From Candidatus Methylomirabilota bacterium (lineage in GTDB: Bacteria; Methylomirabilota; Methylomirabilia; Rokubacteriales; CSP1-6): 64,000 nucleotides of DNA. Under the pieces are notes generated by a model. The model was not told the DNA's origin. It did not search any database and saw only the letters and a list, made by a program, of their open reading frames with translations. This document shows, in pieces, positions 1-64,000 of the stretch. The stretch spans positions 1 to 64,000 of the forward strand of contig JBKPAK010000156.1 of NCBI GenBank assembly GCA_046726415.1, read 5' to 3'. The translations under genes were made by a program, and so were the position numbers. Position 1 is the stretch's first letter, and each line of letters opens with the position of its first letter.

Positions 1-1
1 C

Positions 2-181
2 GGCAAAGCCGTGCCGGCCCTCGATTGCCCGCGGTGGCTCGGCAAAGGCGTGCCGGCCCTCGATTGCCCGCGGTGGCTCGGCAAAGGCGTGCCGGCCCTC
101 GATTGCCCGCGGTGGCTCGGCAAAGGCGTGCCGGCCCTCGATCGCTCGCGGTGGCGCGGCAAAGCCGTGCCGGCCCTCGAC
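2..181. repeat. 39-bp tandem repeat, about 4.6 copies (unit GGCAAAGGCGTGCCGGCCCTCGATTGCCCGCGGTGGCTC)
   Basis: Units start at 2, 41, 80, 119 and 158, and the last ones diverge. The array may continue beyond the window edge. Confidence 0.9.
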
Positions 182-195
182 TCCTGGCCATGTTC

Positions 196-1974
196 CTACC
201 CGTCCCTTCTGACGAAATAGTTGCCCAGCACCAGCACATCGAGGCCGCTGCGCTGGAACGTCGCGTACGCCTCGCGCGGGGTGTTCACGATCGGCTCGCC
301 GCGCAGGTTGAACGAAGTGTTCAGGACGATGGGAACGCCTGTCGCCTGCCCGAAGCGCTCGATGAGATCGTAATATCGCGCGTTCCCCTCTCGCACCACC
401 ATCTGCAACCGGCCCGTGCCGTCGACGTGGGTCACCGCGGGGATGACGTCGCGCTTGGCCTCGCGCACCGGGGTCACCAGCAGCATGAACCGCGCGGGGT
501 ATTGGCGCTCGAGGCCAGCGGCATCGAAGTAGTCGTGCACGCGCGGCGCGAGCACGGACGGAGCAAAGGGGCGGTAGGGTTCTCGGAACTTGATCTTGGT
601 GTTGACGATGTCCTTCATGTCGGCGCGGCGGGGATCGGCCAGGATCGACCGGTGGCCAAGGGCTCGCGGCCCCCACTCGAAGCGATCCTGCGCCCAGCCG
701 ACGACCTGCCCCGCCATCAGGGCCTCCACGGTGCAATCGAGGAGCCGCTCATCGTCGAGGCGCTCGTAGCGAACGTTCTCGCCATCGAGGAACGCTCGCA
801 CGGTATCGTCGCCATGCGCCTGTCCCCAGAAGGCGTGCTCCATCACGAAGCTGCGCGGCTTGCCCAGCAGCGTGTGATAGGCGTAGAGTGCCGCCCCCAC
901 CGCCCCTCCGGAATCCCCAGCCGCCGGGTGCACGTACAGATCGTCGAATCCCGTCTGCTGCAGGATCTTCCAGTTGGCCACGCTGTTCAGCCCGACGCCT
1001 CCGGCCAGGCACAGCCTCGACAGCCCAGTGCCGCGCCGCACCGCGTTGGCCATGTTCAGGACCAGTTCTTCCGTCACCGCCTGGATGCTCGCGGCGAGAT
1101 CGGCGTAGTGCTGGTTCCGCCGCGCTCGCTGGGTGAAGTCCGGGGGGCGCGGACCGAAGTACGAGGGGTAACCAGAGCGCTCCGTGAAGAAGTTCTCGTT
1201 CGGGTCCCGCGGCTCCCCGAACAACGCGGGCAATTTCCGCGAGTACGGCCGATGCGTGGAGCGATGGAAGTCGAAGTACTCCATGTTCAGGCGGAAGCTC
1301 CCGTCGGGCGCCATCCGGACCAGCTTGCGGACGTCGTCCACGTAGCGCGGCGTCCCATACGGCGCCATGCCCATGACCTTGTACTCGCCCTCGTTCACCT
1401 CGAAACCGAGGAAGGCGGTGAACGTGGAGTAGAGGAGGCCGATGGAGTGCGGGAAGCGGATCTCCCGATCCAACGCGATCTCGGTCCCGCGGCCCCGCCC
1501 CATGGTGGCGGTGGCCCATTCCCCCACCCCGTCCACGGTGAGGATGGCCGCCTCCTCGAAGGGCGAACAAAAAAACGCGCTCGCCGCGTGGGAGAGGTGG
1601 TGCTCGGAAAAGAGGATCTTCGCGCGCGGGACACCTAATCGCTCCTCGATGAGTGCGCTCACCCACAGCTTGTCCAGAAGCCATGTCACCATGGCCTCCC
1701 GGAAGAGGCGGGTCGCCGCGGGAAACATCTGCAGCGAGGTCATGAGGATTCGCTCGAATTTCAGGAAGGGCTTCTCGAAGAAGGCGACGTGATCGAGGTC
1801 GGCCGCCGTGAGCCCGCCGGCGGCCAGCACGTAGTCGATGGCGTGCATGGGGAACTCGTAGTCGTGCTTCTTGCGACTGAAGCGCTCTTCTTCTGCGGCC
1901 GCCACCAGGACGCCATCCTTGACGAGGGCCGCTGCCGCGTCGTGGAAGAAGCAGGAGATCCCCAGGACATACAT
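196..1974 (-). CDS. Carbamoyltransferase, NodU/CmcH family
   Basis: N-terminal LGISCFFHDAAAAL..EEERFSRKKH, plus EHHLSHAASAF, GPRALGHRSIL, KFREPYRPFAP and LNTSFN motifs. Confidence 0.95.
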   Translation of the reverse strand: MYVLGISCFFHDAAAALVKDGVLVAAAEEERFSRKKHDYEFPMHAIDYVLAAGGLTAADLDHVAFFEKPFLKFERILMTSLQMFPAATRLFREAMVTWLLDKLWVSALIEERLGVPRAKILFSEHHLSHAASAFFCSPFEEAAILTVDGVGEWATATMGRGRGTEIALDREIRFPHSIGLLYSTFTAFLGFEVNEGEYKVMGMAPYGTPRYVDDVRKLVRMAPDGSFRLNMEYFDFHRSTHRPYSRKLPALFGEPRDPNENFFTERSGYPSYFGPRPPDFTQRARRNQHYADLAASIQAVTEELVLNMANAVRRGTGLSRLCLAGGVGLNSVANWKILQQTGFDDLYVHPAAGDSGGAVGAALYAYHTLLGKPRSFVMEHAFWGQAHGDDTVRAFLDGENVRYERLDDERLLDCTVEALMAGQVVGWAQDRFEWGPRALGHRSILADPRRADMKDIVNTKIKFREPYRPFAPSVLAPRVHDYFDAAGLERQYPARFMLLVTPVREAKRDVIPAVTHVDGTGRLQMVVREGNARYYDLIERFGQATGVPIVLNTSFNLRGEPIVNTPREAYATFQRSGLDVLVLGNYFVRRDG

Positions 1975-1975
1975 C

Positions 1976-2227
1976 TCAGAACTGCCGCCGTCCTGCCTCG
2001 GCGGGATCGGCGGGCGGCCGCGCGATCCAGAAACTCTCGCCCCGCGGCGGGCGCAGGCTCAGCGGATCCTTGGCCAGCTTCACGATCAACGCGAAGGGCG
2101 GCACGATGGCGAAGTAGAAGAGCGTCAGCAGCACGCGCGCCTGGAAGTTGCCGATGGCGTGGGCGATGACCGTCCAGCGGGCCCACAGGCGCTTGAGGCG
2201 GACGCGCACCCCGTTGTCAGTAACCAA
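1976..2227 (-). CDS. Small membrane protein, SxtJ-like, associated with the carbamoyltransferase
   Basis: 83 aa, W..IAHAIGNFQARVLLTLFYF..KDPL..SFW..RRQF. Ends 1 nt before the carbamoyltransferase start. Confidence 0.7.
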   Translation of the reverse strand: MVTDNGVRVRLKRLWARWTVIAHAIGNFQARVLLTLFYFAIVPPFALIVKLAKDPLSLRPPRGESFWIARPPADPAEAGRRQF

Positions 2228-2304
2228 GCCGCTTCAACTATACCGGAGTGCGACGGGGAACGCTCCCGAGAGGCGCGGCCATGGACTCGTCGGGCGCGGG
2301 CGCA

Positions 2305-5226
2305 TCACTCCCGCGTGGCGGTGAACGGGCAGATCTGGTGGTAGGCGCAGTACCGACACGTCTGGGGCGACGGCGTCGCCTCGAACCGGCGCCCCCGGAT
2401 TCCGGCCGCCACGCTCTTGACCGCGGTGGCCGCGTCCCCCGCGTCGGCGTCGGTCGGCACGTGGCGGCCCACCACGCGTGAGTCGATGAAGTGGAGCTCG
2501 ACGCGCTGGGGAAGGATGCCGGTCATCTCCCGCCAGGCGAGCGCATACATCTTGAGCTGGAGGCTTTTGGCCACGCGCCGGTCGGCGTCCTTCTGCTTGG
2601 TGACCTCGCTCGTCTTGTAGTCGATGATGGTCGCACCCAGGAGATCTTCGTCGACGCGATCGAAGCGGCCCCGCACGCGGTCGGCTCCCAGGGCGAAGGC
2701 GAAATCCTTCTCCACGTAGGTGGGCCGCGTGCCCTCCGCCTCCTCCTGGTGCCAGAAGCGGGTGAGAGCGGCGCGCCCCGCCGCCCGCCGCGCCGCCTCG
2801 TGTTCCCAGGTGAGAAAGCCCTGGTTCTCCCACTCGCGCTCGAACGCCCCGAGGAGGTCGTCGAGCGGCGTGTAGTTCCCGGCGGCGCGGCGCACGAGAT
2901 AGTACTCGACCACCTTGTGGATGGTGTTGCCATACACCACGGTGTGGTGGCGGAGGATCGGCACCCGCAGCACATGGATATAGCGGTACTTGAACGGGCA
3001 GGTTTCATAGTCGTCGACCTGACGGTGGCTCACGACCAGCTCTTGCTCGGGTGGCATGGGGGTCAGCTCGTCGCCGGCACTCTCGACCGGCGGCGCGAAG
3101 CGCTGGATCTCCTCGATGGCCTTGGCCTTGAAGGGTCGCGTATCCCTGGGCTGGTCGAGCGCTTCCAACACGAACTGGCTCACCTTTCGTGGGCGAGCCC
3201 CGCCGTAGTCGCGCGCGCTGGTGAGAAACAGCTCGCGCCGGGCTCGCGTCATCCCCACGTAGAACAGCCGGCGCTCCTCCCGCACGTGGAAGTCGCCCTC
3301 CGGGAGCGGGTACTTGACCAGCTCGGCTGGAACTTCGAGGGCCTCTCGCCGGCCGCGCAGCGGGAATTTCCCCTGCGCCAGATTGACCAGGAACACCACC
3401 GGGAACTCCAGCCCCTTCGCCTTGTGAACGGTGAGGACGTGGACGGCCGGCGTCTCGGTGTCGGCTTCGACCACGGCGGGATCTTCCCCGGCGTCGATCA
3501 GGGCGTCGAGGTGATTGACGAACTCGCGGACGTTGTCGTAGCGCAGGGCCTTGGCCGCGTCCTGAATGCGGCGAAAGAACCGCGAGATGTTCTGGACTTC
3601 GGCTTCGTCTCGCGCCGAGGCGGCCTTCGACATGCGGGCCAGCCACCCCGAATCGGCCAGGAACTGGTAGAGCAACTCGCCAGTCGGCAGCTCGCGGGCC
3701 AGCTCCATGTAACGCGTGAGATCGGCCACCAGACGCCGGATGGCCACCTGCCCCTCGTCGCTAATCTCCTCCGTCAGCTCGGCGATGTCCGGCGCCCGGC
3801 GCAGCACATCGAACAGCCAGCGATGGCGGCGGTCCGCGTAGGTGGCGCACCGCGTGAGGTCCAGGATGGGCGCCTGGTACAGATCGGACGAGGCCACGTA
3901 GTGCACGCTCACCGAGTCATCCGGATGCGCCACGGCGCGCAAGAAGGCGATGAGCAGCCGCACCTCCGGCCGCCCGTAGAGCCCCTGATTGCCCGAAAAC
4001 GTCCACGGGATGCCGCACAGGTTCAGCGAGCGCAGGAACTGATCGGCGTCCCCGTTCGAGCGCACCAGGATGGCCACGTCGTCGGGTCGCCAGCGGCCCT
4101 CCTCCACATGGTCGTGGATGAGGCGTCCCACGCCATCGGCTTCCTGGGTGGCCGTCTCGAAGTGGAGGTGCGTGGGATCAAGACCGGGCGACGTCCGCAT
4201 CGCGGTGAGGTGCTTGGCGATCCCGTACTCGACCTCCAGCCGCTCGGGATTGTTGTGGACGATGAGCCGGTAGGCGGCGTCCAGGATGGGCTGGTGGGAT
4301 CGATAGTTCTGGACGAGGACGATGCGGCGGGCCTCCGGATAGCACCGGAGAAAGCCCCGCACGTTCGAGATGGCCGCGCCCCGCCAGCGGTAGATGGCCT
4401 GATCGTCGTCGGCCACCACGGCGATGTTGTGGTGGCGAGCGGCCAGCAGTTTCACGACCTCGAACTGGGCGTGATTGGTGTCCTGAAACTCGTCGACCAG
4501 GACGTATCGGAAGCGACGCTGATAGCCCCCCAGCACGTAGGGGCGCGCGCGGAGGAGGCGAAGAGCGTAGGCGATCTGGTCGCCGAAGTCAATGACGCCT
4601 TCCTTCCCCATCAGCTCCTGGTACCGGGCGTACGTTTGAGCCAACTCGCGCGCCTGTTCAGCGCGCTCGCGCAACTCCTCGTCCGCCGGGGCCGCCGCCG
4701 ACCTCTCGGCCAGCCGCTCGGCGAACGCCACGTACTCGGCCGGCGCGAGGTCCTCGTCCTTGCAGCGACTGAAGAGCGAGATCATCGACTGCAGGTGCCG
4801 CGTGGGGTCGCCGAGTGGGCGATAACGGGCGAGGGGAAACTGGAAGAGTCGGTCGCGAAAGAAAATGACCTGTTCGGCGCGGTTCAGCACGCGGAAGTCG
4901 GGCGGCAAACCCACCTCGAGGGCGTGCTCGCGGGCGAGCCGGTCGCCGAAGGCGTGGAAGGTGGAGATCTCGACGTCGGCGTAGCCATAGGGCACCAAGG
5001 TGTCGACTCGCTCCTCCATCTCCGCGGCGGCCTTCTCCGTGAAGGTGAGCGCCAGGATCTCCTCGGGGCGCGCCGTGCGCTGGGCGATGAGGTAGGCGAT
5101 GCGCCGCGTGATGACGGTGGTCTTGCCGGTGCCGGCGCCGGCGACGATCAGGAGGGGGCCGGCCTCGTGGGTGACGGCGGCGCGCTGCTCGTCATTCAAG
5201 CCTTCGAGGATGCGCTCACCAGCCAT
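2305..5226 (-). CDS. UvrD/Rep SF1 helicase fused to a C-terminal PD-(D/E)XK nuclease with four Cys (AdnA/AdnB-like)
   Basis: AGAGTGKT, DEFQD, TVHKAKGLEF and EERRLFYVGMTRA motifs. C-terminal ETCP..GRFDRVD..IIDYKT..CRYCAYHQIC. Start reset to ATG 5226 (MAGERILEGLN). Confidence 0.93.
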   Translation of the reverse strand: MAGERILEGLNDEQRAAVTHEAGPLLIVAGAGTGKTTVITRRIAYLIAQRTARPEEILALTFTEKAAAEMEERVDTLVPYGYADVEISTFHAFGDRLAREHALEVGLPPDFRVLNRAEQVIFFRDRLFQFPLARYRPLGDPTRHLQSMISLFSRCKDEDLAPAEYVAFAERLAERSAAAPADEELRERAEQARELAQTYARYQELMGKEGVIDFGDQIAYALRLLRARPYVLGGYQRRFRYVLVDEFQDTNHAQFEVVKLLAARHHNIAVVADDDQAIYRWRGAAISNVRGFLRCYPEARRIVLVQNYRSHQPILDAAYRLIVHNNPERLEVEYGIAKHLTAMRTSPGLDPTHLHFETATQEADGVGRLIHDHVEEGRWRPDDVAILVRSNGDADQFLRSLNLCGIPWTFSGNQGLYGRPEVRLLIAFLRAVAHPDDSVSVHYVASSDLYQAPILDLTRCATYADRRHRWLFDVLRRAPDIAELTEEISDEGQVAIRRLVADLTRYMELARELPTGELLYQFLADSGWLARMSKAASARDEAEVQNISRFFRRIQDAAKALRYDNVREFVNHLDALIDAGEDPAVVEADTETPAVHVLTVHKAKGLEFPVVFLVNLAQGKFPLRGRREALEVPAELVKYPLPEGDFHVREERRLFYVGMTRARRELFLTSARDYGGARPRKVSQFVLEALDQPRDTRPFKAKAIEEIQRFAPPVESAGDELTPMPPEQELVVSHRQVDDYETCPFKYRYIHVLRVPILRHHTVVYGNTIHKVVEYYLVRRAAGNYTPLDDLLGAFEREWENQGFLTWEHEAARRAAGRAALTRFWHQEEAEGTRPTYVEKDFAFALGADRVRGRFDRVDEDLLGATIIDYKTSEVTKQKDADRRVAKSLQLKMYALAWREMTGILPQRVELHFIDSRVVGRHVPTDADAGDAATAVKSVAAGIRGRRFEATPSPQTCRYCAYHQICPFTATRE

Positions 5227-5439
5227 CGGTCCGACTATACCGAAGGCGTATCGCTCGAAGCGCACCAAAACGTCAGGCCCAGGTGCGCTCCGGCCACGCC
5301 CTGATCGCGTGCACATCGCACTGACGCAACGGTCCACCGAGATCGCCGCGTCCCAGAATCGCGCCCTTTCGGGCACATCGCCTGGGCATGCTCCTTGCGG
5401 CGGGGAGCGCCACCACGTTGGCTCCAAGGAGGTCTTTCG

Positions 5440-6046
5440 ATGAAGGTGTTGGCGATCGACATGGGAACAGGAGCGGTGCGATTGGCACTGGCGGTCGGGC
5501 TTCTGTTCGTGGCTTCGGAAGCACACGCCGAACGAGACGAGGGCCAGGAGCCTGCGGACGACTTTCACTCGGACGTGGCCTCCCAGTGGTTCGACACGCT
5601 GTACGATGTGATCAAGTCGGAGGCGACCGCGCCGCCGGCCGCCTCCCGCATCTACGGCGTCGCGGCCATCGCCCTGGATGAGGCCGTGGCGCCGGGCGCG
5701 CGGCACGCGCGATCGCTGGAAGGCCAATTGAATGATCTCTCCTCGGTGCCCCAGCCCGAGCGAAACAAGAAGCACCATTGGCCCACGGTGGCGAACGCCG
5801 CGCTGGCGCGGACGATCCGCGGCATGTTCCCGTCGCTCATGCCCGATACCTGAGCGACGTCGACGCCCTCGAAGCGACGTTGAGTGCCCGATTTCAGGCG
5901 ACGGTCTCGAGATCAGACTACGATCGCTCGGTCCCGTGTCGCGGCTTTACGGCGGAATCCACTACGCCTTCGACAACAACGACGGGCTCGCGGCGGGCCA
6001 GTGCATTGGCCAGGCGATTCTCACCTGTCTCCATTTCAAGCGGTAA
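5440..6046 (+). pseudogene. Vanadium haloperoxidase/PAP2-like exported protein, frameshifted and internally deleted
   Basis: AAGGAGG RBS, signal peptide and PPAASRIYG..DEAV N-terminus. Stop/frameshift near 5850, then an abrupt jump to the C-terminal SRLYGGIHYAFD motif in another frame. Confidence 0.7.
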
Positions 6047-6166
6047 GAGTTCAATGCGGCCTGGACGACGGCCACCGGCCGGCAGACCGAGAGACGTGTC
6101 GGTCAGGAAGGGCCGGGGGGCCCTCTCGAGCCCCATTCTCGCGCGGGAATGGCGCGGGCCGCGAGA

Positions 6167-7039
6167 TCAGCGTGAGCGCCGGCCAGCGATCCGCCCCTCG
6201 GCCGCGGTCCACCCAGCGTCGAAGGGATGGCCGGGCTCGTCGAGGTCGACCACGAGGGGGGCGTGGTCCGATGGCAGGGGTTTGCCTTTCCGGGCTTCGC
6301 GGTCGATCTCCGCCCACACCGTGCGGTCGGCCAGGCTGCGGGTGACCAGCAGATGGTCGATCCGCATGCCGAAGTTCTTGTGGAAGTTGCCCGCGCGATA
6401 GTCCCACCACGTGTAGCGGCCAGGGTCGCGATGGTGAAGGCGGTACGCATCGACCATGCCCCACTCGCACAACCGGGCGAAGGCTTGCCGCTCGGCTTCG
6501 GAGACGTGAGTGCCGCCGTGGCACGCCGCGGGATCCCACACGTCGATGTCTGCCGGGGCCACGTTGAAGTCACCGCCGAGCACAAGCTGCCGCGGGTTTC
6601 CGACGCTCTCGAGCCATCGGGCCAGCCGGTCGAACCACATCAGCTTCGCCAGATAAAAGGGCGATCCCACGACGCGCCCGTTCGGGGCATACAGGCTCAC
6701 CACGCGCACTCCGCCACACACCGCAGACAGCATTCGCGCCTCGGCGAGGGGCTCATCATCGGCGACGTCCGGAGTCGCCGCGGGCCGGAGAGGCTCACCG
6801 AAGTTGGCCATGACGTCGGCGAGGCCCACGCGGCTGGCGATGGCCACGCCGTTCCAGCGGCCTTCGCCGTGGTGCTCGAACTGATAACCCGCCTCGCGGA
6901 AGGTCTCCACCGGCGCGTCGGCGTCGGTGAGCTTGGTCTCCTGCATGAGGAGAACGTCGGGCCGGGCCCGCTCGAGCCACCAGGCGACTTTGTCCAGCCG
7001 GGCTCGCAACGAGTTGACGTTCCACGTCGCAATTCGCAT
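6167..7039 (-). CDS. xth: Exodeoxyribonuclease III
   Basis: MRIATWNVNS, QETK, GDFNVAP, YTWWDYR, RIDHLL and SDHAP motifs. Confidence 0.95.
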   Translation of the reverse strand: MRIATWNVNSLRARLDKVAWWLERARPDVLLMQETKLTDADAPVETFREAGYQFEHHGEGRWNGVAIASRVGLADVMANFGEPLRPAATPDVADDEPLAEARMLSAVCGGVRVVSLYAPNGRVVGSPFYLAKLMWFDRLARWLESVGNPRQLVLGGDFNVAPADIDVWDPAACHGGTHVSEAERQAFARLCEWGMVDAYRLHHRDPGRYTWWDYRAGNFHKNFGMRIDHLLVTRSLADRTVWAEIDREARKGKPLPSDHAPLVVDLDEPGHPFDAGWTAAEGRIAGRRSR

Positions 7040-7120
7040 CGCCGCCTTCTCTCCCATCTCCGAGGGGCCTCTTCGCGCTTGATCCCGTTCTCCTGCCCGT
7101 CTGATCGGCGTTTCGGGGCA

Positions 7121-8065
7121 TCAGCGGCGGACCTCTGGGCCGCCACCGAGGAGATCTTCCACGTCACTGGGGTCGATGAGGGCGATATCGCCCCACGTCG
7201 AGCACTTGAGGGCCGCCACCGCGGTCCCCGCCTCCACCGCCGCCTGGACGGAGCCGCCGTTCAGCGTGCCCCAGAGAAAGCCGGCCACCCACGCATCGCC
7301 CGCGCCGATGGGGTCGACCATGCTCACCGCGCGGCGCGTCTTCGGCTCGTAGGCCTCCCCGCCGGCGAGCGTGAGCGACCCCTCCTCGCCCCGCAGCAAG
7401 GTGATGGTGGCGTCCGGCGCTAGCCGAGCGAGGGAGCCGACGATCTGGGCTGGCGACCCGTCCAGATCGAAGATCGCGCGGGCCTCCGCCTCACCGAGAA
7501 AGAGGTAGTGCACACCGGGCAGGACCCCGGCCAAAAACGCGCGCGCCTGCGCGGCCGACCACAGTGCCGCTCGGTAGTTCACGTCGAACGATACCGCCGA
7601 CGCCTCGCGCAGCGCCCGCTCCACCACCGCTCGCGCCGAAGCGCTCAGCGCCGGCGTGATCCCGGTCAGGTGCACGAGCCGGGCACGGCGCACGGGCTCC
7701 CAGTCGATCTCGTCTGGCGTGAGGCGCGCCAGCGCAGAATCCCGCCGATCATACAGAACCCGGATCGGCCGGGGGGCTGCGCCATACTCGACGAAGTACA
7801 GGCCCATGCGGGCACCTTCCTTGGTCACCACGTACTGGCAATCGACGCCATGGGCGCCGAGTTCGCGCCGCGCGCGGAGGCCCCACGCGTTGTCGGGGAC
7901 GGCCGAGATCCAGGCCGTCCGGAGGCCGAGGCGCGACACCGCGGCGATCACGTTGGCCTCGGCGCCTCCGAGCTGCACGTCGAGCTGTCTCGCCGTCTCG
8001 AACCTCGCGGGCGAGGGCAAGGCCAGCCGGAGGAGGACCTCGCCGATCCCGACCAGATCGTGCAT
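7121..8065 (-). CDS. PfkB-family sugar kinase (2-keto-3-deoxygluconate kinase-like)
   Basis: GGAEANV, FDVNYR..LW and DPIGAGDA motifs. Confidence 0.9.
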   Translation of the reverse strand: MHDLVGIGEVLLRLALPSPARFETARQLDVQLGGAEANVIAAVSRLGLRTAWISAVPDNAWGLRARRELGAHGVDCQYVVTKEGARMGLYFVEYGAAPRPIRVLYDRRDSALARLTPDEIDWEPVRRARLVHLTGITPALSASARAVVERALREASAVSFDVNYRAALWSAAQARAFLAGVLPGVHYLFLGEAEARAIFDLDGSPAQIVGSLARLAPDATITLLRGEEGSLTLAGGEAYEPKTRRAVSMVDPIGAGDAWVAGFLWGTLNGGSVQAAVEAGTAVAALKCSTWGDIALIDPSDVEDLLGGGPEVRR

Positions 8066-8863
8066 CTAGGCCGGCTGGAAGCGGACGGTCATCGACGTGC
8101 CGAACATGAGCTTCGCCGTGATTCGCTCCGGCCGGCCATCGGCGCCGAACACGATCTGGGCCGGCGTGTCGGCCTGGGCCCATGCCGAGAAGTGCGTCAA
8201 GTCGATGTACGCGGTGCGCCGGCCGCTCGCCCGATCGTCGGCCAGCCTCAGCACCACGGGAACGATCTCCGCGCGGTAGGTTCCCGAGGTCTCGTCGATC
8301 CCCTCACGGGGATCCCGTCGGCGCCTCACGATCCGCGTCTCGAGAGCGCCGTTCGCCGCCGGTAGCCAGTACCCATCGGCGTGATTGAGAAAGGCGCTCA
8401 TCGTGTCATCGACGTGGATCCCGGCCGGCACCGGCACGACGTCATCGACCACGCGGAGCCGGCCGAGAAAGAACGTCTCGCTGCGCGAGCGGTAGTGCGC
8501 GGTCCGGCGCTCGGGATCGTAGACGATCTCGGTACGGCCCTCCCGGCCGGCGATCTTGACCCAGGATGCGCTGCGCAGCGGCGCCCAACGCCCGCCGCGC
8601 AGGATACCCCTCGACTCGCCGCGATTCGCGAAGGAGGTGCCCTGACCGTCGACCCGGACCTCGTACCGTCCCGATGCGCGATCCACGCGCTCCTCGACCG
8701 CACCCGTCAATCGATAGCGCAGCGCGCCGTAAAGGATGTTGGCCTCCGTCTGGTAGGTCATCCGGCGCGTGCCCTCGTCTCCGAGCGCCCGGGCGATGGG
8801 ACTCAGAAGCAGGGCGAGCGGTAGTGTCAGAAAAAGTCGACGGGTGGGAGGAGCGCTGGACAT
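8066..8863 (-). CDS. Exported hypothetical protein (Tat-like signal)
   Basis: TRRLFL followed by a hydrophobic stretch. Abuts the kinase gene. Confidence 0.7.
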   Translation of the reverse strand: MSSAPPTRRLFLTLPLALLLSPIARALGDEGTRRMTYQTEANILYGALRYRLTGAVEERVDRASGRYEVRVDGQGTSFANRGESRGILRGGRWAPLRSASWVKIAGREGRTEIVYDPERRTAHYRSRSETFFLGRLRVVDDVVPVPAGIHVDDTMSAFLNHADGYWLPAANGALETRIVRRRRDPREGIDETSGTYRAEIVPVVLRLADDRASGRRTAYIDLTHFSAWAQADTPAQIVFGADGRPERITAKLMFGTSMTVRFQPA

Positions 8864-8876
8864 TCGCGTCAGTCAC

Positions 8877-9023
8877 TCATATTGTAGCAGGCGAGCCCAG
8901 GGACTTCGCGCGACCAGCCCAGTCGGCCGCGTCACTCTCGCGGCCGCGGACAAGCACAATGAAGATACCGTCCATCGCGGCCACGATCGACCACCCGATC
9001 GCGACGAGTGTGACTCCATCCAT
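8877..9023 (-). CDS. Possible 48-aa single-TM small protein
   Basis: Manually translated as MDGVTLVAIGWSIVAAMDGIFIVLVRGRESDAADWAGRAKSLGSPATI*. Fills the intergenic gap. No homology evidence. Confidence 0.3.
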   Translation of the reverse strand: MDGVTLVAIGWSIVAAMDGIFIVLVRGRESDAADWAGRAKSLGSPATI

Positions 9024-9091
9024 GCCACACCCGCCGCGCGATCGCTCATTCGATGCCTTCCCCGTTCGGACCCGCTCACTATTGCCGCTCC

Positions 9092-11557
9092 ATGCCCGCC
9101 GAGACTAGCTGGCCGCCACTGCCCCCAATTTCGCTCTTCCTCCTCACCCTGGCGGGCGCCTTGTTGGGGCTGGCCTTCTTGGTGATCAAAGCTGCGCCGA
9201 GGGCACGCGCCAATCGCAGTCTCGCCTGGGCGGCCCTGGCCGTGGCGGCCTGGGTGGTCGGGGTGTCGGGTCTCCAGACCGGTGCGCATCTTCAGATGTG
9301 GTTGGCCCTGGCCTTCTCGGGATCGGCATACATCCCGGCAACACTCTTGAGCCTTGCCCGCTACTATCCAGTGGCGACCGCGTCGCCGCGCTTCTCGATA
9401 CGCGCGGTCAGTTATGTGTCGGCGATCCTGTTCTCCTACTGCTCCCTCGCCACCTCTCTCTTGTTCTCCCGTCCTCGCGTGGTTGATGGAATGTTTCTGC
9501 GAGACCCGGGACCCCTCTATCCCCTCTTTGTGTCCTATTTCGTCATTGCCTGGTTCGTGGTGTTAATCGCCCTCTGCCGGAAGGCGAGTCTGGCCACGCC
9601 CCGGCAGGGTATGCAGCTGCGCTACTTTGTGATCGGGCTGACGGTTTCGACCGCGGGAGGCATGACCACAAACCTCTTCATACCGTATGTGACCGGGAAT
9701 TCCGCCTATAACTGGCTGGGGCCGTGCTTTGTGGTGTCATTTATCATGTTGGTCGCTCACTCGATCATTCGCCATCATTTGATGGACTTACGCCTGGTGC
9801 TCCATCGGAATCTCCTTCGGGTTTTCGCCACCGCCGCGTCGTTGGTGCCGCTCCTGATCGTCCTGTCTCTCTGGGGGACGCGGAGTGAGTCGGGGGTCAG
9901 CGGTGGTCGCCTGGCCTTCATGGGAGCCATCCTTCTGGCTGGGCTTCTCGTTCCCCTCGTCCGCGACATGTCGCTTCGCCTTATGGACCACTATGTGTAT
10001 CGGCCGCGGGCCAACTATCGGCGGACGGTCAAGGAGTCCAGCGCCCTCCTCACCAGAGTCCAGAACGTAGGATCCCTGTTGACCGCCACCGCCGCGCGAG
10101 TGACCGAAGCCATGGGCGCGGAGGGCGTGGTGATCTATCTCTGCGAAGGCGACTCGTCAGCAAGGGCCGTCGTCCACCCCACGATGGACGGTCGGTTCAC
10201 GCCCCCCGACGCCCTTCCTGCCATCGTCAGTCAGGCCCTGAAAACCGGACCTCATCAGGTCCTTGGCCAAGGCGCAGCGAGCGGCGACCGTCGCACCGAG
10301 TCTCTGCGCGACACCCTCCACGACCTCGACTGGTCGCTGGTTCTTCCGCTGATCTCCGACGACACGATCATCGGCGCCATGGCCATCGGGCCCAAACTCT
10401 CCGGGGACCCGTACTATCCCCAGGACCTCGACCTGCTGGCCACCCTGGCCAACCACGCCGGAATCGCCGTAAAGAATGCGCAGCTCTACGCGGAGGTCGT
10501 GTTGGCCAACGAGTACGTAGAGAACATCGTGGCCACCATCAACAGCGGGGTGGTGGCCGTCAACGCGGCGGGGCGCGTCACCCTTTTCAATCGCGCGGCC
10601 GAACACCTCACCGGGCTGGGCGCCGCTGACGTCCGGGCCCAGCCCACCGGCGTCCTACCCACCTGCCTGAGTGAGCCACTGACCCGGGTGGTGGCCGAGG
10701 GACAAGCCGTCACCTGCCCCGAAATCGCTCTTCCCGGGCGCACCACCGCCGCGCGGCCAGTCATCTGTACGGTGTCGCCTCTGCGCGACACCGCGGGCCG
10801 CATCCTGGGCGGGGTCGCGGTGTTCAGCGATCTCACGCCGCTCAAAGAGCTGGAGATCTCGCGAAGGCGGGCGGAACGGCTCGATTACTTCAAGTCACTG
10901 GCCTCGGGCTTCGCCCACGAGATCAAGAACCCGTTGGTCTCCATCAAGACGTTCGTCCAGCTCGTGCCCCACCGTTTGGGCGACACCCGATGGCTGGAGG
11001 AGTTCAGCCAGGTCGTGCAGCGAGAGATCGAACGACTCGAGCGGCTTCTGCAGAGACTGGCCACGCTGGGCCGCTCGAGCGAACGCCCCCAGCGGCTTCT
11101 CGATCTCCGCATTCCGCTGCGAGAGGCGCTGGAACTGCTCCAGCCGGAGTTTGCCCAGCGGCACATCAACGTGGCCGCCCACTTCGGGGAGGCCAAGCCC
11201 ACGATGCTCGGCGACCACGATGAGCTGAAGCAGTTGGCCCACAATCTCCTCATCAATGCCCTCCAGCACACGCCGGTCGGCGGCGTGGTCACCGTCGAGC
11301 TGAAGGCCGCCGACGGAAGGGTGACCATGACGGTCGCCGACACCGGTCCCGGCATCCCTGCCGAGCTGATGGAGCGCGTCTTCGATCCCTTCGTGACCAC
11401 GCGGACGCAGGGCACGGGTCTCGGCCTGGCCATCTGCACGGGCATAGCCGCTGCCCATCGGGGGCGGATCCAGGCGGTGAACCAGACGGGTGGCGGCGCC
11501 GCCCTCACCGTAGAATTCCCGTTGGCGACAGGGGTCCTGGCCGCCGCGGGGGCGTGA
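9092..11557 (+). CDS. Sensor histidine kinase (N-terminal 7TM-type region, GAF, PAS, HisKA, HATPase)
   Basis: Multiple TM segments, FAHEIKNPL H-box, NLLINA, DTGPG and GTGLGL motifs. Confidence 0.93.
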   Translation: MPAETSWPPLPPISLFLLTLAGALLGLAFLVIKAAPRARANRSLAWAALAVAAWVVGVSGLQTGAHLQMWLALAFSGSAYIPATLLSLARYYPVATASPRFSIRAVSYVSAILFSYCSLATSLLFSRPRVVDGMFLRDPGPLYPLFVSYFVIAWFVVLIALCRKASLATPRQGMQLRYFVIGLTVSTAGGMTTNLFIPYVTGNSAYNWLGPCFVVSFIMLVAHSIIRHHLMDLRLVLHRNLLRVFATAASLVPLLIVLSLWGTRSESGVSGGRLAFMGAILLAGLLVPLVRDMSLRLMDHYVYRPRANYRRTVKESSALLTRVQNVGSLLTATAARVTEAMGAEGVVIYLCEGDSSARAVVHPTMDGRFTPPDALPAIVSQALKTGPHQVLGQGAASGDRRTESLRDTLHDLDWSLVLPLISDDTIIGAMAIGPKLSGDPYYPQDLDLLATLANHAGIAVKNAQLYAEVVLANEYVENIVATINSGVVAVNAAGRVTLFNRAAEHLTGLGAADVRAQPTGVLPTCLSEPLTRVVAEGQAVTCPEIALPGRTTAARPVICTVSPLRDTAGRILGGVAVFSDLTPLKELEISRRRAERLDYFKSLASGFAHEIKNPLVSIKTFVQLVPHRLGDTRWLEEFSQVVQREIERLERLLQRLATLGRSSERPQRLLDLRIPLREALELLQPEFAQRHINVAAHFGEAKPTMLGDHDELKQLAHNLLINALQHTPVGGVVTVELKAADGRVTMTVADTGPGIPAELMERVFDPFVTTRTQGTGLGLAICTGIAAAHRGRIQAVNQTGGGAALTVEFPLATGVLAAAGA

Positions 11558-11618
11558 AGACGCCCGCCTGATCGCTTCGGACGACGTCCTCGCCCCAGGG
11601 AGACCCGGAGCTCCTCGA

Positions 11619-12680
11619 TCAGTGGCGGCGGTTCAGTCCGTGCTCTTCGATCTTTCGAAGCAACGTCCGGTAGCTGATCTTGAGCTGGCGTGCCGCTTCG
11701 ACGCGCCGCCAGCGCGTGCGGCCGAGCGCCCGATGAAGCTCGGCGCGCTCGGCGGCCTTGGCCGCGCGCTCGACGACCGCCTTGAGCCCTCCACCTGTCT
11801 CCGCCGCCGCTTCCTCGCTCGTCGGCGAGGGGCCATCGACGGGCACAGGGGGCGTAGGGATCCGCGCTTCCGCGGGAAGCGCGTCGATGGCGCGGGGCGA
11901 CACCAGGCCCGGCCGTCGCTCCGCCAGCTCCACCGCCACCAAATCTTCGGTACCCAGCACCACGATGCGGGTGAGGACGTTCTCCAGCTCGCGCACGTTG
12001 CCGGGCCACGGATAGGCCAGGAAGCGATCGAGCGTCGTCGACGAGAGGCGCCGCCTCGGGCGTCCATACTCGTGCGCGTACAGCTCCAGGAATCGCTCGG
12101 TGAGGATGGGAATCTCCTCGGGGCGGCTTCGCAGGGCTGGCACGTGGAGGTTGATCACGTTGAGTCGGTAGTAGAGATCTTCGCGGAACTCCTTCCGCGC
12201 GACGAGCTGGGCGAGATTCTTGTTGGTGGCGGCGAGCACGCGGACGTCGACCCTGATGTCCGCGCGGCTGCCGAGCCGCGAGAATTGCCGATCTTGGAGG
12301 ACCTGGAGGAGCTTCGCTTGGATGGGCAAGGGCATCTCGCCCACTTCATCGAGAAAGATCGTGCCCGTGTCGGCCTGCTCGAACTTTCCTGGCTTGGGCC
12401 GGTTGGCGCCCGTGAAGGCCCCGCGCTCGTAGCCGAACAGCTCGCTCTCGAGGAGTTCCAGGGGCAGCGCCGCGCAGTTCACCTTCACGAAGGGCCGGGC
12501 CCGGCGCGGGGAGCCGTCGTGAAGCGCCCAGGCCACCACTTCTTTGCCGACACCGGTTTCGCCCCAGACGAGCACGGTCACGTCGGTCGGAGCGACGTTG
12601 TCAACGATCTTCTTGACGCTGCGCATCGGCTCGCTATGCTCAAAGGCCGAGCGGTAGAGAGCCCTCTTGGCCGTCATCAT
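11619..12680 (-). CDS. Sigma-54-dependent activator (AAA+ and Fis HTH) without a receiver domain
   Basis: GETGVGKE, GAFTGA, FLDEVGE, FREDLYYRLN and WPGNVREL motifs, plus C-terminal HTH. Confidence 0.92.
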   Translation of the reverse strand: MMTAKRALYRSAFEHSEPMRSVKKIVDNVAPTDVTVLVWGETGVGKEVVAWALHDGSPRRARPFVKVNCAALPLELLESELFGYERGAFTGANRPKPGKFEQADTGTIFLDEVGEMPLPIQAKLLQVLQDRQFSRLGSRADIRVDVRVLAATNKNLAQLVARKEFREDLYYRLNVINLHVPALRSRPEEIPILTERFLELYAHEYGRPRRRLSSTTLDRFLAYPWPGNVRELENVLTRIVVLGTEDLVAVELAERRPGLVSPRAIDALPAEARIPTPPVPVDGPSPTSEEAAAETGGGLKAVVERAAKAAERAELHRALGRTRWRRVEAARQLKISYRTLLRKIEEHGLNRRH

Positions 12681-12877
12681 CTGCAGATGCGGGTGCTCAT
12701 GGCTCTTGTGTCTGGCTCAACGGCGCCGGAAGTATCGCCCGGATCGAGGAGAGGATCAAGAGGTGTGACCGCGTCGGGAGGGCCAACGTCCCCGTCAAAC
12801 CGCGGGAGCGCCCCGCCATCACTGCGAGATCGCGCACCCGACCGACCCCCAACCCGGCGCCGCACCTCCCGACACCG

Positions 12878-14101
12878 TTATTCCCGCATGCTCCCGGACC
12901 TCGCGCGCGGGTCGCGGACCCGAAGCACCAGCAGCGCCGTTCCCGCGATTCCTCCCACCAGCGCGATGGCAAAGACCGGCACGAGGCCGACGGCATCGGC
13001 CACCATCCCGGCAGCGAGTGGGGTCGCGAAGAACACGGGCGCCAGGGCCGTGTTGCCCAGTCCGACGTACGTGGGACGCTCTTCGGGTCGAGGCGCGAAG
13101 TCGAGCAGCATGTTCTGGCCGGACACGCTGACCGATGCCTGAAAAACGCCCATCAGCGCGAAGGCTCCCCCGTAGAGTTCCAGCGACGTCGCGGTGAGGG
13201 CGATGAGGTTGGCTCCGACCAGTGACGCTGTTCCCGCGACGAGCACCACCCGACCTCCCACACGGTCGGCCACCCAGCCCAGGATGCCGTTGGCGGCGAT
13301 CTGCCCCATGAGGAGGGCGCTGGTGAAGACACCGACCTGCCAGGTTGGCGCCGCCAGTCCGCGCAAGGCATAGACCGTGAAGAACGCGCTCGACATGCTC
13401 ACCACGCCCATGCAGGCGCGAGCGGCCAGGAACCAGACGAGGTTCGCGTCGCTGCGCAGGATATCGAGCACGAGCCCGAAGAACCTCGGCAACGGCAGCC
13501 GTTCCGATACGACCGTGGCCGCCGGCTCCTTCACGAGGGCCAGGGCGATCCACGACAGTCCCATGCATGCGGTGGCGGCCAGGAAGCACACACCGTAGCA
13601 GGCCGGCGCCGGAACCTGGGCCAGCACGTAGGCTGTTCCGAAGCTGCCGACAAAGCCGGCGGCCCCCGCGATACCGCTCCACACGCCGAAGAATCGGCCG
13701 CGCGACTGCACCGGAATCGTGCTGGCCACGACGTCCATCCAGGCCGGCATGAGGGCCCCCCCAGTTGCCGTGAGCACGAAGAGCATCAGAAGCATGACGG
13801 CGAGCGTCAGCGCCCGCGCCGACTCGGCGGTGGTGAAGGCGAGGACGGCCAGGATCAGAAACGGCACGCGCTCCGCGGCGGTGTATCGAAGCACCAGAGG
13901 CAGCTTCCGAGACAGGGTCCGCGTGTGGTGAGCGGCGAGTAGCGACGGCAGGTACCACCCGAGGGTCATCAGGGCCGGAATGGCGCCAATGACGACGTTG
14001 CTGGCTCCCAGGTGCGCGGCGAACGCCGGCAGGATCGTGGACTGCGACGCGAAGGACATCCCCACCAGAAAGAGGGCGTAGTCGGCCCCCAGGGCCGCCA
14101 C
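12878..14101 (-). CDS. MFS transporter
   Basis: About 12 hydrophobic segments and a GWVADRVGGR loop motif. The true start may be slightly upstream. Confidence 0.85.
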   Translation of the reverse strand: MAALGADYALFLVGMSFASQSTILPAFAAHLGASNVVIGAIPALMTLGWYLPSLLAAHHTRTLSRKLPLVLRYTAAERVPFLILAVLAFTTAESARALTLAVMLLMLFVLTATGGALMPAWMDVVASTIPVQSRGRFFGVWSGIAGAAGFVGSFGTAYVLAQVPAPACYGVCFLAATACMGLSWIALALVKEPAATVVSERLPLPRFFGLVLDILRSDANLVWFLAARACMGVVSMSSAFFTVYALRGLAAPTWQVGVFTSALLMGQIAANGILGWVADRVGGRVVLVAGTASLVGANLIALTATSLELYGGAFALMGVFQASVSVSGQNMLLDFAPRPEERPTYVGLGNTALAPVFFATPLAAGMVADAVGLVPVFAIALVGGIAGTALLVLRVRDPRARSGSMRE

Positions 14102-14152
14102 GTTGCGCCGCAGACCGAGATTGGCGATCAGAGGCGCTGCGTGGTGGTGCTC

Positions 14153-15067
14153 TCAGCCGCTGCCGGCCGCCGACCGCTTGACCTGGTCCGCCAGCTTGCA
14201 GAAGGCGCAGAGGGTGCCGATGGTCACCTGACCGCAGCGGACGCACTCGTTGAGGACCACGGTGTCCGTTCGTTCGAACGCCGCGCGACCCTTGTCGAGG
14301 AAGCCGAAAAGAAAGGTGTGCTTGGTCCCGGGCGAGGCCGCCTCGAGACGGTTCAGCGTTTCTTTGTGCGCGATCGACGTCGCCCCCTTGGCGAACGGGC
14401 ACTCGTCCACGATGTAGTCGATCTTCCGCAGAAAGGCGTAGGCGGCCGTCTCCTGCTCGGTCAAGCGATAGAGCGGCTTCACCCGGCGCACGAGCTTCGC
14501 GTGGGAAGCGGGCAGCGCCGGCGACTGGCGGGACAGCGCATCCATCTGCCAGTGCATGACTGAACCGAACAGCGTCGCTGCTTCGTCATCGAGATTGTGG
14601 CCGGTGGCGACCACTGGAAACGCGTGCTCGAGGGCTGCGCCATTGATCAGGTAGCGCTTGGCGAGTCCGCAGCCCGAGCACGGCGGCCGGCGCGTCACCT
14701 GCCGGATCACCGGCACCGGCGCTCCGACCTCCTCGGCCACCGTCGAGACGATGAGCGGCACCCCCCGCGCATCGGCGAAGGCGCGGCACTTCGCCTTGGA
14801 CTCCTCGGAATACTCGAAGATTCCCAGGTCGAGGTAGAGCCCGCCCGCCTCATAGCCCTCGTCGAGGAGCACATCCCAAAGGGCGAGCGAATCCTTGCCG
14901 CCCGATACGGCCACCAGCACGCGCTCGTCCCGCTCGAACATGCGGTGGCGCCGGATGGCCTCGCGCACCTGATTGCGGAAGAACTCGAGGAAGTCCGACG
15001 CACAGAAGGCCGTGTTGTGGCGCCGTAACTCGATGACGGCGCCGGCTCCGCACTTCTTGCACTTCAC
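14153..15067 (-). CDS. ttuA: TtuA/Ncs6-type tRNA 2-thiolation ATP pyrophosphatase
   Basis: CxxC zinc fingers at both ends, SGGKDS PP-loop, CSGC and ATGHNLDD motifs. GTG start at 15067. Confidence 0.88.
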   Translation of the reverse strand: MKCKKCGAGAVIELRRHNTAFCASDFLEFFRNQVREAIRRHRMFERDERVLVAVSGGKDSLALWDVLLDEGYEAGGLYLDLGIFEYSEESKAKCRAFADARGVPLIVSTVAEEVGAPVPVIRQVTRRPPCSGCGLAKRYLINGAALEHAFPVVATGHNLDDEAATLFGSVMHWQMDALSRQSPALPASHAKLVRRVKPLYRLTEQETAAYAFLRKIDYIVDECPFAKGATSIAHKETLNRLEAASPGTKHTFLFGFLDKGRAAFERTDTVVLNECVRCGQVTIGTLCAFCKLADQVKRSAAGSG

Positions 15068-15267
15068 GCCGTCGACCCCCCGGACATGACCGGCCGCAGC
15101 TCGAGGGTCTCGTGCTCGCCCACCACGTGATCGGCGGTGACCAGCGTGTCGCCGGCGATGACGAGCACGCTCTCCGGGATGACGTCGAGCTCGCGCAGGA
15201 TCTCCTTCACCCGGCGGTTGCCCCGCACCTCGATCTCTCGACGCGGGTTGCGCAGCACGACTTTCAT
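15064..15267 (-). CDS. ttuB: MoaD/ThiS-family sulfur carrier (TtuB-like)
   Basis: MKVVLRNPRRE...LRPVMSGGSTA. Overlaps the ttuA start (GTGA). Confidence 0.85.
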   Translation of the reverse strand: MKVVLRNPRREIEVRGNRRVKEILRELDVIPESVLVIAGDTLVTADHVVGEHETLELRPVMSGGSTA

Positions 15268-15278
15268 GACCGGGGGAG

Positions 15279-15335
15279 CGTCCACCACTGGTCGAGGCCG
15301 AGCCGCGGGAACGTCCGCCACTGGTCGAGGCCGAG
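15279..15335. repeat. Two 24-bp direct repeats (CGTCCRCCACTGGTCGAGGCCGAG), period 33
   Basis: Copies at 15279-15302 and 15312-15335 with one mismatch, just upstream of ttuB. Confidence 0.75.
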
Positions 15336-15621
15336 ATCGCCCCGACCGTGCGTGAACCGCATGGGACGCGGATCGGCGATGACGAGCCTCTGGGCAAGCG
15401 CCACGAGGAATCTCCTTCGGGACTTGGAGTGGACCGCAACGGCAGTATACCCCGAGCATGGACGCGCGGACGGGACAGGACCCTCGGGCCCAGAGTCCGA
15501 GGTGGAGGCTCCCCGCGAGGACGGTTGCGTTCTGCCCGCGATGCCGCTGAACCCGGGGCCCCGGATGGCGATCGTCCCGATCCTTTTCCGGGATGGCCAT
15601 TCGTGGGATGCTCTACCGCCG

Positions 15622-16185
15622 ATGGATGTCGATCGCCGCCATGCGCTGGCCCGCGCTCCGTGGAAGACGCGGACGAGCCGCGCGGTCTACGAGAATCCCT
15701 GGATGCGCCTGCGCGAGGACATCGCCGAGATGCCGGACGGGCGCACCACGATCTACGGCGTGGTCCAATGCAAGCCGGCGGTGGGGGTGTTGCCCTTCCT
15801 GGACGACGATATCGTGGTGCTCGTCGGCCAGTACCGCTACGTCTTCCACGAGTTCAGCTGGGAGATGCCGACCGGCGCGGCTCATCCCGGCGAAACCCTC
15901 GAAGCGGCGGCGCGCCGCGAGCTGGTCGAGGAAGCAGCCTACGAAGCCGCTGACCTCGTCAAGCTCTGCGACTTCCAGACCTCGAAGAGCATCGTGGAGG
16001 AGGTGGCCCACATCTACGTGGCGAAAGGGTTGCGCTCCGCGCGCGGCCACGCAGACCCCACCGAGTTCATCGAGGTGCGGACCTTCCCCTTCGAGGCGGC
16101 TCTCGAGATGGTGCAGCGCAGTGAGATCAAGGATTCGATGACCGTCGTCGCCATCCTGCACGCCGCCCTCCGCCGAGGCGGCTAA
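15622..16185 (+). CDS. NUDIX hydrolase (ADP-ribose pyrophosphatase-like)
   Basis: WEMPTGAAHPGETLEAAARRELVEEA Nudix box. Confidence 0.92.
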   Translation: MDVDRRHALARAPWKTRTSRAVYENPWMRLREDIAEMPDGRTTIYGVVQCKPAVGVLPFLDDDIVVLVGQYRYVFHEFSWEMPTGAAHPGETLEAAARRELVEEAAYEAADLVKLCDFQTSKSIVEEVAHIYVAKGLRSARGHADPTEFIEVRTFPFEAALEMVQRSEIKDSMTVVAILHAALRRGG

Positions 16186-16256
16186 CGAGCGCTCGGGTCG
16201 ACACCGCCTCTGCCGTGCTCTTGACGACCGGTGGGGGAGCGGCATACCGTCAGCCC

Positions 16257-17633
16257 ATGCCCACCCTCAAGATCGACGGGGCCCGTTTCATCCTCACCCT
16301 CGACCCCGAGCGGCGGATCATCGAGGACGGCTCGATCCTGATCGACGGCCAGCGGATCTCGCACATCGACAAGGCCCATCGCCTGCGCGACGTTCCCGCT
16401 GACCGCGTCATCGATGGGCGCGACATGGTGGTAACGCCGGGCTTCTGCAGCAATCACATGCACATCAGCTACGCGCACGCCGTGCGCGGCATTTTTCCCG
16501 ACAACCTCGATCCCATGGTGTACCTCGGGCACGTGTTCACCTTACAGCAGGCCATGAGCGCGGAGGACGAGTACGACACGTCACTCCTGGCCATCACCGA
16601 GCTTCTCAAGTACGGGACGACGTGCTTCCTCGATCCAGGGAGCACGAAGTTTCTGGATGCGTGCCTGGCGGCCTACGACACCGCGGGCTGCCGTATCGTG
16701 GTGGGCTGGCAGGTCGTGGATCGGCCCAATCCCCTGCACTTGCCGGTGTACCCGACGGACGAGGCCATCCGGCGAATGGACGAGACGATCCAGAGGTACG
16801 ACGGGCGCCTCGACGGCCGCGTGCGGGCGTGGGCCATGCCTTTCGATGCGGCGTTCTGCTCGGACGAGTTGCTCCGCGCCGCGAAGGGCCTCGCCGATCG
16901 CCATGGCGTGGGCTTCACGTTGCACCAGGCCAACCGGCCCAGCGCCGTGAAGATGTACCAGGACAAGTACGGAAAGCGCCCCGTGCAGTATCTCGACGAT
17001 CTGGGGGTGCTCGGCCCCAACGTCCTGCTCGCCCACGTGGTCGACCTCGACGACCGCGAAATCGACGCCATCGCCCGCACCGACACCAAAACGGTCATGT
17101 GCCCGTCCGCCGCCCTCAAGATGGGATCGCAGATGACGCGCACGGCCCGGCTGCCCGAGATGGTCGCCCGCCGTATCTGCGTCAGTCTGGGCACGGACGC
17201 CGGGAACAATTCGAACCTCCTGGAGACGCTGCGCGCGATGTATCTGGTGACCGTGCTTTACAAGGATGCCCGCGGCAGCACCGACGTGGTGCCGGCCGAG
17301 CTGGCCGTCGAGCTGGCCACCCTCCATGGGGCTCGGGCCCTCGGGCTGGAGCGAGAGATCGGTTCGCTGGAGGTCGGCAAGCGGGCCGATCTGGTTCTCT
17401 TCGAGACGCGGCGGCCCGAATGGCGCAACCTCTTCAATCCAGTGAATGCCCTCGTGTACGGTGCCGACGGGCGCAGCGTGCACACCGTCATCGTCGACGG
17501 CCGCATCGTGGTCGAGAATCACCGCGCGTGCTTCGTCGACGAGAATGCGCTGATCGACCGCGTCCAAGGCCTCGGCCAGCGGCTTCTGGATCGCACCGGC
17601 ATTCGCTTCGCCCCGCGCTGGCCCGTGGTGTAG
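16257..17633 (+). CDS. Amidohydrolase (TRZ/ATZ, MTA/SAH deaminase-like)
   Basis: PGFCSNHMH, LLAHVV, SLGTD and GSLEVGKRADLV motifs. Confidence 0.9.
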   Translation: MPTLKIDGARFILTLDPERRIIEDGSILIDGQRISHIDKAHRLRDVPADRVIDGRDMVVTPGFCSNHMHISYAHAVRGIFPDNLDPMVYLGHVFTLQQAMSAEDEYDTSLLAITELLKYGTTCFLDPGSTKFLDACLAAYDTAGCRIVVGWQVVDRPNPLHLPVYPTDEAIRRMDETIQRYDGRLDGRVRAWAMPFDAAFCSDELLRAAKGLADRHGVGFTLHQANRPSAVKMYQDKYGKRPVQYLDDLGVLGPNVLLAHVVDLDDREIDAIARTDTKTVMCPSAALKMGSQMTRTARLPEMVARRICVSLGTDAGNNSNLLETLRAMYLVTVLYKDARGSTDVVPAELAVELATLHGARALGLEREIGSLEVGKRADLVLFETRRPEWRNLFNPVNALVYGADGRSVHTVIVDGRIVVENHRACFVDENALIDRVQGLGQRLLDRTGIRFAPRWPVV

Positions 17634-17710
17634 GAGTGAGTGAAAGACCGCCCCAGCTCCGCCCAGGCAGCCCGAGCTTTTGGGCGTGTGGGGACTGCCG
17701 CGCAATCGGG

Positions 17711-17810
17711 GAGCACGCCGGTCGCGGCGACGGGAGCTCTGAGGGCCGTTCCGGCTCGTCCGGGGCGTGCTCGAGCGTAGGGGGCTTGGGGGGCCCTTTC
17801 GAGGCCCCCC
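17711..17810. repeat. Intergenic palindromic (REP-like) element: long hairpin plus G6CC/GGC6 hairpin
   Basis: GAGCACGCC (17711-19) pairs with GGCGTGCTC (17764-72). GGGGGGCC-CTTTCGA-GGCCCCCC at 17788-17810. Confidence 0.55.
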
Positions 17811-17885
17811 ATGTCTTCAAACCCCCAAGCAGTGAACCTCAATACCGTGCGAGCAGCTCACGTAGGAGCGAAAGGAGACCGTGCC

Positions 17886-18485
17886 ATGGCCCAGTTGACA
17901 ATCCCGATCGACGCAAAGCGTTTCGCCTCCGGCCTCAGCTGGAAGGACTACATGGCCCAGATGGGCGACACCCGGGCGCGGACGGAGGAAAACTACCAGA
18001 AGTCGGCCCTCACTGAAGAAGAGCGCTCGTTCTTCAAGGGTCTGCCCCAGGTCCGCTACGCGCTGATGCTCGCCGAAAACTGGTGCGGTGATGTGCACCG
18101 GAACTCTCCGCTCCTCGCCCATATCTGCGAGGCGATGCCCAACTGCGAGCTCCGCGTGTTCTTTCGCGATCAGAACATCGACCTGACCGACCTCTTTCTC
18201 AATAACGGCTACCGGTCCATCCCGGTCATCGTCTTCTTCGACAAGGACTGGAACGAGATCGGCCGGTGGATCGAGCGGGCCCACGCCGCCACCCAAAAGG
18301 CCTACGCGATCCGATCCAAGACGTTAGAGGTCGCGCCGGCCGATCAGCAGGAAACGGCCATGAACGAGATGCGCAAGCAGGTCCAGGAGGCGTACACCGT
18401 GCCCGGCAGCACGCTCTGGCGCGAGGCTGCCAAGGAAGTCCGCCAGGTCCTGGAGACCCGCCTGGGCCTCGTGGGGAAGAAGTAA
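17886..18485 (+). CDS. Thioredoxin-family protein (WCGD motif)
   Basis: AAAGGAGA RBS, AENWCGDV and RSIPVIVF motifs. Confidence 0.88.
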   Translation: MAQLTIPIDAKRFASGLSWKDYMAQMGDTRARTEENYQKSALTEEERSFFKGLPQVRYALMLAENWCGDVHRNSPLLAHICEAMPNCELRVFFRDQNIDLTDLFLNNGYRSIPVIVFFDKDWNEIGRWIERAHAATQKAYAIRSKTLEVAPADQQETAMNEMRKQVQEAYTVPGSTLWREAAKEVRQVLETRLGLVGKK

Positions 18486-18487
18486 GG

Positions 18488-19294
18488 CTACTTCGCTGAC
18501 GCCAGCACGATCGGGCCGGTGGGGGCGGCGACGCCGCCCGCCGGCTCGATGGTGACGGCGAAGACATCGACCGGCCGCGCATCCGGCACCGGGGCCACGA
18601 CCAAGCCTCCCTTTCCGGAGGCGTCGACGGTGAAGAGGCCAGCTGGGCGAGGCGCCCCTCCGGTGATCGTCCATAGCTCGTAGGTCTTGTCGGTGGGCAG
18701 CGGCGCCAGGCTGGTCACGAGCAGGTGGCCCCCGGCCATCACATTCCACACCAGCCGGCCGGCGGCCGCCGATGCCGGTCCGGTTGCCCGCAGTCCAATC
18801 ACCTGGGTCCCGGGTTCGCGCAGCAGCTCCACCACGTGGCTCGCCGCGGCCATCTCCCTGCGCAGCGAGGCCTCCTGCTGGCGAAGGTGCTCTCTGATGG
18901 CGCTCGTCTCGCGAGCCATGCGGCCGATCTGAGCCTCGTACCGCGACGCCACGAACCCTCCGGAAAGGAAGGCGGCGAGGCTGGCCGCGACGGCGCCGGC
19001 CACCCAGGGGAACCACCGCGGACGCGCTCGTGGCCGAGGCATCGCCACGGCCAGCGGACGGCGCGCGCGCTCCGACGCCACGCGCGCCATGAGGGCCCGC
19101 TTGACGGACGCCGGCGGCACGACGGGCGGTGCCTCGAGGGCCAGGCGCGCCAGAGTCTCCTCGGCATCGCGCAGCGCCGCCACGCACTCCCCGCATCCGT
19201 CGGCGAGGTGGGTCTCGAAGAGCACCCGATCCTCTCCGTCCAGGGCGCGGAGCGCGTAGCCGGCGGCCAGGGTCGCGTACGTGTCGTGACTCAT
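18488..19294 (-). CDS. Anti-sigma factor, RskA-like, with N-terminal HxxxCxxC
   Basis: HLADGCGEC, a TM segment, TYELW and FAVTIEPAGG..PTGP motifs. Confidence 0.9.
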   Translation of the reverse strand: MSHDTYATLAAGYALRALDGEDRVLFETHLADGCGECVAALRDAEETLARLALEAPPVVPPASVKRALMARVASERARRPLAVAMPRPRARPRWFPWVAGAVAASLAAFLSGGFVASRYEAQIGRMARETSAIREHLRQQEASLRREMAAASHVVELLREPGTQVIGLRATGPASAAAGRLVWNVMAGGHLLVTSLAPLPTDKTYELWTITGGAPRPAGLFTVDASGKGGLVVAPVPDARPVDVFAVTIEPAGGVAAPTGPIVLASAK

Positions 19295-19839
19295 CAAGGT
19301 CGCTTTACCACCTCGCGCAATCGGTCCAGTCCCATGCGAATCCGCGTCTTCACGGTGCCCAGCGGCTGGTTCGTGCGCTGGGCGATCTCCGACTGGGTCA
19401 ATCCGCCGTAGTAGGCCAGTTCGATGACCTCCCGCTGGATGTCCGACAGCTGGGCCAGCGCCGACTGCACCACCCCTCGGCTCTCCGCGGACTCCGCGGG
19501 ATCCGAAGGCGACTCCGTTCCCGCCATCACCGCCTCGTCCACGGGCGCCACGAAAACCTCATGCCTTCTACGTAGCGAACGGATCCGGTCGATGGCCCGC
19601 GCCCGCGCGCGCATCGCCACCCAGGCTTCCGGCGTTCCCCGCTCGGGATCGTAGGCTGCGGCCGCCTCCCAGGCCTCCCAGAACACGTCCTGGAGAACCT
19701 CGCTGCCATCCGTTCGGTCGCGCACGATGCGGAGGATCAACGAGTACGCGAGCGGAGCGTACCGGTCGTAGAACTGCGCGAAGGCGTCGGCATCCCCGCG
19801 CGCCATGCCCGCGATAAGCTCCTGGCCGGCCGGCGTCAT
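19294..19839 (-). CDS. ECF sigma factor (SigK-like)
   Basis: YDRYA..LQDVFWEAW..GLTQSEIA..PLGTVKTRIR. Adjacent to the RskA-like gene. Confidence 0.92.
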   Translation of the reverse strand: MTPAGQELIAGMARGDADAFAQFYDRYAPLAYSLILRIVRDRTDGSEVLQDVFWEAWEAAAAYDPERGTPEAWVAMRARARAIDRIRSLRRRHEVFVAPVDEAVMAGTESPSDPAESAESRGVVQSALAQLSDIQREVIELAYYGGLTQSEIAQRTNQPLGTVKTRIRMGLDRLREVVKRP

Positions 19840-20044
19840 CCCGCCCCTTTGACTACCAGACCCGGCCACGCCGTGACAAGCGACGCCAGGCGCTCCGCCG
19901 TGAATCCGTTCGACATTCGATCTTCGTATTCTCGGCAGGAACGGCGACATCTCAATCCTTCTACGGAAGCGGGACATGAAACGGTTTCCGGACATCGCCG
20001 CTCGGCCCCGGACGCGCGCGCCGCCCCTGCGATACCATGCGGGC

Positions 20045-20548
20045 GTGAATCACTCCGCAGCGTCCTGGATCGCCCACCTCGGTCTCGCACCGCATCCCGA
20101 AGGCGGCCACTTCCGGGAGACCTACCGCGCGGCCGAGGGTACCGACGGCGCCCACCTGCCGGCCCGCTACGGCGGGGCGCGGCCTCACGGCACGGCGATC
20201 TACTTCCTACTGCGAGCCGGAGAAATCTCGGCCCTGCACCGGATCAAGTCCGACGAGATCTGGCATTTCTATGCGGGAGGCCCCCTGGTCGTTTCGGTAA
20301 TCCATCCGGACGGGGAGCATCGAGACGTCGCGCTGGGCGCCGACCCCAACCACGGCCACGTCCCCCAGGCCGTGGTACCGGCCGGAAGTTGGTTCGGCGC
20401 CACCCTCCGTCCCGGTGCCGTGTATGCGCTCGTCGGCTGCACCGTCGCACCTGGGTTCGACTTCGCCGACTTCGCGCTAGCGGACCGCCGCGCCCTCGTG
20501 GAGCGCTACCCGCAGCACGCGGCGCTCATCGAGCGACTCACGCGCTGA
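20045..20548 (+). CDS. Cupin (DUF985/Cupin_5)
   Basis: LAPHPEGGHFRE, TAIYFLL, HRIKSDEIWHFY and CTVAPGFDF motifs. Confidence 0.9.
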   Translation: MNHSAASWIAHLGLAPHPEGGHFRETYRAAEGTDGAHLPARYGGARPHGTAIYFLLRAGEISALHRIKSDEIWHFYAGGPLVVSVIHPDGEHRDVALGADPNHGHVPQAVVPAGSWFGATLRPGAVYALVGCTVAPGFDFADFALADRRALVERYPQHAALIERLTR

Positions 20549-20847
20549 CGAATTCTTCGCGGGATTCCGGGGCCGCGACCCCCGAGGAGGTCATCGACGC
20601 GCTGCCGGAGGGCGGCGTGGTTCGCATCGCGTCCATCGTCCCCACCGGTGTGCCTCAGCCATCGTAGCGGCGCCCGCGCTCCAGGTAGCCGTCAGTGTCC
20701 ACGATGGCCTCGCGCGCCCCGAACGATGCGATGCGGTCTGCATCGGGCATCGGGCTTGCCTGGCGGAAGCGTCGATGCGGACCGCTCCTCGGGACCGGTA
20801 CAATGAGTCGGACCGACCCGCAGGATCTGCGCCGACGACAGGTCCCT

Positions 20848-23013
20848 ATGATTGCAGCCGTATTACGGTATTGCGCATCGCCATCGATCGCCCGCGGGCC
20901 CAGGCTGAGCCGACTCGCCATTGGGATGTTCGCGCTATGCGTGACGGCCGCTCTCGCGGGACCGGTCGACGCGCTGCCCGCTGCGCCCAAGGTGCGCGTA
21001 GAGCTGATCAGCGAAACGACCGGCATCGAGCCCGGCACCAGCTTCTGGGTCGGGCTGCGCCAGCGCATTGCGCCAGGATGGCACACCTACTGGAGCAATC
21101 CCGGGGACTCCGGGGAGCCCGCGACGATTGACTGGACGCTGCCGGCCGGGTTCGAAGCGGGAGATATCCTGTGGCCTCACCCCGAGCGCATCCCGGTGGG
21201 CCCGGTCATGAGCTTTGGCTACTCCGGTGAAGTCGTCCTTCTCACCCGCATCACCGCGCCAGCTGAGCTCGAGCCGGGCTCTCGCGTGACTCTGCAGGGC
21301 CAGGCGTCGTGGCTCGTGTGCGAGAAGATCTGCATCCCCGAGGAGGCACGCGTCGCGCTAGCACTCCCAGTGGTGGGCCAGAAGGCGGCACCGGACGTCC
21401 GGGGAGCCGCGATGATCGCGCGGGCGCGCCGCGCCGTGCCCATACCCAGCCCGTGGCCAACCACGTTCTCCGCGACACCGGAGAGCATCAGGCTCTCGGT
21501 GGCCGCGCGAGGTCTCGCCCCAGACCGGATCAGCGACGTGTGGTTCTACCCGGCGCAGTGGGGCGCGATCGAGCACGCCGCGCGACAACAGGCGCGGGTG
21601 GACGCCAATGGCCTCACCATCGATCTCGCGCGAGGCGCGCGGCCCGAGGCGACGACCGGGGCAATTGACGGTGTGCTCGTGATCACCGAGCGCCTCGAGG
21701 AACGTGCGGCGAGCCAGGCGTTCGCTGTGCGAGCCATGCCGCAAGGCGCCACTGTTGGGGGCGCGACAGACGGCGGGTCGCCCGTGACTACCCTTCAGGC
21801 CATCGCGCTGGCCCTCGTTGGTGGACTCTTGCTGAACTTGATGCCGTGCGTCTTCCCCGTGCTCTCAGTGAAGGCGCTCTCCCTGGTGGAGCACGCGAGT
21901 GCTCGTACGGCGAGGCTCCGATGGCATGGCGTCGCCTACACGCTGGGGGTGCTGGCCTCGTTCGCTGCCGTGGCCGGCGCGCTCCTGGCGCTGCGCGCAG
22001 GCGGCGAACAGATCGGCTGGGGTTTCCAACTCCAGTCCCCGCTCTTCGTGACCGTGCTGGCCTACGTGCTCTTCGCGCTTGCCCTGAGCCTCTCGGGCGT
22101 CGTGCTCATCGGCGGGAGGCTGGCCGGCACGGGTCACGCGCTGGCCAGCCGTCCCGGGTACACTGGCTCGCTCTTCACTGGGGCACTGGCGGCGGTTGCC
22201 GCGACGCCTTGCACCGCGCCGTTCATGGGTGTCGCAACCGGCTTCGCGGTGACCCAGCCATGGACCACGGCGCTCCTCGTCTTCGAGGCGCTCGGTTTTG
22301 GCCTTGCGCTGCCCTACCTTGCGCTGACCATGGTGCCGGCCTGGCGTCGGTTGCTGCCGCGGCCGGGCCCGTGGATGGTGCGTCTCGAGCAATTCCTGGC
22401 CTTCCCGCTGTACGGCTCGGTGGCGTGGCTCGTTTGGGTGGTGAGTCAGCAGGCGGGGTCGCCGGGGGTCGCCGCCGTGCTTGCCGGACTTGTCCTGATC
22501 GGCTTCGCGGCGTGGCTTTACGAGGCCGCGCGTGGCGCCGGCCGATCGTGGCGACGGGTCGCGACGGCCGCCGCCGGACTCGCGGCGGTGGGCGCCATGG
22601 CGCTGGCTTCCCTCATCGGTGGCATGCCGTCATGGGAGCGGGCGACCGCCTCGGCCACCGGCGGGGCATCGTCCGAGCCGTTCAGCACGCGACGCCTTGC
22701 CGAGCTGCGTGCCCAGAGGATACCGGTGTTCGTGAACTTCACGGCGGCCTGGTGCATTACGTGCCTGGTGAACGAACGCGTCGCGCTTCGCTCGACCGCC
22801 GTCGCCGAGGCCTTCGCCCGCAAGCGCGTGGTGTACCTCAAGGCCGACTGGACCAACCGCGATCCGCAAATCGCCGCCCTTCTCGCGTCCTTTGGGCGGA
22901 ACGGCGTGCCTCTGTACCTCTTGTATTCACCGGCCGCGGCCGAAGGGGAGCCCGTCATGCTCCCACAGATCCTCACCGAGGGAACGATCATCGAAGCCAT
23001 CGAGAAGCTCTGA
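20848..23013 (+). CDS. dsbD: Protein-disulfide reductase DsbD family
   Basis: GWHTYWSNPGDSG, CEKIC, NLMPCVFP, ATPCTAP and WCITC motifs. Start uncertain. Confidence 0.9.
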   Translation: MIAAVLRYCASPSIARGPRLSRLAIGMFALCVTAALAGPVDALPAAPKVRVELISETTGIEPGTSFWVGLRQRIAPGWHTYWSNPGDSGEPATIDWTLPAGFEAGDILWPHPERIPVGPVMSFGYSGEVVLLTRITAPAELEPGSRVTLQGQASWLVCEKICIPEEARVALALPVVGQKAAPDVRGAAMIARARRAVPIPSPWPTTFSATPESIRLSVAARGLAPDRISDVWFYPAQWGAIEHAARQQARVDANGLTIDLARGARPEATTGAIDGVLVITERLEERAASQAFAVRAMPQGATVGGATDGGSPVTTLQAIALALVGGLLLNLMPCVFPVLSVKALSLVEHASARTARLRWHGVAYTLGVLASFAAVAGALLALRAGGEQIGWGFQLQSPLFVTVLAYVLFALALSLSGVVLIGGRLAGTGHALASRPGYTGSLFTGALAAVAATPCTAPFMGVATGFAVTQPWTTALLVFEALGFGLALPYLALTMVPAWRRLLPRPGPWMVRLEQFLAFPLYGSVAWLVWVVSQQAGSPGVAAVLAGLVLIGFAAWLYEAARGAGRSWRRVATAAAGLAAVGAMALASLIGGMPSWERATASATGGASSEPFSTRRLAELRAQRIPVFVNFTAAWCITCLVNERVALRSTAVAEAFARKRVVYLKADWTNRDPQIAALLASFGRNGVPLYLLYSPAAAEGEPVMLPQILTEGTIIEAIEKL

Positions 23014-23038
23014 TCTCGCCGAGACAAGGAGGAGACTC

Positions 23039-23680
23039 ATGTCGCACGAGCACCTGACCCGTCGCGCGTTCCTCGCCAGCACCGGTCTCGTCACGATTGC
23101 CTCCGGCAGCATCGCGCTCCCGCGCGCGGCGCGCGCGGCGGCCAAGGTGGGCGAGGCGGCCCCCGCCTTCACCACCACGTCGAGCACCGGGCCCAATGTG
23201 AGCCTGGTCGACTACCGCGGCAAGATCGTCGTCCTCGAGTGGACGAATCACGAGTGTCCCTACGTGCGCAAGCACTACGAGTCCGGCAATATGCAGGCCC
23301 TCCAGAAGGAGGCGACGGGGGAGGGCGTGATCTGGCTCACGGTGATCTCCTCGGCTCCCGGCGAGCAGGGTCACGTGAGCCCATCGCAGGCGAACGAGCT
23401 CACCAGCAGCCGCAAGGCGGCGCCCACGGCCGTGCTGCTCGATCCCAAGGGCGCCGTGGGGAAGATGTATGGCGCCACCAACACGCCGCACATGTACGTC
23501 GTCGACAAAGGCGGCGCGCTCGTCTACGCGGGCGCTATCGACGACAAGCCGACCAGCCGCAAGAGTGATGTTCAGGGCGCGCACAACTACGTACGGGCGG
23601 CGCTCCAGGCCGTGGCCGCGGGCCAGCCGGTGAAGACGCCGGTGACTCGGGCGTACGGCTGCACCGTGAAGTATGCCTAG
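23039..23680 (+). CDS. Tat-exported redoxin (AhpC/TSA-like thioredoxin fold)
   Basis: TRRAFL signal, LEWTNHECPYV, YAGAIDD and YGCTVKY motifs. Confidence 0.88.
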   Translation: MSHEHLTRRAFLASTGLVTIASGSIALPRAARAAAKVGEAAPAFTTTSSTGPNVSLVDYRGKIVVLEWTNHECPYVRKHYESGNMQALQKEATGEGVIWLTVISSAPGEQGHVSPSQANELTSSRKAAPTAVLLDPKGAVGKMYGATNTPHMYVVDKGGALVYAGAIDDKPTSRKSDVQGAHNYVRAALQAVAAGQPVKTPVTRAYGCTVKYA

Positions 23681-24740
23681 CCACGGGCATGGCGGCGGTA
23701 CTCGCCGCCGATTCGTTCAGGGAATGGCCGCGGCGGCAGTTCTCGCCGCGCGGCCCTGTCCCGTCCTCGCGCAGACGACGGACATTGCCCGGTCCGCGAT
23801 GGCCAGTGCGGCCACGGCCTTCCTGGCCACGCTGTCGGCCGATGACCGCCGGCGCGCGGTCTTCGCGTTCGATCACCGCGAGCGCTTCAACTGGCATTAC
23901 GTGCCCCGGGGGCGCGAGGGCATGCCCTTCAAGGACATGTCGGTGTCCGGGCGAGCGGCCGCGCACGAACTCATGAGGGCCAGCCTGTCCGCCGTGGGTT
24001 ACCGCAAGGCAGTGAATGTCGTCCGTCTCGAGGACGTGCTGAAGCGGATCGAGACGTTCGGTCCGATGTGGCGGGACCCCGACAAGTACTACGTGAGCGT
24101 GTTCGGCACTCCCGGTCCCACCGCGCCCTGGGGATGGCGCCTCGAGGGGCACCACCTCTCGCTGAACTTTACGGTGGTGCCCGGGAAGCGCATCGCGGTG
24201 ACTCCGGCGTTCCTGGGCGCGAATCCCGCCGAAGTGCCGGCGGGCCCTCTCAAGGGCCTTCGCACATTGGCCCGGGAGCAGGACCTGGGCCGGGCGCTCG
24301 CCCAGAGCCTCGATGCCGCTCAGCAGCAGCGGATGCTGATCGGCGAGCGCTCCCTCGGCGACATCGTGAGCGGGCCGGGGCGCAGCGAAAGCCTCACCGC
24401 GCCGCAGGGGCTACCGCTCGGCGACATGACGGGCGACCAGCGCAAACTGGCCATCGACCTGGTAGAGGAGTACGCGCACACCATGCGCAGCGAGCTGGCC
24501 GACGAGGAGCTTCGGCGCGTGCGCGACGCCGGCATCGAGAGGGTACACTTTGCCTGGGCTGGACCGCTGGCCACCGGAGCGGGTCACTACTACCGCCTGC
24601 ACGGGCCCACGCTTCTCATCGAGTACGATAACACCCAGAACGACGCCAACCACATCCACACGGTTTGGCACGATCCGCGGAGCAACTTCGGAACCGACCT
24701 TCTCCGCGCGCACTACGAGCGCGGCCACCGCCACGCTTAA
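23673..24740 (+). CDS. DUF3500-family Tat-exported protein
   Basis: TRRRFV signal, WGWRLEGHHLSLN and IEYDNTQNDANHIH motifs. Confidence 0.85.
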   Translation: MPSHGHGGGTRRRFVQGMAAAAVLAARPCPVLAQTTDIARSAMASAATAFLATLSADDRRRAVFAFDHRERFNWHYVPRGREGMPFKDMSVSGRAAAHELMRASLSAVGYRKAVNVVRLEDVLKRIETFGPMWRDPDKYYVSVFGTPGPTAPWGWRLEGHHLSLNFTVVPGKRIAVTPAFLGANPAEVPAGPLKGLRTLAREQDLGRALAQSLDAAQQQRMLIGERSLGDIVSGPGRSESLTAPQGLPLGDMTGDQRKLAIDLVEEYAHTMRSELADEELRRVRDAGIERVHFAWAGPLATGAGHYYRLHGPTLLIEYDNTQNDANHIHTVWHDPRSNFGTDLLRAHYERGHRHA

Positions 24741-24771
24741 CGGCCCGCTCGATCCGTCGCCGACCTGTCGC

Positions 24772-25818
24772 TCACCTGAATGCAGGGATCACTTCGTGGG
24801 CGAGGATCTGGAAGCTTCGCGTCTCGAGCGCCGGCGGGATCAGGCCGCCGGGATTCAGCTCAGCCACGATACCGTCCAGCCCGAGCTCGTCGCGGAGGCG
24901 CCGCAGTCGATCGATCACGCCGGCGGCGGTGCCGAACGCCACCTTCCTGGCGAGGATGTCGTCGTACGAGAGCTCGGCCATGCGTTCGACCTCTGCTCGG
25001 CGCCGCTCGGTGGGGCCGGCGCCGGCACGACCGACCGCTGACCTCGCCAGCTCGGTCTGACGGCCGAAGAAGGCGGTGAGGCTCTTGCGCGGCTCCTCCA
25101 CGGCGCCCTGCTCGGTGGTCGAGGCGTAGACCGGGATGCGCAGATAGACGCTCGGATCGCCCAGATGGCCAGCGTCGCGCCAGGCCTCCCGGTAGCGAGA
25201 GAGGTAGCGCTGCAGGTCGGCAATTTCCTCGCGGCGGAGCCCGATGAAGATGGGCAGACCCATCCGGCCGGCCGCCGGGAACGTCTCCTCGCTGGTGGCG
25301 GCCATGCGGATGGGCGGATGCGGGATCTGGTACGGACGGGGCGTCACCGTCGCCTCGCGAAACCGATAGAAGTCGCCCTCGTAGCTGAACGGCTCTCCCC
25401 GCCAGGCCTGCTTCATAATCTCGAGGGCCTCGCGAAAGCGCGCCTGGCTCTCGCCGTACGGAATCCCGTAGGTGTCATAGGAGCGCACGACCCCGCTGCG
25501 GCCGATCCCGAACTCGAAGCGGCCCTCGCTGATGTGATCCACGGTCGCCACTTCCTCGGCGATGCGCAGGGGATGATTCAGAGGAAGAACCTGGACGGCC
25601 GTCCCTACCCGCAGCCGCCGGGTGCGGGTGGCGATCGAGCTGGCGACCTGGAGTGAGGCCGAGATCACGGACCGGGTCGGCGTGAAGTGGATCTCGCCGA
25701 GCCATACGCAGTCGGCATCCCAGGCCTCGGCCCGGTCCGCCAGCTCAAAGGCGTCCCGGAAGGCCGCGGCCTGGCTCGCTCCCTGACGCATTTCCTCGAT
25801 GAAGATGCCGAAGTGCAT
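24772..25818 (-). CDS. LLM-class flavin-dependent oxidoreductase
   Basis: VWLGEIHF and HPLRIAEEVATVDHISEGRFEFGIGR motifs. Confidence 0.92.
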   Translation of the reverse strand: MHFGIFIEEMRQGASQAAAFRDAFELADRAEAWDADCVWLGEIHFTPTRSVISASLQVASSIATRTRRLRVGTAVQVLPLNHPLRIAEEVATVDHISEGRFEFGIGRSGVVRSYDTYGIPYGESQARFREALEIMKQAWRGEPFSYEGDFYRFREATVTPRPYQIPHPPIRMAATSEETFPAAGRMGLPIFIGLRREEIADLQRYLSRYREAWRDAGHLGDPSVYLRIPVYASTTEQGAVEEPRKSLTAFFGRQTELARSAVGRAGAGPTERRRAEVERMAELSYDDILARKVAFGTAAGVIDRLRRLRDELGLDGIVAELNPGGLIPPALETRSFQILAHEVIPAFR

Positions 25819-25927
25819 GACGTCTGCCTCCTTGCCCAACCGTTCTCGCCTGCTCGTCCTCACCTTGCCGAGCGCCCCGGTGAGCGCTACTCTCCCCCGT
25901 CCGAGATCTTCGCCGAACGGAGGCCCC

Positions 25928-26839
25928 ATGCTGACTCGCATCGACCACGTGATGATCTGTGTCCCCGATCTGCAGCAGGGTATCGATGCCTACACCCGCA
26001 TGGGATTCAACATCTACCCCGGCGGCGTCCATCCTGGCAAGGGCACGCACAATGCCATCGCCTTCCACCAGGAGGACTATCTGGAGCTGCTCAGCGTGCG
26101 CGATCGGGATGAGTACCTGCGCGCCGCCGGCGCTTCCGGCGGTCAGGGCGGCGGGTTGCTTCGATTTCTGGCCGAGGGTGGAGGCTTCCGCTACATCACC
26201 GTGCAGAGCGATGACCTGACCGCGGACGTGGCGGCGATGCGCCGGCGCGGCGTCGAGGTGAGCGACGCGCGCGAGGGCAGTCGCCGAGCGCCGAACGGTC
26301 AGGAGCTGCGGTGGAAGATGGCGCTCCTCGGCCCGCGCACCCCGCTGCCCGTCCTCTTTGTGCAGCATCTGACTCCGCTGGACGAGCGACGCCGGCAAGT
26401 GCCCCGGGCGGGCGACCATCCGAACGGCGTGCTGAGGCTGGATCGCGTGTACATCGCGGTTGCCGACGTCGCCATGGCGGCCGAAATCTATAGCCGGGTG
26501 CTCGGAGTGGCCGTCCCCGCCCTCCAGCGCGGCACGGTGATCAAGGCCGACATGGCGGTCTTCGGCCTGGGGCCAACCGGCCTGACGGTGGCGCAACCCG
26601 CCGAGGCCGGTCCTGCGGATGAGGCGCTCGCTCGGCGGGGACCGGGGCCGTTCCAGGTTCTGTACCGCACGCGCAGCCTGGAGGCGGCAGCCCGGTGGAT
26701 GGCCGATCATGGCATGCCACCGCCTGCTCGCGGCATGCGCAACACCGGCGAGCAGGCCATGCTCGTCGGACCGGAGCACGCCGGCGGAGCCTACATCGGA
26801 TTCGTGGGGCCGACGTCGAAATCCACGCTGGCGACGTAG
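25928..26839 (+). CDS. VOC/glyoxalase-like protein (two domains)
   Basis: RIDHVMI..GGVHPGKGTHNA..YLELL. GGAGG RBS. Confidence 0.88.
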   Translation: MLTRIDHVMICVPDLQQGIDAYTRMGFNIYPGGVHPGKGTHNAIAFHQEDYLELLSVRDRDEYLRAAGASGGQGGGLLRFLAEGGGFRYITVQSDDLTADVAAMRRRGVEVSDAREGSRRAPNGQELRWKMALLGPRTPLPVLFVQHLTPLDERRRQVPRAGDHPNGVLRLDRVYIAVADVAMAAEIYSRVLGVAVPALQRGTVIKADMAVFGLGPTGLTVAQPAEAGPADEALARRGPGPFQVLYRTRSLEAAARWMADHGMPPPARGMRNTGEQAMLVGPEHAGGAYIGFVGPTSKSTLAT

Positions 26840-26887
26840 CTCGGCCAAAGCCGGTATCTCCCGAGTCGCCGAGACGGGTTCTCGACC

Positions 26888-27085
26888 TCACGCCGGCGGC
26901 GAGTATGGCGAGGCTGAGCGCGACGTCACCCGCACGTCGGCCAGCACGTCGAGGATGCCGTCGGCCAGGCGCACGAATGTCCGGCCACAGGGACACGGCC
27001 GGTCGTCGAGCCGCACGCGGTCCGGATCGAAAGAACACGCGGTCGGCCGCACCGACACCCGCGCCGCGGAGCGCGAATCCGGCAC
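26888..27085 (-). pseudogene. Possible fragment of a phenylacetate-CoA-ligase-like gene
   Basis: DRVRLDDRPCPCGRTFVRLADGIL resembles the PaaK-family CxCGRT..GILGR segment. The rest of the gene is absent. Confidence 0.4.
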
Positions 27086-27125
27086 GAGGGACTGACCCTC
27101 GGCGGGGTCAAGTCGCTCACCGTGC

Positions 27126-28676
27126 TCAGGCGCGCAGTTTGAAGCGCTGGATCTTGCCGGTGGCCGTCTTGGGCAGGTCGCTGACGAATTCGATCCAGCG
27201 CGGATACTTGTAGGGAGCGATCTTGTCCTTCACAAAGGTCTTCAGCTCCTCGGCCAGGCCCGCCGGGTCGCCGACCGGCTCCTTTAGGACGACAAAGGCC
27301 TTGGGTTTGACGAGGCGGTCGCTATCTTCCTGGCCGACCACGGCTGCCTCCAGGACCGCCGAGTGCTTCACGAGGGTGGCCTCTACCTCGACCGGAGAAA
27401 CCCAGATCCCGCCGACCTTCAGCATGTCGTCGGCCCGCCCGCAGTACCAGAAGTAACCGTCGGCGTCCTGATAGTACTTGTCGCCCGTCTGGATCCACGG
27501 GCCGTAGAGCGTCTCCTTGGTTTTCTCGTGCTTGTTCCAGTAGTAGGCCATCGTGGAGTCGCCCTTCACCCGGAGATTGCCGATCTCCCCCAGCGCAACT
27601 GGACGCCCCTCGTCATCCACGATGATGGCCTCGTAGCCCGGCACGGGAAGCCCGGTCGAGCCGGGGCGCGCGGCGCCGGGACGGTTCGACAGGAAGATGT
27701 GCAAGATCTCCGTGGTGCCGATGCCGTCCACGATCTCCACGCCGAAGCGCTCGCGCCATCGCGTGTAGATCTCCTCGGGCAACGCCTCCCCGGCCGAGAT
27801 GCACAGGCGCAGCGACGAGAGATCGAAGCGCCTCTCCGCTTCCTTCACCGCCAGCATGCCGGCGTAGAGGGTCGGCACCCCGAAGAAGAGGGTGGGGCAA
27901 TGGCGCGTGAGAATTTCGAAGACACCCTCCGGCGTGGGGCGGTGGGGAGACAGCACGCTCTGGGCGCCGACACCCATCGGGAAGTAGCCGGCGTTGCCGA
28001 GACCGTAGGCGAAGAAGAGCTTGGCGGCCGAGTAGACGCGGTCGGTGGGGCGGATGCCGAGCACCTGCTTCGCGTATGTCTCCTGGCAGATCACCATGTC
28101 GTGGTGAAGGTGGACGGCGCCCTTGGGAAAGCCCGTGGAACCCGAGGAATAGAGCCAGAAGGCGGGATCGTCGCGGGAGGTCGGGGCCGCCTCGAGACGG
28201 CTCGAGGCCTTGGCCAGTTCGTCCTCCCAGCAGAGATGGCGATGGTCCGTACCGCCGGCCACCAGCACGTGCTTCAGGAACGTGGCTTGGCCGAGCACGG
28301 GGCTGACCTGCGCCAGGAGCGGAGCCGAGATGACGGCCACGCGGGCGCGGCTGTCGTTGAGGAAGTAGAGATAGTCCGCACCGCGCATGAGCGTGTTGAC
28401 GGGAATCGGAACGGCGCCGAGCTTGACCGCGCCCCAGAACGCGGCGAGGAACTCCGGCGCGTCGAGGCAGATCATGAGGACCCGGTCTTCCATCTCGACC
28501 CCGAGATTCCTGAAGACGTTGCCGCCGCGATTGGCCAGATCGGCAACCTCTCCGTAGGTCAGGGTGCGGTCCTCGCAGAAGAACGCTGGAGCGCCGGCGC
28601 GCCCCTCCTCGAGGTGGCGGTCGACGAAATATGTGGCGACGTTGAACTGCGCGGGGAGACGCTGCGCTGCGTTCAT
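27126..28676 (-). CDS. Benzoate-CoA ligase
   Basis: FWLYSSGSTGFPKG, AKLFFAYGLGN, DGIGTTE and PKTATGKIQRF motifs. Lies in the box operon. Confidence 0.92.
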   Translation of the reverse strand: MNAAQRLPAQFNVATYFVDRHLEEGRAGAPAFFCEDRTLTYGEVADLANRGGNVFRNLGVEMEDRVLMICLDAPEFLAAFWGAVKLGAVPIPVNTLMRGADYLYFLNDSRARVAVISAPLLAQVSPVLGQATFLKHVLVAGGTDHRHLCWEDELAKASSRLEAAPTSRDDPAFWLYSSGSTGFPKGAVHLHHDMVICQETYAKQVLGIRPTDRVYSAAKLFFAYGLGNAGYFPMGVGAQSVLSPHRPTPEGVFEILTRHCPTLFFGVPTLYAGMLAVKEAERRFDLSSLRLCISAGEALPEEIYTRWRERFGVEIVDGIGTTEILHIFLSNRPGAARPGSTGLPVPGYEAIIVDDEGRPVALGEIGNLRVKGDSTMAYYWNKHEKTKETLYGPWIQTGDKYYQDADGYFWYCGRADDMLKVGGIWVSPVEVEATLVKHSAVLEAAVVGQEDSDRLVKPKAFVVLKEPVGDPAGLAEELKTFVKDKIAPYKYPRWIEFVSDLPKTATGKIQRFKLRA

Positions 28677-28719
28677 GGCTCTTGGTCCTCCCGGCCGCGT
28701 TGACCGAGGCCGCGACGAG

Positions 28720-29223
28720 CTAGCGCCGCCGCGCGGCGGCGCTTCGCCTCGCCGACTTCTTCTTCGCCGCCGTCCGTCGCGTCGTCCGTCTTGCCGCGAC
28801 CCGGGGGCGGCTGGCCGCCGCCCGCCCGGCCTTGACCGCCATGGCTTCGATCTCGACCCGCAACTCCGGCCGAACCAGTCGGGTCACCACCAGCAGCGTG
28901 TTCGGGGGATAGGTTCCCTCGGCGAAATAGCGGGGAAAGACGTCCTGGCGCGCCCGCATGAAGCCCGGGATGTCGTCGGCGCTGGTGAGAAATGTCTGAA
29001 GCCGGATGACGTCGCGCATCGTGCAGCCGCCGGCCTCGATCACCGCCCGCACGTTGTCGAGGGCGGCCCTGGTCTGCGATTCGACGTCGGACCCGGCCAC
29101 CTCACCGCCGGTCATCCCCACCTGCCCGGCCACGACCAGGATTTCCCCGGCCGGCGCGCTCATTCCGTGTGAGTACATCCCAAGCGGTGGTCCGAGCATC
29201 TCAGGTGTGATGCTCTTCGGCAT
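28720..29223 (-). CDS. RidA/YjgF family protein with basic C-terminal tail
   Basis: YSHG..VAGQVG..PPNTLLVV..VEIEA, then an Arg/Lys/Ala-rich tail. Confidence 0.85.
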   Translation of the reverse strand: MPKSITPEMLGPPLGMYSHGMSAPAGEILVVAGQVGMTGGEVAGSDVESQTRAALDNVRAVIEAGGCTMRDVIRLQTFLTSADDIPGFMRARQDVFPRYFAEGTYPPNTLLVVTRLVRPELRVEIEAMAVKAGRAAASRPRVAARRTTRRTAAKKKSARRSAAARRR

Positions 29224-29282
29224 GATGCGGCCTCCCTTCATCGGATCGCCCGAATTGTAGCAATGCGGGACGCGCTCCGGGA

Positions 29283-30119
29283 TCAGGACGCAAGCCAGAT
29301 ACCGGCAAACACGACCACCGCCCCCACCATCTGCGTCGGGGCCAGCGACTCGCCCAGCAACAGCGCCGCGATGATCACCGCCGAGGCCGGCTCGAGATAC
29401 GCGTAGATCATCGTCCGCGTGGGCCCGAGCCGATGCACCGCGGCGCCCCACAGGGCCATGGCGACGGCCATGCCGAAGGTGGCGCCGTACGCGAGACCAG
29501 CCCAGGCCTCCCAGGGGACGGCTTCCAGGCGGAGCCGCGCGATTTGGGGCAGCGCGATCGGCACGATCAGGACCGACGCCATGGCCATGGTCATCGCCGT
29601 CGCCCGCACGCTTCCGAGCGTGGCCACGAGGGGGCCAACGGCCAGGCTGTACCACGCCCACGCCGCTGCCGCGCCCACCGCGAGCAGGTAGCCGGCCAGC
29701 GCGCCCGCCGCGACCGGAGCCCCCACCACGAGCGCCACGCCGAACAGGCCCAGCAGGAGGCCGGACCACTGGCGCGGTGCGAGGCGCTCGCGACGCACCA
29801 GCACCGACCACAGCGCGGTCATCAGGGGCGCAGTGGCCACCAGGATAGCCGTCTCGCCGGCGCCGGCGAGGGCGACGCCGGCCACGAGCAGCAGCTGAAA
29901 GGCCGTCTGGGCCAGCCCCGCCACCAGCACGTGACGCCGGTCGGCAGACGCCACCCGCCGGGCCAGGCCGCCCCCACCGACAACGAGCAGCAGAACCGCG
30001 GCCAGCACGACCCGCAGGCCGGTGAAGCTCAGGAACGGGATGTCGCGCAGAGCGACCTTGGCCGCCGGATAGATCCCGCCCCAGAGCACGACCGCGATCA
30101 GCGGTCGAGGATCGAGCAC
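29283..30119 (-). CDS. DMT/EamA transporter
   Basis: About 10 TM segments, LWGG and YLEP..LLGE motifs. Confidence 0.88.
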   Translation of the reverse strand: MLDPRPLIAVVLWGGIYPAAKVALRDIPFLSFTGLRVVLAAVLLLVVGGGGLARRVASADRRHVLVAGLAQTAFQLLLVAGVALAGAGETAILVATAPLMTALWSVLVRRERLAPRQWSGLLLGLFGVALVVGAPVAAGALAGYLLAVGAAAAWAWYSLAVGPLVATLGSVRATAMTMAMASVLIVPIALPQIARLRLEAVPWEAWAGLAYGATFGMAVAMALWGAAVHRLGPTRTMIYAYLEPASAVIIAALLLGESLAPTQMVGAVVVFAGIWLAS

Positions 30120-30199
30120 CCGTCAGCCTCGGTCCGCGCACCGAGCATCGCGCATTCGTCCCCTTGGACCAGCGCATCGAGATCGCCGTCCATGGAGGC

Positions 30200-31617
<1,418 letters not shown>

Positions 31618-31618
<1 letters not shown>

Positions 31619-33297
31619 CACACTCTCCTTCGATCGAACTCCGCCCGCTGGCCGCTGCCGTACACCTGCAGGGCGCCCTTCGGCCCCACGGCGTTCGCGC
31701 GCTGGAAGATCCAGTTCTGCCAGGCGGAGAGGCGTCCGAAGATCTTCGTTTCCAGGGTCTCGGGGCCGCCAAAGCGCAAGGACGCCTCCATGCCGGTGAG
31801 AGCGTCCGGCGAGAACGCGGCCCGTTCCTCGATGGCCAGCCGGACTTCGTCGTCCCAGTCGATGTCGTCGGGCGTGAAGGTCACCAACCCGGCTTCGCTG
31901 GCCGCCGCCGCATCGAGGTCTGCGCCAATGAGCCCGCGCAGCTTGTCGACGCGCTCCGGCTCGGCCAGGAAGCGGCTCGCCAGACGCGTGAGGCCATTGA
32001 TCATCGGATAGGCGCCGAAGTTCAGTTCGGTGAGCCGCACGGTGGCCGGTGAGCGCGAGTCGCCGGACCGCCCGCCATCGAGCATGTAGGAGCGGTCGGC
32101 GGCGAGGACCAGCTCGAGGAGGGTCCCCGCGAAGCATGAGCTGGGCTCCACGAGGGCGAAGACCGAGCGCGACGACACGTCGATCCGCTTGAATACCCGC
32201 CCCAGAAAGAGTCGGATCTCACGGACCAGCCAGTGTCGCGCGTAGTCGCCGAGGAAGCGGTCGTAGGCCTCCACCGCGTCGACTGTTCCCACCGTCCGCA
32301 CGATCCAGAGGCCGATCTCCTCTTCGTTCGTGCGCAGGTGCAAGATCAGGTCGTCGAGTTGCCGCGCGAGCGCCAATGGCCAGAAGGCGCAGCCGCCCTC
32401 GACCAGGCCGTCCGGCCCCGGCGGCGGAGGCACGGCCGGACCGCGCACCGTGATCTCGGCGACGCCGCGCTTGCGATCGACCTCGCAGGCGAGATGCTCG
32501 TAGGCGATGTGATCGCCGTCAATGGTCCGGGACAGCGGAGTCAGCGTCAGGCCGCGGGCCGCCGCCGGACGGTCGGTGCGGGCGGCCAACTCCCGCGCCC
32601 GCTGCCGCGCGACCTCTTCGAGCCGGGAGCGCGGGACGACCTCGTCGACGAGTCCCCACTCCACTGCGCGCTTGCCCTTGATCCCTTCCTCGACCGTGCA
32701 GAAGAAGTCTGCGCGGTCCCGGCGAACGTGGCGCTTGTCCACCAGCCTGGTGAGGCCGCCGGTACCCGGGAGCACCGCCAGGAGAGGGACCTCGGGCAGC
32801 GACACGGAGGTGTTGGCGTCGTCAGCCATGACGATGTGGTCCGTGGCCAAGGCCAGTTCATACCCCCCACCCGCGCACGGACCGTTGATCATGCTGAGGT
32901 AGACTTGCCTGGACTGCGCGGTGGCCTCCTCGATCGCGTTGCGGGTCTCGTTGGTGAACTTGCAGAAGTTCACCTTCCAGCCGTGCCCGGACTGACCCAG
33001 CATCCGGATGTTGGCGCCCGCGCAGAAGATCCGTTCCTTGCCGGAGGTCACGACCACCGCTCCCACCTCCGGGTGCTCGAAGCGCAGGCGTTGGATCGCG
33101 TCATACAGCTCGATGTCCACCCCGAGGTCATAGGAGTTCAGCTTCAACTCGTAGCCCGGTCGCAGGCCGCCGTCCTCGCGGACATCCATGGCCAGGGTGG
33201 CCACCGGCCCGTCGAAACTCAACCGCCAGTGGCGGTAGCGCGATGGTTCCGTGCGGAAGTCGACCGGTTCCCGTCTGGTCTCAGTGGTATCAGCCAT
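31618..33297 (-). CDS. boxC: 2,3-epoxybenzoyl-CoA dihydrolase
   Basis: YELKLNSYDLGVDIEL, NFCKFTNETRN and RLSAWQNWIFQR motifs. Confidence 0.95.
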
Positions 33298-33303
33298 CGT
33301 CCC

Positions 33304-33849
33304 TCACCCCAAAATGACCCACATCGCCTTGGCTGCCTTGTTCCCGACGTTCTCCCAACCGTGCGGGGTGCCGCCGTCCAGGAGGGCGCTGTCGCCCGTC
33401 TCCAGCAGATGGCGCTCCGAGTTGTACTGGAGGACCACCTTGCCGTCGATCACGTAGAAGAGCTTCATCTGACCCGGCTTGATCACGACCTTGTCAGTGA
33501 TGATTCCCCGCGACCGCGGCGCCAATGTGGAGACCACCGCCCGCACCTTGCCATCGAAGAGCCCTGCGCCCAGCACGGCCCAGGTCTCGGACGCCCCCTC
33601 GAACGAGACCTTCGGGTAGTCGGCCTTGCGGGTCACCGTGATCCGGCCGGCTGGCGTGTTGTCGAAGAGCGACGCGATGGGCACGCCGAGGGCGCCCGCG
33701 ATCTTGCCCAGCGTGTGCAGCGAAGGGGTCAGCCGACCCGACTCGATCTGCGACACCATGCTCGGGGTCAGATCCGCCTTCTCGGCCAGCTGGCGCTGCT
33801 GCAGCTGCTGCTCCGCCCGGAGGATCTTGATCCGCTCGCCGAGCGTCAT
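33304..33849 (-). CDS. XRE HTH-cupin transcriptional regulator
   Basis: LAEKADLTPSMVSQIESG HTH, C-terminal cupin. Confidence 0.9.
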   Translation of the reverse strand: MTLGERIKILRAEQQLQQRQLAEKADLTPSMVSQIESGRLTPSLHTLGKIAGALGVPIASLFDNTPAGRITVTRKADYPKVSFEGASETWAVLGAGLFDGKVRAVVSTLAPRSRGIITDKVVIKPGQMKLFYVIDGKVVLQYNSERHLLETGDSALLDGGTPHGWENVGNKAAKAMWVILG

Positions 33850-33862
33850 CGGATTCTCTCGC

Positions 33863-34879
33863 TCACGGGAGCTCTTCCTCGTCCCGCGGCGATTCCGCGA
33901 AACCGGCGATCCGTCGCAGCCCGCGGGCCACGAACACGCGGGCGATCCTCTTTCGGTACGGGTGCGTGAAGTCCGTGTTGTCGAGCGGCTTGGCCGGGCC
34001 GGCGGCCATCGCCGCGACCCGCTCGATCAGCTCCGACGAGAGCCGCTCGCCGCGCAGCAGGGCCTGCGCCGCCGTCGCCTCGCGGGGCAGCGAGGCCACC
34101 GCACCCAAGACGATGCGCGCGTCGTGAATCACCGCGTCGTTCACGCGCGCCGCCACCGCCACCCCCAGGACCGGAAAGTCGAATGAACCGCGGCGGCGCA
34201 ACTTGAGGTAGACGGACCTCCAGCCATCGGCCGGCGGCAACAGGATCTCCGTCGCGATCTCGTCGGCTCGCTTGGTCAGATAGGCAATGCCATCGTCGCG
34301 GTAGAGGGCCTCCAGGGGGACCGTGCGTTCGCCGGCGGGGCCCACCAGACGAAGGCGCGCGCCAAGACTCCAGAAGACGGGCGCGGTATCCGAGGACGAC
34401 ACGGCCCAGCAGCGCGGACTTCCCGGGGCCACCAGGCAGATGTCGCCGTCCTTCTTCATGCAGAAGCCGATGGCTTTCCGCCACTGGTACGTCTGGTTGT
34501 AGTAGTTGCAGCGCGTATCGACGCAAACATTGCCACCGATAGTTCCCATGTTGCGCAACTGAGGCGACGACACCAGTCCGGCGGCGGTGGCCACGGCGGG
34601 ATAGTGACGCACGACCTCCGGGTGGGAGGCCACGGCCGCGAGCGTCGTGCCCGCTCCGATGACGAGACCGTCGCGGGCGGATCCCCGGACGCCCGAGAGC
34701 GCGCGAATCGAGCGCAGGCCTACCAGCGTCTTCGGCTCGAACTGGCGCCGCTTCATGTTCGGATAGAGGTCGGTCCCCCCGGCCACGAGCATCGTCTCCG
34801 GTCCCGCGTCCCCCAACAGGCGCACCGCCTCGACGAGGTTTCCCGGAGCCACGTACCGGAACGGCGGAAGCCGCAACAT
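33863..34879 (-). CDS. hcrB: FAD subunit with [4Fe-4S] insertion, 4-hydroxybenzoyl-CoA reductase beta-like
   Basis: AGGTDL and RNMGTIGGN motifs, plus the Cys insertion TRCNYYNQ..CMKKDGDIC..RCWA typical of HcrB-type subunits. Confidence 0.75.
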   Translation of the reverse strand: MLRLPPFRYVAPGNLVEAVRLLGDAGPETMLVAGGTDLYPNMKRRQFEPKTLVGLRSIRALSGVRGSARDGLVIGAGTTLAAVASHPEVVRHYPAVATAAGLVSSPQLRNMGTIGGNVCVDTRCNYYNQTYQWRKAIGFCMKKDGDICLVAPGSPRCWAVSSSDTAPVFWSLGARLRLVGPAGERTVPLEALYRDDGIAYLTKRADEIATEILLPPADGWRSVYLKLRRRGSFDFPVLGVAVAARVNDAVIHDARIVLGAVASLPREATAAQALLRGERLSSELIERVAAMAAGPAKPLDNTDFTHPYRKRIARVFVARGLRRIAGFAESPRDEEELP

Positions 34880-34881
34880 GC

Positions 34882-37323
34882 TCAGGACCCGCTGGAGGCA
34901 AAAGGCCGTAGGGCCACCGCCTCGGCCGGCTGACCGAAGGCCGATTCGACCACCAGTGGCTCCTTGAACGTGAAGACGGGGATGCGCTCAGGTCCGATGC
35001 GCGCCACCTTACCCTGGCGCCGGAGGTCGAGGCCCTTCATGATCATGTCCGGGGTGATCGGCACCTCGTCTAAGCGCACGCCCACGGCATGGTAGATCGC
35101 GTTGGCGATGGCCGGGATGACGGGCAGGAGTGGCCCCTGTCCCGCCTCCTTGGCCCCGAACGGCCCCTCGGGATCGTCGGTCTCCACCAGGAACGTATGG
35201 ATGTTCGGGGTCTCCAAGGTGGTCGGGCTCTTGTAGTCGAGCATCGACGGCTGCTTGTGGAGTCCCTTGCGGAAGACCTGGCCTTCCATCAGGGCCTCCC
35301 CGATGCCCATGTAGATCGAGCCCTCCACCTGTCCCTCGACGAGCAGCGGATTGAGGGCGCGCCCGATGTCGTGGGCAATCCACACGTCGCGGAGTTCGAT
35401 CTCGGCGGTGTCCTCGTCGACGGAGAGATCGACGACGCAGGCCGAGTACGAATAGCACGGCGACGGCCCCACCCCGCCCCCCTTGTACTTGCCGGCGCGC
35501 TTCGGTGGCGCATAGGAGCCCGGGAAGGCGAGCACGCCGTGCATGGCCTCCGCCAGCACCACCGCGTCGGCGAACGGCACCGCCTTGTCCCAGTCGTCGG
35601 GGACGCCTACTTTGCGGTCTCGCGCGACAAGGGCCCTCGACTCGACCTCGAGCTTCTGGGCCACGGCCGCGAAGATGGCGTCGCGCAGCCGCGTGGCCGC
35701 CTGGATGGCGGCCATCCCGCACATCAGGGTCACCCGAGATGAGTACGACCCGAGGTCGACGGGGGTGAGGTCGGTGTCGGCGGGATGCACGCGGATGTCC
35801 TTGGGATCGATGCCCAGGATCTCGGCCGGCAGATAGGCCAGGATCGAGTCCGAGCCCTGCCCGATGTCGGTGGCGCCACAGAGGATGGCCACGCCGCCGC
35901 CCCGATCGGCGCGGAGGATCACCCCCGAGTGCGGCATGCTGTTCCAGTAGATGGCCGTGCCGGCGCCGGTCATGTATGACGAGCACGCCATCCCGACGCC
36001 ACGCCGCTTCCGGCCGAGAGCCGGCCGCGCATGACCAAAGCGCTGGCGCTTCTCGCGCCAGCCGGACGCTTCGACGACCTTGTCGATGCATTCGCCGAGA
36101 CCGATGGTCGTCACCGTCAAATGGTTGGCCGTCTTGGTGAAGGGCTCGTGCACGATGCGCCGCCGCATCTCGGCGGGATCGAGACCGAGCTGCTCGGCGG
36201 CCTTGTCGATCTGGCACTCCAGGGCGAAGCGCGGCTGGGGTGTGCCATGGCCTCGCTTGGGACCGCACGGCGGCTTGTTGGTGAAGATGCGGGCGCCCTC
36301 GAACTTGTAGACCGGCATCTTGTAGGTGACGGGATTGATCACGCCGGTGTAGAACGTCGAGGCGACCCCATAGGAGCCGTAGGCCCCGCCGTCAAGCCAC
36401 GTCTTGATGTGACACCCCGTGATGTCGCCCTGACCGGTGAAGCCGGTCTTGAGCCACATCAGCACGGGATGCCGCCCGCGGTGGACGTAGAAGACCTCCT
36501 CCCGGGTCAGCGCGATCTTCACGGGCCGCCCGGTGATCTGCGAGAGCCTGCAGGCGGCGATCTCATGCGCGAACGGGTCAAGCTTGCCGCCGAAGCCGCC
36601 GCCCACCGGCGCCGCGATCACGCGGATGTGCGCGGCCGGCAGGTCGAGGATTTTGGCCAGCAACCGGTGGACGTAGTGCGGCGTCTGCGTGGAGGACCAG
36701 AGCGTGAGCTTGCCGTCCGGGCCAAACTGCGCCACCGCCGCGTGCTGCTCCATGGGCAGGTGCGTGTTGCCCTCGAAGAAAAAGACGTCTTCCCGGACCA
36801 GAGCCGAGGCGGCGAAGGCCGCATCCACGTCTCCGAACTGGAGGGCCACGTTCTTGTGGATGTTCGGACCGTCACCGTACTCGTGGATCCGCACCTCGGG
36901 ATGAGCCAGCGATTCCTCAATGGACATGAGCGGGCGCAGGGGTTCGTATTCGACCTCGATCAGCTCGGTGGCGCGTTCCGCCGTCTCCTCGTCCACCGCG
37001 GCCACCGCCGCCACCGCGTCACCCACCATCCGGACCTTATCTCGGCACAGGGCCTCCTCGTCCTGGGACACGGGGAGGATGCCGAATTTCACTGGCGGTA
37101 AATCGGCGCCGGTGATGACCGCATACACTCCCGCCAGCTCTCTGGCCCGCGATGTTGCGATGCGCGCGATGCGGGCGTGTGGATGCGGGCTGCGAAGGAG
37201 TTTGGCGAAGGCCAGGCGCGGCAGGACGAGGTCGTCGGCATACCTCGTGTCGCCGGTGACCTTGGCCCACGCGTCGATCTTGGGAAGCGGCTGCCCGATG
37301 ACCGAGAACTTGGCGTCGCTCAC
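34882..37323 (-). CDS. hcrA: Molybdopterin subunit, xanthine dehydrogenase family (HcrA-like)
   Basis: GGGFGGK, RGHGTPQ, DIGQGS, GSYSSRVT and GPFGAKEAGQG motifs. Confidence 0.75.
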   Translation of the reverse strand: MSDAKFSVIGQPLPKIDAWAKVTGDTRYADDLVLPRLAFAKLLRSPHPHARIARIATSRARELAGVYAVITGADLPPVKFGILPVSQDEEALCRDKVRMVGDAVAAVAAVDEETAERATELIEVEYEPLRPLMSIEESLAHPEVRIHEYGDGPNIHKNVALQFGDVDAAFAASALVREDVFFFEGNTHLPMEQHAAVAQFGPDGKLTLWSSTQTPHYVHRLLAKILDLPAAHIRVIAAPVGGGFGGKLDPFAHEIAACRLSQITGRPVKIALTREEVFYVHRGRHPVLMWLKTGFTGQGDITGCHIKTWLDGGAYGSYGVASTFYTGVINPVTYKMPVYKFEGARIFTNKPPCGPKRGHGTPQPRFALECQIDKAAEQLGLDPAEMRRRIVHEPFTKTANHLTVTTIGLGECIDKVVEASGWREKRQRFGHARPALGRKRRGVGMACSSYMTGAGTAIYWNSMPHSGVILRADRGGGVAILCGATDIGQGSDSILAYLPAEILGIDPKDIRVHPADTDLTPVDLGSYSSRVTLMCGMAAIQAATRLRDAIFAAVAQKLEVESRALVARDRKVGVPDDWDKAVPFADAVVLAEAMHGVLAFPGSYAPPKRAGKYKGGGVGPSPCYSYSACVVDLSVDEDTAEIELRDVWIAHDIGRALNPLLVEGQVEGSIYMGIGEALMEGQVFRKGLHKQPSMLDYKSPTTLETPNIHTFLVETDDPEGPFGAKEAGQGPLLPVIPAIANAIYHAVGVRLDEVPITPDMIMKGLDLRRQGKVARIGPERIPVFTFKEPLVVESAFGQPAEAVALRPFASSGS

Positions 37324-37829
37324 GTCGACCTCCCTGGCGTGACCACCGCGCGCGTGGAGTCGGCGGACATCCGCAGCGCCGCCAGCTCGACGGCCTCCAG
37401 GATCTTCGTGTAGCCGGTGCAGCGACAGAGGTTCCCGGCCAACGCCTGCCGGATCTCGTCGCGTCCCGGGGCGGGATTGTCAGTCAGGAGCGCTTCGGCG
37501 GTCAGCAGAATTCCCGGCGTGCAGTAGCCACACTGGGCCGCCCCCAGTTCCGCGAACGCCTGCTGGAGCGGGTGCAGCTCGGAGCCCTCGGCCATGCCCT
37601 CGACGGTCTTGATGGCCCGTCCGTCCAGGTCCGCGGGCAGCGCGAGGCACGACAGCACGGGCGCGCCATCGACCAGCACCGTGCACGTCCCGCACTCGCC
37701 GAGTTCGCAGCCATGCTTGGTGCCAGTGAGTCGGAGGTCCTCGCGCAAGACCTCGAGCAGGGTCTTGTGAACGGGGACGAGCACATCCTGTCTCTCCCCG
37801 TTGACGGTCAAGCTGAGGCGCGCCTTCAT
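37320..37829 (-). CDS. hcrC: 2x[2Fe-2S] subunit (HcrC-like)
   Basis: GTKHGCELGECGTC, QCGYCTPG and NLCRCTGY motifs. Confidence 0.78.
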   Translation of the reverse strand: MKARLSLTVNGERQDVLVPVHKTLLEVLREDLRLTGTKHGCELGECGTCTVLVDGAPVLSCLALPADLDGRAIKTVEGMAEGSELHPLQQAFAELGAAQCGYCTPGILLTAEALLTDNPAPGRDEIRQALAGNLCRCTGYTKILEAVELAALRMSADSTRAVVTPGRST

Positions 37830-38070
37830 CGGCTGGACCTCATCCTCGCATTAATTGTAGCTGAAGCCAGATTCAAGGATGCTGAACCAACACCCCCCTT
37901 GTCAAGTAGAGAGAGCCCCGCGCGTCAGGCCGCGTCAACCGCCCTGCGCGGGCGAGGACAGAGCCGAGAGACCGAGACGGAAGCGCCTGGCGAGGAGCAC
38001 CGAGGTTGATATGCTGTCGGCCCTGGGAAAGGGCGAGGCCGGAGCGCCACGAACGGCGGGAGGACCGGGC

Positions 38071-38883
38071 ATGCACATCGATTTGCGCGGCAAGATCGCG
38101 ATCGTGACCGGTGCGGGGCGCGGGATCGGCCGCGAGATCGCCGGAACGCTGGCCGGCGAGGGTGTCGCCACCATGGTGACCGACGTGCGTCAGGAATATA
38201 TCGACGCCGTGGGAGGGGAGTTCGCCGCCCACGGCTGGGTCGGGCGCCAATATCTCTGTGACGTCCGCAACGCGGCACGGATCGCCGAGGTCGTTGGCGA
38301 CGTGGTCCGCGCCTTCGGCCGGATCGACATTCTCGTCAACAACGCCGGGGTCGCGCTGGGAGCCTCGGTGGAAGACCTGACCGAAGAGGCCTGGGATCTC
38401 AACCACGACATCAACCTCAAGGGAACATTCCTGATGTGCCGTGCCGTCATTCCGTTCATGAAGCGCCAGCGCTGGGGCCGCATCCTCAACGCCGCCTCCT
38501 TCGCCGCCATCGTCCCCATCGTGGGGAGCGCGGCCTATGCGGCCTCCAAGGCCGGCGTCCACTACTTCACGCGGGCCCTCGCCGGTGAGCTGGGCCCCTG
38601 GAACGTGACGGTCAACTGCTACGCTCCCGGGATGATCCCGACGGAGATGAACCGGTTTTCCGAAGCGCCCGTCGAGCGCCAGCAACGACTCCTCGATACC
38701 CTGACCCTGCGTCGGTGGGGCGAGCCACGCGACGTGGCGAATCTGGTGGTCTTCCTGGCCTCCGATCGGGCCGACTACATCACCGGCACCATGGTCGAGG
38801 TGAGCGGAGGCAAGCTGGCCACCCAGATTCCGCGGCTGGCCTGGGAGGCGGCCGCCGCGGCGGGAGACGTCGATCTCGACTGA
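38071..38883 (+). CDS. SDR-family oxidoreductase
   Basis: TGAGRGIG, NNAG and YAASK motifs. Confidence 0.93.
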   Translation: MHIDLRGKIAIVTGAGRGIGREIAGTLAGEGVATMVTDVRQEYIDAVGGEFAAHGWVGRQYLCDVRNAARIAEVVGDVVRAFGRIDILVNNAGVALGASVEDLTEEAWDLNHDINLKGTFLMCRAVIPFMKRQRWGRILNAASFAAIVPIVGSAAYAASKAGVHYFTRALAGELGPWNVTVNCYAPGMIPTEMNRFSEAPVERQQRLLDTLTLRRWGEPRDVANLVVFLASDRADYITGTMVEVSGGKLATQIPRLAWEAAAAAGDVDLD

Positions 38884-39509
38884 TGTTCCAGATCGCCCTC
38901 ACCGCCTTCGCCACGTTCTTTGTGACGGTCATGCCCCTCAAGGCTGCGCCCTTCTTCGCGGCGCTGACCGACGGCTGGCCCCACGCTGAGCGGCGCCGCG
39001 CGGCGGTGAAGACGATCGCCATCGCCACCGCGGTGCTCCTGATCTTTGGCATCGGGGGTGACGACGTCCTGCGGGTCTTCGGCATCAGCCTGGCCGCGCT
39101 TCGGGTGGGCGGGGGCATCCTGCTCCTGCTGGCCTCCATCGCCATCGTGTCGGGACCGGCGGCACACACTCTCGCGGACCACCAGACATCGGGCGCGGAC
39201 GGGGAGAGGGCGGACATCGCGGTCTTCCCCATGGCCATGCCGGTGATCGCGGGTCCGGCGACGATCACCGCCGTGCTTGTGCTGGTCAGTCAACACCACG
39301 ACAGCGTGTTCGCACAGGCCGTGGTGCTCATCATGCTGCTGCTCGTGCTCGCGCTGACGCTCGGTCTGCTCCTCCTGGCCGACGGGCTCGAACGCATGCT
39401 CGGCAGCGCGATCCTCGGCATTGTGAGCCGCATCTTCGGGATCGTCCTGGCCGCCCTGGCCGCCGAGATGATCCTGCACGGCATCCTCCAGAGCGGAGCC
39501 TTCCGCTGA
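38883..39509 (+). CDS. MarC-family membrane protein
   Basis: FGISLAALRVGGGILL and VFPMAMPVIAGPATIT motifs. Confidence 0.9.
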   Translation: MFQIALTAFATFFVTVMPLKAAPFFAALTDGWPHAERRRAAVKTIAIATAVLLIFGIGGDDVLRVFGISLAALRVGGGILLLLASIAIVSGPAAHTLADHQTSGADGERADIAVFPMAMPVIAGPATITAVLVLVSQHHDSVFAQAVVLIMLLLVLALTLGLLLLADGLERMLGSAILGIVSRIFGIVLAALAAEMILHGILQSGAFR

Positions 39510-39743
39510 GCGCGCGCTTCCCCGGGCTCCCTCGAAGACCCACGTCGCAAGATCGAAGATCGCGACGACTGCGCCGGGGGGCACCCGAGCACGGGTGAGC
39601 CTCGACGGCGCCCTGGGCCTCTATGAGAGCGCCCAGGACTCCCGGAGCGCCCGGCGGCCCAGCGGCGTCGAGGGCCGCGATGGCCTGCCACAGTACCCCG
39701 AGTGTCGGGGGCCGCAGGGCCCCGGTGGGCCCGTGTCCTCGGT

Positions 39744-40673
39744 TTACGCGAACGCCTTCCGGAGCGCGCCGGCGATTTCGTCGAGGGCCCCGCGCGCCTT
39801 GTCGAGCAGGCGGGTCATCCGCAGGAAACCATGGAACATGCCGGCGTAGCGCGTCACGGTCACCGGCACGCCCGCGTCGCGCAAGCGAGCCGCGTACGCC
39901 TCTCCCTCGTCGCGCAAAGGATCGCACTCCGCAGTAATGACGAGCGCCGGTGGGAGCCCGGTCAGGCTCGTCGCGCGCAGCGGAGAGGCGTAGGGCTGGG
40001 CGCCGTCTTCCGGCCGGGTCAGATAGTGGCCCCAGAACCACGCCATGCCCGCACGAGTCAGGATGGGGCCGGCCTCGTATTCGCGGTACGACGCCGTATC
40101 CCAGCGATGGTCGGTGACGGGATAGACGAGGATCTGCAGGCCCGGGAGCGCCGCTCCACGATCGCGCGCCATAAGGGAGACAACCGCCGCCAGGTTGCCG
40201 CCGGCGCTGTCGCCGACCACCGCCAGACGGCGCGCATCGATCCCCAGGCGAGCGGCGTGGGCCAGCACCCACTGCCACGCCGCGAAGGCGTCCTCCGAGG
40301 CCACGGGGTACTTGGATTCCGGGGCCAGCCGGTAGTCCACGCTAACCACCGCGCACCGGGCCGCATTGGTGAGCGAGCGGCACACGCCGTCATGCGTCTC
40401 GAGGTCGCCGATGACCCAGCCGCCGCCGTGATAGAAGACGACGCCCGGATGGAGACCCGGACCATCCGGTGAGTAGAGCCGCACCGTGATCTCACCGCCG
40501 GACACCGGCACGCGGTGATCCGTCACCGCCGCGACGTCATCGAAAGGCCCGAGCACAGCGGTACGCGCGCGCATGACGTCCCGCGCCTCGGCCGGCGTCG
40601 ATTCCTCCACGGGTTTGAGATTGAGGGCCGCCATCGCATCGACGATCTTCTGAGCCTGCGGATCGAGCGGCAT
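39744..40673 (-). CDS. Alpha/beta hydrolase (HSL/Aes esterase family)
   Basis: HGGG, GDSAG, DPLRDEG and HGF motifs. Confidence 0.93.
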   Translation of the reverse strand: MPLDPQAQKIVDAMAALNLKPVEESTPAEARDVMRARTAVLGPFDDVAAVTDHRVPVSGGEITVRLYSPDGPGLHPGVVFYHGGGWVIGDLETHDGVCRSLTNAARCAVVSVDYRLAPESKYPVASEDAFAAWQWVLAHAARLGIDARRLAVVGDSAGGNLAAVVSLMARDRGAALPGLQILVYPVTDHRWDTASYREYEAGPILTRAGMAWFWGHYLTRPEDGAQPYASPLRATSLTGLPPALVITAECDPLRDEGEAYAARLRDAGVPVTVTRYAGMFHGFLRMTRLLDKARGALDEIAGALRKAFA

Positions 40674-40863
40674 CGTGGCCTCCTTCGTCGGCGCCCCGCG
40701 CTTCGTCTGATGGTCCGGCGCCAGCGAGCGGATGATAGGTTGCCGGCGGCAAACCGGTCAAGGCACCGGACGCGGCGGGTTTGTGGTGCGCGATCCGGCG
40801 GGGCGATCTAGGGTCGAGGAGGGTCGTGGGCCAGTGTGGTGAGACTGACCCACGACCGGATGC

Positions 40864-41094
40864 TCAGCGCTTCTTGCGCTTCGAAATGCTGGCGGGCCAC
40901 GCCGCGCGAGGCCCCTCGTCCGTCTGGAAAAGCGTGGTGCCCTTGGACACCTTGGGGTGCGCTCTCTTCTCGCGCCGGCGCACCTGCGGCGAACTCTTCG
41001 TCGCGGCGGGGGGCGCGCCGGCCTTCGGCGAACGCGCCTTCCTGGCGCGCGACGTCGCAGGCGACTTCATGGCCCTCTTCCTCGAGCTTCGCAT
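40864..41094 (-). CDS. Small very basic hypothetical protein
   Basis: GAGGAG RBS. Sequence MRSSRKRAMKSPATSRARK...KRKKR. Lies downstream of the DksA-like gene. Confidence 0.4.
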   Translation of the reverse strand: MRSSRKRAMKSPATSRARKARSPKAGAPPAATKSSPQVRRREKRAHPKVSKGTTLFQTDEGPRAAWPASISKRKKR

Positions 41095-41110
41095 GACGAC
41101 ACCACTCCTC

Positions 41111-41479
41111 TCATGCCGTCTGTGGACGGCGGCGCTCTTCGATGGCCTGACACTCGACACAGTAGCGCGCGGTGGGCATGGCGCGCAGGCGGGCGAGCGG
41201 GATCGGACGCGCGCAGGCCTCGCATATGCCATAGATGCCGACGTCCAGTCGGACGAGGGCGGCCGTAACTTCGTCGAGCTGGTGCCGTTCGCGGCCCTCC
41301 AGGCGCGACAGGGTGTCGGCCACGTCCTGCACGGGCACATCCTCGAGCGGATCGCCCGGCTGGTCTTCCAGTGATGCCAGCTCCTCGCCAGTGATCGCGA
41401 CCGTGCGCGCGAGCTGCGCCTGTGCCTGCAGAAGGCGCTTTCTGAACTCCTCGACCAGCGCGGGACCGGCCTCGCTCAC
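41111..41479 (-). CDS. TraR/DksA C4 zinc-finger protein
   Basis: YGICEAC..IPLARLRAMP..YCVECQ. Confidence 0.88.
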   Translation of the reverse strand: MSEAGPALVEEFRKRLLQAQAQLARTVAITGEELASLEDQPGDPLEDVPVQDVADTLSRLEGRERHQLDEVTAALVRLDVGIYGICEACARPIPLARLRAMPTARYCVECQAIEERRRPQTA

Positions 41480-41928
41480 GGCGGACCTTCCCCGCCGGGC
41501 GGGCGCACCGTCATGACCGGACAGGGCGCCACGCGAACGATGCGGTCGGCGACGCTGCCGAGGAATAAGCGACTGAGCCCACCCCGGCCGTGGGTACCGA
41601 TCACGATCATCTCCACATCCGGGTCCTCGGCGGCTCGGAGGATCTGGTCGACGGCCACCCCGGAGCGAATGTCGGCATGGGCCGATACGCCCTTCGCGCG
41701 GATCTCGGCGGCGCGGGCGGCCAGGGTTGTCTCCGCCCAGACCCGCTGCGCCTCGTATACCTGGCGCGGCTCGACCAGGCCGCGCATCCCCTCGTTGTAG
41801 AGGGGAGCTTCCACCGATACGTGAAGGAGCAGGATCTCGCTTCCGAGTCGGCGCGCGAGCTCGATCGCCGCGTCTTCGGCCCGCTTCGCAGGCTCGGAGA
41901 AGTCCGTGGGCACGAGGATCTTCGCCAT
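41476..41928 (-). CDS. Universal stress protein
   Basis: ILVPTDFS and GTHGRGG..FLGSVADRIVR.APCPV motifs. Confidence 0.93.
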   Translation of the reverse strand: MAKILVPTDFSEPAKRAEDAAIELARRLGSEILLLHVSVEAPLYNEGMRGLVEPRQVYEAQRVWAETTLAARAAEIRAKGVSAHADIRSGVAVDQILRAAEDPDVEMIVIGTHGRGGLSRLFLGSVADRIVRVAPCPVMTVRPPGGEGPP

Positions 41929-42084
41929 TCGTCGTCCCTTCGCAGGCGGTCGGCCGGGACACCCATGCCGCCAGTCCATCCGCCGCACGTATAGTACGGC
42001 ACGTGGTGAGGTCGTGCAGCGGCGCGGCAAGTGCCGTTGAACCGCGGCCCCAGGCCGGGTAGGCTCATCTCGGGATTCCGAGCG

Positions 42085-42948
42085 ATGGCGAAACCTGTCT
42101 CGAGCAAGCGCGAACCCTCGTCGCGAGGCCCAGCTCTCGTTGAGCCCGTAGCACGCCCGGACTGGTTGATCGTGCTGCTGGCCGTAGCCGGTCTGATCGT
42201 CAGCGGCTATCTGGGCTGGTTGAAGGTCCGCGGGGGAGGCGCGCTCCTCTGCGAGGCCGGCGGCGGCTGCGATATCGTCCAGGCCAGTCGCTATGCCACG
42301 ATCCTCGGCGTGCCCACCGCTCTGTGGGGTAGTGCCTTCTATGCCGCCATCGGCACGCTCGCCGGCCTCGGCCTGTCGGCCCAACGCTGGCTCTGGGCGT
42401 TCCTGCTCGCAGCGGGGGGCGCCGCCTTCTCTCTCTATCTGACCGTCATCGCGCTGCTGGTCATCGGCGCCGCCTGTCCGTACTGCCTGGCGTCGGCGTC
42501 GATCGCGGTCGCCCTGGTGGCGGTGATCCTGTGGCGCCGTCCGACAGTCAGGGGTCGGAGGTCGCCACTGCGTTGGTCGCGCATTCTCCCGCTCGGAGGC
42601 GTGGCCGCGCTGATCGCGGTCGTCGGCGGGGCGGCGGTCTTTGCCTCCTACCCCGGGGGGGCCTCGGCCTATCAAACAGGTCTCGCCCGTCACTTGGCCA
42701 AGATCAACGGTGTGATGTATGGCGCCTACTGGTGACCCGCCTGCAAAGAGCAAAAGGCCCGGTTCGGGCCGGCCGCCAGCGAAGTACCCTACGTGGAGTG
42801 CGACGCGCGGAGTATCGGCGCACGGCCCGACCTCTGCAACGCCCTCGGCGTCCGCGCGTACCCCACCTGGATCATCGGCAACCAGCGCCTTGAGGGCGTG
42901 TTGACCTTGGAGGAGCTGGCCCGACTGTCCGGCTTCCCGGGAACATGA
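42085..42948 (+). CDS. VKOR-thioredoxin fusion, predicted selenoprotein (U217, WUPAC)
   Basis: VKOR motifs CEAGGGC and CPYC. YGAYW-TGA(42733-35)-PACKEQK continues in frame through VECD..LC..YPTW to TGA 42946-48. Hairpin at 42756-42770. Confidence 0.88.
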
Positions 42949-43017
42949 GCAACGCACGCGGGATCGTGGGGCTAGGGAAACGTCGGTGAATCGCCAGTTT
43001 CCGTCCGTTATGCTGGT

Positions 43018-43659
43018 ATGCCAGTAGAGACGTCCACCGTCGTCGCCAGTGCTGGCCGCCAGGCCATTGCCCGGCGTGGTCGCCTCCTGCAGTACCTCAC
43101 CATCGGATGGAACACCGCGGAGTGCGCGGTGGCCCTGCTCGCCGGTCTCTGGGCGGGCAGCATCGCCCTCGTCGGCTTCGGCGTCGACTCCGCGATCGAG
43201 GTCACCAGCAGCTTGGCCGCGCTGTGGCGGCTGTGGAGCGACGCCAACGAGAAGCGCCGCGAGGCCGCCGAGCGTCGCGCGCTTCGCGTGATCGGCGTGT
43301 GCTTCCTGCTGCTCGCCGTCTACATCCTCTACGAGGCAGTCGTCGCGCTGGCAGTTCGACGCGAGCCCGAGGCGAGCCCAATCGGGATCGCGCTGGCGGC
43401 GCTGTCACTCGTGGTGATGCCACTGCTCGCCAGGGCCAAGCGCCGGGTAACTCGTCAGCTCGACAGCGGCGCTCTCGAAGCCGAAACGCGCCAGACCCTG
43501 ATCTGCGCCGCCCTTTCCGCCATCCTCCTAGTCGGCTTGGGGCTACACGCCGCGCTCGGCTGGTGGTGGGCCGACCCCACGGCAGCCATCGCCATGGCTC
43601 CGCTCATCGCTCGCGAGGGCTGGGAGGCCGTTCGCGGTCGGACCTGCTGCCACTCATAG
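43018..43659 (+). CDS. Cation efflux (CDF-like) membrane protein
   Basis: GSIALVGFGVDSAIE and GWWWADP motifs, C-terminal CCHS. Confidence 0.85.
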   Translation: MPVETSTVVASAGRQAIARRGRLLQYLTIGWNTAECAVALLAGLWAGSIALVGFGVDSAIEVTSSLAALWRLWSDANEKRREAAERRALRVIGVCFLLLAVYILYEAVVALAVRREPEASPIGIALAALSLVVMPLLARAKRRVTRQLDSGALEAETRQTLICAALSAILLVGLGLHAALGWWWADPTAAIAMAPLIAREGWEAVRGRTCCHS

Positions 43660-43723
43660 CGCCCAACGGTCAGACTGCTGCTACGTAGCGCCGACCGCAT
43701 CGCGCCTCGCAGGGCCAACCGCC

Positions 43724-44314
43724 TCAAACTAGCCAACGCAGGAGGCGCCCAAGGCGGTGACCGTCGGCGGCCGCGCGGTCGAGACGCGGGGCAATGAACG
43801 AGTCAAGGCCAAAGCTGCGGCCGGCATCCGTGAAGAGGAAGATAACGGGCAGCATAATCAGCATGACGTAGGTCCACACCCACTCGTGGGGCACGCTCAC
43901 GATCCCGATCGTGATGTTGAGCGCCATGCCGATGGCTACCAGCGAGCCGAGGCGGGTGAAGAGGCCGAGCATGAGGGTGGCGCCGATGAACGTCTCGGTG
44001 ATGACCGTCATCCAGCCGAAAAACGTCCAGTTCGGAATCATCACGTTTACCAGGAAATCCCTGTAGGCCTGTACCGTCGGATACAGGACCTCCTGCTGCA
44101 CCCAGTACCAGAGCCCGCCCCCCGACTTTCGCCCGAAGTCGTCTGACGGCACCTTCCACTTCGATTGCCGCCACCAGAGCACGCCGTAGAGGATCCGGAC
44201 GAGCCCAACCGGCCAAAGGGGAGCCGTCGCCGAAAGCCACCCTACTCCGGCGCCCTCTCGACTCTGTGCGATCCCTCTTACTTCCGCTGGCAATTCCTTC
44301 ATGGCCTGCTCCAT
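43724..44314 (-). CDS. DoxX / TQO small-subunit-like membrane protein
   Basis: VRILYG.LW, ETFIG..LMLGLFTR and AGRSFGLD motifs. Confidence 0.8.
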   Translation of the reverse strand: MEQAMKELPAEVRGIAQSREGAGVGWLSATAPLWPVGLVRILYGVLWWRQSKWKVPSDDFGRKSGGGLWYWVQQEVLYPTVQAYRDFLVNVMIPNWTFFGWMTVITETFIGATLMLGLFTRLGSLVAIGMALNITIGIVSVPHEWVWTYVMLIMLPVIFLFTDAGRSFGLDSFIAPRLDRAAADGHRLGRLLRWLV

Positions 44315-44406
44315 CGTCGCCTCCCGAGGACCAGAGTGGCCCTCGCGTTCGACGATTCGGACACGCGCGCCAGGCCTCGCGGTTCAGCGCCTGGCGAGTC
44401 GTCCTC

Positions 44407-45081
44407 CTAAATGCCGCCTCGATAGAGGTCGCGCACGAAGGCGAAGGTACGTGCGGGCCCACCTCCGACCGCCGTCATCTCAGCGTGCAGGCGCCGGAGG
44501 TCGGGCTCGGTGTCGACGTCGAACCACATGGGAAGAAGATGGATCCGAAGTTTCCGGTCACGCGCCCGCTCGACGGTCAGCGGCAGCACCCGCTCCGTGC
44601 TCCAAGGCATGTCTTCGAACAGCGCGGGCTGGGGAGCGCGCAGCCCGATGAGATAGTAGCCGCCGTCCTCGCATGGTCCCAGCACCACGTCGGCATTCCC
44701 GCCCTCGAGTCGCCTGGCAGCTTCGGCGACGTAACTCATTGGCAAGGTTGGACTGTCGCTGTCGATGGCAATCGCGCCACAGTGGCCCTCCTCGAGCAAA
44801 CCGGTGAGCAGATTCGAGAGCCGCTCGCCGAGATCGGATCCCATTTGCGCGAGGAGGCGGAAAGTGGGCGGCGCCACCGTCGCCAGGAACTCCCTGCCCT
44901 CGGGAGGCGTGAACGCGATCACCGGCCGAACTTCGGACAGCGCGCCGAGCGCGTCGAGCCGGTCGAGGAGAAAGCAGCGGTAGAGCTCGGTGGCGCGCTC
45001 GGGCGTCAGCGCCGCGTGCAGCCGCGACTTGACCGGCCCGAGTCCAGGCGACTTGGCCATGACCGCCACCGCCGGCCTCAC
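44407..45081 (-). CDS. DUF2064 / CofC-like transferase (TIGR04282-type)
   Basis: AKSPGLGPVKSRL, DLGERL, SDSPTL, LGPCEDGGYYLIG and DVDTEPDL motifs. Confidence 0.88.
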   Translation of the reverse strand: MRPAVAVMAKSPGLGPVKSRLHAALTPERATELYRCFLLDRLDALGALSEVRPVIAFTPPEGREFLATVAPPTFRLLAQMGSDLGERLSNLLTGLLEEGHCGAIAIDSDSPTLPMSYVAEAARRLEGGNADVVLGPCEDGGYYLIGLRAPQPALFEDMPWSTERVLPLTVERARDRKLRIHLLPMWFDVDTEPDLRRLHAEMTAVGGGPARTFAFVRDLYRGGI

Positions 45082-45099
45082 GGCGCTAGGAACCCGCCA

Positions 45100-46092
45100 C
45101 TACAGACTCCACTTGACGCCGCAGCCCCGACACGGCTCCGGCGGCGTGGCGGTCTGGACGTCCTCGCGAAATGTCAGGTACCGATCGCCCCACCAGATCT
45201 CGGCCAGCGACTTGCGGAGGAGGTTGCCCAGGATGATCCCGGCGTAGTGCTCGGTAATCCATGGGGCGATGCAGCATGGCAGCACGTTGCCGTGCACGGT
45301 CACGTAGACCAGGGTCCACGGACGCCGGCATGCGCTCCAGGGCCGGTCGTCGTGGGAAGGCTCTAGGCTGACCTCGGGCGTCGTCGCCCCCGAAGCCGAG
45401 AACACAATCCCCGCCTCTCGCGCCGCCGCCTGGGTCGTCTGGATGAGCGCGTTCTCGCGCTGATGGAGCCGGCCGTGAAGTGACTGGGCCTCGGTAGCGA
45501 GCCCGAGGCCGTTGTAGACGAGCCGCTGGAGGTAGATGGCTCGGGCGCCCATGCGCTCGGCAAGGATCACGAGGCCGGGGATCTCCTCGATATTCTCGCG
45601 AAGCCCCGTGAACCACAAAGAGACAGTGGGCGCGGTGGCCCGGCCGTGCCCGAGAGCGACGAACCGTGCGACGTTGGCGATGACCTTGTCGAAAGCGTCC
45701 ACACCTCGGATCCGCGCGTAGGTCTCCCGCGTGCTCGCATCGAGCGAGACGCGCAACTCGTCCAGGCCCGCCTCGAGCAACTCCTGGGCGATGCGCTCCG
45801 ATAGGGTGATTGCGTTCGAGTTGAAGAGCACGACGGCACCGCGGTCCTTGAGGTGGGCTACCATGCGAGGAAGATCGCGATTGAGGAGCGGCTCACCGAT
45901 GCCGTGCAGCAGCACCCGCTCCAGGAGCGGGAACTGGTCGACCATGGCCCGGAACTCGTCCCACCCGAGGTCCTTGGCGGGCTCGCGGCCCCCGAAGGTG
46001 AGGATGCAGGTCTCGCAGAGCGAGTTGCAGCGGCTCGTCGTCTCGAGATAGAGCGAGCGCGGCAGCGCTGGGCGGAGGGTCAGGGCACTCAC
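45100..46092 (-). CDS. Radical SAM protein with SPASM/Twitch domain
   Basis: CNSLCETC and GIGEPLL motifs, C-terminal CRRPW..GNVLPCC..LGNL..CRGC. Confidence 0.92.
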   Translation of the reverse strand: MSALTLRPALPRSLYLETTSRCNSLCETCILTFGGREPAKDLGWDEFRAMVDQFPLLERVLLHGIGEPLLNRDLPRMVAHLKDRGAVVLFNSNAITLSERIAQELLEAGLDELRVSLDASTRETYARIRGVDAFDKVIANVARFVALGHGRATAPTVSLWFTGLRENIEEIPGLVILAERMGARAIYLQRLVYNGLGLATEAQSLHGRLHQRENALIQTTQAAAREAGIVFSASGATTPEVSLEPSHDDRPWSACRRPWTLVYVTVHGNVLPCCIAPWITEHYAGIILGNLLRKSLAEIWWGDRYLTFREDVQTATPPEPCRGCGVKWSL

Positions 46093-46766
46093 GAGACCTC
46101 GCGGGCGGAGCGGATCGCCACCGTCATGAATGCCCAGCCGGCCCGCACGCTGCCGGTCAGCGTGCCCGCGACCTTCGAACGCCCCCCCAGCCGCGGGGCG
46201 TGCGTCACGGGCACCTCGACGATGCGCGCGCGCAGGGCGGCCGCCTTGACGACCATCTCCACGGGCCAGCCGAAGCCGCGATCGCGCATGCCGAGGCGCC
46301 GCAGAACGTCGACATGGATCGCGCGCAGCGGGCCGATGTCACTGAGGCGCACGCGAAAGCGCCACGCCACGAACGCCGCCACCAGCCGCGTCCCCAGCAG
46401 CGCGTGCAGCGGATGATGGCCATCGAAGCGCCGGGCCCCGAGCACGAAGTCTGCACACCCCTTCTCGAGGGGCGCCAGCACGCGCGAGATTTCCTCCGGA
46501 AGCTGGCTGCCATCGCCGTCGAGGAACACGGCCACATCGGTCTCCCCTCCGAGCGCGGTCACCCCAGCCCAGCACGCTGAGCGGTAGCCGCGGCGTGGCT
46601 CGCTCACCACGCGCGCTCCAGCCCGCGCCGCCTCGCTGGCCGTCGCGTCGGCGGACCCGTTGTCCACCACGATGATCTCGCTGATGCAGCTGCGCGGCAC
46701 CCGCCGCACGAGCCCCCCAATCACCTCGGCCTCATCGAGCGCCGGAATGATGAGAGCCGCCCTCAT
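46089..46766 (-). CDS. Glycosyltransferase family 2
   Basis: IIPALDE, VVDNGS and FLDGDGS motifs. Confidence 0.92.
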   Translation of the reverse strand: MRAALIIPALDEAEVIGGLVRRVPRSCISEIIVVDNGSADATASEAARAGARVVSEPRRGYRSACWAGVTALGGETDVAVFLDGDGSQLPEEISRVLAPLEKGCADFVLGARRFDGHHPLHALLGTRLVAAFVAWRFRVRLSDIGPLRAIHVDVLRRLGMRDRGFGWPVEMVVKAAALRARIVEVPVTHAPRLGGRSKVAGTLTGSVRAGWAFMTVAIRSAREVS

Positions 46767-46821
46767 CGGTCTCGGGCTCCCCCGGCGCGGCCCAGGCGCG
46801 CGGCGGTCATGGCCGTTTCCG

Positions 46822-47829
46822 CTACGCGGGTGCGAACACGGTGGTGCAGGCGCTGCCCGTCTTGAGGAGCTCCCGCGTCTCGGCCGGAGCCCATTCGAGA
46901 TCCACGCGCTCGCCGCGCACCAGGGGGCAGTACGGATCCGGCTTCGTCAGGTCCCCGGCCAGTTCGCGGCGTCCCGCGCAGCCGCCGTGGCAGATAGTCA
47001 CGAAGGGGCAGCTCCGACAGGCATCCGGCAGCGTGCGTGCGCGAGCGAACTCTGGCGAGGCGAGGACGCCCTCCGCCCCGAGATAAGCAAGGTCGGTCAG
47101 GGCGAGATCGGATTTGCTCCAATAGACGCACGGGATGACCGCACCCCATGGCGTCACCCGGACGGTGTGCCGCCCGCAGCCGGAGCCATTGGCGAAGGGC
47201 ACGCCCAGCATCGCATTGAGAAGCGGCTCCGTGGTGTTCACCAGGCGCGTGGCGGAGAGCAGGCGGCGAAAGCCCTCCCAGTACTCGTCGAAGGTCAGCG
47301 TGAAGGCGTCGGTCTTCACGGGCTGGTAGACGTTCACGCGGTAGTTGGCCCCGGCCCGGAAGGCGACCTCGGCGATCTCCGGCAGCCGCCGGTAGTTCGT
47401 CTTCATCATGACGCTGAGGACGGTCACGGTCACGCCGAGCCGCTGGGCCCGCTCGACGGCAACCATGACGCGCTGCCAATTACCGCGCCCGCGGAAGGCG
47501 TCCTGCTCGGCCTCGGTCGGGAAATCGATCGACACCTCGACCTCGCGGAACGAGCGGAGTGTCTCGTCCGACGAGCGGTCGATGGTGTAGCCGTTCGAGG
47601 TGAGTGACAGCTTGACCCCGCGCCGGGCCAGCGCGGCCACGATCGCCTCGTAGTCTCGGTGGAGACCGTTCTCTCCGGTGCCGAGGTTGATGGCTCGTAC
47701 GGGCAGATCGTCGCAGATGCCGACGACCTCCTCGAGGGTGAGCTGATCGATCCTCTCGGTGTCCCGATAGCAGTGCGCACACGCGAGGTCGCACGCGTTG
47801 GTGAGGCCCACACCGACGTTCAGCGCCAT
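46822..47829 (-). CDS. Radical SAM protein with SPASM domain
   Basis: CDLACAHC motif, C-terminal GCG..PC..CRSC....CHGGC..DPYC. Confidence 0.92.
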   Translation of the reverse strand: MALNVGVGLTNACDLACAHCYRDTERIDQLTLEEVVGICDDLPVRAINLGTGENGLHRDYEAIVAALARRGVKLSLTSNGYTIDRSSDETLRSFREVEVSIDFPTEAEQDAFRGRGNWQRVMVAVERAQRLGVTVTVLSVMMKTNYRRLPEIAEVAFRAGANYRVNVYQPVKTDAFTLTFDEYWEGFRRLLSATRLVNTTEPLLNAMLGVPFANGSGCGRHTVRVTPWGAVIPCVYWSKSDLALTDLAYLGAEGVLASPEFARARTLPDACRSCPFVTICHGGCAGRRELAGDLTKPDPYCPLVRGERVDLEWAPAETRELLKTGSACTTVFAPA

Positions 47830-47832
47830 CCG

Positions 47833-49173
47833 CTACCTCTGTGCCTGCGAGGCATCCGCAGGAGTTTCCGCGATCGTAGCACCCGGCACCCCTCGGATGT
47901 CATCCGGTTGTGAATTCCCCACCGCGTATCGGGGGCGCAGTCGCCGCGCGAGCCACCAGCCCAGCCCCAGGACTATCGGAGTGATCTCGACAAGGCGCGC
48001 CCACATCGGGATTGTCCATGGCTGATAGAGAAAGAATGCATAGGCGACCGCCACGGTGCCGGTGAACGCGGTCCACCAGACCGACGGCGTCACCGCCAGG
48101 AATGGCACCAGCCACAGCGCGTACCAGGGGAAGACGTTGGGACTCAGGACCACGAGGCCGCCGATCAGCGGCACTGCACGACTGACCACAGTGACGGACA
48201 CGCCCCACAGGGCGACGAGGCCGACCCACGCCGCCATGGCGACAAGGGACGCCACCGGCAGATCGACGATCGAACGCACCAGTCCGGGATTGAAGTACTC
48301 CTCGGTGACGTAGCGCGGCAGGGAACCAAGCGCCTGTCGACCGATGCCGACGTACGGCGCATAGCCGAGCGCGATGACCATGGTGAACGGCACCACCACC
48401 CGCAACCCGCCCTGCCGCACGAGCAGAGGCAGAAGGGCGGCGGGGTAGAGCTTGACCAGCGCTCCGAGGGCCAGGATCACGGCCGCCAGACCGTGGCGAT
48501 GCTTGACAGCCGCGAGCGCGGTCGCGATGACCGCGGCGACGGCGAGCGCGTCGAGATGCGCGCTCCCCCACACTTCCACGAGAACGAGAGGATTCCACGC
48601 ATAGATTGCCGTGCGCGCCAGGGGCAGCCCGAGCACGCGCAGTAGGACCACGAGCAGGACGAGCCCGACGATCTCGGCGGCGCCGAGCACCACCTTGACG
48701 GCCAGGACGCTGTCAGGCGCCACCGCGTACACAGCGCGAAAGAACACCTGCGCCGCCGGCGGATAGATGGTCAGCCACGTCGGGTGATTCAAGCGCGGAT
48801 AGATAGCTGCGTCGCGCAGCCGCGCGACCTCGGGCGAGACCGGCGGATGAGCGTAGGGACTGATCCCCGCGGCGGCGACCCGGGCGTCCCAGACATAGCG
48901 ATAGGCGTCGGTGGAAAGCGTCGGCGGCGCCGGCAGCAGCGCGAACCGGCACACCGCCGCCACGACCAGGACGACCACGAATGCCCGGGCATCGTGGACC
49001 TCGCGCAAGGCGAGGAGGCCGGCCGCGTAGGCAACGAAGGCCAGCCCGAAGAGGGTGAGAAAGGCGGCCGGCGCCTCCGCGAGGTTCGGTACGGTGGCGA
49101 AGCCGGCGCACGCCGCGATCAGAGCGACGGCCGCCACCACGACGACGAGGAGTCTCGACCGAATCATCCCCAT
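47833..49173 (-). CDS. Membrane glycosyltransferase (GT87/DUF2029-like)
   Basis: STDAYRYVWD, TIYPP, YAWNPL and FPWY motifs, many TM segments. Start at ATG 49173 or 49167. Confidence 0.85.
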   Translation of the reverse strand: MGMIRSRLLVVVVAAVALIAACAGFATVPNLAEAPAAFLTLFGLAFVAYAAGLLALREVHDARAFVVVLVVAAVCRFALLPAPPTLSTDAYRYVWDARVAAAGISPYAHPPVSPEVARLRDAAIYPRLNHPTWLTIYPPAAQVFFRAVYAVAPDSVLAVKVVLGAAEIVGLVLLVVLLRVLGLPLARTAIYAWNPLVLVEVWGSAHLDALAVAAVIATALAAVKHRHGLAAVILALGALVKLYPAALLPLLVRQGGLRVVVPFTMVIALGYAPYVGIGRQALGSLPRYVTEEYFNPGLVRSIVDLPVASLVAMAAWVGLVALWGVSVTVVSRAVPLIGGLVVLSPNVFPWYALWLVPFLAVTPSVWWTAFTGTVAVAYAFFLYQPWTIPMWARLVEITPIVLGLGWWLARRLRPRYAVGNSQPDDIRGVPGATIAETPADASQAQR

Positions 49174-49298
49174 TCGGATACTGACGCCGGCCTCGGTGGC
49201 TCCCTGCCGCCGCTTCGAGAGGGGACAGCGGGCGCGTCGGCGTCGGGCGCAACGGACGAGATCGTGATGACGGGAATGGCGAACCGGTCGGCCCGCAT
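49164..49298 (-). CDS. 44-aa small ORF, candidate precursor peptide of the radical SAM cluster
   Basis: MRADRFAIPVITISSVAPDADAPAVPSRSGGREPPRPASVSEWG*. Its stop overlaps ATG 49167 of the GT87 gene (ATGA). Too short for the ORF track. Confidence 0.4.
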   Translation of the reverse strand: MRADRFAIPVITISSVAPDADAPAVPSRSGGREPPRPASVSEWG

Positions 49299-49428
49299 GC
49301 CCCCTACGCTAGCAAATCGTGTGGCCGTGCACGATCAGATGCCGAAGGTTCGTCGGGGGCACATAGCCCCTCCCATCGTTCGACCACGCCTCAAGGCACG
49401 CCGTCATTCCGCCCGCGGGGTGCCAAGC

Positions 49429-50124
49429 CTAGTGAATCCTCCGGATCGTGATCTGGGCGACAGGGTTGCGCCAGTCTCGCGCGCTGGCGTCGAAGTCGCC
49501 GATGCCGTGGATTCCGGCATGGATGTGGACGTACCTCTCCTCGCCGCCGGCGGGCTGCCCGCCTCCGCCCGCCCCGCCGCACTCGGTGAAGTTCGGACCG
49601 GGGATGCTGGCACACAACTCGTCGTTCCGCTCGCTGCCCGCGTCGTAAGCCGGGGAGAAGTACGTCAGCACTTCGCTCCCCCGCGGCGCCCGTACGCCGT
49701 TGAGGGCGAAGAAGCCGTCGTTGGTGGGGATCAGCATCGCGGCAACGCTGATGTGATCAACACCGAAACCGGCGCCCACGAGGATCGTCTTCGACTGACC
49801 CGGCCCCACGAAGCCGGCCGGCGGATCACCGGAATCAACGACGTCGCGCACTCCGCGCGTGGCCAGGAGCAGCGCGGCCAGCGGGCCGGTGACGCCTTCC
49901 TCGGCGAGGGTGGCCAGCTCCACACTGGCCGGCGCGCCCAGCGTGAACAGCGTCACGCCCTCGCGGTGGCTGGCCACCAGGACAGGCGTGAAGGTCTGGC
50001 CCCGGGTCAGGTTCGTCACCCTCACCTCGAACCGTCCACCGAAGTCCAGGGCCGAAACTTTATGCGTCGGGATGAGCCCACTCACCAGGATCAGACCAGC
50101 AGCGACCGACCATATGTGCCTCAT
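49429..50124 (-). CDS. Spondin_N-domain exported protein
   Basis: GAGGAGG RBS, signal peptide, VTNLTRGQTFTP, MLIPTNDGF and YDAGSE motifs. Confidence 0.85.
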   Translation of the reverse strand: MRHIWSVAAGLILVSGLIPTHKVSALDFGGRFEVRVTNLTRGQTFTPVLVASHREGVTLFTLGAPASVELATLAEEGVTGPLAALLLATRGVRDVVDSGDPPAGFVGPGQSKTILVGAGFGVDHISVAAMLIPTNDGFFALNGVRAPRGSEVLTYFSPAYDAGSERNDELCASIPGPNFTECGGAGGGGQPAGGEERYVHIHAGIHGIGDFDASARDWRNPVAQITIRRIH

Positions 50125-50241
50125 GTGATCCTCCTCGGGTTCTCGAATGTGCGGATTGACCGCGAGGTGGATCTACCATTTCAGTACGAGGTAGGTGTCA
50201 AAACGCTGTGACGCAGATGTCAAATCTTGTGGTGGGAAGAA

Positions 50242-50298
50242 CGGATCAGCGGGTTGACGCTCACGGCCGAGGTCATCTGGAACCCGCTGACCCTCTGC
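50242..50298 (-). repeat. Diverged copy of the 3' part of the soxYZ-like gene (matches 52347-52403)
   Basis: Both sites read CGGATCAG.GG.TTG.CGCTCACGGCCGAGGTCATCTGGAAC.CGCTGACCCTCTG. Confidence 0.8.
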
Positions 50299-50375
50299 CG
50301 ATCGTCGATCTCTTTGCCGGGCGCTGGCGCCGGCTGACGCCCGTGGGGCGCCAGCCGCGGCAAGACGCAAGCGCC

Positions 50376-51404
50376 CTATTCGAGCTTGCGGTAGTGCAGG
50401 CGCACCAGCTGGGCCGGGCTCTTGTCAGTCTGGATGAGACCTGCGTCCATCCGGTCCTTGAACGCCCGCTCCAGATTCTCCGCCACGTCCACCTTGCGAT
50501 CGAAACCGAGGGCGGCCGCGGAACTGGCGGCGGCCTGGACGGGCAGAGCGGCAGGGTAGTAGCCGCCCGCTTGCGTCGTGATCACCGCCCGTGCCGGATT
50601 CTCGGCGACCCACTGCTTGGCCCGCCGGAATGCACGGACGATGGCCGCCGCCTTGTCCGGGTGACGGTCGACGATCTCGCGCTTGATGCCGAAGAAGCAG
50701 CAGTACTCCCGGTTGTACGGCGCCTGGTATGTCTGCGAGAACAGCACTTTGGCAATCTTCCTCTCGCTCAGGATGACCTGCTGGGGCTCGGTCACGCCGA
50801 CCGCGTCGAACTTGCGCGCCTTGAACCCCTCCGCCACGTAGTCCCCGATTCGGGGCAGGGCGTCCCACGGCATCGGCCTCAGCGTGACATCCTTCGTCGG
50901 ATCGACGCCGGAGGTCTTGAGCTCGGTGTTGACGAAGGTGAGGCCCTGCACGACGCGGAAGGGGGCAACCCACCACGGATTCATCTCGACCGTTTTGCCC
51001 TTGAGATCCGCCGCTGACGCGAGCGTGGAATCGATCGGGACCATCACGTCCATGCAGCCGAAGTTCATCCCCTCGACGATGTAGTGCCCGATCTTGCCGG
51101 CCGCCATGTGATGGAGTTGGTCGACGTCAATGAACCCGAAGTCCGCCTCGGTCAGCCCCTTCTCCGTCTTGACGTAGAGGAAATTCGTCTTGCCCTGCTC
51201 GACCGCGCCTCGGGTGTCGACGGGGAGGCCCTGAACCGTCAACCCCTCCTCGGCGAAGAAGCCCTTCACGAGGGCCGCGTACAGCGGCAGCATTCAGGTA
51301 CCCGCGCCATACCCCAGGGTGTATTTCTCCTGCGCGGATGCCGGGGCCATCCCCGCAGAGATGGCCAGGACGAGGAGTGTCGCGCAAACGCCCAACTGCT
51401 TCAT
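50376..51404 (-). CDS. ABC substrate-binding protein (NMT1/SsuA-like), predicted selenoprotein (U37)
   Basis: AAGGAG RBS and ATGA overlap with the upstream gene. Signal peptide, then YTLGYGAGT-TGA(51294-96)-MLPLYAALVKGFFAEEGL in frame. Later FGC and YCC motifs. Confidence 0.8.
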
Positions 51405-52162
51405 GGCCGACTCCTTGACTGAAGGAGCTTGGTCACTGCGGTGTGAGTGGCCAGGTCGTCCCAGTCACGCGCTCCGGTCTCGCGGACCACGACGTCGCCG
51501 CCACGGTCAATCAGATACGTGGTCGGCAAGCCAAGCACTCGGTAGGCACTTGCCGTGGACCACTCGGGGTCGAGCACGATGGGGAACGTCACCTTCACCT
51601 CCTTCAGGAACGCCTCCACCCCCGCCGTGGACAACACGTCGAGGTTGATGGCGACCACCTCGAGGCCTTGATCCTTGTGGCGCTGGTACAGTCGCTCGAT
51701 CGCGGGCATCTCGGTGCGGCAAGGAATGCACCAAGTCGCCCAGAAGTTCAGGACAACCGCCTTGCCCCGCTGGCCCGACAGGCTGAGGGCCACGCCGTCC
51801 AGCGAGCGGAGAGTGAAGTCAGGAGCCGGAAACCGCGCCGGTCCCACCGCGGGCGGGCTCCCCATGCGCTCCAGGGCGACGATCAGCCACTCGGGGCCAC
51901 GCGATTGGAGGGTGAATCGAACGACATCGCCCGGCTGCAGATCCCCGAGCAGGCTCGGCCGCTCTAAGCGAAACGCCATGCGCATGGCCGGCATGACGCC
52001 GCGGATCGGCCCATGATCGAGGGTGATGCTCCCGCTCGAACCGTCGACGGCCACGACGGTCCCTTCTCCCTGGGCACTGGGCTCGGCGCTGGCAAGACCC
52101 GGCCGGGCAAGCAACAGGACGACAAGCACGAGGGCCGCGAGCAAGACCCGATCCCTGGGCAT
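51401..52162 (-). CDS. CusF-like copper-binding domain fused to a TlpA/ResA thioredoxin (Cys form, WCIPC)
   Basis: LDHGPI..MPAMRMAF and NFWATWCIPC motifs. Confidence 0.88.
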   Translation of the reverse strand: MPRDRVLLAALVLVVLLLARPGLASAEPSAQGEGTVVAVDGSSGSITLDHGPIRGVMPAMRMAFRLERPSLLGDLQPGDVVRFTLQSRGPEWLIVALERMGSPPAVGPARFPAPDFTLRSLDGVALSLSGQRGKAVVLNFWATWCIPCRTEMPAIERLYQRHKDQGLEVVAINLDVLSTAGVEAFLKEVKVTFPIVLDPEWSTASAYRVLGLPTTYLIDRGGDVVVRETGARDWDDLATHTAVTKLLQSRSRP

Positions 52163-52249
52163 GAATATCCCTCCCGAGGGGCCGACCGGATCATCGATCG
52201 ACGGCGCCGGATTGTCAACCGGACCAACCCAACGCCCCGCGGAATCAGA

Positions 52250-52996
52250 TCACAGCCGGATCTGGTGCGAGGCCTCCCAGCGCTGTCCTTCGTTGTTGAT
52301 GAACACGACGCGCAACGTGCCGCCGCGCGTGACCCGGAGGGGAAATCGGATCAGGGGATTGGCGCTCACGGCCGAGGTCATCTGGAACTCGCTGACCCTC
52401 TGGTCATCGAAGAAGACTAACGTCTGCTTCACGAAGAACTCCGGCGCCTCGCGGACATGCTTGCCGCCCTTCAGGATCAGCCCCGTGTAGGAGTTGTGGT
52501 CGACTTTGGCGCGCACCTGCACGATCTCGCCCGGCCTGATCGATTCCGGAAAGCGGATCCGAGGGTTGCCGAGACGGTCGCGGCTCATGTCCGGGGGACC
52601 GGCGCACCCGCCTTCCGTCACCCTGATCTCTTTGGTCGCGATGAAGCGCCCGTGTCGCGAGCATTCGGCCGTGACCTTGAGAACACCGCCAGCCCCGGAG
52701 CGCATATGAAACGCGACCCCAGCCTGTCCGTTGGCGGGCGTGAAGAGATACGTGCCCTTGTTCGGGACTGGATCGTTGTCCAGCCTGATCTCGATCGATC
52801 GGATGAAGTGGTCGGGCTCCATCGGGTGGTTGACCGAGACTTGGAGGGGCACGGCCCCCGGATCTTCCGCCAGGGTCGGCGCGTCGATCACGGCACGATG
52901 CTCGCGCTCCAGAGCCGGCTGGGCGCGCGGGCGACCTGGTGCCAGGAGCGTGAGAGCTCCCCCGAGGAGCAACACGCGGCGGGAGCGATCCATCAC
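52250..52996 (-). CDS. SoxY-SoxZ fusion sulfur-carrier-like protein
   Basis: RRVLLL Tat-like signal, LAEDPGAVP..NPVP-like SoxY region with TEGGC, then SoxZ-like HNSYTG..SAVSANP. Confidence 0.8.
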   Translation of the reverse strand: MMDRSRRVLLLGGALTLLAPGRPRAQPALEREHRAVIDAPTLAEDPGAVPLQVSVNHPMEPDHFIRSIEIRLDNDPVPNKGTYLFTPANGQAGVAFHMRSGAGGVLKVTAECSRHGRFIATKEIRVTEGGCAGPPDMSRDRLGNPRIRFPESIRPGEIVQVRAKVDHNSYTGLILKGGKHVREAPEFFVKQTLVFFDDQRVSEFQMTSAVSANPLIRFPLRVTRGGTLRVVFINNEGQRWEASHQIRL

Positions 52997-53123
52997 ACGC
53001 TCATTATCGCAAAGACGATCAACGGGTTCGATGTCGAGCCGGGGGGCCTTGCCCGCCTGAGCACCTCCATCGCCGAGGCAAGGGACTGGCGTCTACGATC
53101 TCCTCGGTCGGGGTGTCGCGCAG

Positions 53124-53705
53124 TCAGTCCAGGGCGGCCAGCGTCACCTTGACAACGTCTTCGAGGACGGCGCGATCGGGCGATGTCTTGGCCATGACGG
53201 AGAGCCCCTGAGCACTGTTGGTCAAGAACCGCGCCAGGGCCCGCGGATTGCGCGTGGGGTCGATCTCGCCCGCCTTCTGGGCGCGGACCACCGCGCGATG
53301 GAAGGCGGTCTCGATCTTCGCCAGCACCGCGCCCACCCTGCTGGCCGTCCCCCGATCGCGCGAGGCCAACTCCGCGGTCGAATTCGTCACCAGGCAGCCG
53401 CGAGGGCGTCCAGGCTCCAAGGCCAGGTCGACCTTGAGCCGGAAGAACCGGCGGATGGCGCCCTTCCCCGACCCCTGGCCCTCCAGAGTTGCCAGCAGCT
53501 TGGCGGTGACCACGCGGTCGTAGTGGTCGATGGCCGCGAAGAAGAGCGCCCGCTTGTCCCCGAACGTGTCGTAGAGACTGCCGCGCTGAATGCCCATCCG
53601 CGCCACGAGGTGCTCGATCGACGTAGCCTCGTACCCTCGGGACCAGAAGACCTGCATGGCCCGGTCGAGGACCACGTCGCGATCGAACTCCTTGGGGCGA
53701 CCCAC
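53124..53705 (-). CDS. TetR-family regulator (NemR/ComR-like, conserved RGCL)
   Basis: GRPKEFD..FWSRGYEATS..GSLYDTFGDK and RGCLVTN motifs. GTG start. Confidence 0.92.
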   Translation of the reverse strand: MGRPKEFDRDVVLDRAMQVFWSRGYEATSIEHLVARMGIQRGSLYDTFGDKRALFFAAIDHYDRVVTAKLLATLEGQGSGKGAIRRFFRLKVDLALEPGRPRGCLVTNSTAELASRDRGTASRVGAVLAKIETAFHRAVVRAQKAGEIDPTRNPRALARFLTNSAQGLSVMAKTSPDRAVLEDVVKVTLAALD

Positions 53706-53726
53706 GCCCCATCGAGTACCAGTTTC

Positions 53727-53744
53727 GGAACGGTCGGTCAAGAA
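53727..53744 (-). promoter_or_regulatory. Putative TetR operator 1 (TTCTTGACCGACCGTTCC on the minus strand)
   Basis: Matches 53880-53897 at 16 of 18 positions in inverted orientation. Lies just upstream of tetR. Confidence 0.6.
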
Positions 53745-53879
53745 AATGTGATACGGTCCGCCCGTTCGCGCGCCCGCGATGGCCACCACCGCCGGCCGGG
53801 GGGAGGTTCACCGATCATCCGATCAGCACGATGGTCGTGATCTGCGCGATTCTGCGTCGCGCGCTGGGCTGAGGCGCCA

Positions 53880-53912
53880 TTCTTGATCGATCGTTCCAGA
53901 TCATGCTATGGT
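53880..53912 (+). promoter_or_regulatory. Putative TetR operator 2 overlapping a sigma70-like promoter (TTGATC-N18-TATGGT with extended TG)
   Basis: TTCTTGATCGATCGTTCC at 53880-97, -10 at 53907-12. Precedes the selenoprotein operon. Confidence 0.55.
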
Positions 53913-53991
53913 ACGTCGGCGCGCGGCCAGCTCCGCGACCGGAACGGAGCGCCGCAACCGACGCTCGGCGTCGGGCCGAAAGGAGCCCCCG

Positions 53992-54159
53992 ATGGCCTCA
54001 CGGGTACAGTCCGTGGAACTCGTCTTCGCCCGCGGCATCTTCAACTGGGGCAACAAGTTCAACATCGCGATGCGCCTGGACACCGACGGCGCCGCATACC
54101 CGCGCGGGATGCAGTACCAAGACGCCCTCACGTTCTGGCGGCAAGCCCCAGCGGCGTAG
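53992..54159 (+). pseudogene. Short ORF, probably an internally deleted AhpD/CMD-like gene remnant
   Basis: AAGGAG RBS. MASRVQS is followed directly by VELVFARGIFNWGNKFN, which resembles a CMD-family C-terminal helix. Confidence 0.35.
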
Positions 54160-54182
54160 ATCCACTCACCCGGGAGGGTTCA

Positions 54183-54845
54183 ATGGCACTTCAGGAAAAG
54201 CTCGACGCGATGCGGGAAATGTCCAAGACGCGGATCCCCCCTGAAGCCCGGGCGGTCATGGAGCGCAGCATCGCCGACCTCCGGGCCTCCGGGATCATGA
54301 ACCGGGTCGCCCGGGTCGGGCAAACCGCTCCGCCCTTCACGCTGCCCAACGCCGACGGGCAGTCGGTCAGCCTGACGGAATTGACGGCCCGCGGCCCGGT
54401 CGTGCTGTCGTTCTACCGCGGCCGCTGGTGACCGTACTGCAACGCAGAGCTGGAGGCTCTGCAGCAGACCCTGCCCGAGATCACCGCCGCCGGCGCCACC
54501 CTCGCCGTCATCTCGCCCCAGGTGGCGCGCACGCCCCGCGAGACGGAGGAGCCCAAGCCGCTGTCGTTCGAGCTCCTGCGCGACTTCGGCAATAAGGTCG
54601 CCGAGGCGTATGGCCTGGTCTTCACCTTGCCCGACGACCTGCGCGCGATCTACCTCAAGTTCGGCATCGACCTGGCCCTGGGTAACGGTGATGGCACCTG
54701 GCGGCTCCCCGTCCCCGCCCGGTTCGTGATCGATGGCCAGGGCATCATCCGCGATGTCGACGCCGACCCCGACTACACCCGGCGCTCAGAGCCGGCCCGG
54801 ACCGTGGAGATCCTCCGCGGCCTGCCTGGAAAGGAGCGAGCATGA
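54183..54845 (+). CDS. Peroxiredoxin-like AhpC/TSA family, predicted selenoprotein (U83, FYRGRWUPYC)
   Basis: In-frame TGA 54429-31 at the Cys of FYRGxWCPYC. The frame continues to LPVPARFVID..DYT.R. Hairpin at 54444-54462. Confidence 0.92.
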
Positions 54846-55366
54846 GCACCGTGCCCGATGGGCTGAACCCCAACATCCAGACCCGCGAGATCGTGTTCGA
54901 TGCCGACGTCAACCTGGTCACGCCGTTTCTCAAGCTCGCCACGGTCAGCCGGGGCGGCGCCGGCCACATGACCTTCGCCTCCGACGAGGGACCCACCCTC
55001 GGCGGGCTGGGCTCGGCGCCCACGCCCCTCATGTACTTCAGTGCCGCCCTCGCGTTCTGACTCATGACCCAGGTGTCCCGGTACGGGCACATGCTGAAGG
55101 TCACGGTGAACGGGATGCGGATGCGGGTGACGGCGCGCTACCGGGTCGACGGCTCGGTACTGAACGACACCATCCAGGGCCAGATGCTGGGCGCCGAGAC
55201 CACCTTGGAGATCGACTCGCCGGACCCCCCGGAGCGCGTGGCCCGGGTCGTGCGCAACGCCGAGCGCGGCTGCTTCGTCATGCAGGCGCTCCAGAAGCCG
55301 GTGCCGGTCACCGGCCGCACCTTGCTGAACGGTGCGCCCCTGGAGGCGGCCACCGCTGTACCCTGA
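54842..55366 (+). CDS. OsmC/Ohr-like protein, predicted selenoprotein (U73)
   Basis: DEG..LGG.GSAPTPLMYFSAALAF-TGA(55058-60)-LMTQ, with second Cys in AERGCFV. Two track ORFs join in frame. Hairpin at 55073-55090. Confidence 0.88.
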
Positions 55367-55435
55367 GCGCGTCGGGCGCCGGCCAGGCGGAGGCCTTCCC
55401 GCAGCGCGCAATCGTGGAACCTCGAGGAGGAGAGT

Positions 55436-55963
55436 GTGGCGGGATTGACCGACCGTGCGGAATGGGACCAGCGGCGACACCTGGACAAGATCCACCCTCT
55501 TCCAGATTTCGGCCCGACCCCGTTCGTGCCCGGCCCCCCGCTCGGAGAGCGGCGGGTCGCCATTGTTACCACCGCCGGAATTCACCCGCGCGGCGTCCGC
55601 CCGTTCGAGGTGGGCTCGACGGATTACCGAGTCATTCCCGGCGACACGCCGCCCGGCAATCTGGTGATGAGCCATACCTCGGTCAATTTCGACCGCACGG
55701 GCTTCCAGGAGGACGTGAACGTCGTCTTTCCCCTCGAACGACTGCGCGAGCTGCACAAGGACGGCGTGGTGGGCGCGATCGCCGGTCTCCACTATTCATT
55801 CATGGGCGCCTCGCCCATCCAGGCCTTAGAGCCGAATGCGCGTAAGCTGGCCGGCCTGATGAAAAACGAGGGGGTCGACGCGGTTCTCCTCGTTCCCGTC
55901 TGACCGAACTGCACGTGTGCCGTCGGCGCACTCGGGCACTTCATCGAACGAGAGGGTGTGCCG
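55436..55963 (+). CDS. PrdB/GrdB-like reductase selenoprotein B (U156, VUPNC), C-terminally truncated
   Basis: GAGGAGG RBS, AIVTTAG, D.NVVFPLERL, YSFMG and VDAVLLVPV-TGA(55901-03)-PNC..IEREGVP. Similarity stops near 55963, though the frame stays open to 56170. Confidence 0.8.
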
Positions 55964-55965
55964 TC

Positions 55966-56846
55966 ATGCTCGCCCTCGCCACTGTCCTGTTCGCCCCCAT
56001 GCTGGCCTCTGGCGAGGCCTTCGGCCGCCCGGTGGCCGGCGCGGTCGCGCCAGCCAGCCTGTCGGTGCTGGTTGGCGCCTTCGTGTTCGCGATCGGGATG
56101 CAGCTCGGCGGGGGCTGCGGGTCAGGCACGCTCTACCACGTGGGCGTGGGGAGCAGCAGGCTCGTTCTGACGCTGCTCTTCTTCGTGGTGGGCGCAGTGC
56201 TCGCCACCTTCCACATGCCCTTCTGGACGGCGCTGCCCTCGCTCGGAGAGATCTCGCTTGGGGAGCGCCTCGGCTCGGGAACCGCCGTCGCCCTCCGGCT
56301 CGCCGTCTGTGGACTCCTGGCCGTCGCGACACTGTGGGTGGATCGGCGGCGCGGGCTGCCGGCTTCACCGAGGACGTCCGCCCCGCCCGGTGGATGGTGG
56401 CGCATCCTTCAGGGCCCATGGTCGCTGGTGGCTGGAGGTGTCCTGCTCGCCCTGCTCAACCTCCTCACGCTTCTGGTCGCCGGTCACCCCTGGACGATCA
56501 CGTGGGCGTTCGCCCTGTGGGGCGGAAAGGCCCTAGCCCTGAGCGGGTACGATCTCTCGGCGATTCCGTTCTGGACGGAGCCATTCCAGCAGCACGCGCT
56601 GGCCGCCCCGGTGCTCGCTGACGCAACCTCGGTCATGGACATCGGTCTCGTGCTCGGCGCCTTCCTCGGGGGCGGACTGGCCGGCCGCGTCGCGCCCAAA
56701 CCCCGCGTGCCGCTCTCCCGCCTGGCCGCCTCGGTCGTCGGAGGGCTGATTCCACGAGCCTCCATGGCTGGTTCTGGGGTGTAGCCGCTCTCGTGGGGAC
56801 GCCCATCGGCGTGCACCTGCGCCGTCGCTTTGGCCTCGACGATTGA
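55966..56846 (+). pseudogene. YeeE/YedE sulfur(/selenium) transporter, N-terminally truncated, with internal deletion and frameshift
   Basis: FAIGMQLGGGCGSGTL motif present. Near 56750, VVGGL jumps frame to STSLHGWFW..RFGLDD*, and the second GC motif segment is missing. Confidence 0.75.
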
Positions 56847-56888
56847 CATGGAGATGGCGGCGTTCCGGCGCTCTTCGGGCCGTCGGCG

Positions 56889-56914
56889 GGAATTGACGGA
56901 CCGGTCGGCGGGTT
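56889..56914 (+). promoter_or_regulatory. SigR/SigH-type ECF promoter GGAAT-N18-GTT
   Basis: GGAAT at 56889-93 and GTT at 56912-14, upstream of the ORF at 56955. Confidence 0.55.
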
Positions 56915-56954
56915 ATTCCTGGCAGGAGAAGTTCGCGCTGGCAGGAGGAGAATC

Positions 56955-57212
56955 ATGCTGCAACGGCTCGTGCTCATCATCTCGGTATCGCTCGCCGCGG
57001 CCGTGCTCGTCGTCGCGCCGGGTGTCTGGCGGCCGAGCCGTGCGCCGGAACTGACAGACCCTCAGATGGTGGCGACGCCCGTAATCCTCGGGTGCATCCC
57101 GTTGCCCGCGGGCGCGGCCGGGGAGGAGCAACCGCAATCGCAAGGCGAGAGCTGCCTCGAACGCACGCATGCCGACTTCCGGACCGATCGAATCGCCATC
57201 CTCGAGTGCTGA
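56955..57212 (+). CDS. Small membrane-anchored/exported hypothetical protein with three Cys
   Basis: AGGAGGAG RBS, hydrophobic N-terminus, ECF promoter upstream. Confidence 0.55.
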   Translation: MLQRLVLIISVSLAAAVLVVAPGVWRPSRAPELTDPQMVATPVILGCIPLPAGAAGEEQPQSQGESCLERTHADFRTDRIAILEC

Positions 57213-57223
57213 CGGTGCTGCCG

Positions 57224-57684
57224 CTACCGGGCGGCGAGCGCGGTATCTACGATGGCCTTGAAGATCGGATCCAGCTCGCGCCCGATGGCCTGGACCTCGA
57301 GATGTGCGTACCGGCCAAACACGACGGAGGGCGGGGCGTAGGTCACGGTGGCGGTCCCGTCCGCGTTCTCGTACGCGTAGATGCGGATCGGTGGCTCGAA
57401 CCCCGCCGCGGGATCGGCCGAGAGCAAGCGGACCGCGTAGTCGTTGCGGAACACCGTGAAGACCTGGTTCCCGAGGAAGGAGACGCCGCGCGCGGCGGCG
57501 CCCTTCTGGGCGTTGGCGTGACAGACGAGCGCCATGTTCTGGTCAGTGATCGCCTGCTCGATGGCTCCGGTCACGCGGGCGAACGGTGCGCGCGAAACGC
57601 TGGTCACGCGGCCGTCCTGCGCGAGCACGGGACCCGGGGAAGCGACGAACACGGCGGCGCGAAGGCGATCAGGCGAACGAGCAC
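57224..57684 (-). pseudogene. DUF302-family protein with a 1-nt frameshift in the signal peptide
   Basis: GAGGAGG + GTG 57684 gives MLVRLIAFA, out of frame with AAVFVASPGPVLAQD...FEPPIRIYAYE..YAPPS. Confidence 0.65.
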
Positions 57685-57696
57685 GCTGTCCTCCTC

Positions 57697-58906
57697 TCAA
57701 GTCAGGGGTAGCTCGCGCCGGAAGACCTCGAACGCCGACCGGCGTGTCGCCTCCATGGCCTGCCGGATCTCCTGCGTGCCGGCCCCCGCGCCGGATGCCA
57801 GCAGCGACTCGAAGAAGCGCGTGTAGAAGTGGTCGGGGTACACGGTCACGGTCGCTCGCAGGCGCAGGTCAGGACGATCGATGCGGTGGCGGTAGGCGAA
57901 CTCACTCTTACCGCCCGGCGGGATGCGGGTGTCGAAAATCTCCCCGGAGAGGTCCAGAACCACCTCGCGGGCGATCCGGTGCTCCTGCACGCTGCCTGAC
58001 ACGACCGTGCCCGAGCGGTCCACGAGCGCGACGCGAAAGACGACGTGAGGCGTCACGTACGTCGGAAAGTGGTGGCCCACCCCGATGCTTCGGATCTGGA
58101 CGGCGGCGCGCACCTCGTCTCCGGGCTGATAGCGGCGCCGATCGGTCGTCACCGCGACCTCGATGCCCGCCTTGACCATCTCTGGGTCACGGATCCCCCG
58201 CCACAGATGGCGGCGGTCGGGCATGTGAAGTCTTGGCACTGTTGTCCTCGCCGGGCGGCCGGGCTCGCCCTCCACTCCTCGTACGTGTTCTCGAGCGGCT
58301 TGCCGTTGAGGGTCAGGTCGTCCGGGCCGAACTGGTGGCACGAGGAACAGAACTCGGACCGGCGGAACTCGGGGACCCGCACGGCGCCGGCGTGCGGCAC
58401 CGGTCGGCCCGGCGAATTGTTGACGGTCCCATCCCGGCGGGGCGGGCCGTATCGCCGGTTGTTGCGGACGTGGCACCCCGCACACACGAGCCCTTGCTGG
58501 TACAGGCGGCGGTCGAAGTCCGGGTTCGCCACCAGCGTGTCGCCGAGGGTTCGCACCGGGTGCTGCTCGGTGAGGGGCGCGTGGCAGGTCAGGCACAGCC
58601 GGGCCGTCGCGGGATCCGTCCGCCGCATCTCGGCGAGCTGCCCACTGACCCCCGGCCCTATGCTGCGCGCGTGCAGGGTTGTCTTCCAGTCGGCGAGCTG
58701 CACGGGGTGTCAGATCCCGCAGCTCGCCGGATCCAGGGAGCGTTCCAAGGGCTGAAGTGCAAGGGCGCCGGGCCCTGAGGGGGCACAGGCAACCGCCAGT
58801 GGCGCGCCAGAAACTCGCGATCGCGTTCGGTTACCTGCGCTCCCTCCAGCCCCACCCCGGCGGCGAGGAGCGCGATGCCCAGGCAGGCCAATGCCCAGCG
58901 TGCCAT
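57697..58906 (-). pseudogene. Pentaheme cytochrome c (c554-like), with two frameshifts and an in-frame TGA
   Basis: Heme motifs CGI*H, CLTCH, CAGCH, CSSCH and CQD(fs)HM. 1-nt deletions near 58750 and 58229. Confidence 0.8.
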
Positions 58907-58916
58907 CCCGTTGAAA

Positions 58917-58942
58917 AACACCGTGCGAGAGGCCCCTATTCC
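58917..58942 (-). promoter_or_regulatory. SigR/SigH-type ECF promoter GGAAT-N18-GTT for the cytochrome gene
   Basis: Minus strand reads GGAAT-AGGGGCCTCTCGCACGGT-GTT. Confidence 0.6.
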
Positions 58943-58973
58943 GGCGGGCCGGCAGGCCGATCAGGGCCCCCGA

Positions 58974-58999
58974 GGAATATCGAGACGGCCTCGACGGTT
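58974..58999 (+). promoter_or_regulatory. SigR/SigH-type autoregulatory ECF promoter GGAAT-N18-GTT
   Basis: GGAAT at 58974-78 and GTT at 58997-99, directly upstream of the sigma gene. Confidence 0.65.
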
Positions 59000-59002
59000 G
59001 AA

Positions 59003-59030
59003 TAGGTTGACAGTCGTAGGTTGACAGTCG
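59003..59030. repeat. Perfect 14-bp tandem duplication TAGGTTGACAGTCG x2
   Basis: Copies at 59003-16 and 59017-30, spanning the TTG start of the sigma gene. Confidence 0.85.
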
Positions 59031-59623
59031 CGACGGGAGAGCAGTCGATCCTCTGGAAGAGCCGGTCCGAGAGCGCGGACGAGTTCGAGCAGGTGGCCCT
59101 CGTCCACCTGGACGCGCTCTACCAGACCGCGCTGCGGTTGACACATAACCGGGCGGAGGCCGAGGACCTCGTGCAGGAGGCGTACCTGCGCGCCTTCCGG
59201 AGCTTCCACCGGTTCAATCCCGGCACCAATTGCCGGGCGTGGCTGTTCACGATCATGAGAAATGTGTTCCTCAACCAGCTGCGGCATGCGGGGCGGGAGG
59301 TTCTGGACGCTGACATGACGATGCTCGATACGGCCACGGAGAGCGCGACGACCGCCCAGCCCCTGCGCGAAAACCCCGAGGAGGAGTTCCTCCAGACGGT
59401 GGTACACGGCGATGTCGACCGCGCCCTCCGCTCCTTGCCGCTGGTCTTTCGCGAGGCCATTGTCTTGGCGGATCTCGAGGGCTTGAGCTACAAGGAGGTT
59501 GCCGAGGTCGTCGGCTGCCCCATCGGTACCGTTATGTCGCGCCTATCCCGCGGCCGGCACCTGCTCCGCCAGGCGCTGGGGCAGCTAGCTCGCGAGCACG
59601 GATACGTGGAGAAGCCGGAATGA
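59021..59623 (+). CDS. ECF sigma factor (SigR/SigH-like)
   Basis: AEDLVQEAYLRA..F.PGTNCRAWLFTIMRN and GTVMSRLSRGR motifs. Confidence 0.92.
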   Translation: MTVATGEQSILWKSRSESADEFEQVALVHLDALYQTALRLTHNRAEAEDLVQEAYLRAFRSFHRFNPGTNCRAWLFTIMRNVFLNQLRHAGREVLDADMTMLDTATESATTAQPLRENPEEEFLQTVVHGDVDRALRSLPLVFREAIVLADLEGLSYKEVAEVVGCPIGTVMSRLSRGRHLLRQALGQLAREHGYVEKPE

Positions 59624-60402
59624 TGTGTACGGAGGTCGAAACCCGGCTGCATCCCTACGTGGACGGCGAGCTCCCGGTCAGCGAGACGGCGGCTATCGAT
59701 GCTCACCTGGCCGGGTGCCCGGAGTGCGCCATCCTCGCCCGCCGCGAGCGAGACTTCCGCACCCTCCTGCGCCGGCAGCCGCGAGAACGGGCCCCCGAGG
59801 AGTTCCGCCGCAGGCTGGCGGCGCGCATCCGGCGTGAGGCTCGGCGCAAGTCGGCCCGGCCGTGGGTCCTGATCCCGGCGCTGGCGGCAGCGGCCGCTGT
59901 CCTGGCCATCGTGATGCTGCCGGCCCGGCAAACCTCCGCCCCCCTGATGGTCGATCTGGTCGACAAGCACATGGCCTACGCGCAGCTCGATCGACCCGCG
60001 GAGCTCGTGTCCGGTGACCCGGCCGAGGTGGCGACCTGGTTCCTCCAGCGAGCGGGACTCCGCGTGACGGTGCCGGACTACTCGCCCGCGGGGATTCGCC
60101 TGGTCGGCGGCCGGCTCGCCGAGGCGCACGAACGCAAGGCCGCCTATCTGATCTACGAGAAAGGCAGCGTCCTGCTCTCGGTGTTCATTGTCCCGACGGG
60201 TGATGAGACCGCGGCCCTTCGCGGCGAGGACGTCAGCTTCCGCGGGCACACCTACGTGAAGAGCGAGCGGAAGGGATTCCGGACGGTCGCGTGGACGGAG
60301 AACCAGGTGCTCTTCGGCCTGGTCTCCAGCCTCGACTATGAGGCTCTTCTCGAATGCGCGGACCGCCTGCGCTATGCGCGGACGCGCCAAGCTCGGTTGT
60401 AG
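59620..60402 (+). CDS. Zinc-finger (HxxxCxxC) transmembrane anti-sigma factor
   Basis: YVDGEL..HLAGCPEC, a TM segment, LVGGRL. Confidence 0.9.
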   Translation: MMCTEVETRLHPYVDGELPVSETAAIDAHLAGCPECAILARRERDFRTLLRRQPRERAPEEFRRRLAARIRREARRKSARPWVLIPALAAAAAVLAIVMLPARQTSAPLMVDLVDKHMAYAQLDRPAELVSGDPAEVATWFLQRAGLRVTVPDYSPAGIRLVGGRLAEAHERKAAYLIYEKGSVLLSVFIVPTGDETAALRGEDVSFRGHTYVKSERKGFRTVAWTENQVLFGLVSSLDYEALLECADRLRYARTRQARL

Positions 60403-60406
60403 GGCG

Positions 60407-61504
60407 ATGGTACCGAACAGAATGGTCTCGCTCCTCGCGGGCGGATTGCTCGTGGCGGTTGCCGCGAGCGAGGCGGTCGAGCTCCGCACCGACACCTCGA
60501 AGGCCCTCGTGCCGCTCGACGAAATCATCTCGGGAGGCCCTCCACCCGACGGCATTCCGGCCATCGACCGGCCGCGCTTCGTCAGCCCGGACGAGGCCTC
60601 GGCGTGGCTGGTGGCCAAGGAGCCGGTGCTTGCGCTCGGGGCCAAGGGCGACGCGCGCGCCTACCCGCTGCAGATCCTCATGTGGCATGAGATCGTCAAC
60701 GATGTCGTGGGTGGTCTCCCCGTCACCGTGACCTTCTGCCCGCTCTGTAACTCCGGCATTGTCTTCGAGCGGGTGGTGAACGGGGCAACGCTCGACTTCG
60801 GGACCTCCGGCAAGCTCTACAAGAGCGACCTCGTGATGTACGACCGTCAGAGCCACTCCCTGTGGTCGCAGATGGAGGGCCGGGCCATCGTCGGCACGCT
60901 CGCGGGAACCCAGCTCAGGCTGGTGCCCGCGAACACCCTGTCCTTCGAGGAGTGGCGCTCCGCCCACCCCGCCGGGAAGGTGCTCTCCCGCGAGACCGGT
61001 CACATGCGCAGTTACGGCGTCAACCCCTACGAGGCGTACGACCAGCCCCAGCTCCGGCCCTTCCTCTTTCACGGGCGCCCGGATCCTCGCCGGCCGCCCA
61101 AGGAGCGCGTCGTGGGCGTGAAGAGCGGGGACGTCGCCAGAGCCTATCCGTGGCCCGTCATCGTCGAACGCAAGGTCGTTCACGATCGGCTCGGCGACGT
61201 CGCGCTCGTCATCCTCTACCAACCGGGAGCGTTGTCGGCACTCGATGCGCACGAAATCAAGCGGTCTCGCGCCGTGGGTGCGACCGCCGTGTTCAGTCCG
61301 TTGGTGGAGGGACGTGCGTTGAGCTTCGAGGCGATCCCCGAGGGCTTCCGCGACCGGGAAACCGGGTCGATATGGAACCTGCTCGGCCACGCCCGCAAAG
61401 GCGCCCTGGCGGGCCGGCGTCTGAGCCCCATCCCTCACGTCGACGCCTTCTGGTTCGCCTGGGCGGCCTTCAACCCGTCGACGTCCATTTACGGCGACCC
61501 ATGA
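60407..61504 (+). CDS. DUF3179-family exported protein (Cys form, FCPLC)
   Basis: GGPPPDGIPAID, HEIVND, FGTSGKLY and FWFAW motifs. Confidence 0.9.
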   Translation: MVPNRMVSLLAGGLLVAVAASEAVELRTDTSKALVPLDEIISGGPPPDGIPAIDRPRFVSPDEASAWLVAKEPVLALGAKGDARAYPLQILMWHEIVNDVVGGLPVTVTFCPLCNSGIVFERVVNGATLDFGTSGKLYKSDLVMYDRQSHSLWSQMEGRAIVGTLAGTQLRLVPANTLSFEEWRSAHPAGKVLSRETGHMRSYGVNPYEAYDQPQLRPFLFHGRPDPRRPPKERVVGVKSGDVARAYPWPVIVERKVVHDRLGDVALVILYQPGALSALDAHEIKRSRAVGATAVFSPLVEGRALSFEAIPEGFRDRETGSIWNLLGHARKGALAGRRLSPIPHVDAFWFAWAAFNPSTSIYGDP

Positions 61505-62097
61505 CGCCGGCGAGCGAGCTGCTGGCCCTCCTCGAAGCGCTGGAGCGCAAGGGCACCAGCGTCATCGAGCTCGTGCGCGATGGCCAGCCCCAGGAGCCGT
61601 GGCGGCTCTACCCAGCAGAGAGCGGGATCTTCGATCGGCGCACGCGCTACCAGTTCTACTACCACAGCCACGGCGCCGCCCTCGAGGCCGGGCACTTCCA
61701 TACCGTGCGCTTGTTCGCCGATCGGACGGTGCACCTGGTTGCGATCTCGAGGGCGCCCGACGGCTGGCCGCAGGCGTTGTTCACGCTCAACCTGTGGGCG
61801 ATCGGCGATGCCTACGAGAGCGCCGCCGCCCTCAAGCACTACGCCACGGGCTTCCGGCTCCGCAAACAGGTCGGGCCTTTGCCGCTCGTCCGCTTCGTCA
61901 ACCTCGTCTTCCAGGCATTCTTGCCGGAGATCGAGCGACTTCAGGAGGAGAAAATCGAGACGCTTGCCCAACACCGTGCGTCCCATCCGGACCACAATGT
62001 CTTCGAGGACCGTTCGCTCGAGATCTTGAGTCGGGTGGCGATCGACGTGCGGGCGCGCGCTGGCAGCGTGACCCTGGCCACGTGCAGTTCCCGATGA
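61501..62097 (+). CDS. Conserved-looking hypothetical protein (His-rich YYHSH..EAGHFH)
   Basis: ATGA overlaps on both sides, QFYYHSH and LFTLNLW motifs. Confidence 0.75.
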   Translation: MTPASELLALLEALERKGTSVIELVRDGQPQEPWRLYPAESGIFDRRTRYQFYYHSHGAALEAGHFHTVRLFADRTVHLVAISRAPDGWPQALFTLNLWAIGDAYESAAALKHYATGFRLRKQVGPLPLVRFVNLVFQAFLPEIERLQEEKIETLAQHRASHPDHNVFEDRSLEILSRVAIDVRARAGSVTLATCSSR

Positions 62098-62669
62098 AGA
62101 GCGCGCTGGCGATGTCCCGCGCCGCCCGTCAAACTCTGTTCGCCCTGCTGCTGGCTAGTCTCTCGCTCGCCGCGCCCGGCGCCGCCGTGAACCTCGATCA
62201 GCTCATGCGGGACTTCCGCGTGACACCGGTGGGGTTGAAGCTCGCGCCAACCTTCACCCTGGCGACTCTTGGCGGAAAGCCAGCCACGCTCACCGCACAG
62301 CGCGGCCGCCCCGTCCTGCTCTACTTCTGGGCCACCTGGTGACCACACTGCACGAGGGAGTTACCCTCGTCCATCGAGCAGCTGCACCGCGATCTCGTGG
62401 CCCGCGGCCTCTCCATCTTGGCGGTGAACATCCAGGAGAGCCCGTCGACGGTGGCCGCGTGGGCCCATGAGCGCAACGTCACCGTGCCGATCCTGCTCGA
62501 CCCCGACGGGGAGGTGACGCGCCAGTACGGCGTGATCGCAACCCCGACGACGTTTCTCATCGACCGCGAGGGGCGGCTGCTCGGCCGCGTCGTGGGACCG
62601 CGCGCCTGGGCCTCGCCCGAGGGCAAGGCGTTGATCGCCGCTCTCCTCGAGGCTCCATCGCGCCCGTGA
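62094..62669 (+). CDS. TlpA/ResA-like thioredoxin, predicted selenoprotein (U83, FWATWUPHC)
   Basis: In-frame TGA 62340-42. The frame continues to TPTTFLIDREG..GPRAW. Perfect 7-bp hairpin at 62352-62370. Confidence 0.92.
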
Positions 62670-62709
62670 TGGATTCACAGGTCGCCAAGGAGTGATAGAG
62701 GGCGCCGCG

Positions 62710-63816
62710 ATGACGTCAGCAGCTCCGTTCTTTCCGGTGACATGCCATCCACTGCTACGCCGACGGCAGTTCCTTGCGAGCGGTGTCGGTCTCCTGGGCT
62801 CCACCGCCCTTGGCGTTGGTCATGTGCACGCGTCCGACGCAACGGCTATCATCAGCGCCCACGCCACGGTACCCGATCCGTGGGCGGTGGCTCACGGCCT
62901 GCGTGCCATGGGTCCAGCCTTTGCGATCAAGGGAGGCCAGCGCGGAGTTGATTTCCTGCTCGAGCGGTACGTGACAGAAGTCACCGTGAACGGGCGAACC
63001 ATGCTCGCGTTCCCCCGCGACATCGAGATCCACCCGAATAGCTTCCTCAAGACGATGCTCGAAGCGGGGGTCCCGACGAGCTACCGCTTTACCCACAAGC
63101 GGCGGCAACGAACGCTCGCGGAGCTCGTTGATGGGGCGCGACTTCTGTTTAGACCGCACGAAATGGCGGAACCTAACCAAATCCCATGGAGTCTGATCGC
63201 GTTCAGCCGTACTACCTCGTCCGTGCGGCGGCGATGGACCAACGCGTGGGGCGAGACGGTAGACCTGGACGCGTCGGTCGACGGGGCACTCCGGTCGCTG
63301 GAGAACGCCTCCGCACCCATCGCCGCTGCAAGGCGCGACGGTCGGCCGCTCGTGGCCAAGGCGCCCGTGCACAGCTTCACGTGCGGGGGCACACACATGC
63401 TGTACGGCCTCCTGTCCGCCGTCCACCATGGCTTCGGCGGCAGTGGCACATGCGTGCGCGTGCAGCAGCAGACCGCGCTGATGATCTGGCGCATGGGGGG
63501 CGCGGACGTCGACCTCATCAGCCGCTTCTACCGCGGCTATGTCCGCTCGCCGCGTAACCAATGGGAAGAGCTGGATTCGAAGCTGAAGTTGATAGGCCAC
63601 GCTGAGGAGTACGTCGCCTTTGCGACTGCCCGCGGCGTCATGACCTTGTCGGCTGACCAGCAGGCACTGCGGGCTGCCGGCAAGAAGCTCCTCCTGGAGC
63701 TGCTCGCCGACGTGCGACATCGCGACCTCACGACGGTTCGGACCCTGGCCCCGCAGACCTACCAGCAATTCGTCGGCGACACGTGTCACGCGCAGCACGG
63801 GCTGACGCTCACGTGA
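62710..63816 (+). CDS. Tat-exported hypothetical protein (CGGTH and GDTCHA motifs)
   Basis: RRRQFL signal and a long ORF with coding-like composition. Confidence 0.75.
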   Translation: MTSAAPFFPVTCHPLLRRRQFLASGVGLLGSTALGVGHVHASDATAIISAHATVPDPWAVAHGLRAMGPAFAIKGGQRGVDFLLERYVTEVTVNGRTMLAFPRDIEIHPNSFLKTMLEAGVPTSYRFTHKRRQRTLAELVDGARLLFRPHEMAEPNQIPWSLIAFSRTTSSVRRRWTNAWGETVDLDASVDGALRSLENASAPIAAARRDGRPLVAKAPVHSFTCGGTHMLYGLLSAVHHGFGGSGTCVRVQQQTALMIWRMGGADVDLISRFYRGYVRSPRNQWEELDSKLKLIGHAEEYVAFATARGVMTLSADQQALRAAGKKLLLELLADVRHRDLTTVRTLAPQTYQQFVGDTCHAQHGLTLT

Positions 63817-64000
63817 CCCCCCAGGAAACATCTTGGTGCACACCGGCACGCCGGAGGTGTCTGTGGCCTCCCGTCCCGCGCTACCGACGGTGGAAATCGG
63901 CTTGACTCGGGAGTGCCGCCGCTGCCTTCGCCACGAGCGCGACGGGGGCGGCTTCCAACTCGTTGGGCCGGACGGACCCGAGACGCGGTGCCTGCCCTGT

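Follow-up and report, generated by a model that had tools for sequence, protein, structure and literature searches.

Six genes lying within 20 kb of one another in the genome of a soil bacterium each carry an in-frame TGA, and these six codons very probably encode selenocysteine (Sec), with the cluster being a local accumulation of separate modules, in a genome rich in selenoproteins, and not one machine. All six codons were confirmed in the 64,000-nucleotide stretch that was analysed (the window). The genes and their Sec codons are as follows, with frame lengths given as amino acids before/after the codon.

42085..42948, plus strand: G1, VKOR and thioredoxin-like fusion, predicted selenoprotein (Pfam VKOR 84.4 bits); Sec codon 42733-42735, WUPAC, 241/70; stop TGA 42946-42948
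50376..51404, minus strand: G2, periplasmic SsuA/NMT1-fold binding protein, predicted selenoprotein (Pfam NMT1_2 56.2 bits); Sec codon 51296-51294, GTU, 56/305; stop TAG
54183..54845, plus strand: G3, Prx-like (AhpC/TSA) UxxC predicted selenoprotein (Pfam AhpC-TSA 98.2 bits across the Sec codon); Sec codon 54429-54431, WUPYC, 196/137; stop TGA
54842..55366, plus strand: G4, OsmC-like UxxT predicted selenoprotein; Sec codon 55058-55060, AFU, 122/101; stop TGA; its start overlaps the G3 stop (ATGA)
55436..55978, plus strand: G5, 5′ part of a GrdB/PrdB-like UxxC gene (TIGR04483 profile positions 26-170 of 238 only); Sec codon 55901-55903, VUPNC, 178/88
62094..62669, plus strand: G6, exported TlpA/ResA-like redoxin, UxxC predicted selenoprotein (Pfam AhpC-TSA 103.3 bits, Redoxin 97.2 bits); Sec codon 62340-62342, WUPHC, 305/108; stop TGA

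Position 51294, given for G2 in an earlier note on this DNA, is the lowest coordinate of that minus-strand codon.

The earlier note had described six open reading frames split by TGA, each completed by its downstream frame, and the codons, peptide contexts and profile matches all agree with this. Each TGA divides one frame whose two halves form one domain in all six genes (Pfam and NCBIfam profiles): Pfam domains span the codon in G3, G4 and G6, the thioredoxin part spans it in G1 and the binding-protein domain in G2. The thioredoxin-fold, Prx, OsmC and GrdB/PrdB assignments made there hold for five genes, and the gene at 51294 is instead an SsuA/NMT1-fold solute-binding protein. Sec codons at Cys positions were found in all six, as claimed, but G5 is a 5′ fragment only; five genes look intact and one cut short. 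TGA is still read as stop here, since five of the six genes terminate at TGA and G3 and G4 overlap by ATGA, which upholds the note's exclusion of reassignment.

The genome, a MAG with 4.66% contamination, contains all four of the Sec genes that were to be sought, selA, selB, selC and selD. The genes selA (591.9 bits, cut-off 267.9) and selB (374.2 bits, cut-off 242.25) are neighbours on contig C313, and the tRNA-Sec gene (71 bits, cut-off 47; tRNA-SeC with anticodon TCA in ARAGORN) is 1 kb from them; a TGA also interrupts the frame of selD (335.6 bits). Across this genome a search with seven queries gave 23 or more matches that TGA interrupts. The Methylomirabilota/Rokubacteria lineage has already been reported as selenoprotein-rich, and the available portions of a 2026 review (PMC13188914) report 63 selenoprotein genes predicted in one Methylomirabilota MAG, so that the rarity implied by the earlier note was overstated.

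Of 66 homologues compared, all from other genomes, 55 have TGA at the matching alignment column and nine have Cys, while two do not cover it; the anticipated Cys/TGA interchange is thus present. The column has 10 U and 3 C in G1 (n = 13), 1 U and 3 C in G2 (n = 6, two rows not covering it), U in 11/11 for G3, 8 U and 2 C in G4 (n = 10, both Cys homologues distant), U in 13/13 for G5 and 12 U and 1 C in G6 (n = 13). The unpublished genome G011 supplies one row each for G3 and G6, which become 10/10 and 11 U and 1 C (n = 12) when it is omitted. Wherever the column is covered, the residue other than Sec is always Cys, never Trp or Gly. The conserved TGA spans orthologues 51-92% identical from up to 13 genomes and recurs in dozens of separately assembled genomes. 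Contigs from independent soil-metagenome assemblies carry the same sequence. One (X1 record 1) covers 42700-43903 and its six differences all fall elsewhere, which confirms TGA 42733, and another (X1 record 7) covers 61459-62380 with no differences, which confirms TGA 62340; at 51296, 54429, 55058 and 55901 no variant occurs among the rows listed in the independent-contig table.

Downstream of all six codons is a SECIS-like hairpin with a stem of 6 bp or more, a G among the first two loop positions and a loop start about 13-36 nt from the U of UGA.

42756..42770, plus strand: G1 hairpin, 6 bp, loop GUU, loop start 30 nt from the U
51260..51276, minus strand: G2 hairpin, GGCCCU-CGUGA-AGGGCU
54444..54462, plus strand: G3 hairpin, 8 bp, loop GGA
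55073..55090, plus strand: G4 hairpin, at the same offset in 7/7 TGA orthologues examined
55915..55931, plus strand: G5 hairpin, 7 bp, loop GUC
62352..62370, plus strand: G6 hairpin, 7 bp, loop AGUUA

This rule was defined after the sites had been inspected, and 34% of random TGA triplets satisfy it at 5 bp and 18% at 6 bp (17.8% in the window, 256 of 1437). The 65-nt downstream segments fold no better than shuffles (Z = +0.40, +0.33, -0.71, +0.25, +0.28 and -1.45), so position and conservation, rather than energy, carry the case for the hairpins. The hairpin is at the same offset in all TGA forms of G1 (10/10), G3 (11/11), G5 (13/13) and G6 (12/12), and is missing there in seven of the eight Cys forms examined across the families. 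It is missing from two of three Cys orthologues of G1, the one in genome G001 retaining it, no hairpin was found in 3/3 Cys homologues of G2, the 5-bp hairpin of one Cys homologue of G4 is unrelated, and in the single Cys homologue of G6 it is disrupted. For G3, 100% of 88 cells are paired versus at most 49% in slid controls, with two-sided changes in 2/8 pairs; for the G5 family, 99% of 98 cells are paired versus at most 52%, with two-sided changes in 5/7 pairs, a score reached by 0/500 shuffles. The G2 hairpin core is identical in its three TGA forms (the window, L100 and L104) and therefore shows no covariation.

The neighbours named in the earlier note (SoxYZ-like, YeeE, DoxD/DoxX, TetR and an ECF sigma factor with an HxxxCxxC anti-sigma factor) are all present. 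Genes near the six are:

51401..52162, minus strand: CusF-like and TlpA-like fusion, CxxC Cys form (Pfam CusF_Ec 64.9 bits, AhpC-TSA 98.6 bits), directly upstream of G2
52250..52996, minus strand: SoxY-SoxZ-like fused carrier (Pfam SoxY 69.5 bits, SoxZ 68.6 bits)
53124..53789, minus strand: TetR-family regulator (Pfam TetR_N 52.6 bits), divergent from G3-G4
55966..56784, plus strand: YeeE/YedE-type sulfur transporter, Cys form (start 55915 or 55966; Pfam Sulf_transp 118.5 bits)
59021-59623, plus strand: ECF sigma factor (Pfam Sigma70_r2/r4_2)
59620-60402, plus strand: zf-HC2 anti-sigma factor (Pfam zf-HC2; HxxxCxxC motif in the translation)
60338-61504, plus strand: DUF3179 protein, Cys form, CPLC (Pfam DUF3179 357.7 bits)
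about 61510-62097, plus strand: DUF6969 protein (Pfam DUF6969 118.7 bits)

The SoxY-SoxZ-like carrier scores 102 bits against TIGR04557, under the cut-off of 140.

G5 resembles glycine reductase GrdB and D-proline reductase PrdB in its N-terminal region and UxxC Sec motif. Unlike these it falls below the TIGR04483 and TIGR01918 cut-offs, its full-length relatives (about 395 aa) have a different C-terminal domain, and no grdA/prdA-type neighbour was seen in the window. The gene is most likely a relic after loss of the C-terminal half. Its frame is open to 56170, but homology ceases near 55960-55978, about 25 aa past the Sec codon, leaving it without roughly the C-terminal 200 aa of the family, which were not found anywhere in the window. 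An independent contig (X2 record 14) confirms that the truncation junction has no gap. A possible but doubtful alternative is that G5 still works, either as a short selenoprotein or, through programmed frameshifting, as part of a joint product with YeeE. In favour of this, the N-terminal 181 aa, the Shine-Dalgarno-like GGAGGAG before GTG 55436 and the Sec codon are all intact, as is the hairpin, which has compensatory pairs of its own (UA, GC and UG). Against it, homology to the long relatives ends at 55960, the 65 codons left over are yeeE read in the +1 frame, the same-genus copy in genome G001 is split over three frames and another fragment of the family, lacking the TGA, lies on contig C49.

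That the six genes form one co-ordinated Sec redox system, selected as a unit and linking cytoplasm, membrane and periplasm, as in the 'dense Sec-based redox module' of the earlier note, is unlikely. The region is one of the two densest TGA-candidate stretches of the genome in a crude genome-wide scan (nine candidates in 42733-62340, five of them real sites, where 1.27 would be expected per 21 kb), another TGA redoxin is found at C156:70612, and every product either is a thiol/selenol redox protein or handles sulfur or metals. Against this, the genes fall into at least four groups, which occupy both strands and have an unrelated radical-SAM/glycosyltransferase block between them (44.4-49.2 kb), and no synteny between groups was seen in relatives, where the orthologues are scattered: in genome G002 those of the VKOR and Prx genes are about 233 kb apart and those of the TlpA and GrdB-like genes are on other contigs. 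Only two associations travel together. TetR, Prx and OsmC stay together in genomes G016 and G001 and in the copy on contig C193 of the same genome, and partly in G002 and G015, and the Prx-OsmC cassette is itself a mobile duplicate with sharp ends (54160-55367). A TlpA-type redoxin lies directly upstream of the binding-protein gene at three other loci (L100, L102 and L104), with a CusF domain in the redoxins of L102 and L104, that of L100 being cut by the contig end. No neighbour gene is shared among 13 G1 loci in relatives, and DUF3179 is upstream of only one of 13 G6 homologues (genome G035). Several selenoprotein genes are close together here, as in the SAO (six) and Tso (three) operons (PMC13188914, available portions), but unlike those single conserved operons they are juxtaposed separate units not conserved in relatives.

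Public annotation truncates such genes, as the earlier note had predicted: among the best 120 G2 homologues in databases, 62 begin at the Met directly after the TGA, and ...YGA[YH]W is the C-terminus of seven of 120 for G1. Databases thus enter the halves as separate proteins, and G5 is truly damaged, as would be expected if the TGAs were nonsense mutations or gene splits leaving pseudogenes or short-gene pairs. This reading is very improbable, and for the five genes other than G5 already contradicted, by the same-column TGA in diverged orthologues with Cys as the sole alternative, the full domain homology downstream of it, the conserved hairpins with compensatory changes and the Sec machinery. 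That TGA encodes a standard amino acid throughout the genome, as in codes 4 and 25, or that TGC/TGT was misassembled, has a negligible chance of being correct, with nothing beyond the open frames in its favour, and is already contradicted by the TGA stops and ATGA overlap, the alignment with Cys only, the independent soil contigs and the many separate assemblies.

Four of the six families are catalogued, and the VKOR-thioredoxin and four-Cys binding-protein forms are absent from the 2026 catalogue in its available portions (PMC13188914). Table 1 there includes the Prx-like thiol:disulfide oxidoreductase (UxxC), the OsmC-like protein (UxxT) and thiol:disulfide interchange, redoxin and thiol-disulfide isomerase-like proteins (UxxC). 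G3, G4 and G6 have the same domains and Sec motifs and are further members of these families, with no essential difference; G4 also passes NCBIfam NF041052 'OsmC-related (seleno)protein' (164.4 bits, cut-off 95). The selenoprotein pairs named in those portions are Prx/SelW-like and Prx-like/AhpD-like, unlike the overlapping Prx-like and OsmC-like cassette with TetR, which is not mentioned there.

G1 matches the solved Synechococcus VKORC1/thioredoxin-domain protein (3KP9/4NV2) end to end (E 9e-40), with the loop Cys pair, the membrane CxxC and the thioredoxin CxxC all present. It differs in that Sec replaces the first Cys of the thioredoxin CxxC (CPHC in 3KP9/4NV2). No VKOR entry (PF07884, 'vitamin K') occurs in the 119-family table or text of PMC13188914 in the portions available, no VKOR selenoprotein in the BSepDB or deep-Sep papers, and no relevant title among full-text literature searches.

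The fold of G2 matches ThiY-like 3IX1, Thi5, CmpA, SsuA, 4NMY and DszB. Its Sec is the first of four invariant Cys (C37(U), C117, C235 and C236 in 9/9 rows, including Firmicutes homologues 27-30% identical), and the column is Cys in 19/19 full-length database homologues that cover it; a third TGA form is on a Chloroflexota-labelled contig. The available part of a preprint (bioRxiv 10.1101/2022.07.06.499078) describes SaoX and SaoB as substrate-binding selenoproteins of the SAO system, the conserved Cys of SaoX, including a CC pair, being modelled by its authors as converging on a metal site. G2 likewise has an SsuA/4NMY-type fold and conserved Cys including a CC pair, one replaced by Sec. [quoted passage not shown] No SAO operon, ABC permease or ATPase adjoins G2, its partner being the CusF-TlpA fusion, and unlike the SAO lineages described there its type occurs in Rokubacteria, a Chloroflexota-labelled MAG and Bradyrhizobium.

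We infer that Sec is inserted at these sites by the encoded machinery. SelD would supply selenophosphate, SelA would convert Ser-tRNA(Sec) to Sec-tRNA(Sec), and SelB would deliver this to a UGA trailed by the small hairpin (bacterial SECIS), the second, terminal UGA of the same mRNAs, without such a hairpin, being read as stop. Sec would take the place of an attacking or ligand Cys. G1, a membrane VKOR with a periplasmic thioredoxin domain, may act in disulfide formation, and G6 may be an exported TlpA-like reductase, with the ECF sigma/anti-sigma pair upstream on the same strand a candidate for co-transcription. As judged from sequence, the cytoplasmic Prx-like/OsmC-like pair under the TetR regulator probably detoxifies hydroperoxides. 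For the exported G2, we infer that this binding protein is the partner of the CusF-TlpA fusion, and its four-Cys centre probably holds a soft metal or a sulfur species, with TlpA keeping the site reduced.

Six genes in the window, which has a G+C content of 68%, are each interrupted by an in-frame TGA, at 42733, 51296–51294 (minus strand), 54429, 55058, 55901 and 62340. All six codons, which the earlier note had read as selenocysteine (Sec, U) positions, were found with open frame on both sides. The frames extend, before and after the TGA respectively, for 241 and 70 amino acids in G1, 56 and 305 in G2, 196 and 137 in G3, 122 and 101 in G4, 178 and 88 in G5 and 305 and 108 in G6. Products, Pfam-assigned, with read-through coordinates taken from plausible start codons, are as follows.

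Read-through products of the six TGA-interrupted genes
42085–42948, plus strand: G1, VKOR (PF07884) with a thioredoxin-like (Trx) tail
50376–51404, minus strand: G2, NMT1/SsuA-like binding protein with a signal-peptide-like N-terminus
54183–54845, plus strand: G3, AhpC/TSA (Prx-like)
54842–55366, plus strand: G4, OsmC
55436 onward, plus strand: G5, GrdB family
62094–62669, plus strand: G6, AhpC/TSA-Redoxin with a signal-peptide-like N-terminus, judged by eye

Only G4 reached a curated NCBIfam cut-off (NF041052, 'OsmC-related (seleno)protein', 164.4 bits against 95), and its motif, U-L-M-T, is of the UxxT form. G3 scored 98.2 bits with AhpC/TSA (Pfam cut-off 26), carries UxxC at the CxxC site (WUPYC) and reached no NCBIfam equivalog cut-off. 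G6, with 103.3 (AhpC/TSA) and 97.2 (Redoxin) bits, lies well above the Pfam cut-offs; scores of 97.1 against 170 for ResA and 71.5 against 230 for TlpA make it a family-level TlpA/ResA member and not an equivalog.

Genome-wide reassignment of TGA, already excluded by the earlier note, is rejected, as another TGA is the terminal stop in five of the six frames (TAG in G2), G3 and G4 share an ATGA overlap, and the interrupting TGA aligns with Cys alone. Sequence error was assessed with contigs near-identical to the window from three soil metagenomes. One piece spans 42700–43903 and its six differences all fall elsewhere, confirming the TGA at 42733; a second spans 61459–62380 with no differences, confirming that at 62340. 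A hidden TGC or TGT is thus excluded by independent contigs at these two sites, and for the other four none is among the differences listed against the metagenome contigs. In a multihaem cytochrome-like gene elsewhere in the window (57697–59000, minus strand), three CxxCH motifs share one frame and the C-terminal half lies in the adjoining one, with the switch near 58226. Independent soil-metagenome contigs (X1 and X2) have an extra G behind 58226 that would join the frames, indicating that one nucleotide is missing from the window, through misassembly or as a strain variant.

The source genome (GCA_046726415.1; 7.6 Mb in 352 contigs, 98% complete, 4.66% contamination) encodes the full Sec machinery, on the presence of which the earlier note had staked its reading. 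The genes selA (591.9 bits) and selB (374.2 bits) and a tRNA-Sec (selC, 71 bits; anticodon TCA by ARAGORN) lie inside 4.3 kb of contig C313, and selD (335.6 bits), which has its own in-frame TGA, is on C223. Each exceeds its curated cut-off, and together they make up the Sec-decoding trait.

Forty related genomes, from the same genus to the same order, were searched with each read-through product and the returned loci aligned.

Residue or codon at the Sec column in the aligned loci
G1: 13 compared, 10 TGA, 3 Cys
G2: 6 compared, 1 TGA, 3 Cys, column not reached in 2 rows
G3: 11 compared, 11 TGA, 0 Cys, 51–86% identity
G4: 10 compared, 8 TGA, 2 Cys, the Cys rows distant (27–29% identity)
G5: 13 compared, 13 TGA, 0 Cys
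G6: 13 compared, 12 TGA, 1 Cys

An unpublished genome (G011) supplied a row each for G3 and G6; without it the counts are 10 of 10 TGA for G3 and 11 TGA plus 1 Cys of 12 for G6. TGA is therefore kept at the Sec column in relatives for all six genes, and the interchange of Cys and TGA at a single alignment column that the earlier note had proposed looking for is seen in G1, G2, G4 and G6. Among protein-database homologues of G2 (44–52% identity), the column holds Cys in all 19 full-length rows covering it, a count that omits two rows (P0027 and P0078) with a truncated or aberrant N-terminus. A further 62 of the best 120 database matches are proteins of 290–310 amino acids that start at the Met right after the TGA and are annotation artefacts of Sec forms, which bears out the expectation that such genes are annotated as fragments. 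Public databases thus contain many hidden copies, and since annotation starts them at the Met that follows the TGA, the key residue is lost to alignments of these families and to inferences about function. TGA also occupies the G2 Sec column in a contig labelled Chloroflexota (L104), and a Rokubacteria orthologue (L100, G038:C5, 716–1741) has TGA in both the Cys37 and the Cys117 column, so that its product is predicted to be a two-Sec binding protein.

Bacterial SECIS elements, by the bSECISearch rule, reportedly consist of a hairpin shortly 3′ of the UGA with a G in the apical loop. No energy signal emerged from folding the 65 nt that follow each UGA (z-scores +0.40 to −1.45), and an Rfam scan of 40000–64000 at gathering thresholds gave no match, although Rfam may have no model for these SECIS types. 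A short G+C-rich hairpin nevertheless follows each of the six sites, with a loop that begins 20–35 nt from the U and has G at loop position 1 or 2. Under a simple rule of our own, distinct from bSECISearch, a stem of at least 6 bp is found at all six Sec sites against 256 of the 1437 TGA triplets in the window (17.8%; 493, or 34%, for at least 5 bp). As this rule was fixed after the sites had been inspected, weight is placed on conservation. The hairpin offset is kept in the TGA orthologues of G3 (11/11), G4 (7/7), G1 (10/10), G6 (12/12) and G5 (13/13), and the G2 hairpin (GCCCU/AGGGC) is the same in all three TGA forms. A separate 7-bp hairpin accompanies the second TGA of L100 and is absent from the window, where the codon is TGC. 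Within the G5 family, five of seven hairpin pairs show changes on both sides, none of 500 shuffles matches the covariation score, and 99% of 98 cells are paired, a share that never exceeds 52% with a slid partner; for G3, two of eight pairs show such changes and 100% of cells are paired against at most 49%. The structures were drawn from the same sequences, which tilts the comparison with slid versions in their favour, a bias of which the compensatory pairs are free. The call for a SECIS check in the earlier note is answered, under this simple rule, by hairpins at every site, and by covariation in G3 and the G5 family.

The Cys forms of G1 in two genomes (G008 and G036), of G6 and G4 in a third (G038) and of G2 in all three homologues lack the hairpin; in another Cys homologue of G4 there is a 5-bp hairpin, but an unrelated one. 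The G1 orthologue of G001 (L073, on C1) has TGC at the Sec column, yet the hairpin GGCCCG-GUU-CGGGUC is kept, and it may represent a recent Sec-to-Cys change; this copy is seemingly split near residue 248. Taken as a whole, Sec decoding of the five intact genes is very likely, and selenium incorporation itself is a prediction from sequence.

The sixth gene, G5, is not a full-length GrdB/PrdB, as it scores 42.9 against a cut-off of 65.45 with TIGR01918 and 88.2 against 300 with TIGR04483 (profile positions 26–170 of 238), and the C-terminal half is gone. Its family comprises GrdB/PrdB-like selenoproteins of about 395 amino acids that are common in the lineage, with matches in 24 of 41 genomes, nearly all of the matches listed having one TGA. 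Homology ends at 55960, where yeeE starts in a different frame; a tblastn search with two full-length relatives as queries located none of the missing half past this point in the window, and an independent contig spans the junction gap-free. The syntenic copy in G001 is broken across three frames. G5 is probably a relic, in which the Sec codon and hairpin remain intact.

The same queries match at least 23 TGA-interrupted places in the source genome. A crude genome scan based on composition and hairpins reduced 178,510 TGA triplets to 2,329 loose candidates, including 459 with a hairpin, 102 with UxxC or CxxU and 78 with both a hairpin and a Cys adjoining or within three residues of the U. The scan caught five of the six known sites, missing G5, and was used for relative density and not as a selenoproteome count. 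Its densest region is 42.7–62.3 kb of C156, the contig of the window, with an overlapping stretch at 51.3–70.6 kb (nine candidates, five of them real, against 1.27 expected), followed by 23.5–41.2 kb of C193 with eight; the excess on C156 indicates that the clustering is real for this genome. The earlier note had gone further and proposed a single dense Sec-based redox module, a view that is not supported, since the groups formed by G1–G6 lack synteny in relatives and are interrupted by an unrelated block. That block (44407–49173, minus strand) encodes a DUF2064 protein, a radical SAM-SPASM protein, a family-2 glycosyltransferase, a second radical SAM protein and a large membrane protein. We read the cluster as independent redox and metal modules accumulated side by side.

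Within the window the scan returned 31 loose candidates: the five real sites, a TGA at 57210, the stop at 57699 and 24 others, which by their peptides were judged by eye to be off-frame or antisense reads. The TGA at 57210, flagged as a possible seventh Sec codon, ends a small open reading frame at 56955–57212 (plus strand; ...ILEC-U-RCC...) and has a 7-bp hairpin; no conserved orthologue was found in the 40 relatives, and it is therefore taken as a true stop. Just past the window, a TlpA-like gene (C156:70295–70831, minus strand) has a TGA in WUPHC and a hairpin, so that the dense stretch runs on. Across the genome, by the crude scan, the TGA motif GDUGSC recurs at five places (C8, C54, C80, C120 and C200) and NGCxFUxDxNA at C57, C106 and C161, and C15 has a variant of the latter, NGCTYUVTHN. 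Such recurrence suggests further selenoprotein paralogue groups.

G3 and G4 form a 1.2-kb cassette (54160–55367), with a divergent TetR gene, that is found again in the source genome with sharp ends at C257:11768–12974 (94% nucleotide identity) and C193:23211–24399 (81%), the latter copy retaining the TetR gene (75%). The C257 copy could be a co-assembled strain and not a paralogue. OsmC fragments occur at C87 and C120 of the source genome. The TetR, Prx-like and OsmC genes stay together in two relatives (G016 and G001). G6 closes a run of genes for an ECF sigma factor, an HxxxCxxC anti-sigma factor, DUF3179 and DUF6969; a DUF3179 gene lies upstream of the G6 homologue in only one of 13 loci (G035).

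G1 scores 84.4 with PF07884 (cut-off 27.5), and residues 28–285 align with residues 22–278 of the Synechococcus VKORC1/thioredoxin protein (3KP9, 4NV2; E 9e-40), in agreement with a VKOR-thioredoxin fusion of the 3KP9 type. Both proteins have the Cys pair in the loop, the membrane CxxC and the Trx motif; where the Synechococcus protein has the first Cys of the Trx CPHC, G1 has Sec. This first Cys is the residue that we take to meet both substrate proteins and the VKOR loop in the proposed 3KP9 electron path, a role that the Sec of G1 would presumably assume.

The G2 structure model (mean pLDDT 76.3) is of low confidence around residues 31–34 and the Sec loop, and its best PDB fold matches are 3IX1, Thi5, CmpA, SsuA and 4NMY. 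Positions U37, C117, C235 and C236 are invariant in all nine aligned rows, Firmicutes homologues (27–30% identity) included. The closest precedent is SaoX, a 4NMY/2X26-like protein with Sec at position 192 in rare forms only; its conserved Cys residues, a CC pair among them, are described as meeting at a putative metal site (bioRxiv 10.1101/2022.07.06.499078). G2 shares the binding fold, the conserved Cys residues with a CC pair and the replacement of one Cys by Sec. It differs in that the Sec is at the first Cys and not at the mid CC site, and in that its context is CusF-TlpA and SoxYZ-like genes with no SAO operon. With the SaoX model (NF040735) it scored 22.3 bits against a cut-off of 300 (50–82 bits for the Firmicutes loci L105 and L113), and score, operon context and Sec position all reject its identification as SaoX. 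DszB, an enzyme with the binding fold and a C27S mutant in its PDB title, ranked 35 and 39 among the fold matches. Its Cys27 is a candidate equivalent of Sec37 in G2; the profile search gave no alignment of the two proteins.

Immediately upstream of G2 is a gene for a TlpA-type redoxin, in the window as in three of the five other close loci examined. A CusF domain is present in the redoxin of a Bradyrhizobium locus (L102) and of L104, and the redoxin gene of L100 is cut by the contig end; the CusF part upstream of G2 retains the His/Met motif. A SoxYZ-like carrier gene precedes the CusF-TlpA and G2 pair, and no ABC permease or ATPase was found among the Pfam-scanned open reading frames of 47.8–53.8 kb. 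From gene adjacency alone, we infer a putative partnership of G2 with CusF-TlpA. Tentatively, the two may constitute a new periplasmic system, a chaperone or enzyme and not an ABC import receptor, in which one of the four converging Cys ligands (two in G038) is Sec and the protein would bind Cu(I) or another soft metal, or else a sulfur or selenium species, with TlpA reducing the site and CusF passing on the metal.

A 2026 review (PMC13188914) tabulates 119 prokaryotic selenoprotein families; the available part of its text includes Prx-like, OsmC-like, thiol:disulfide interchange/redoxin, GrdB and PrdB proteins, as well as SaoX, SaoB, DUF3179 and YeeE, and mentions a Methylomirabilota metagenome-assembled genome (MAG) with 63 predicted selenoprotein genes. 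The window also encodes Cys forms of two of these families, a DUF3179 protein (60338–61504; CPLC) and YeeE (55966–56784; GGGCGSG). Homologues of G1 and G2 carry the database names Methylomirabilota, Rokubacteria or Rokuibacteriota, so the source genome fits this selenoprotein-rich picture. No vitamin K, PF07884, PF13379, PF09084 or NMT1 entry occurs in the available review text, neither a vitamin K nor a substrate-binding selenoprotein is mentioned in the available parts of the BSepDB and deep-Sep papers, and a full-text literature search for selenocysteine or selenoprotein with VKOR gave no relevant title. The VKOR-Trx(Sec) and the four-Cys binding protein with Sec are thus apparently absent from the 2026 catalogue, although the source study of the 63-gene MAG may already list them.

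Four of the six families are ordinary for the lineage and two are Sec forms, apparently uncatalogued, of known Cys families. As Sec recoding and selenoprotein-rich Methylomirabilota were already known, the cluster adds members and not a principle. The frequent Sec/Cys swaps in close orthologues, including one Cys form with a hairpin, provide a natural series on the benefit of Sec over Cys. With the two uncatalogued types, the use of selenium comes to include disulfide formation in the envelope and probably metal handling as well; if the reading of G2 is true, it and the VKOR-Trx(Sec) would bring selenium into both processes in the envelope of a major soil phylum.
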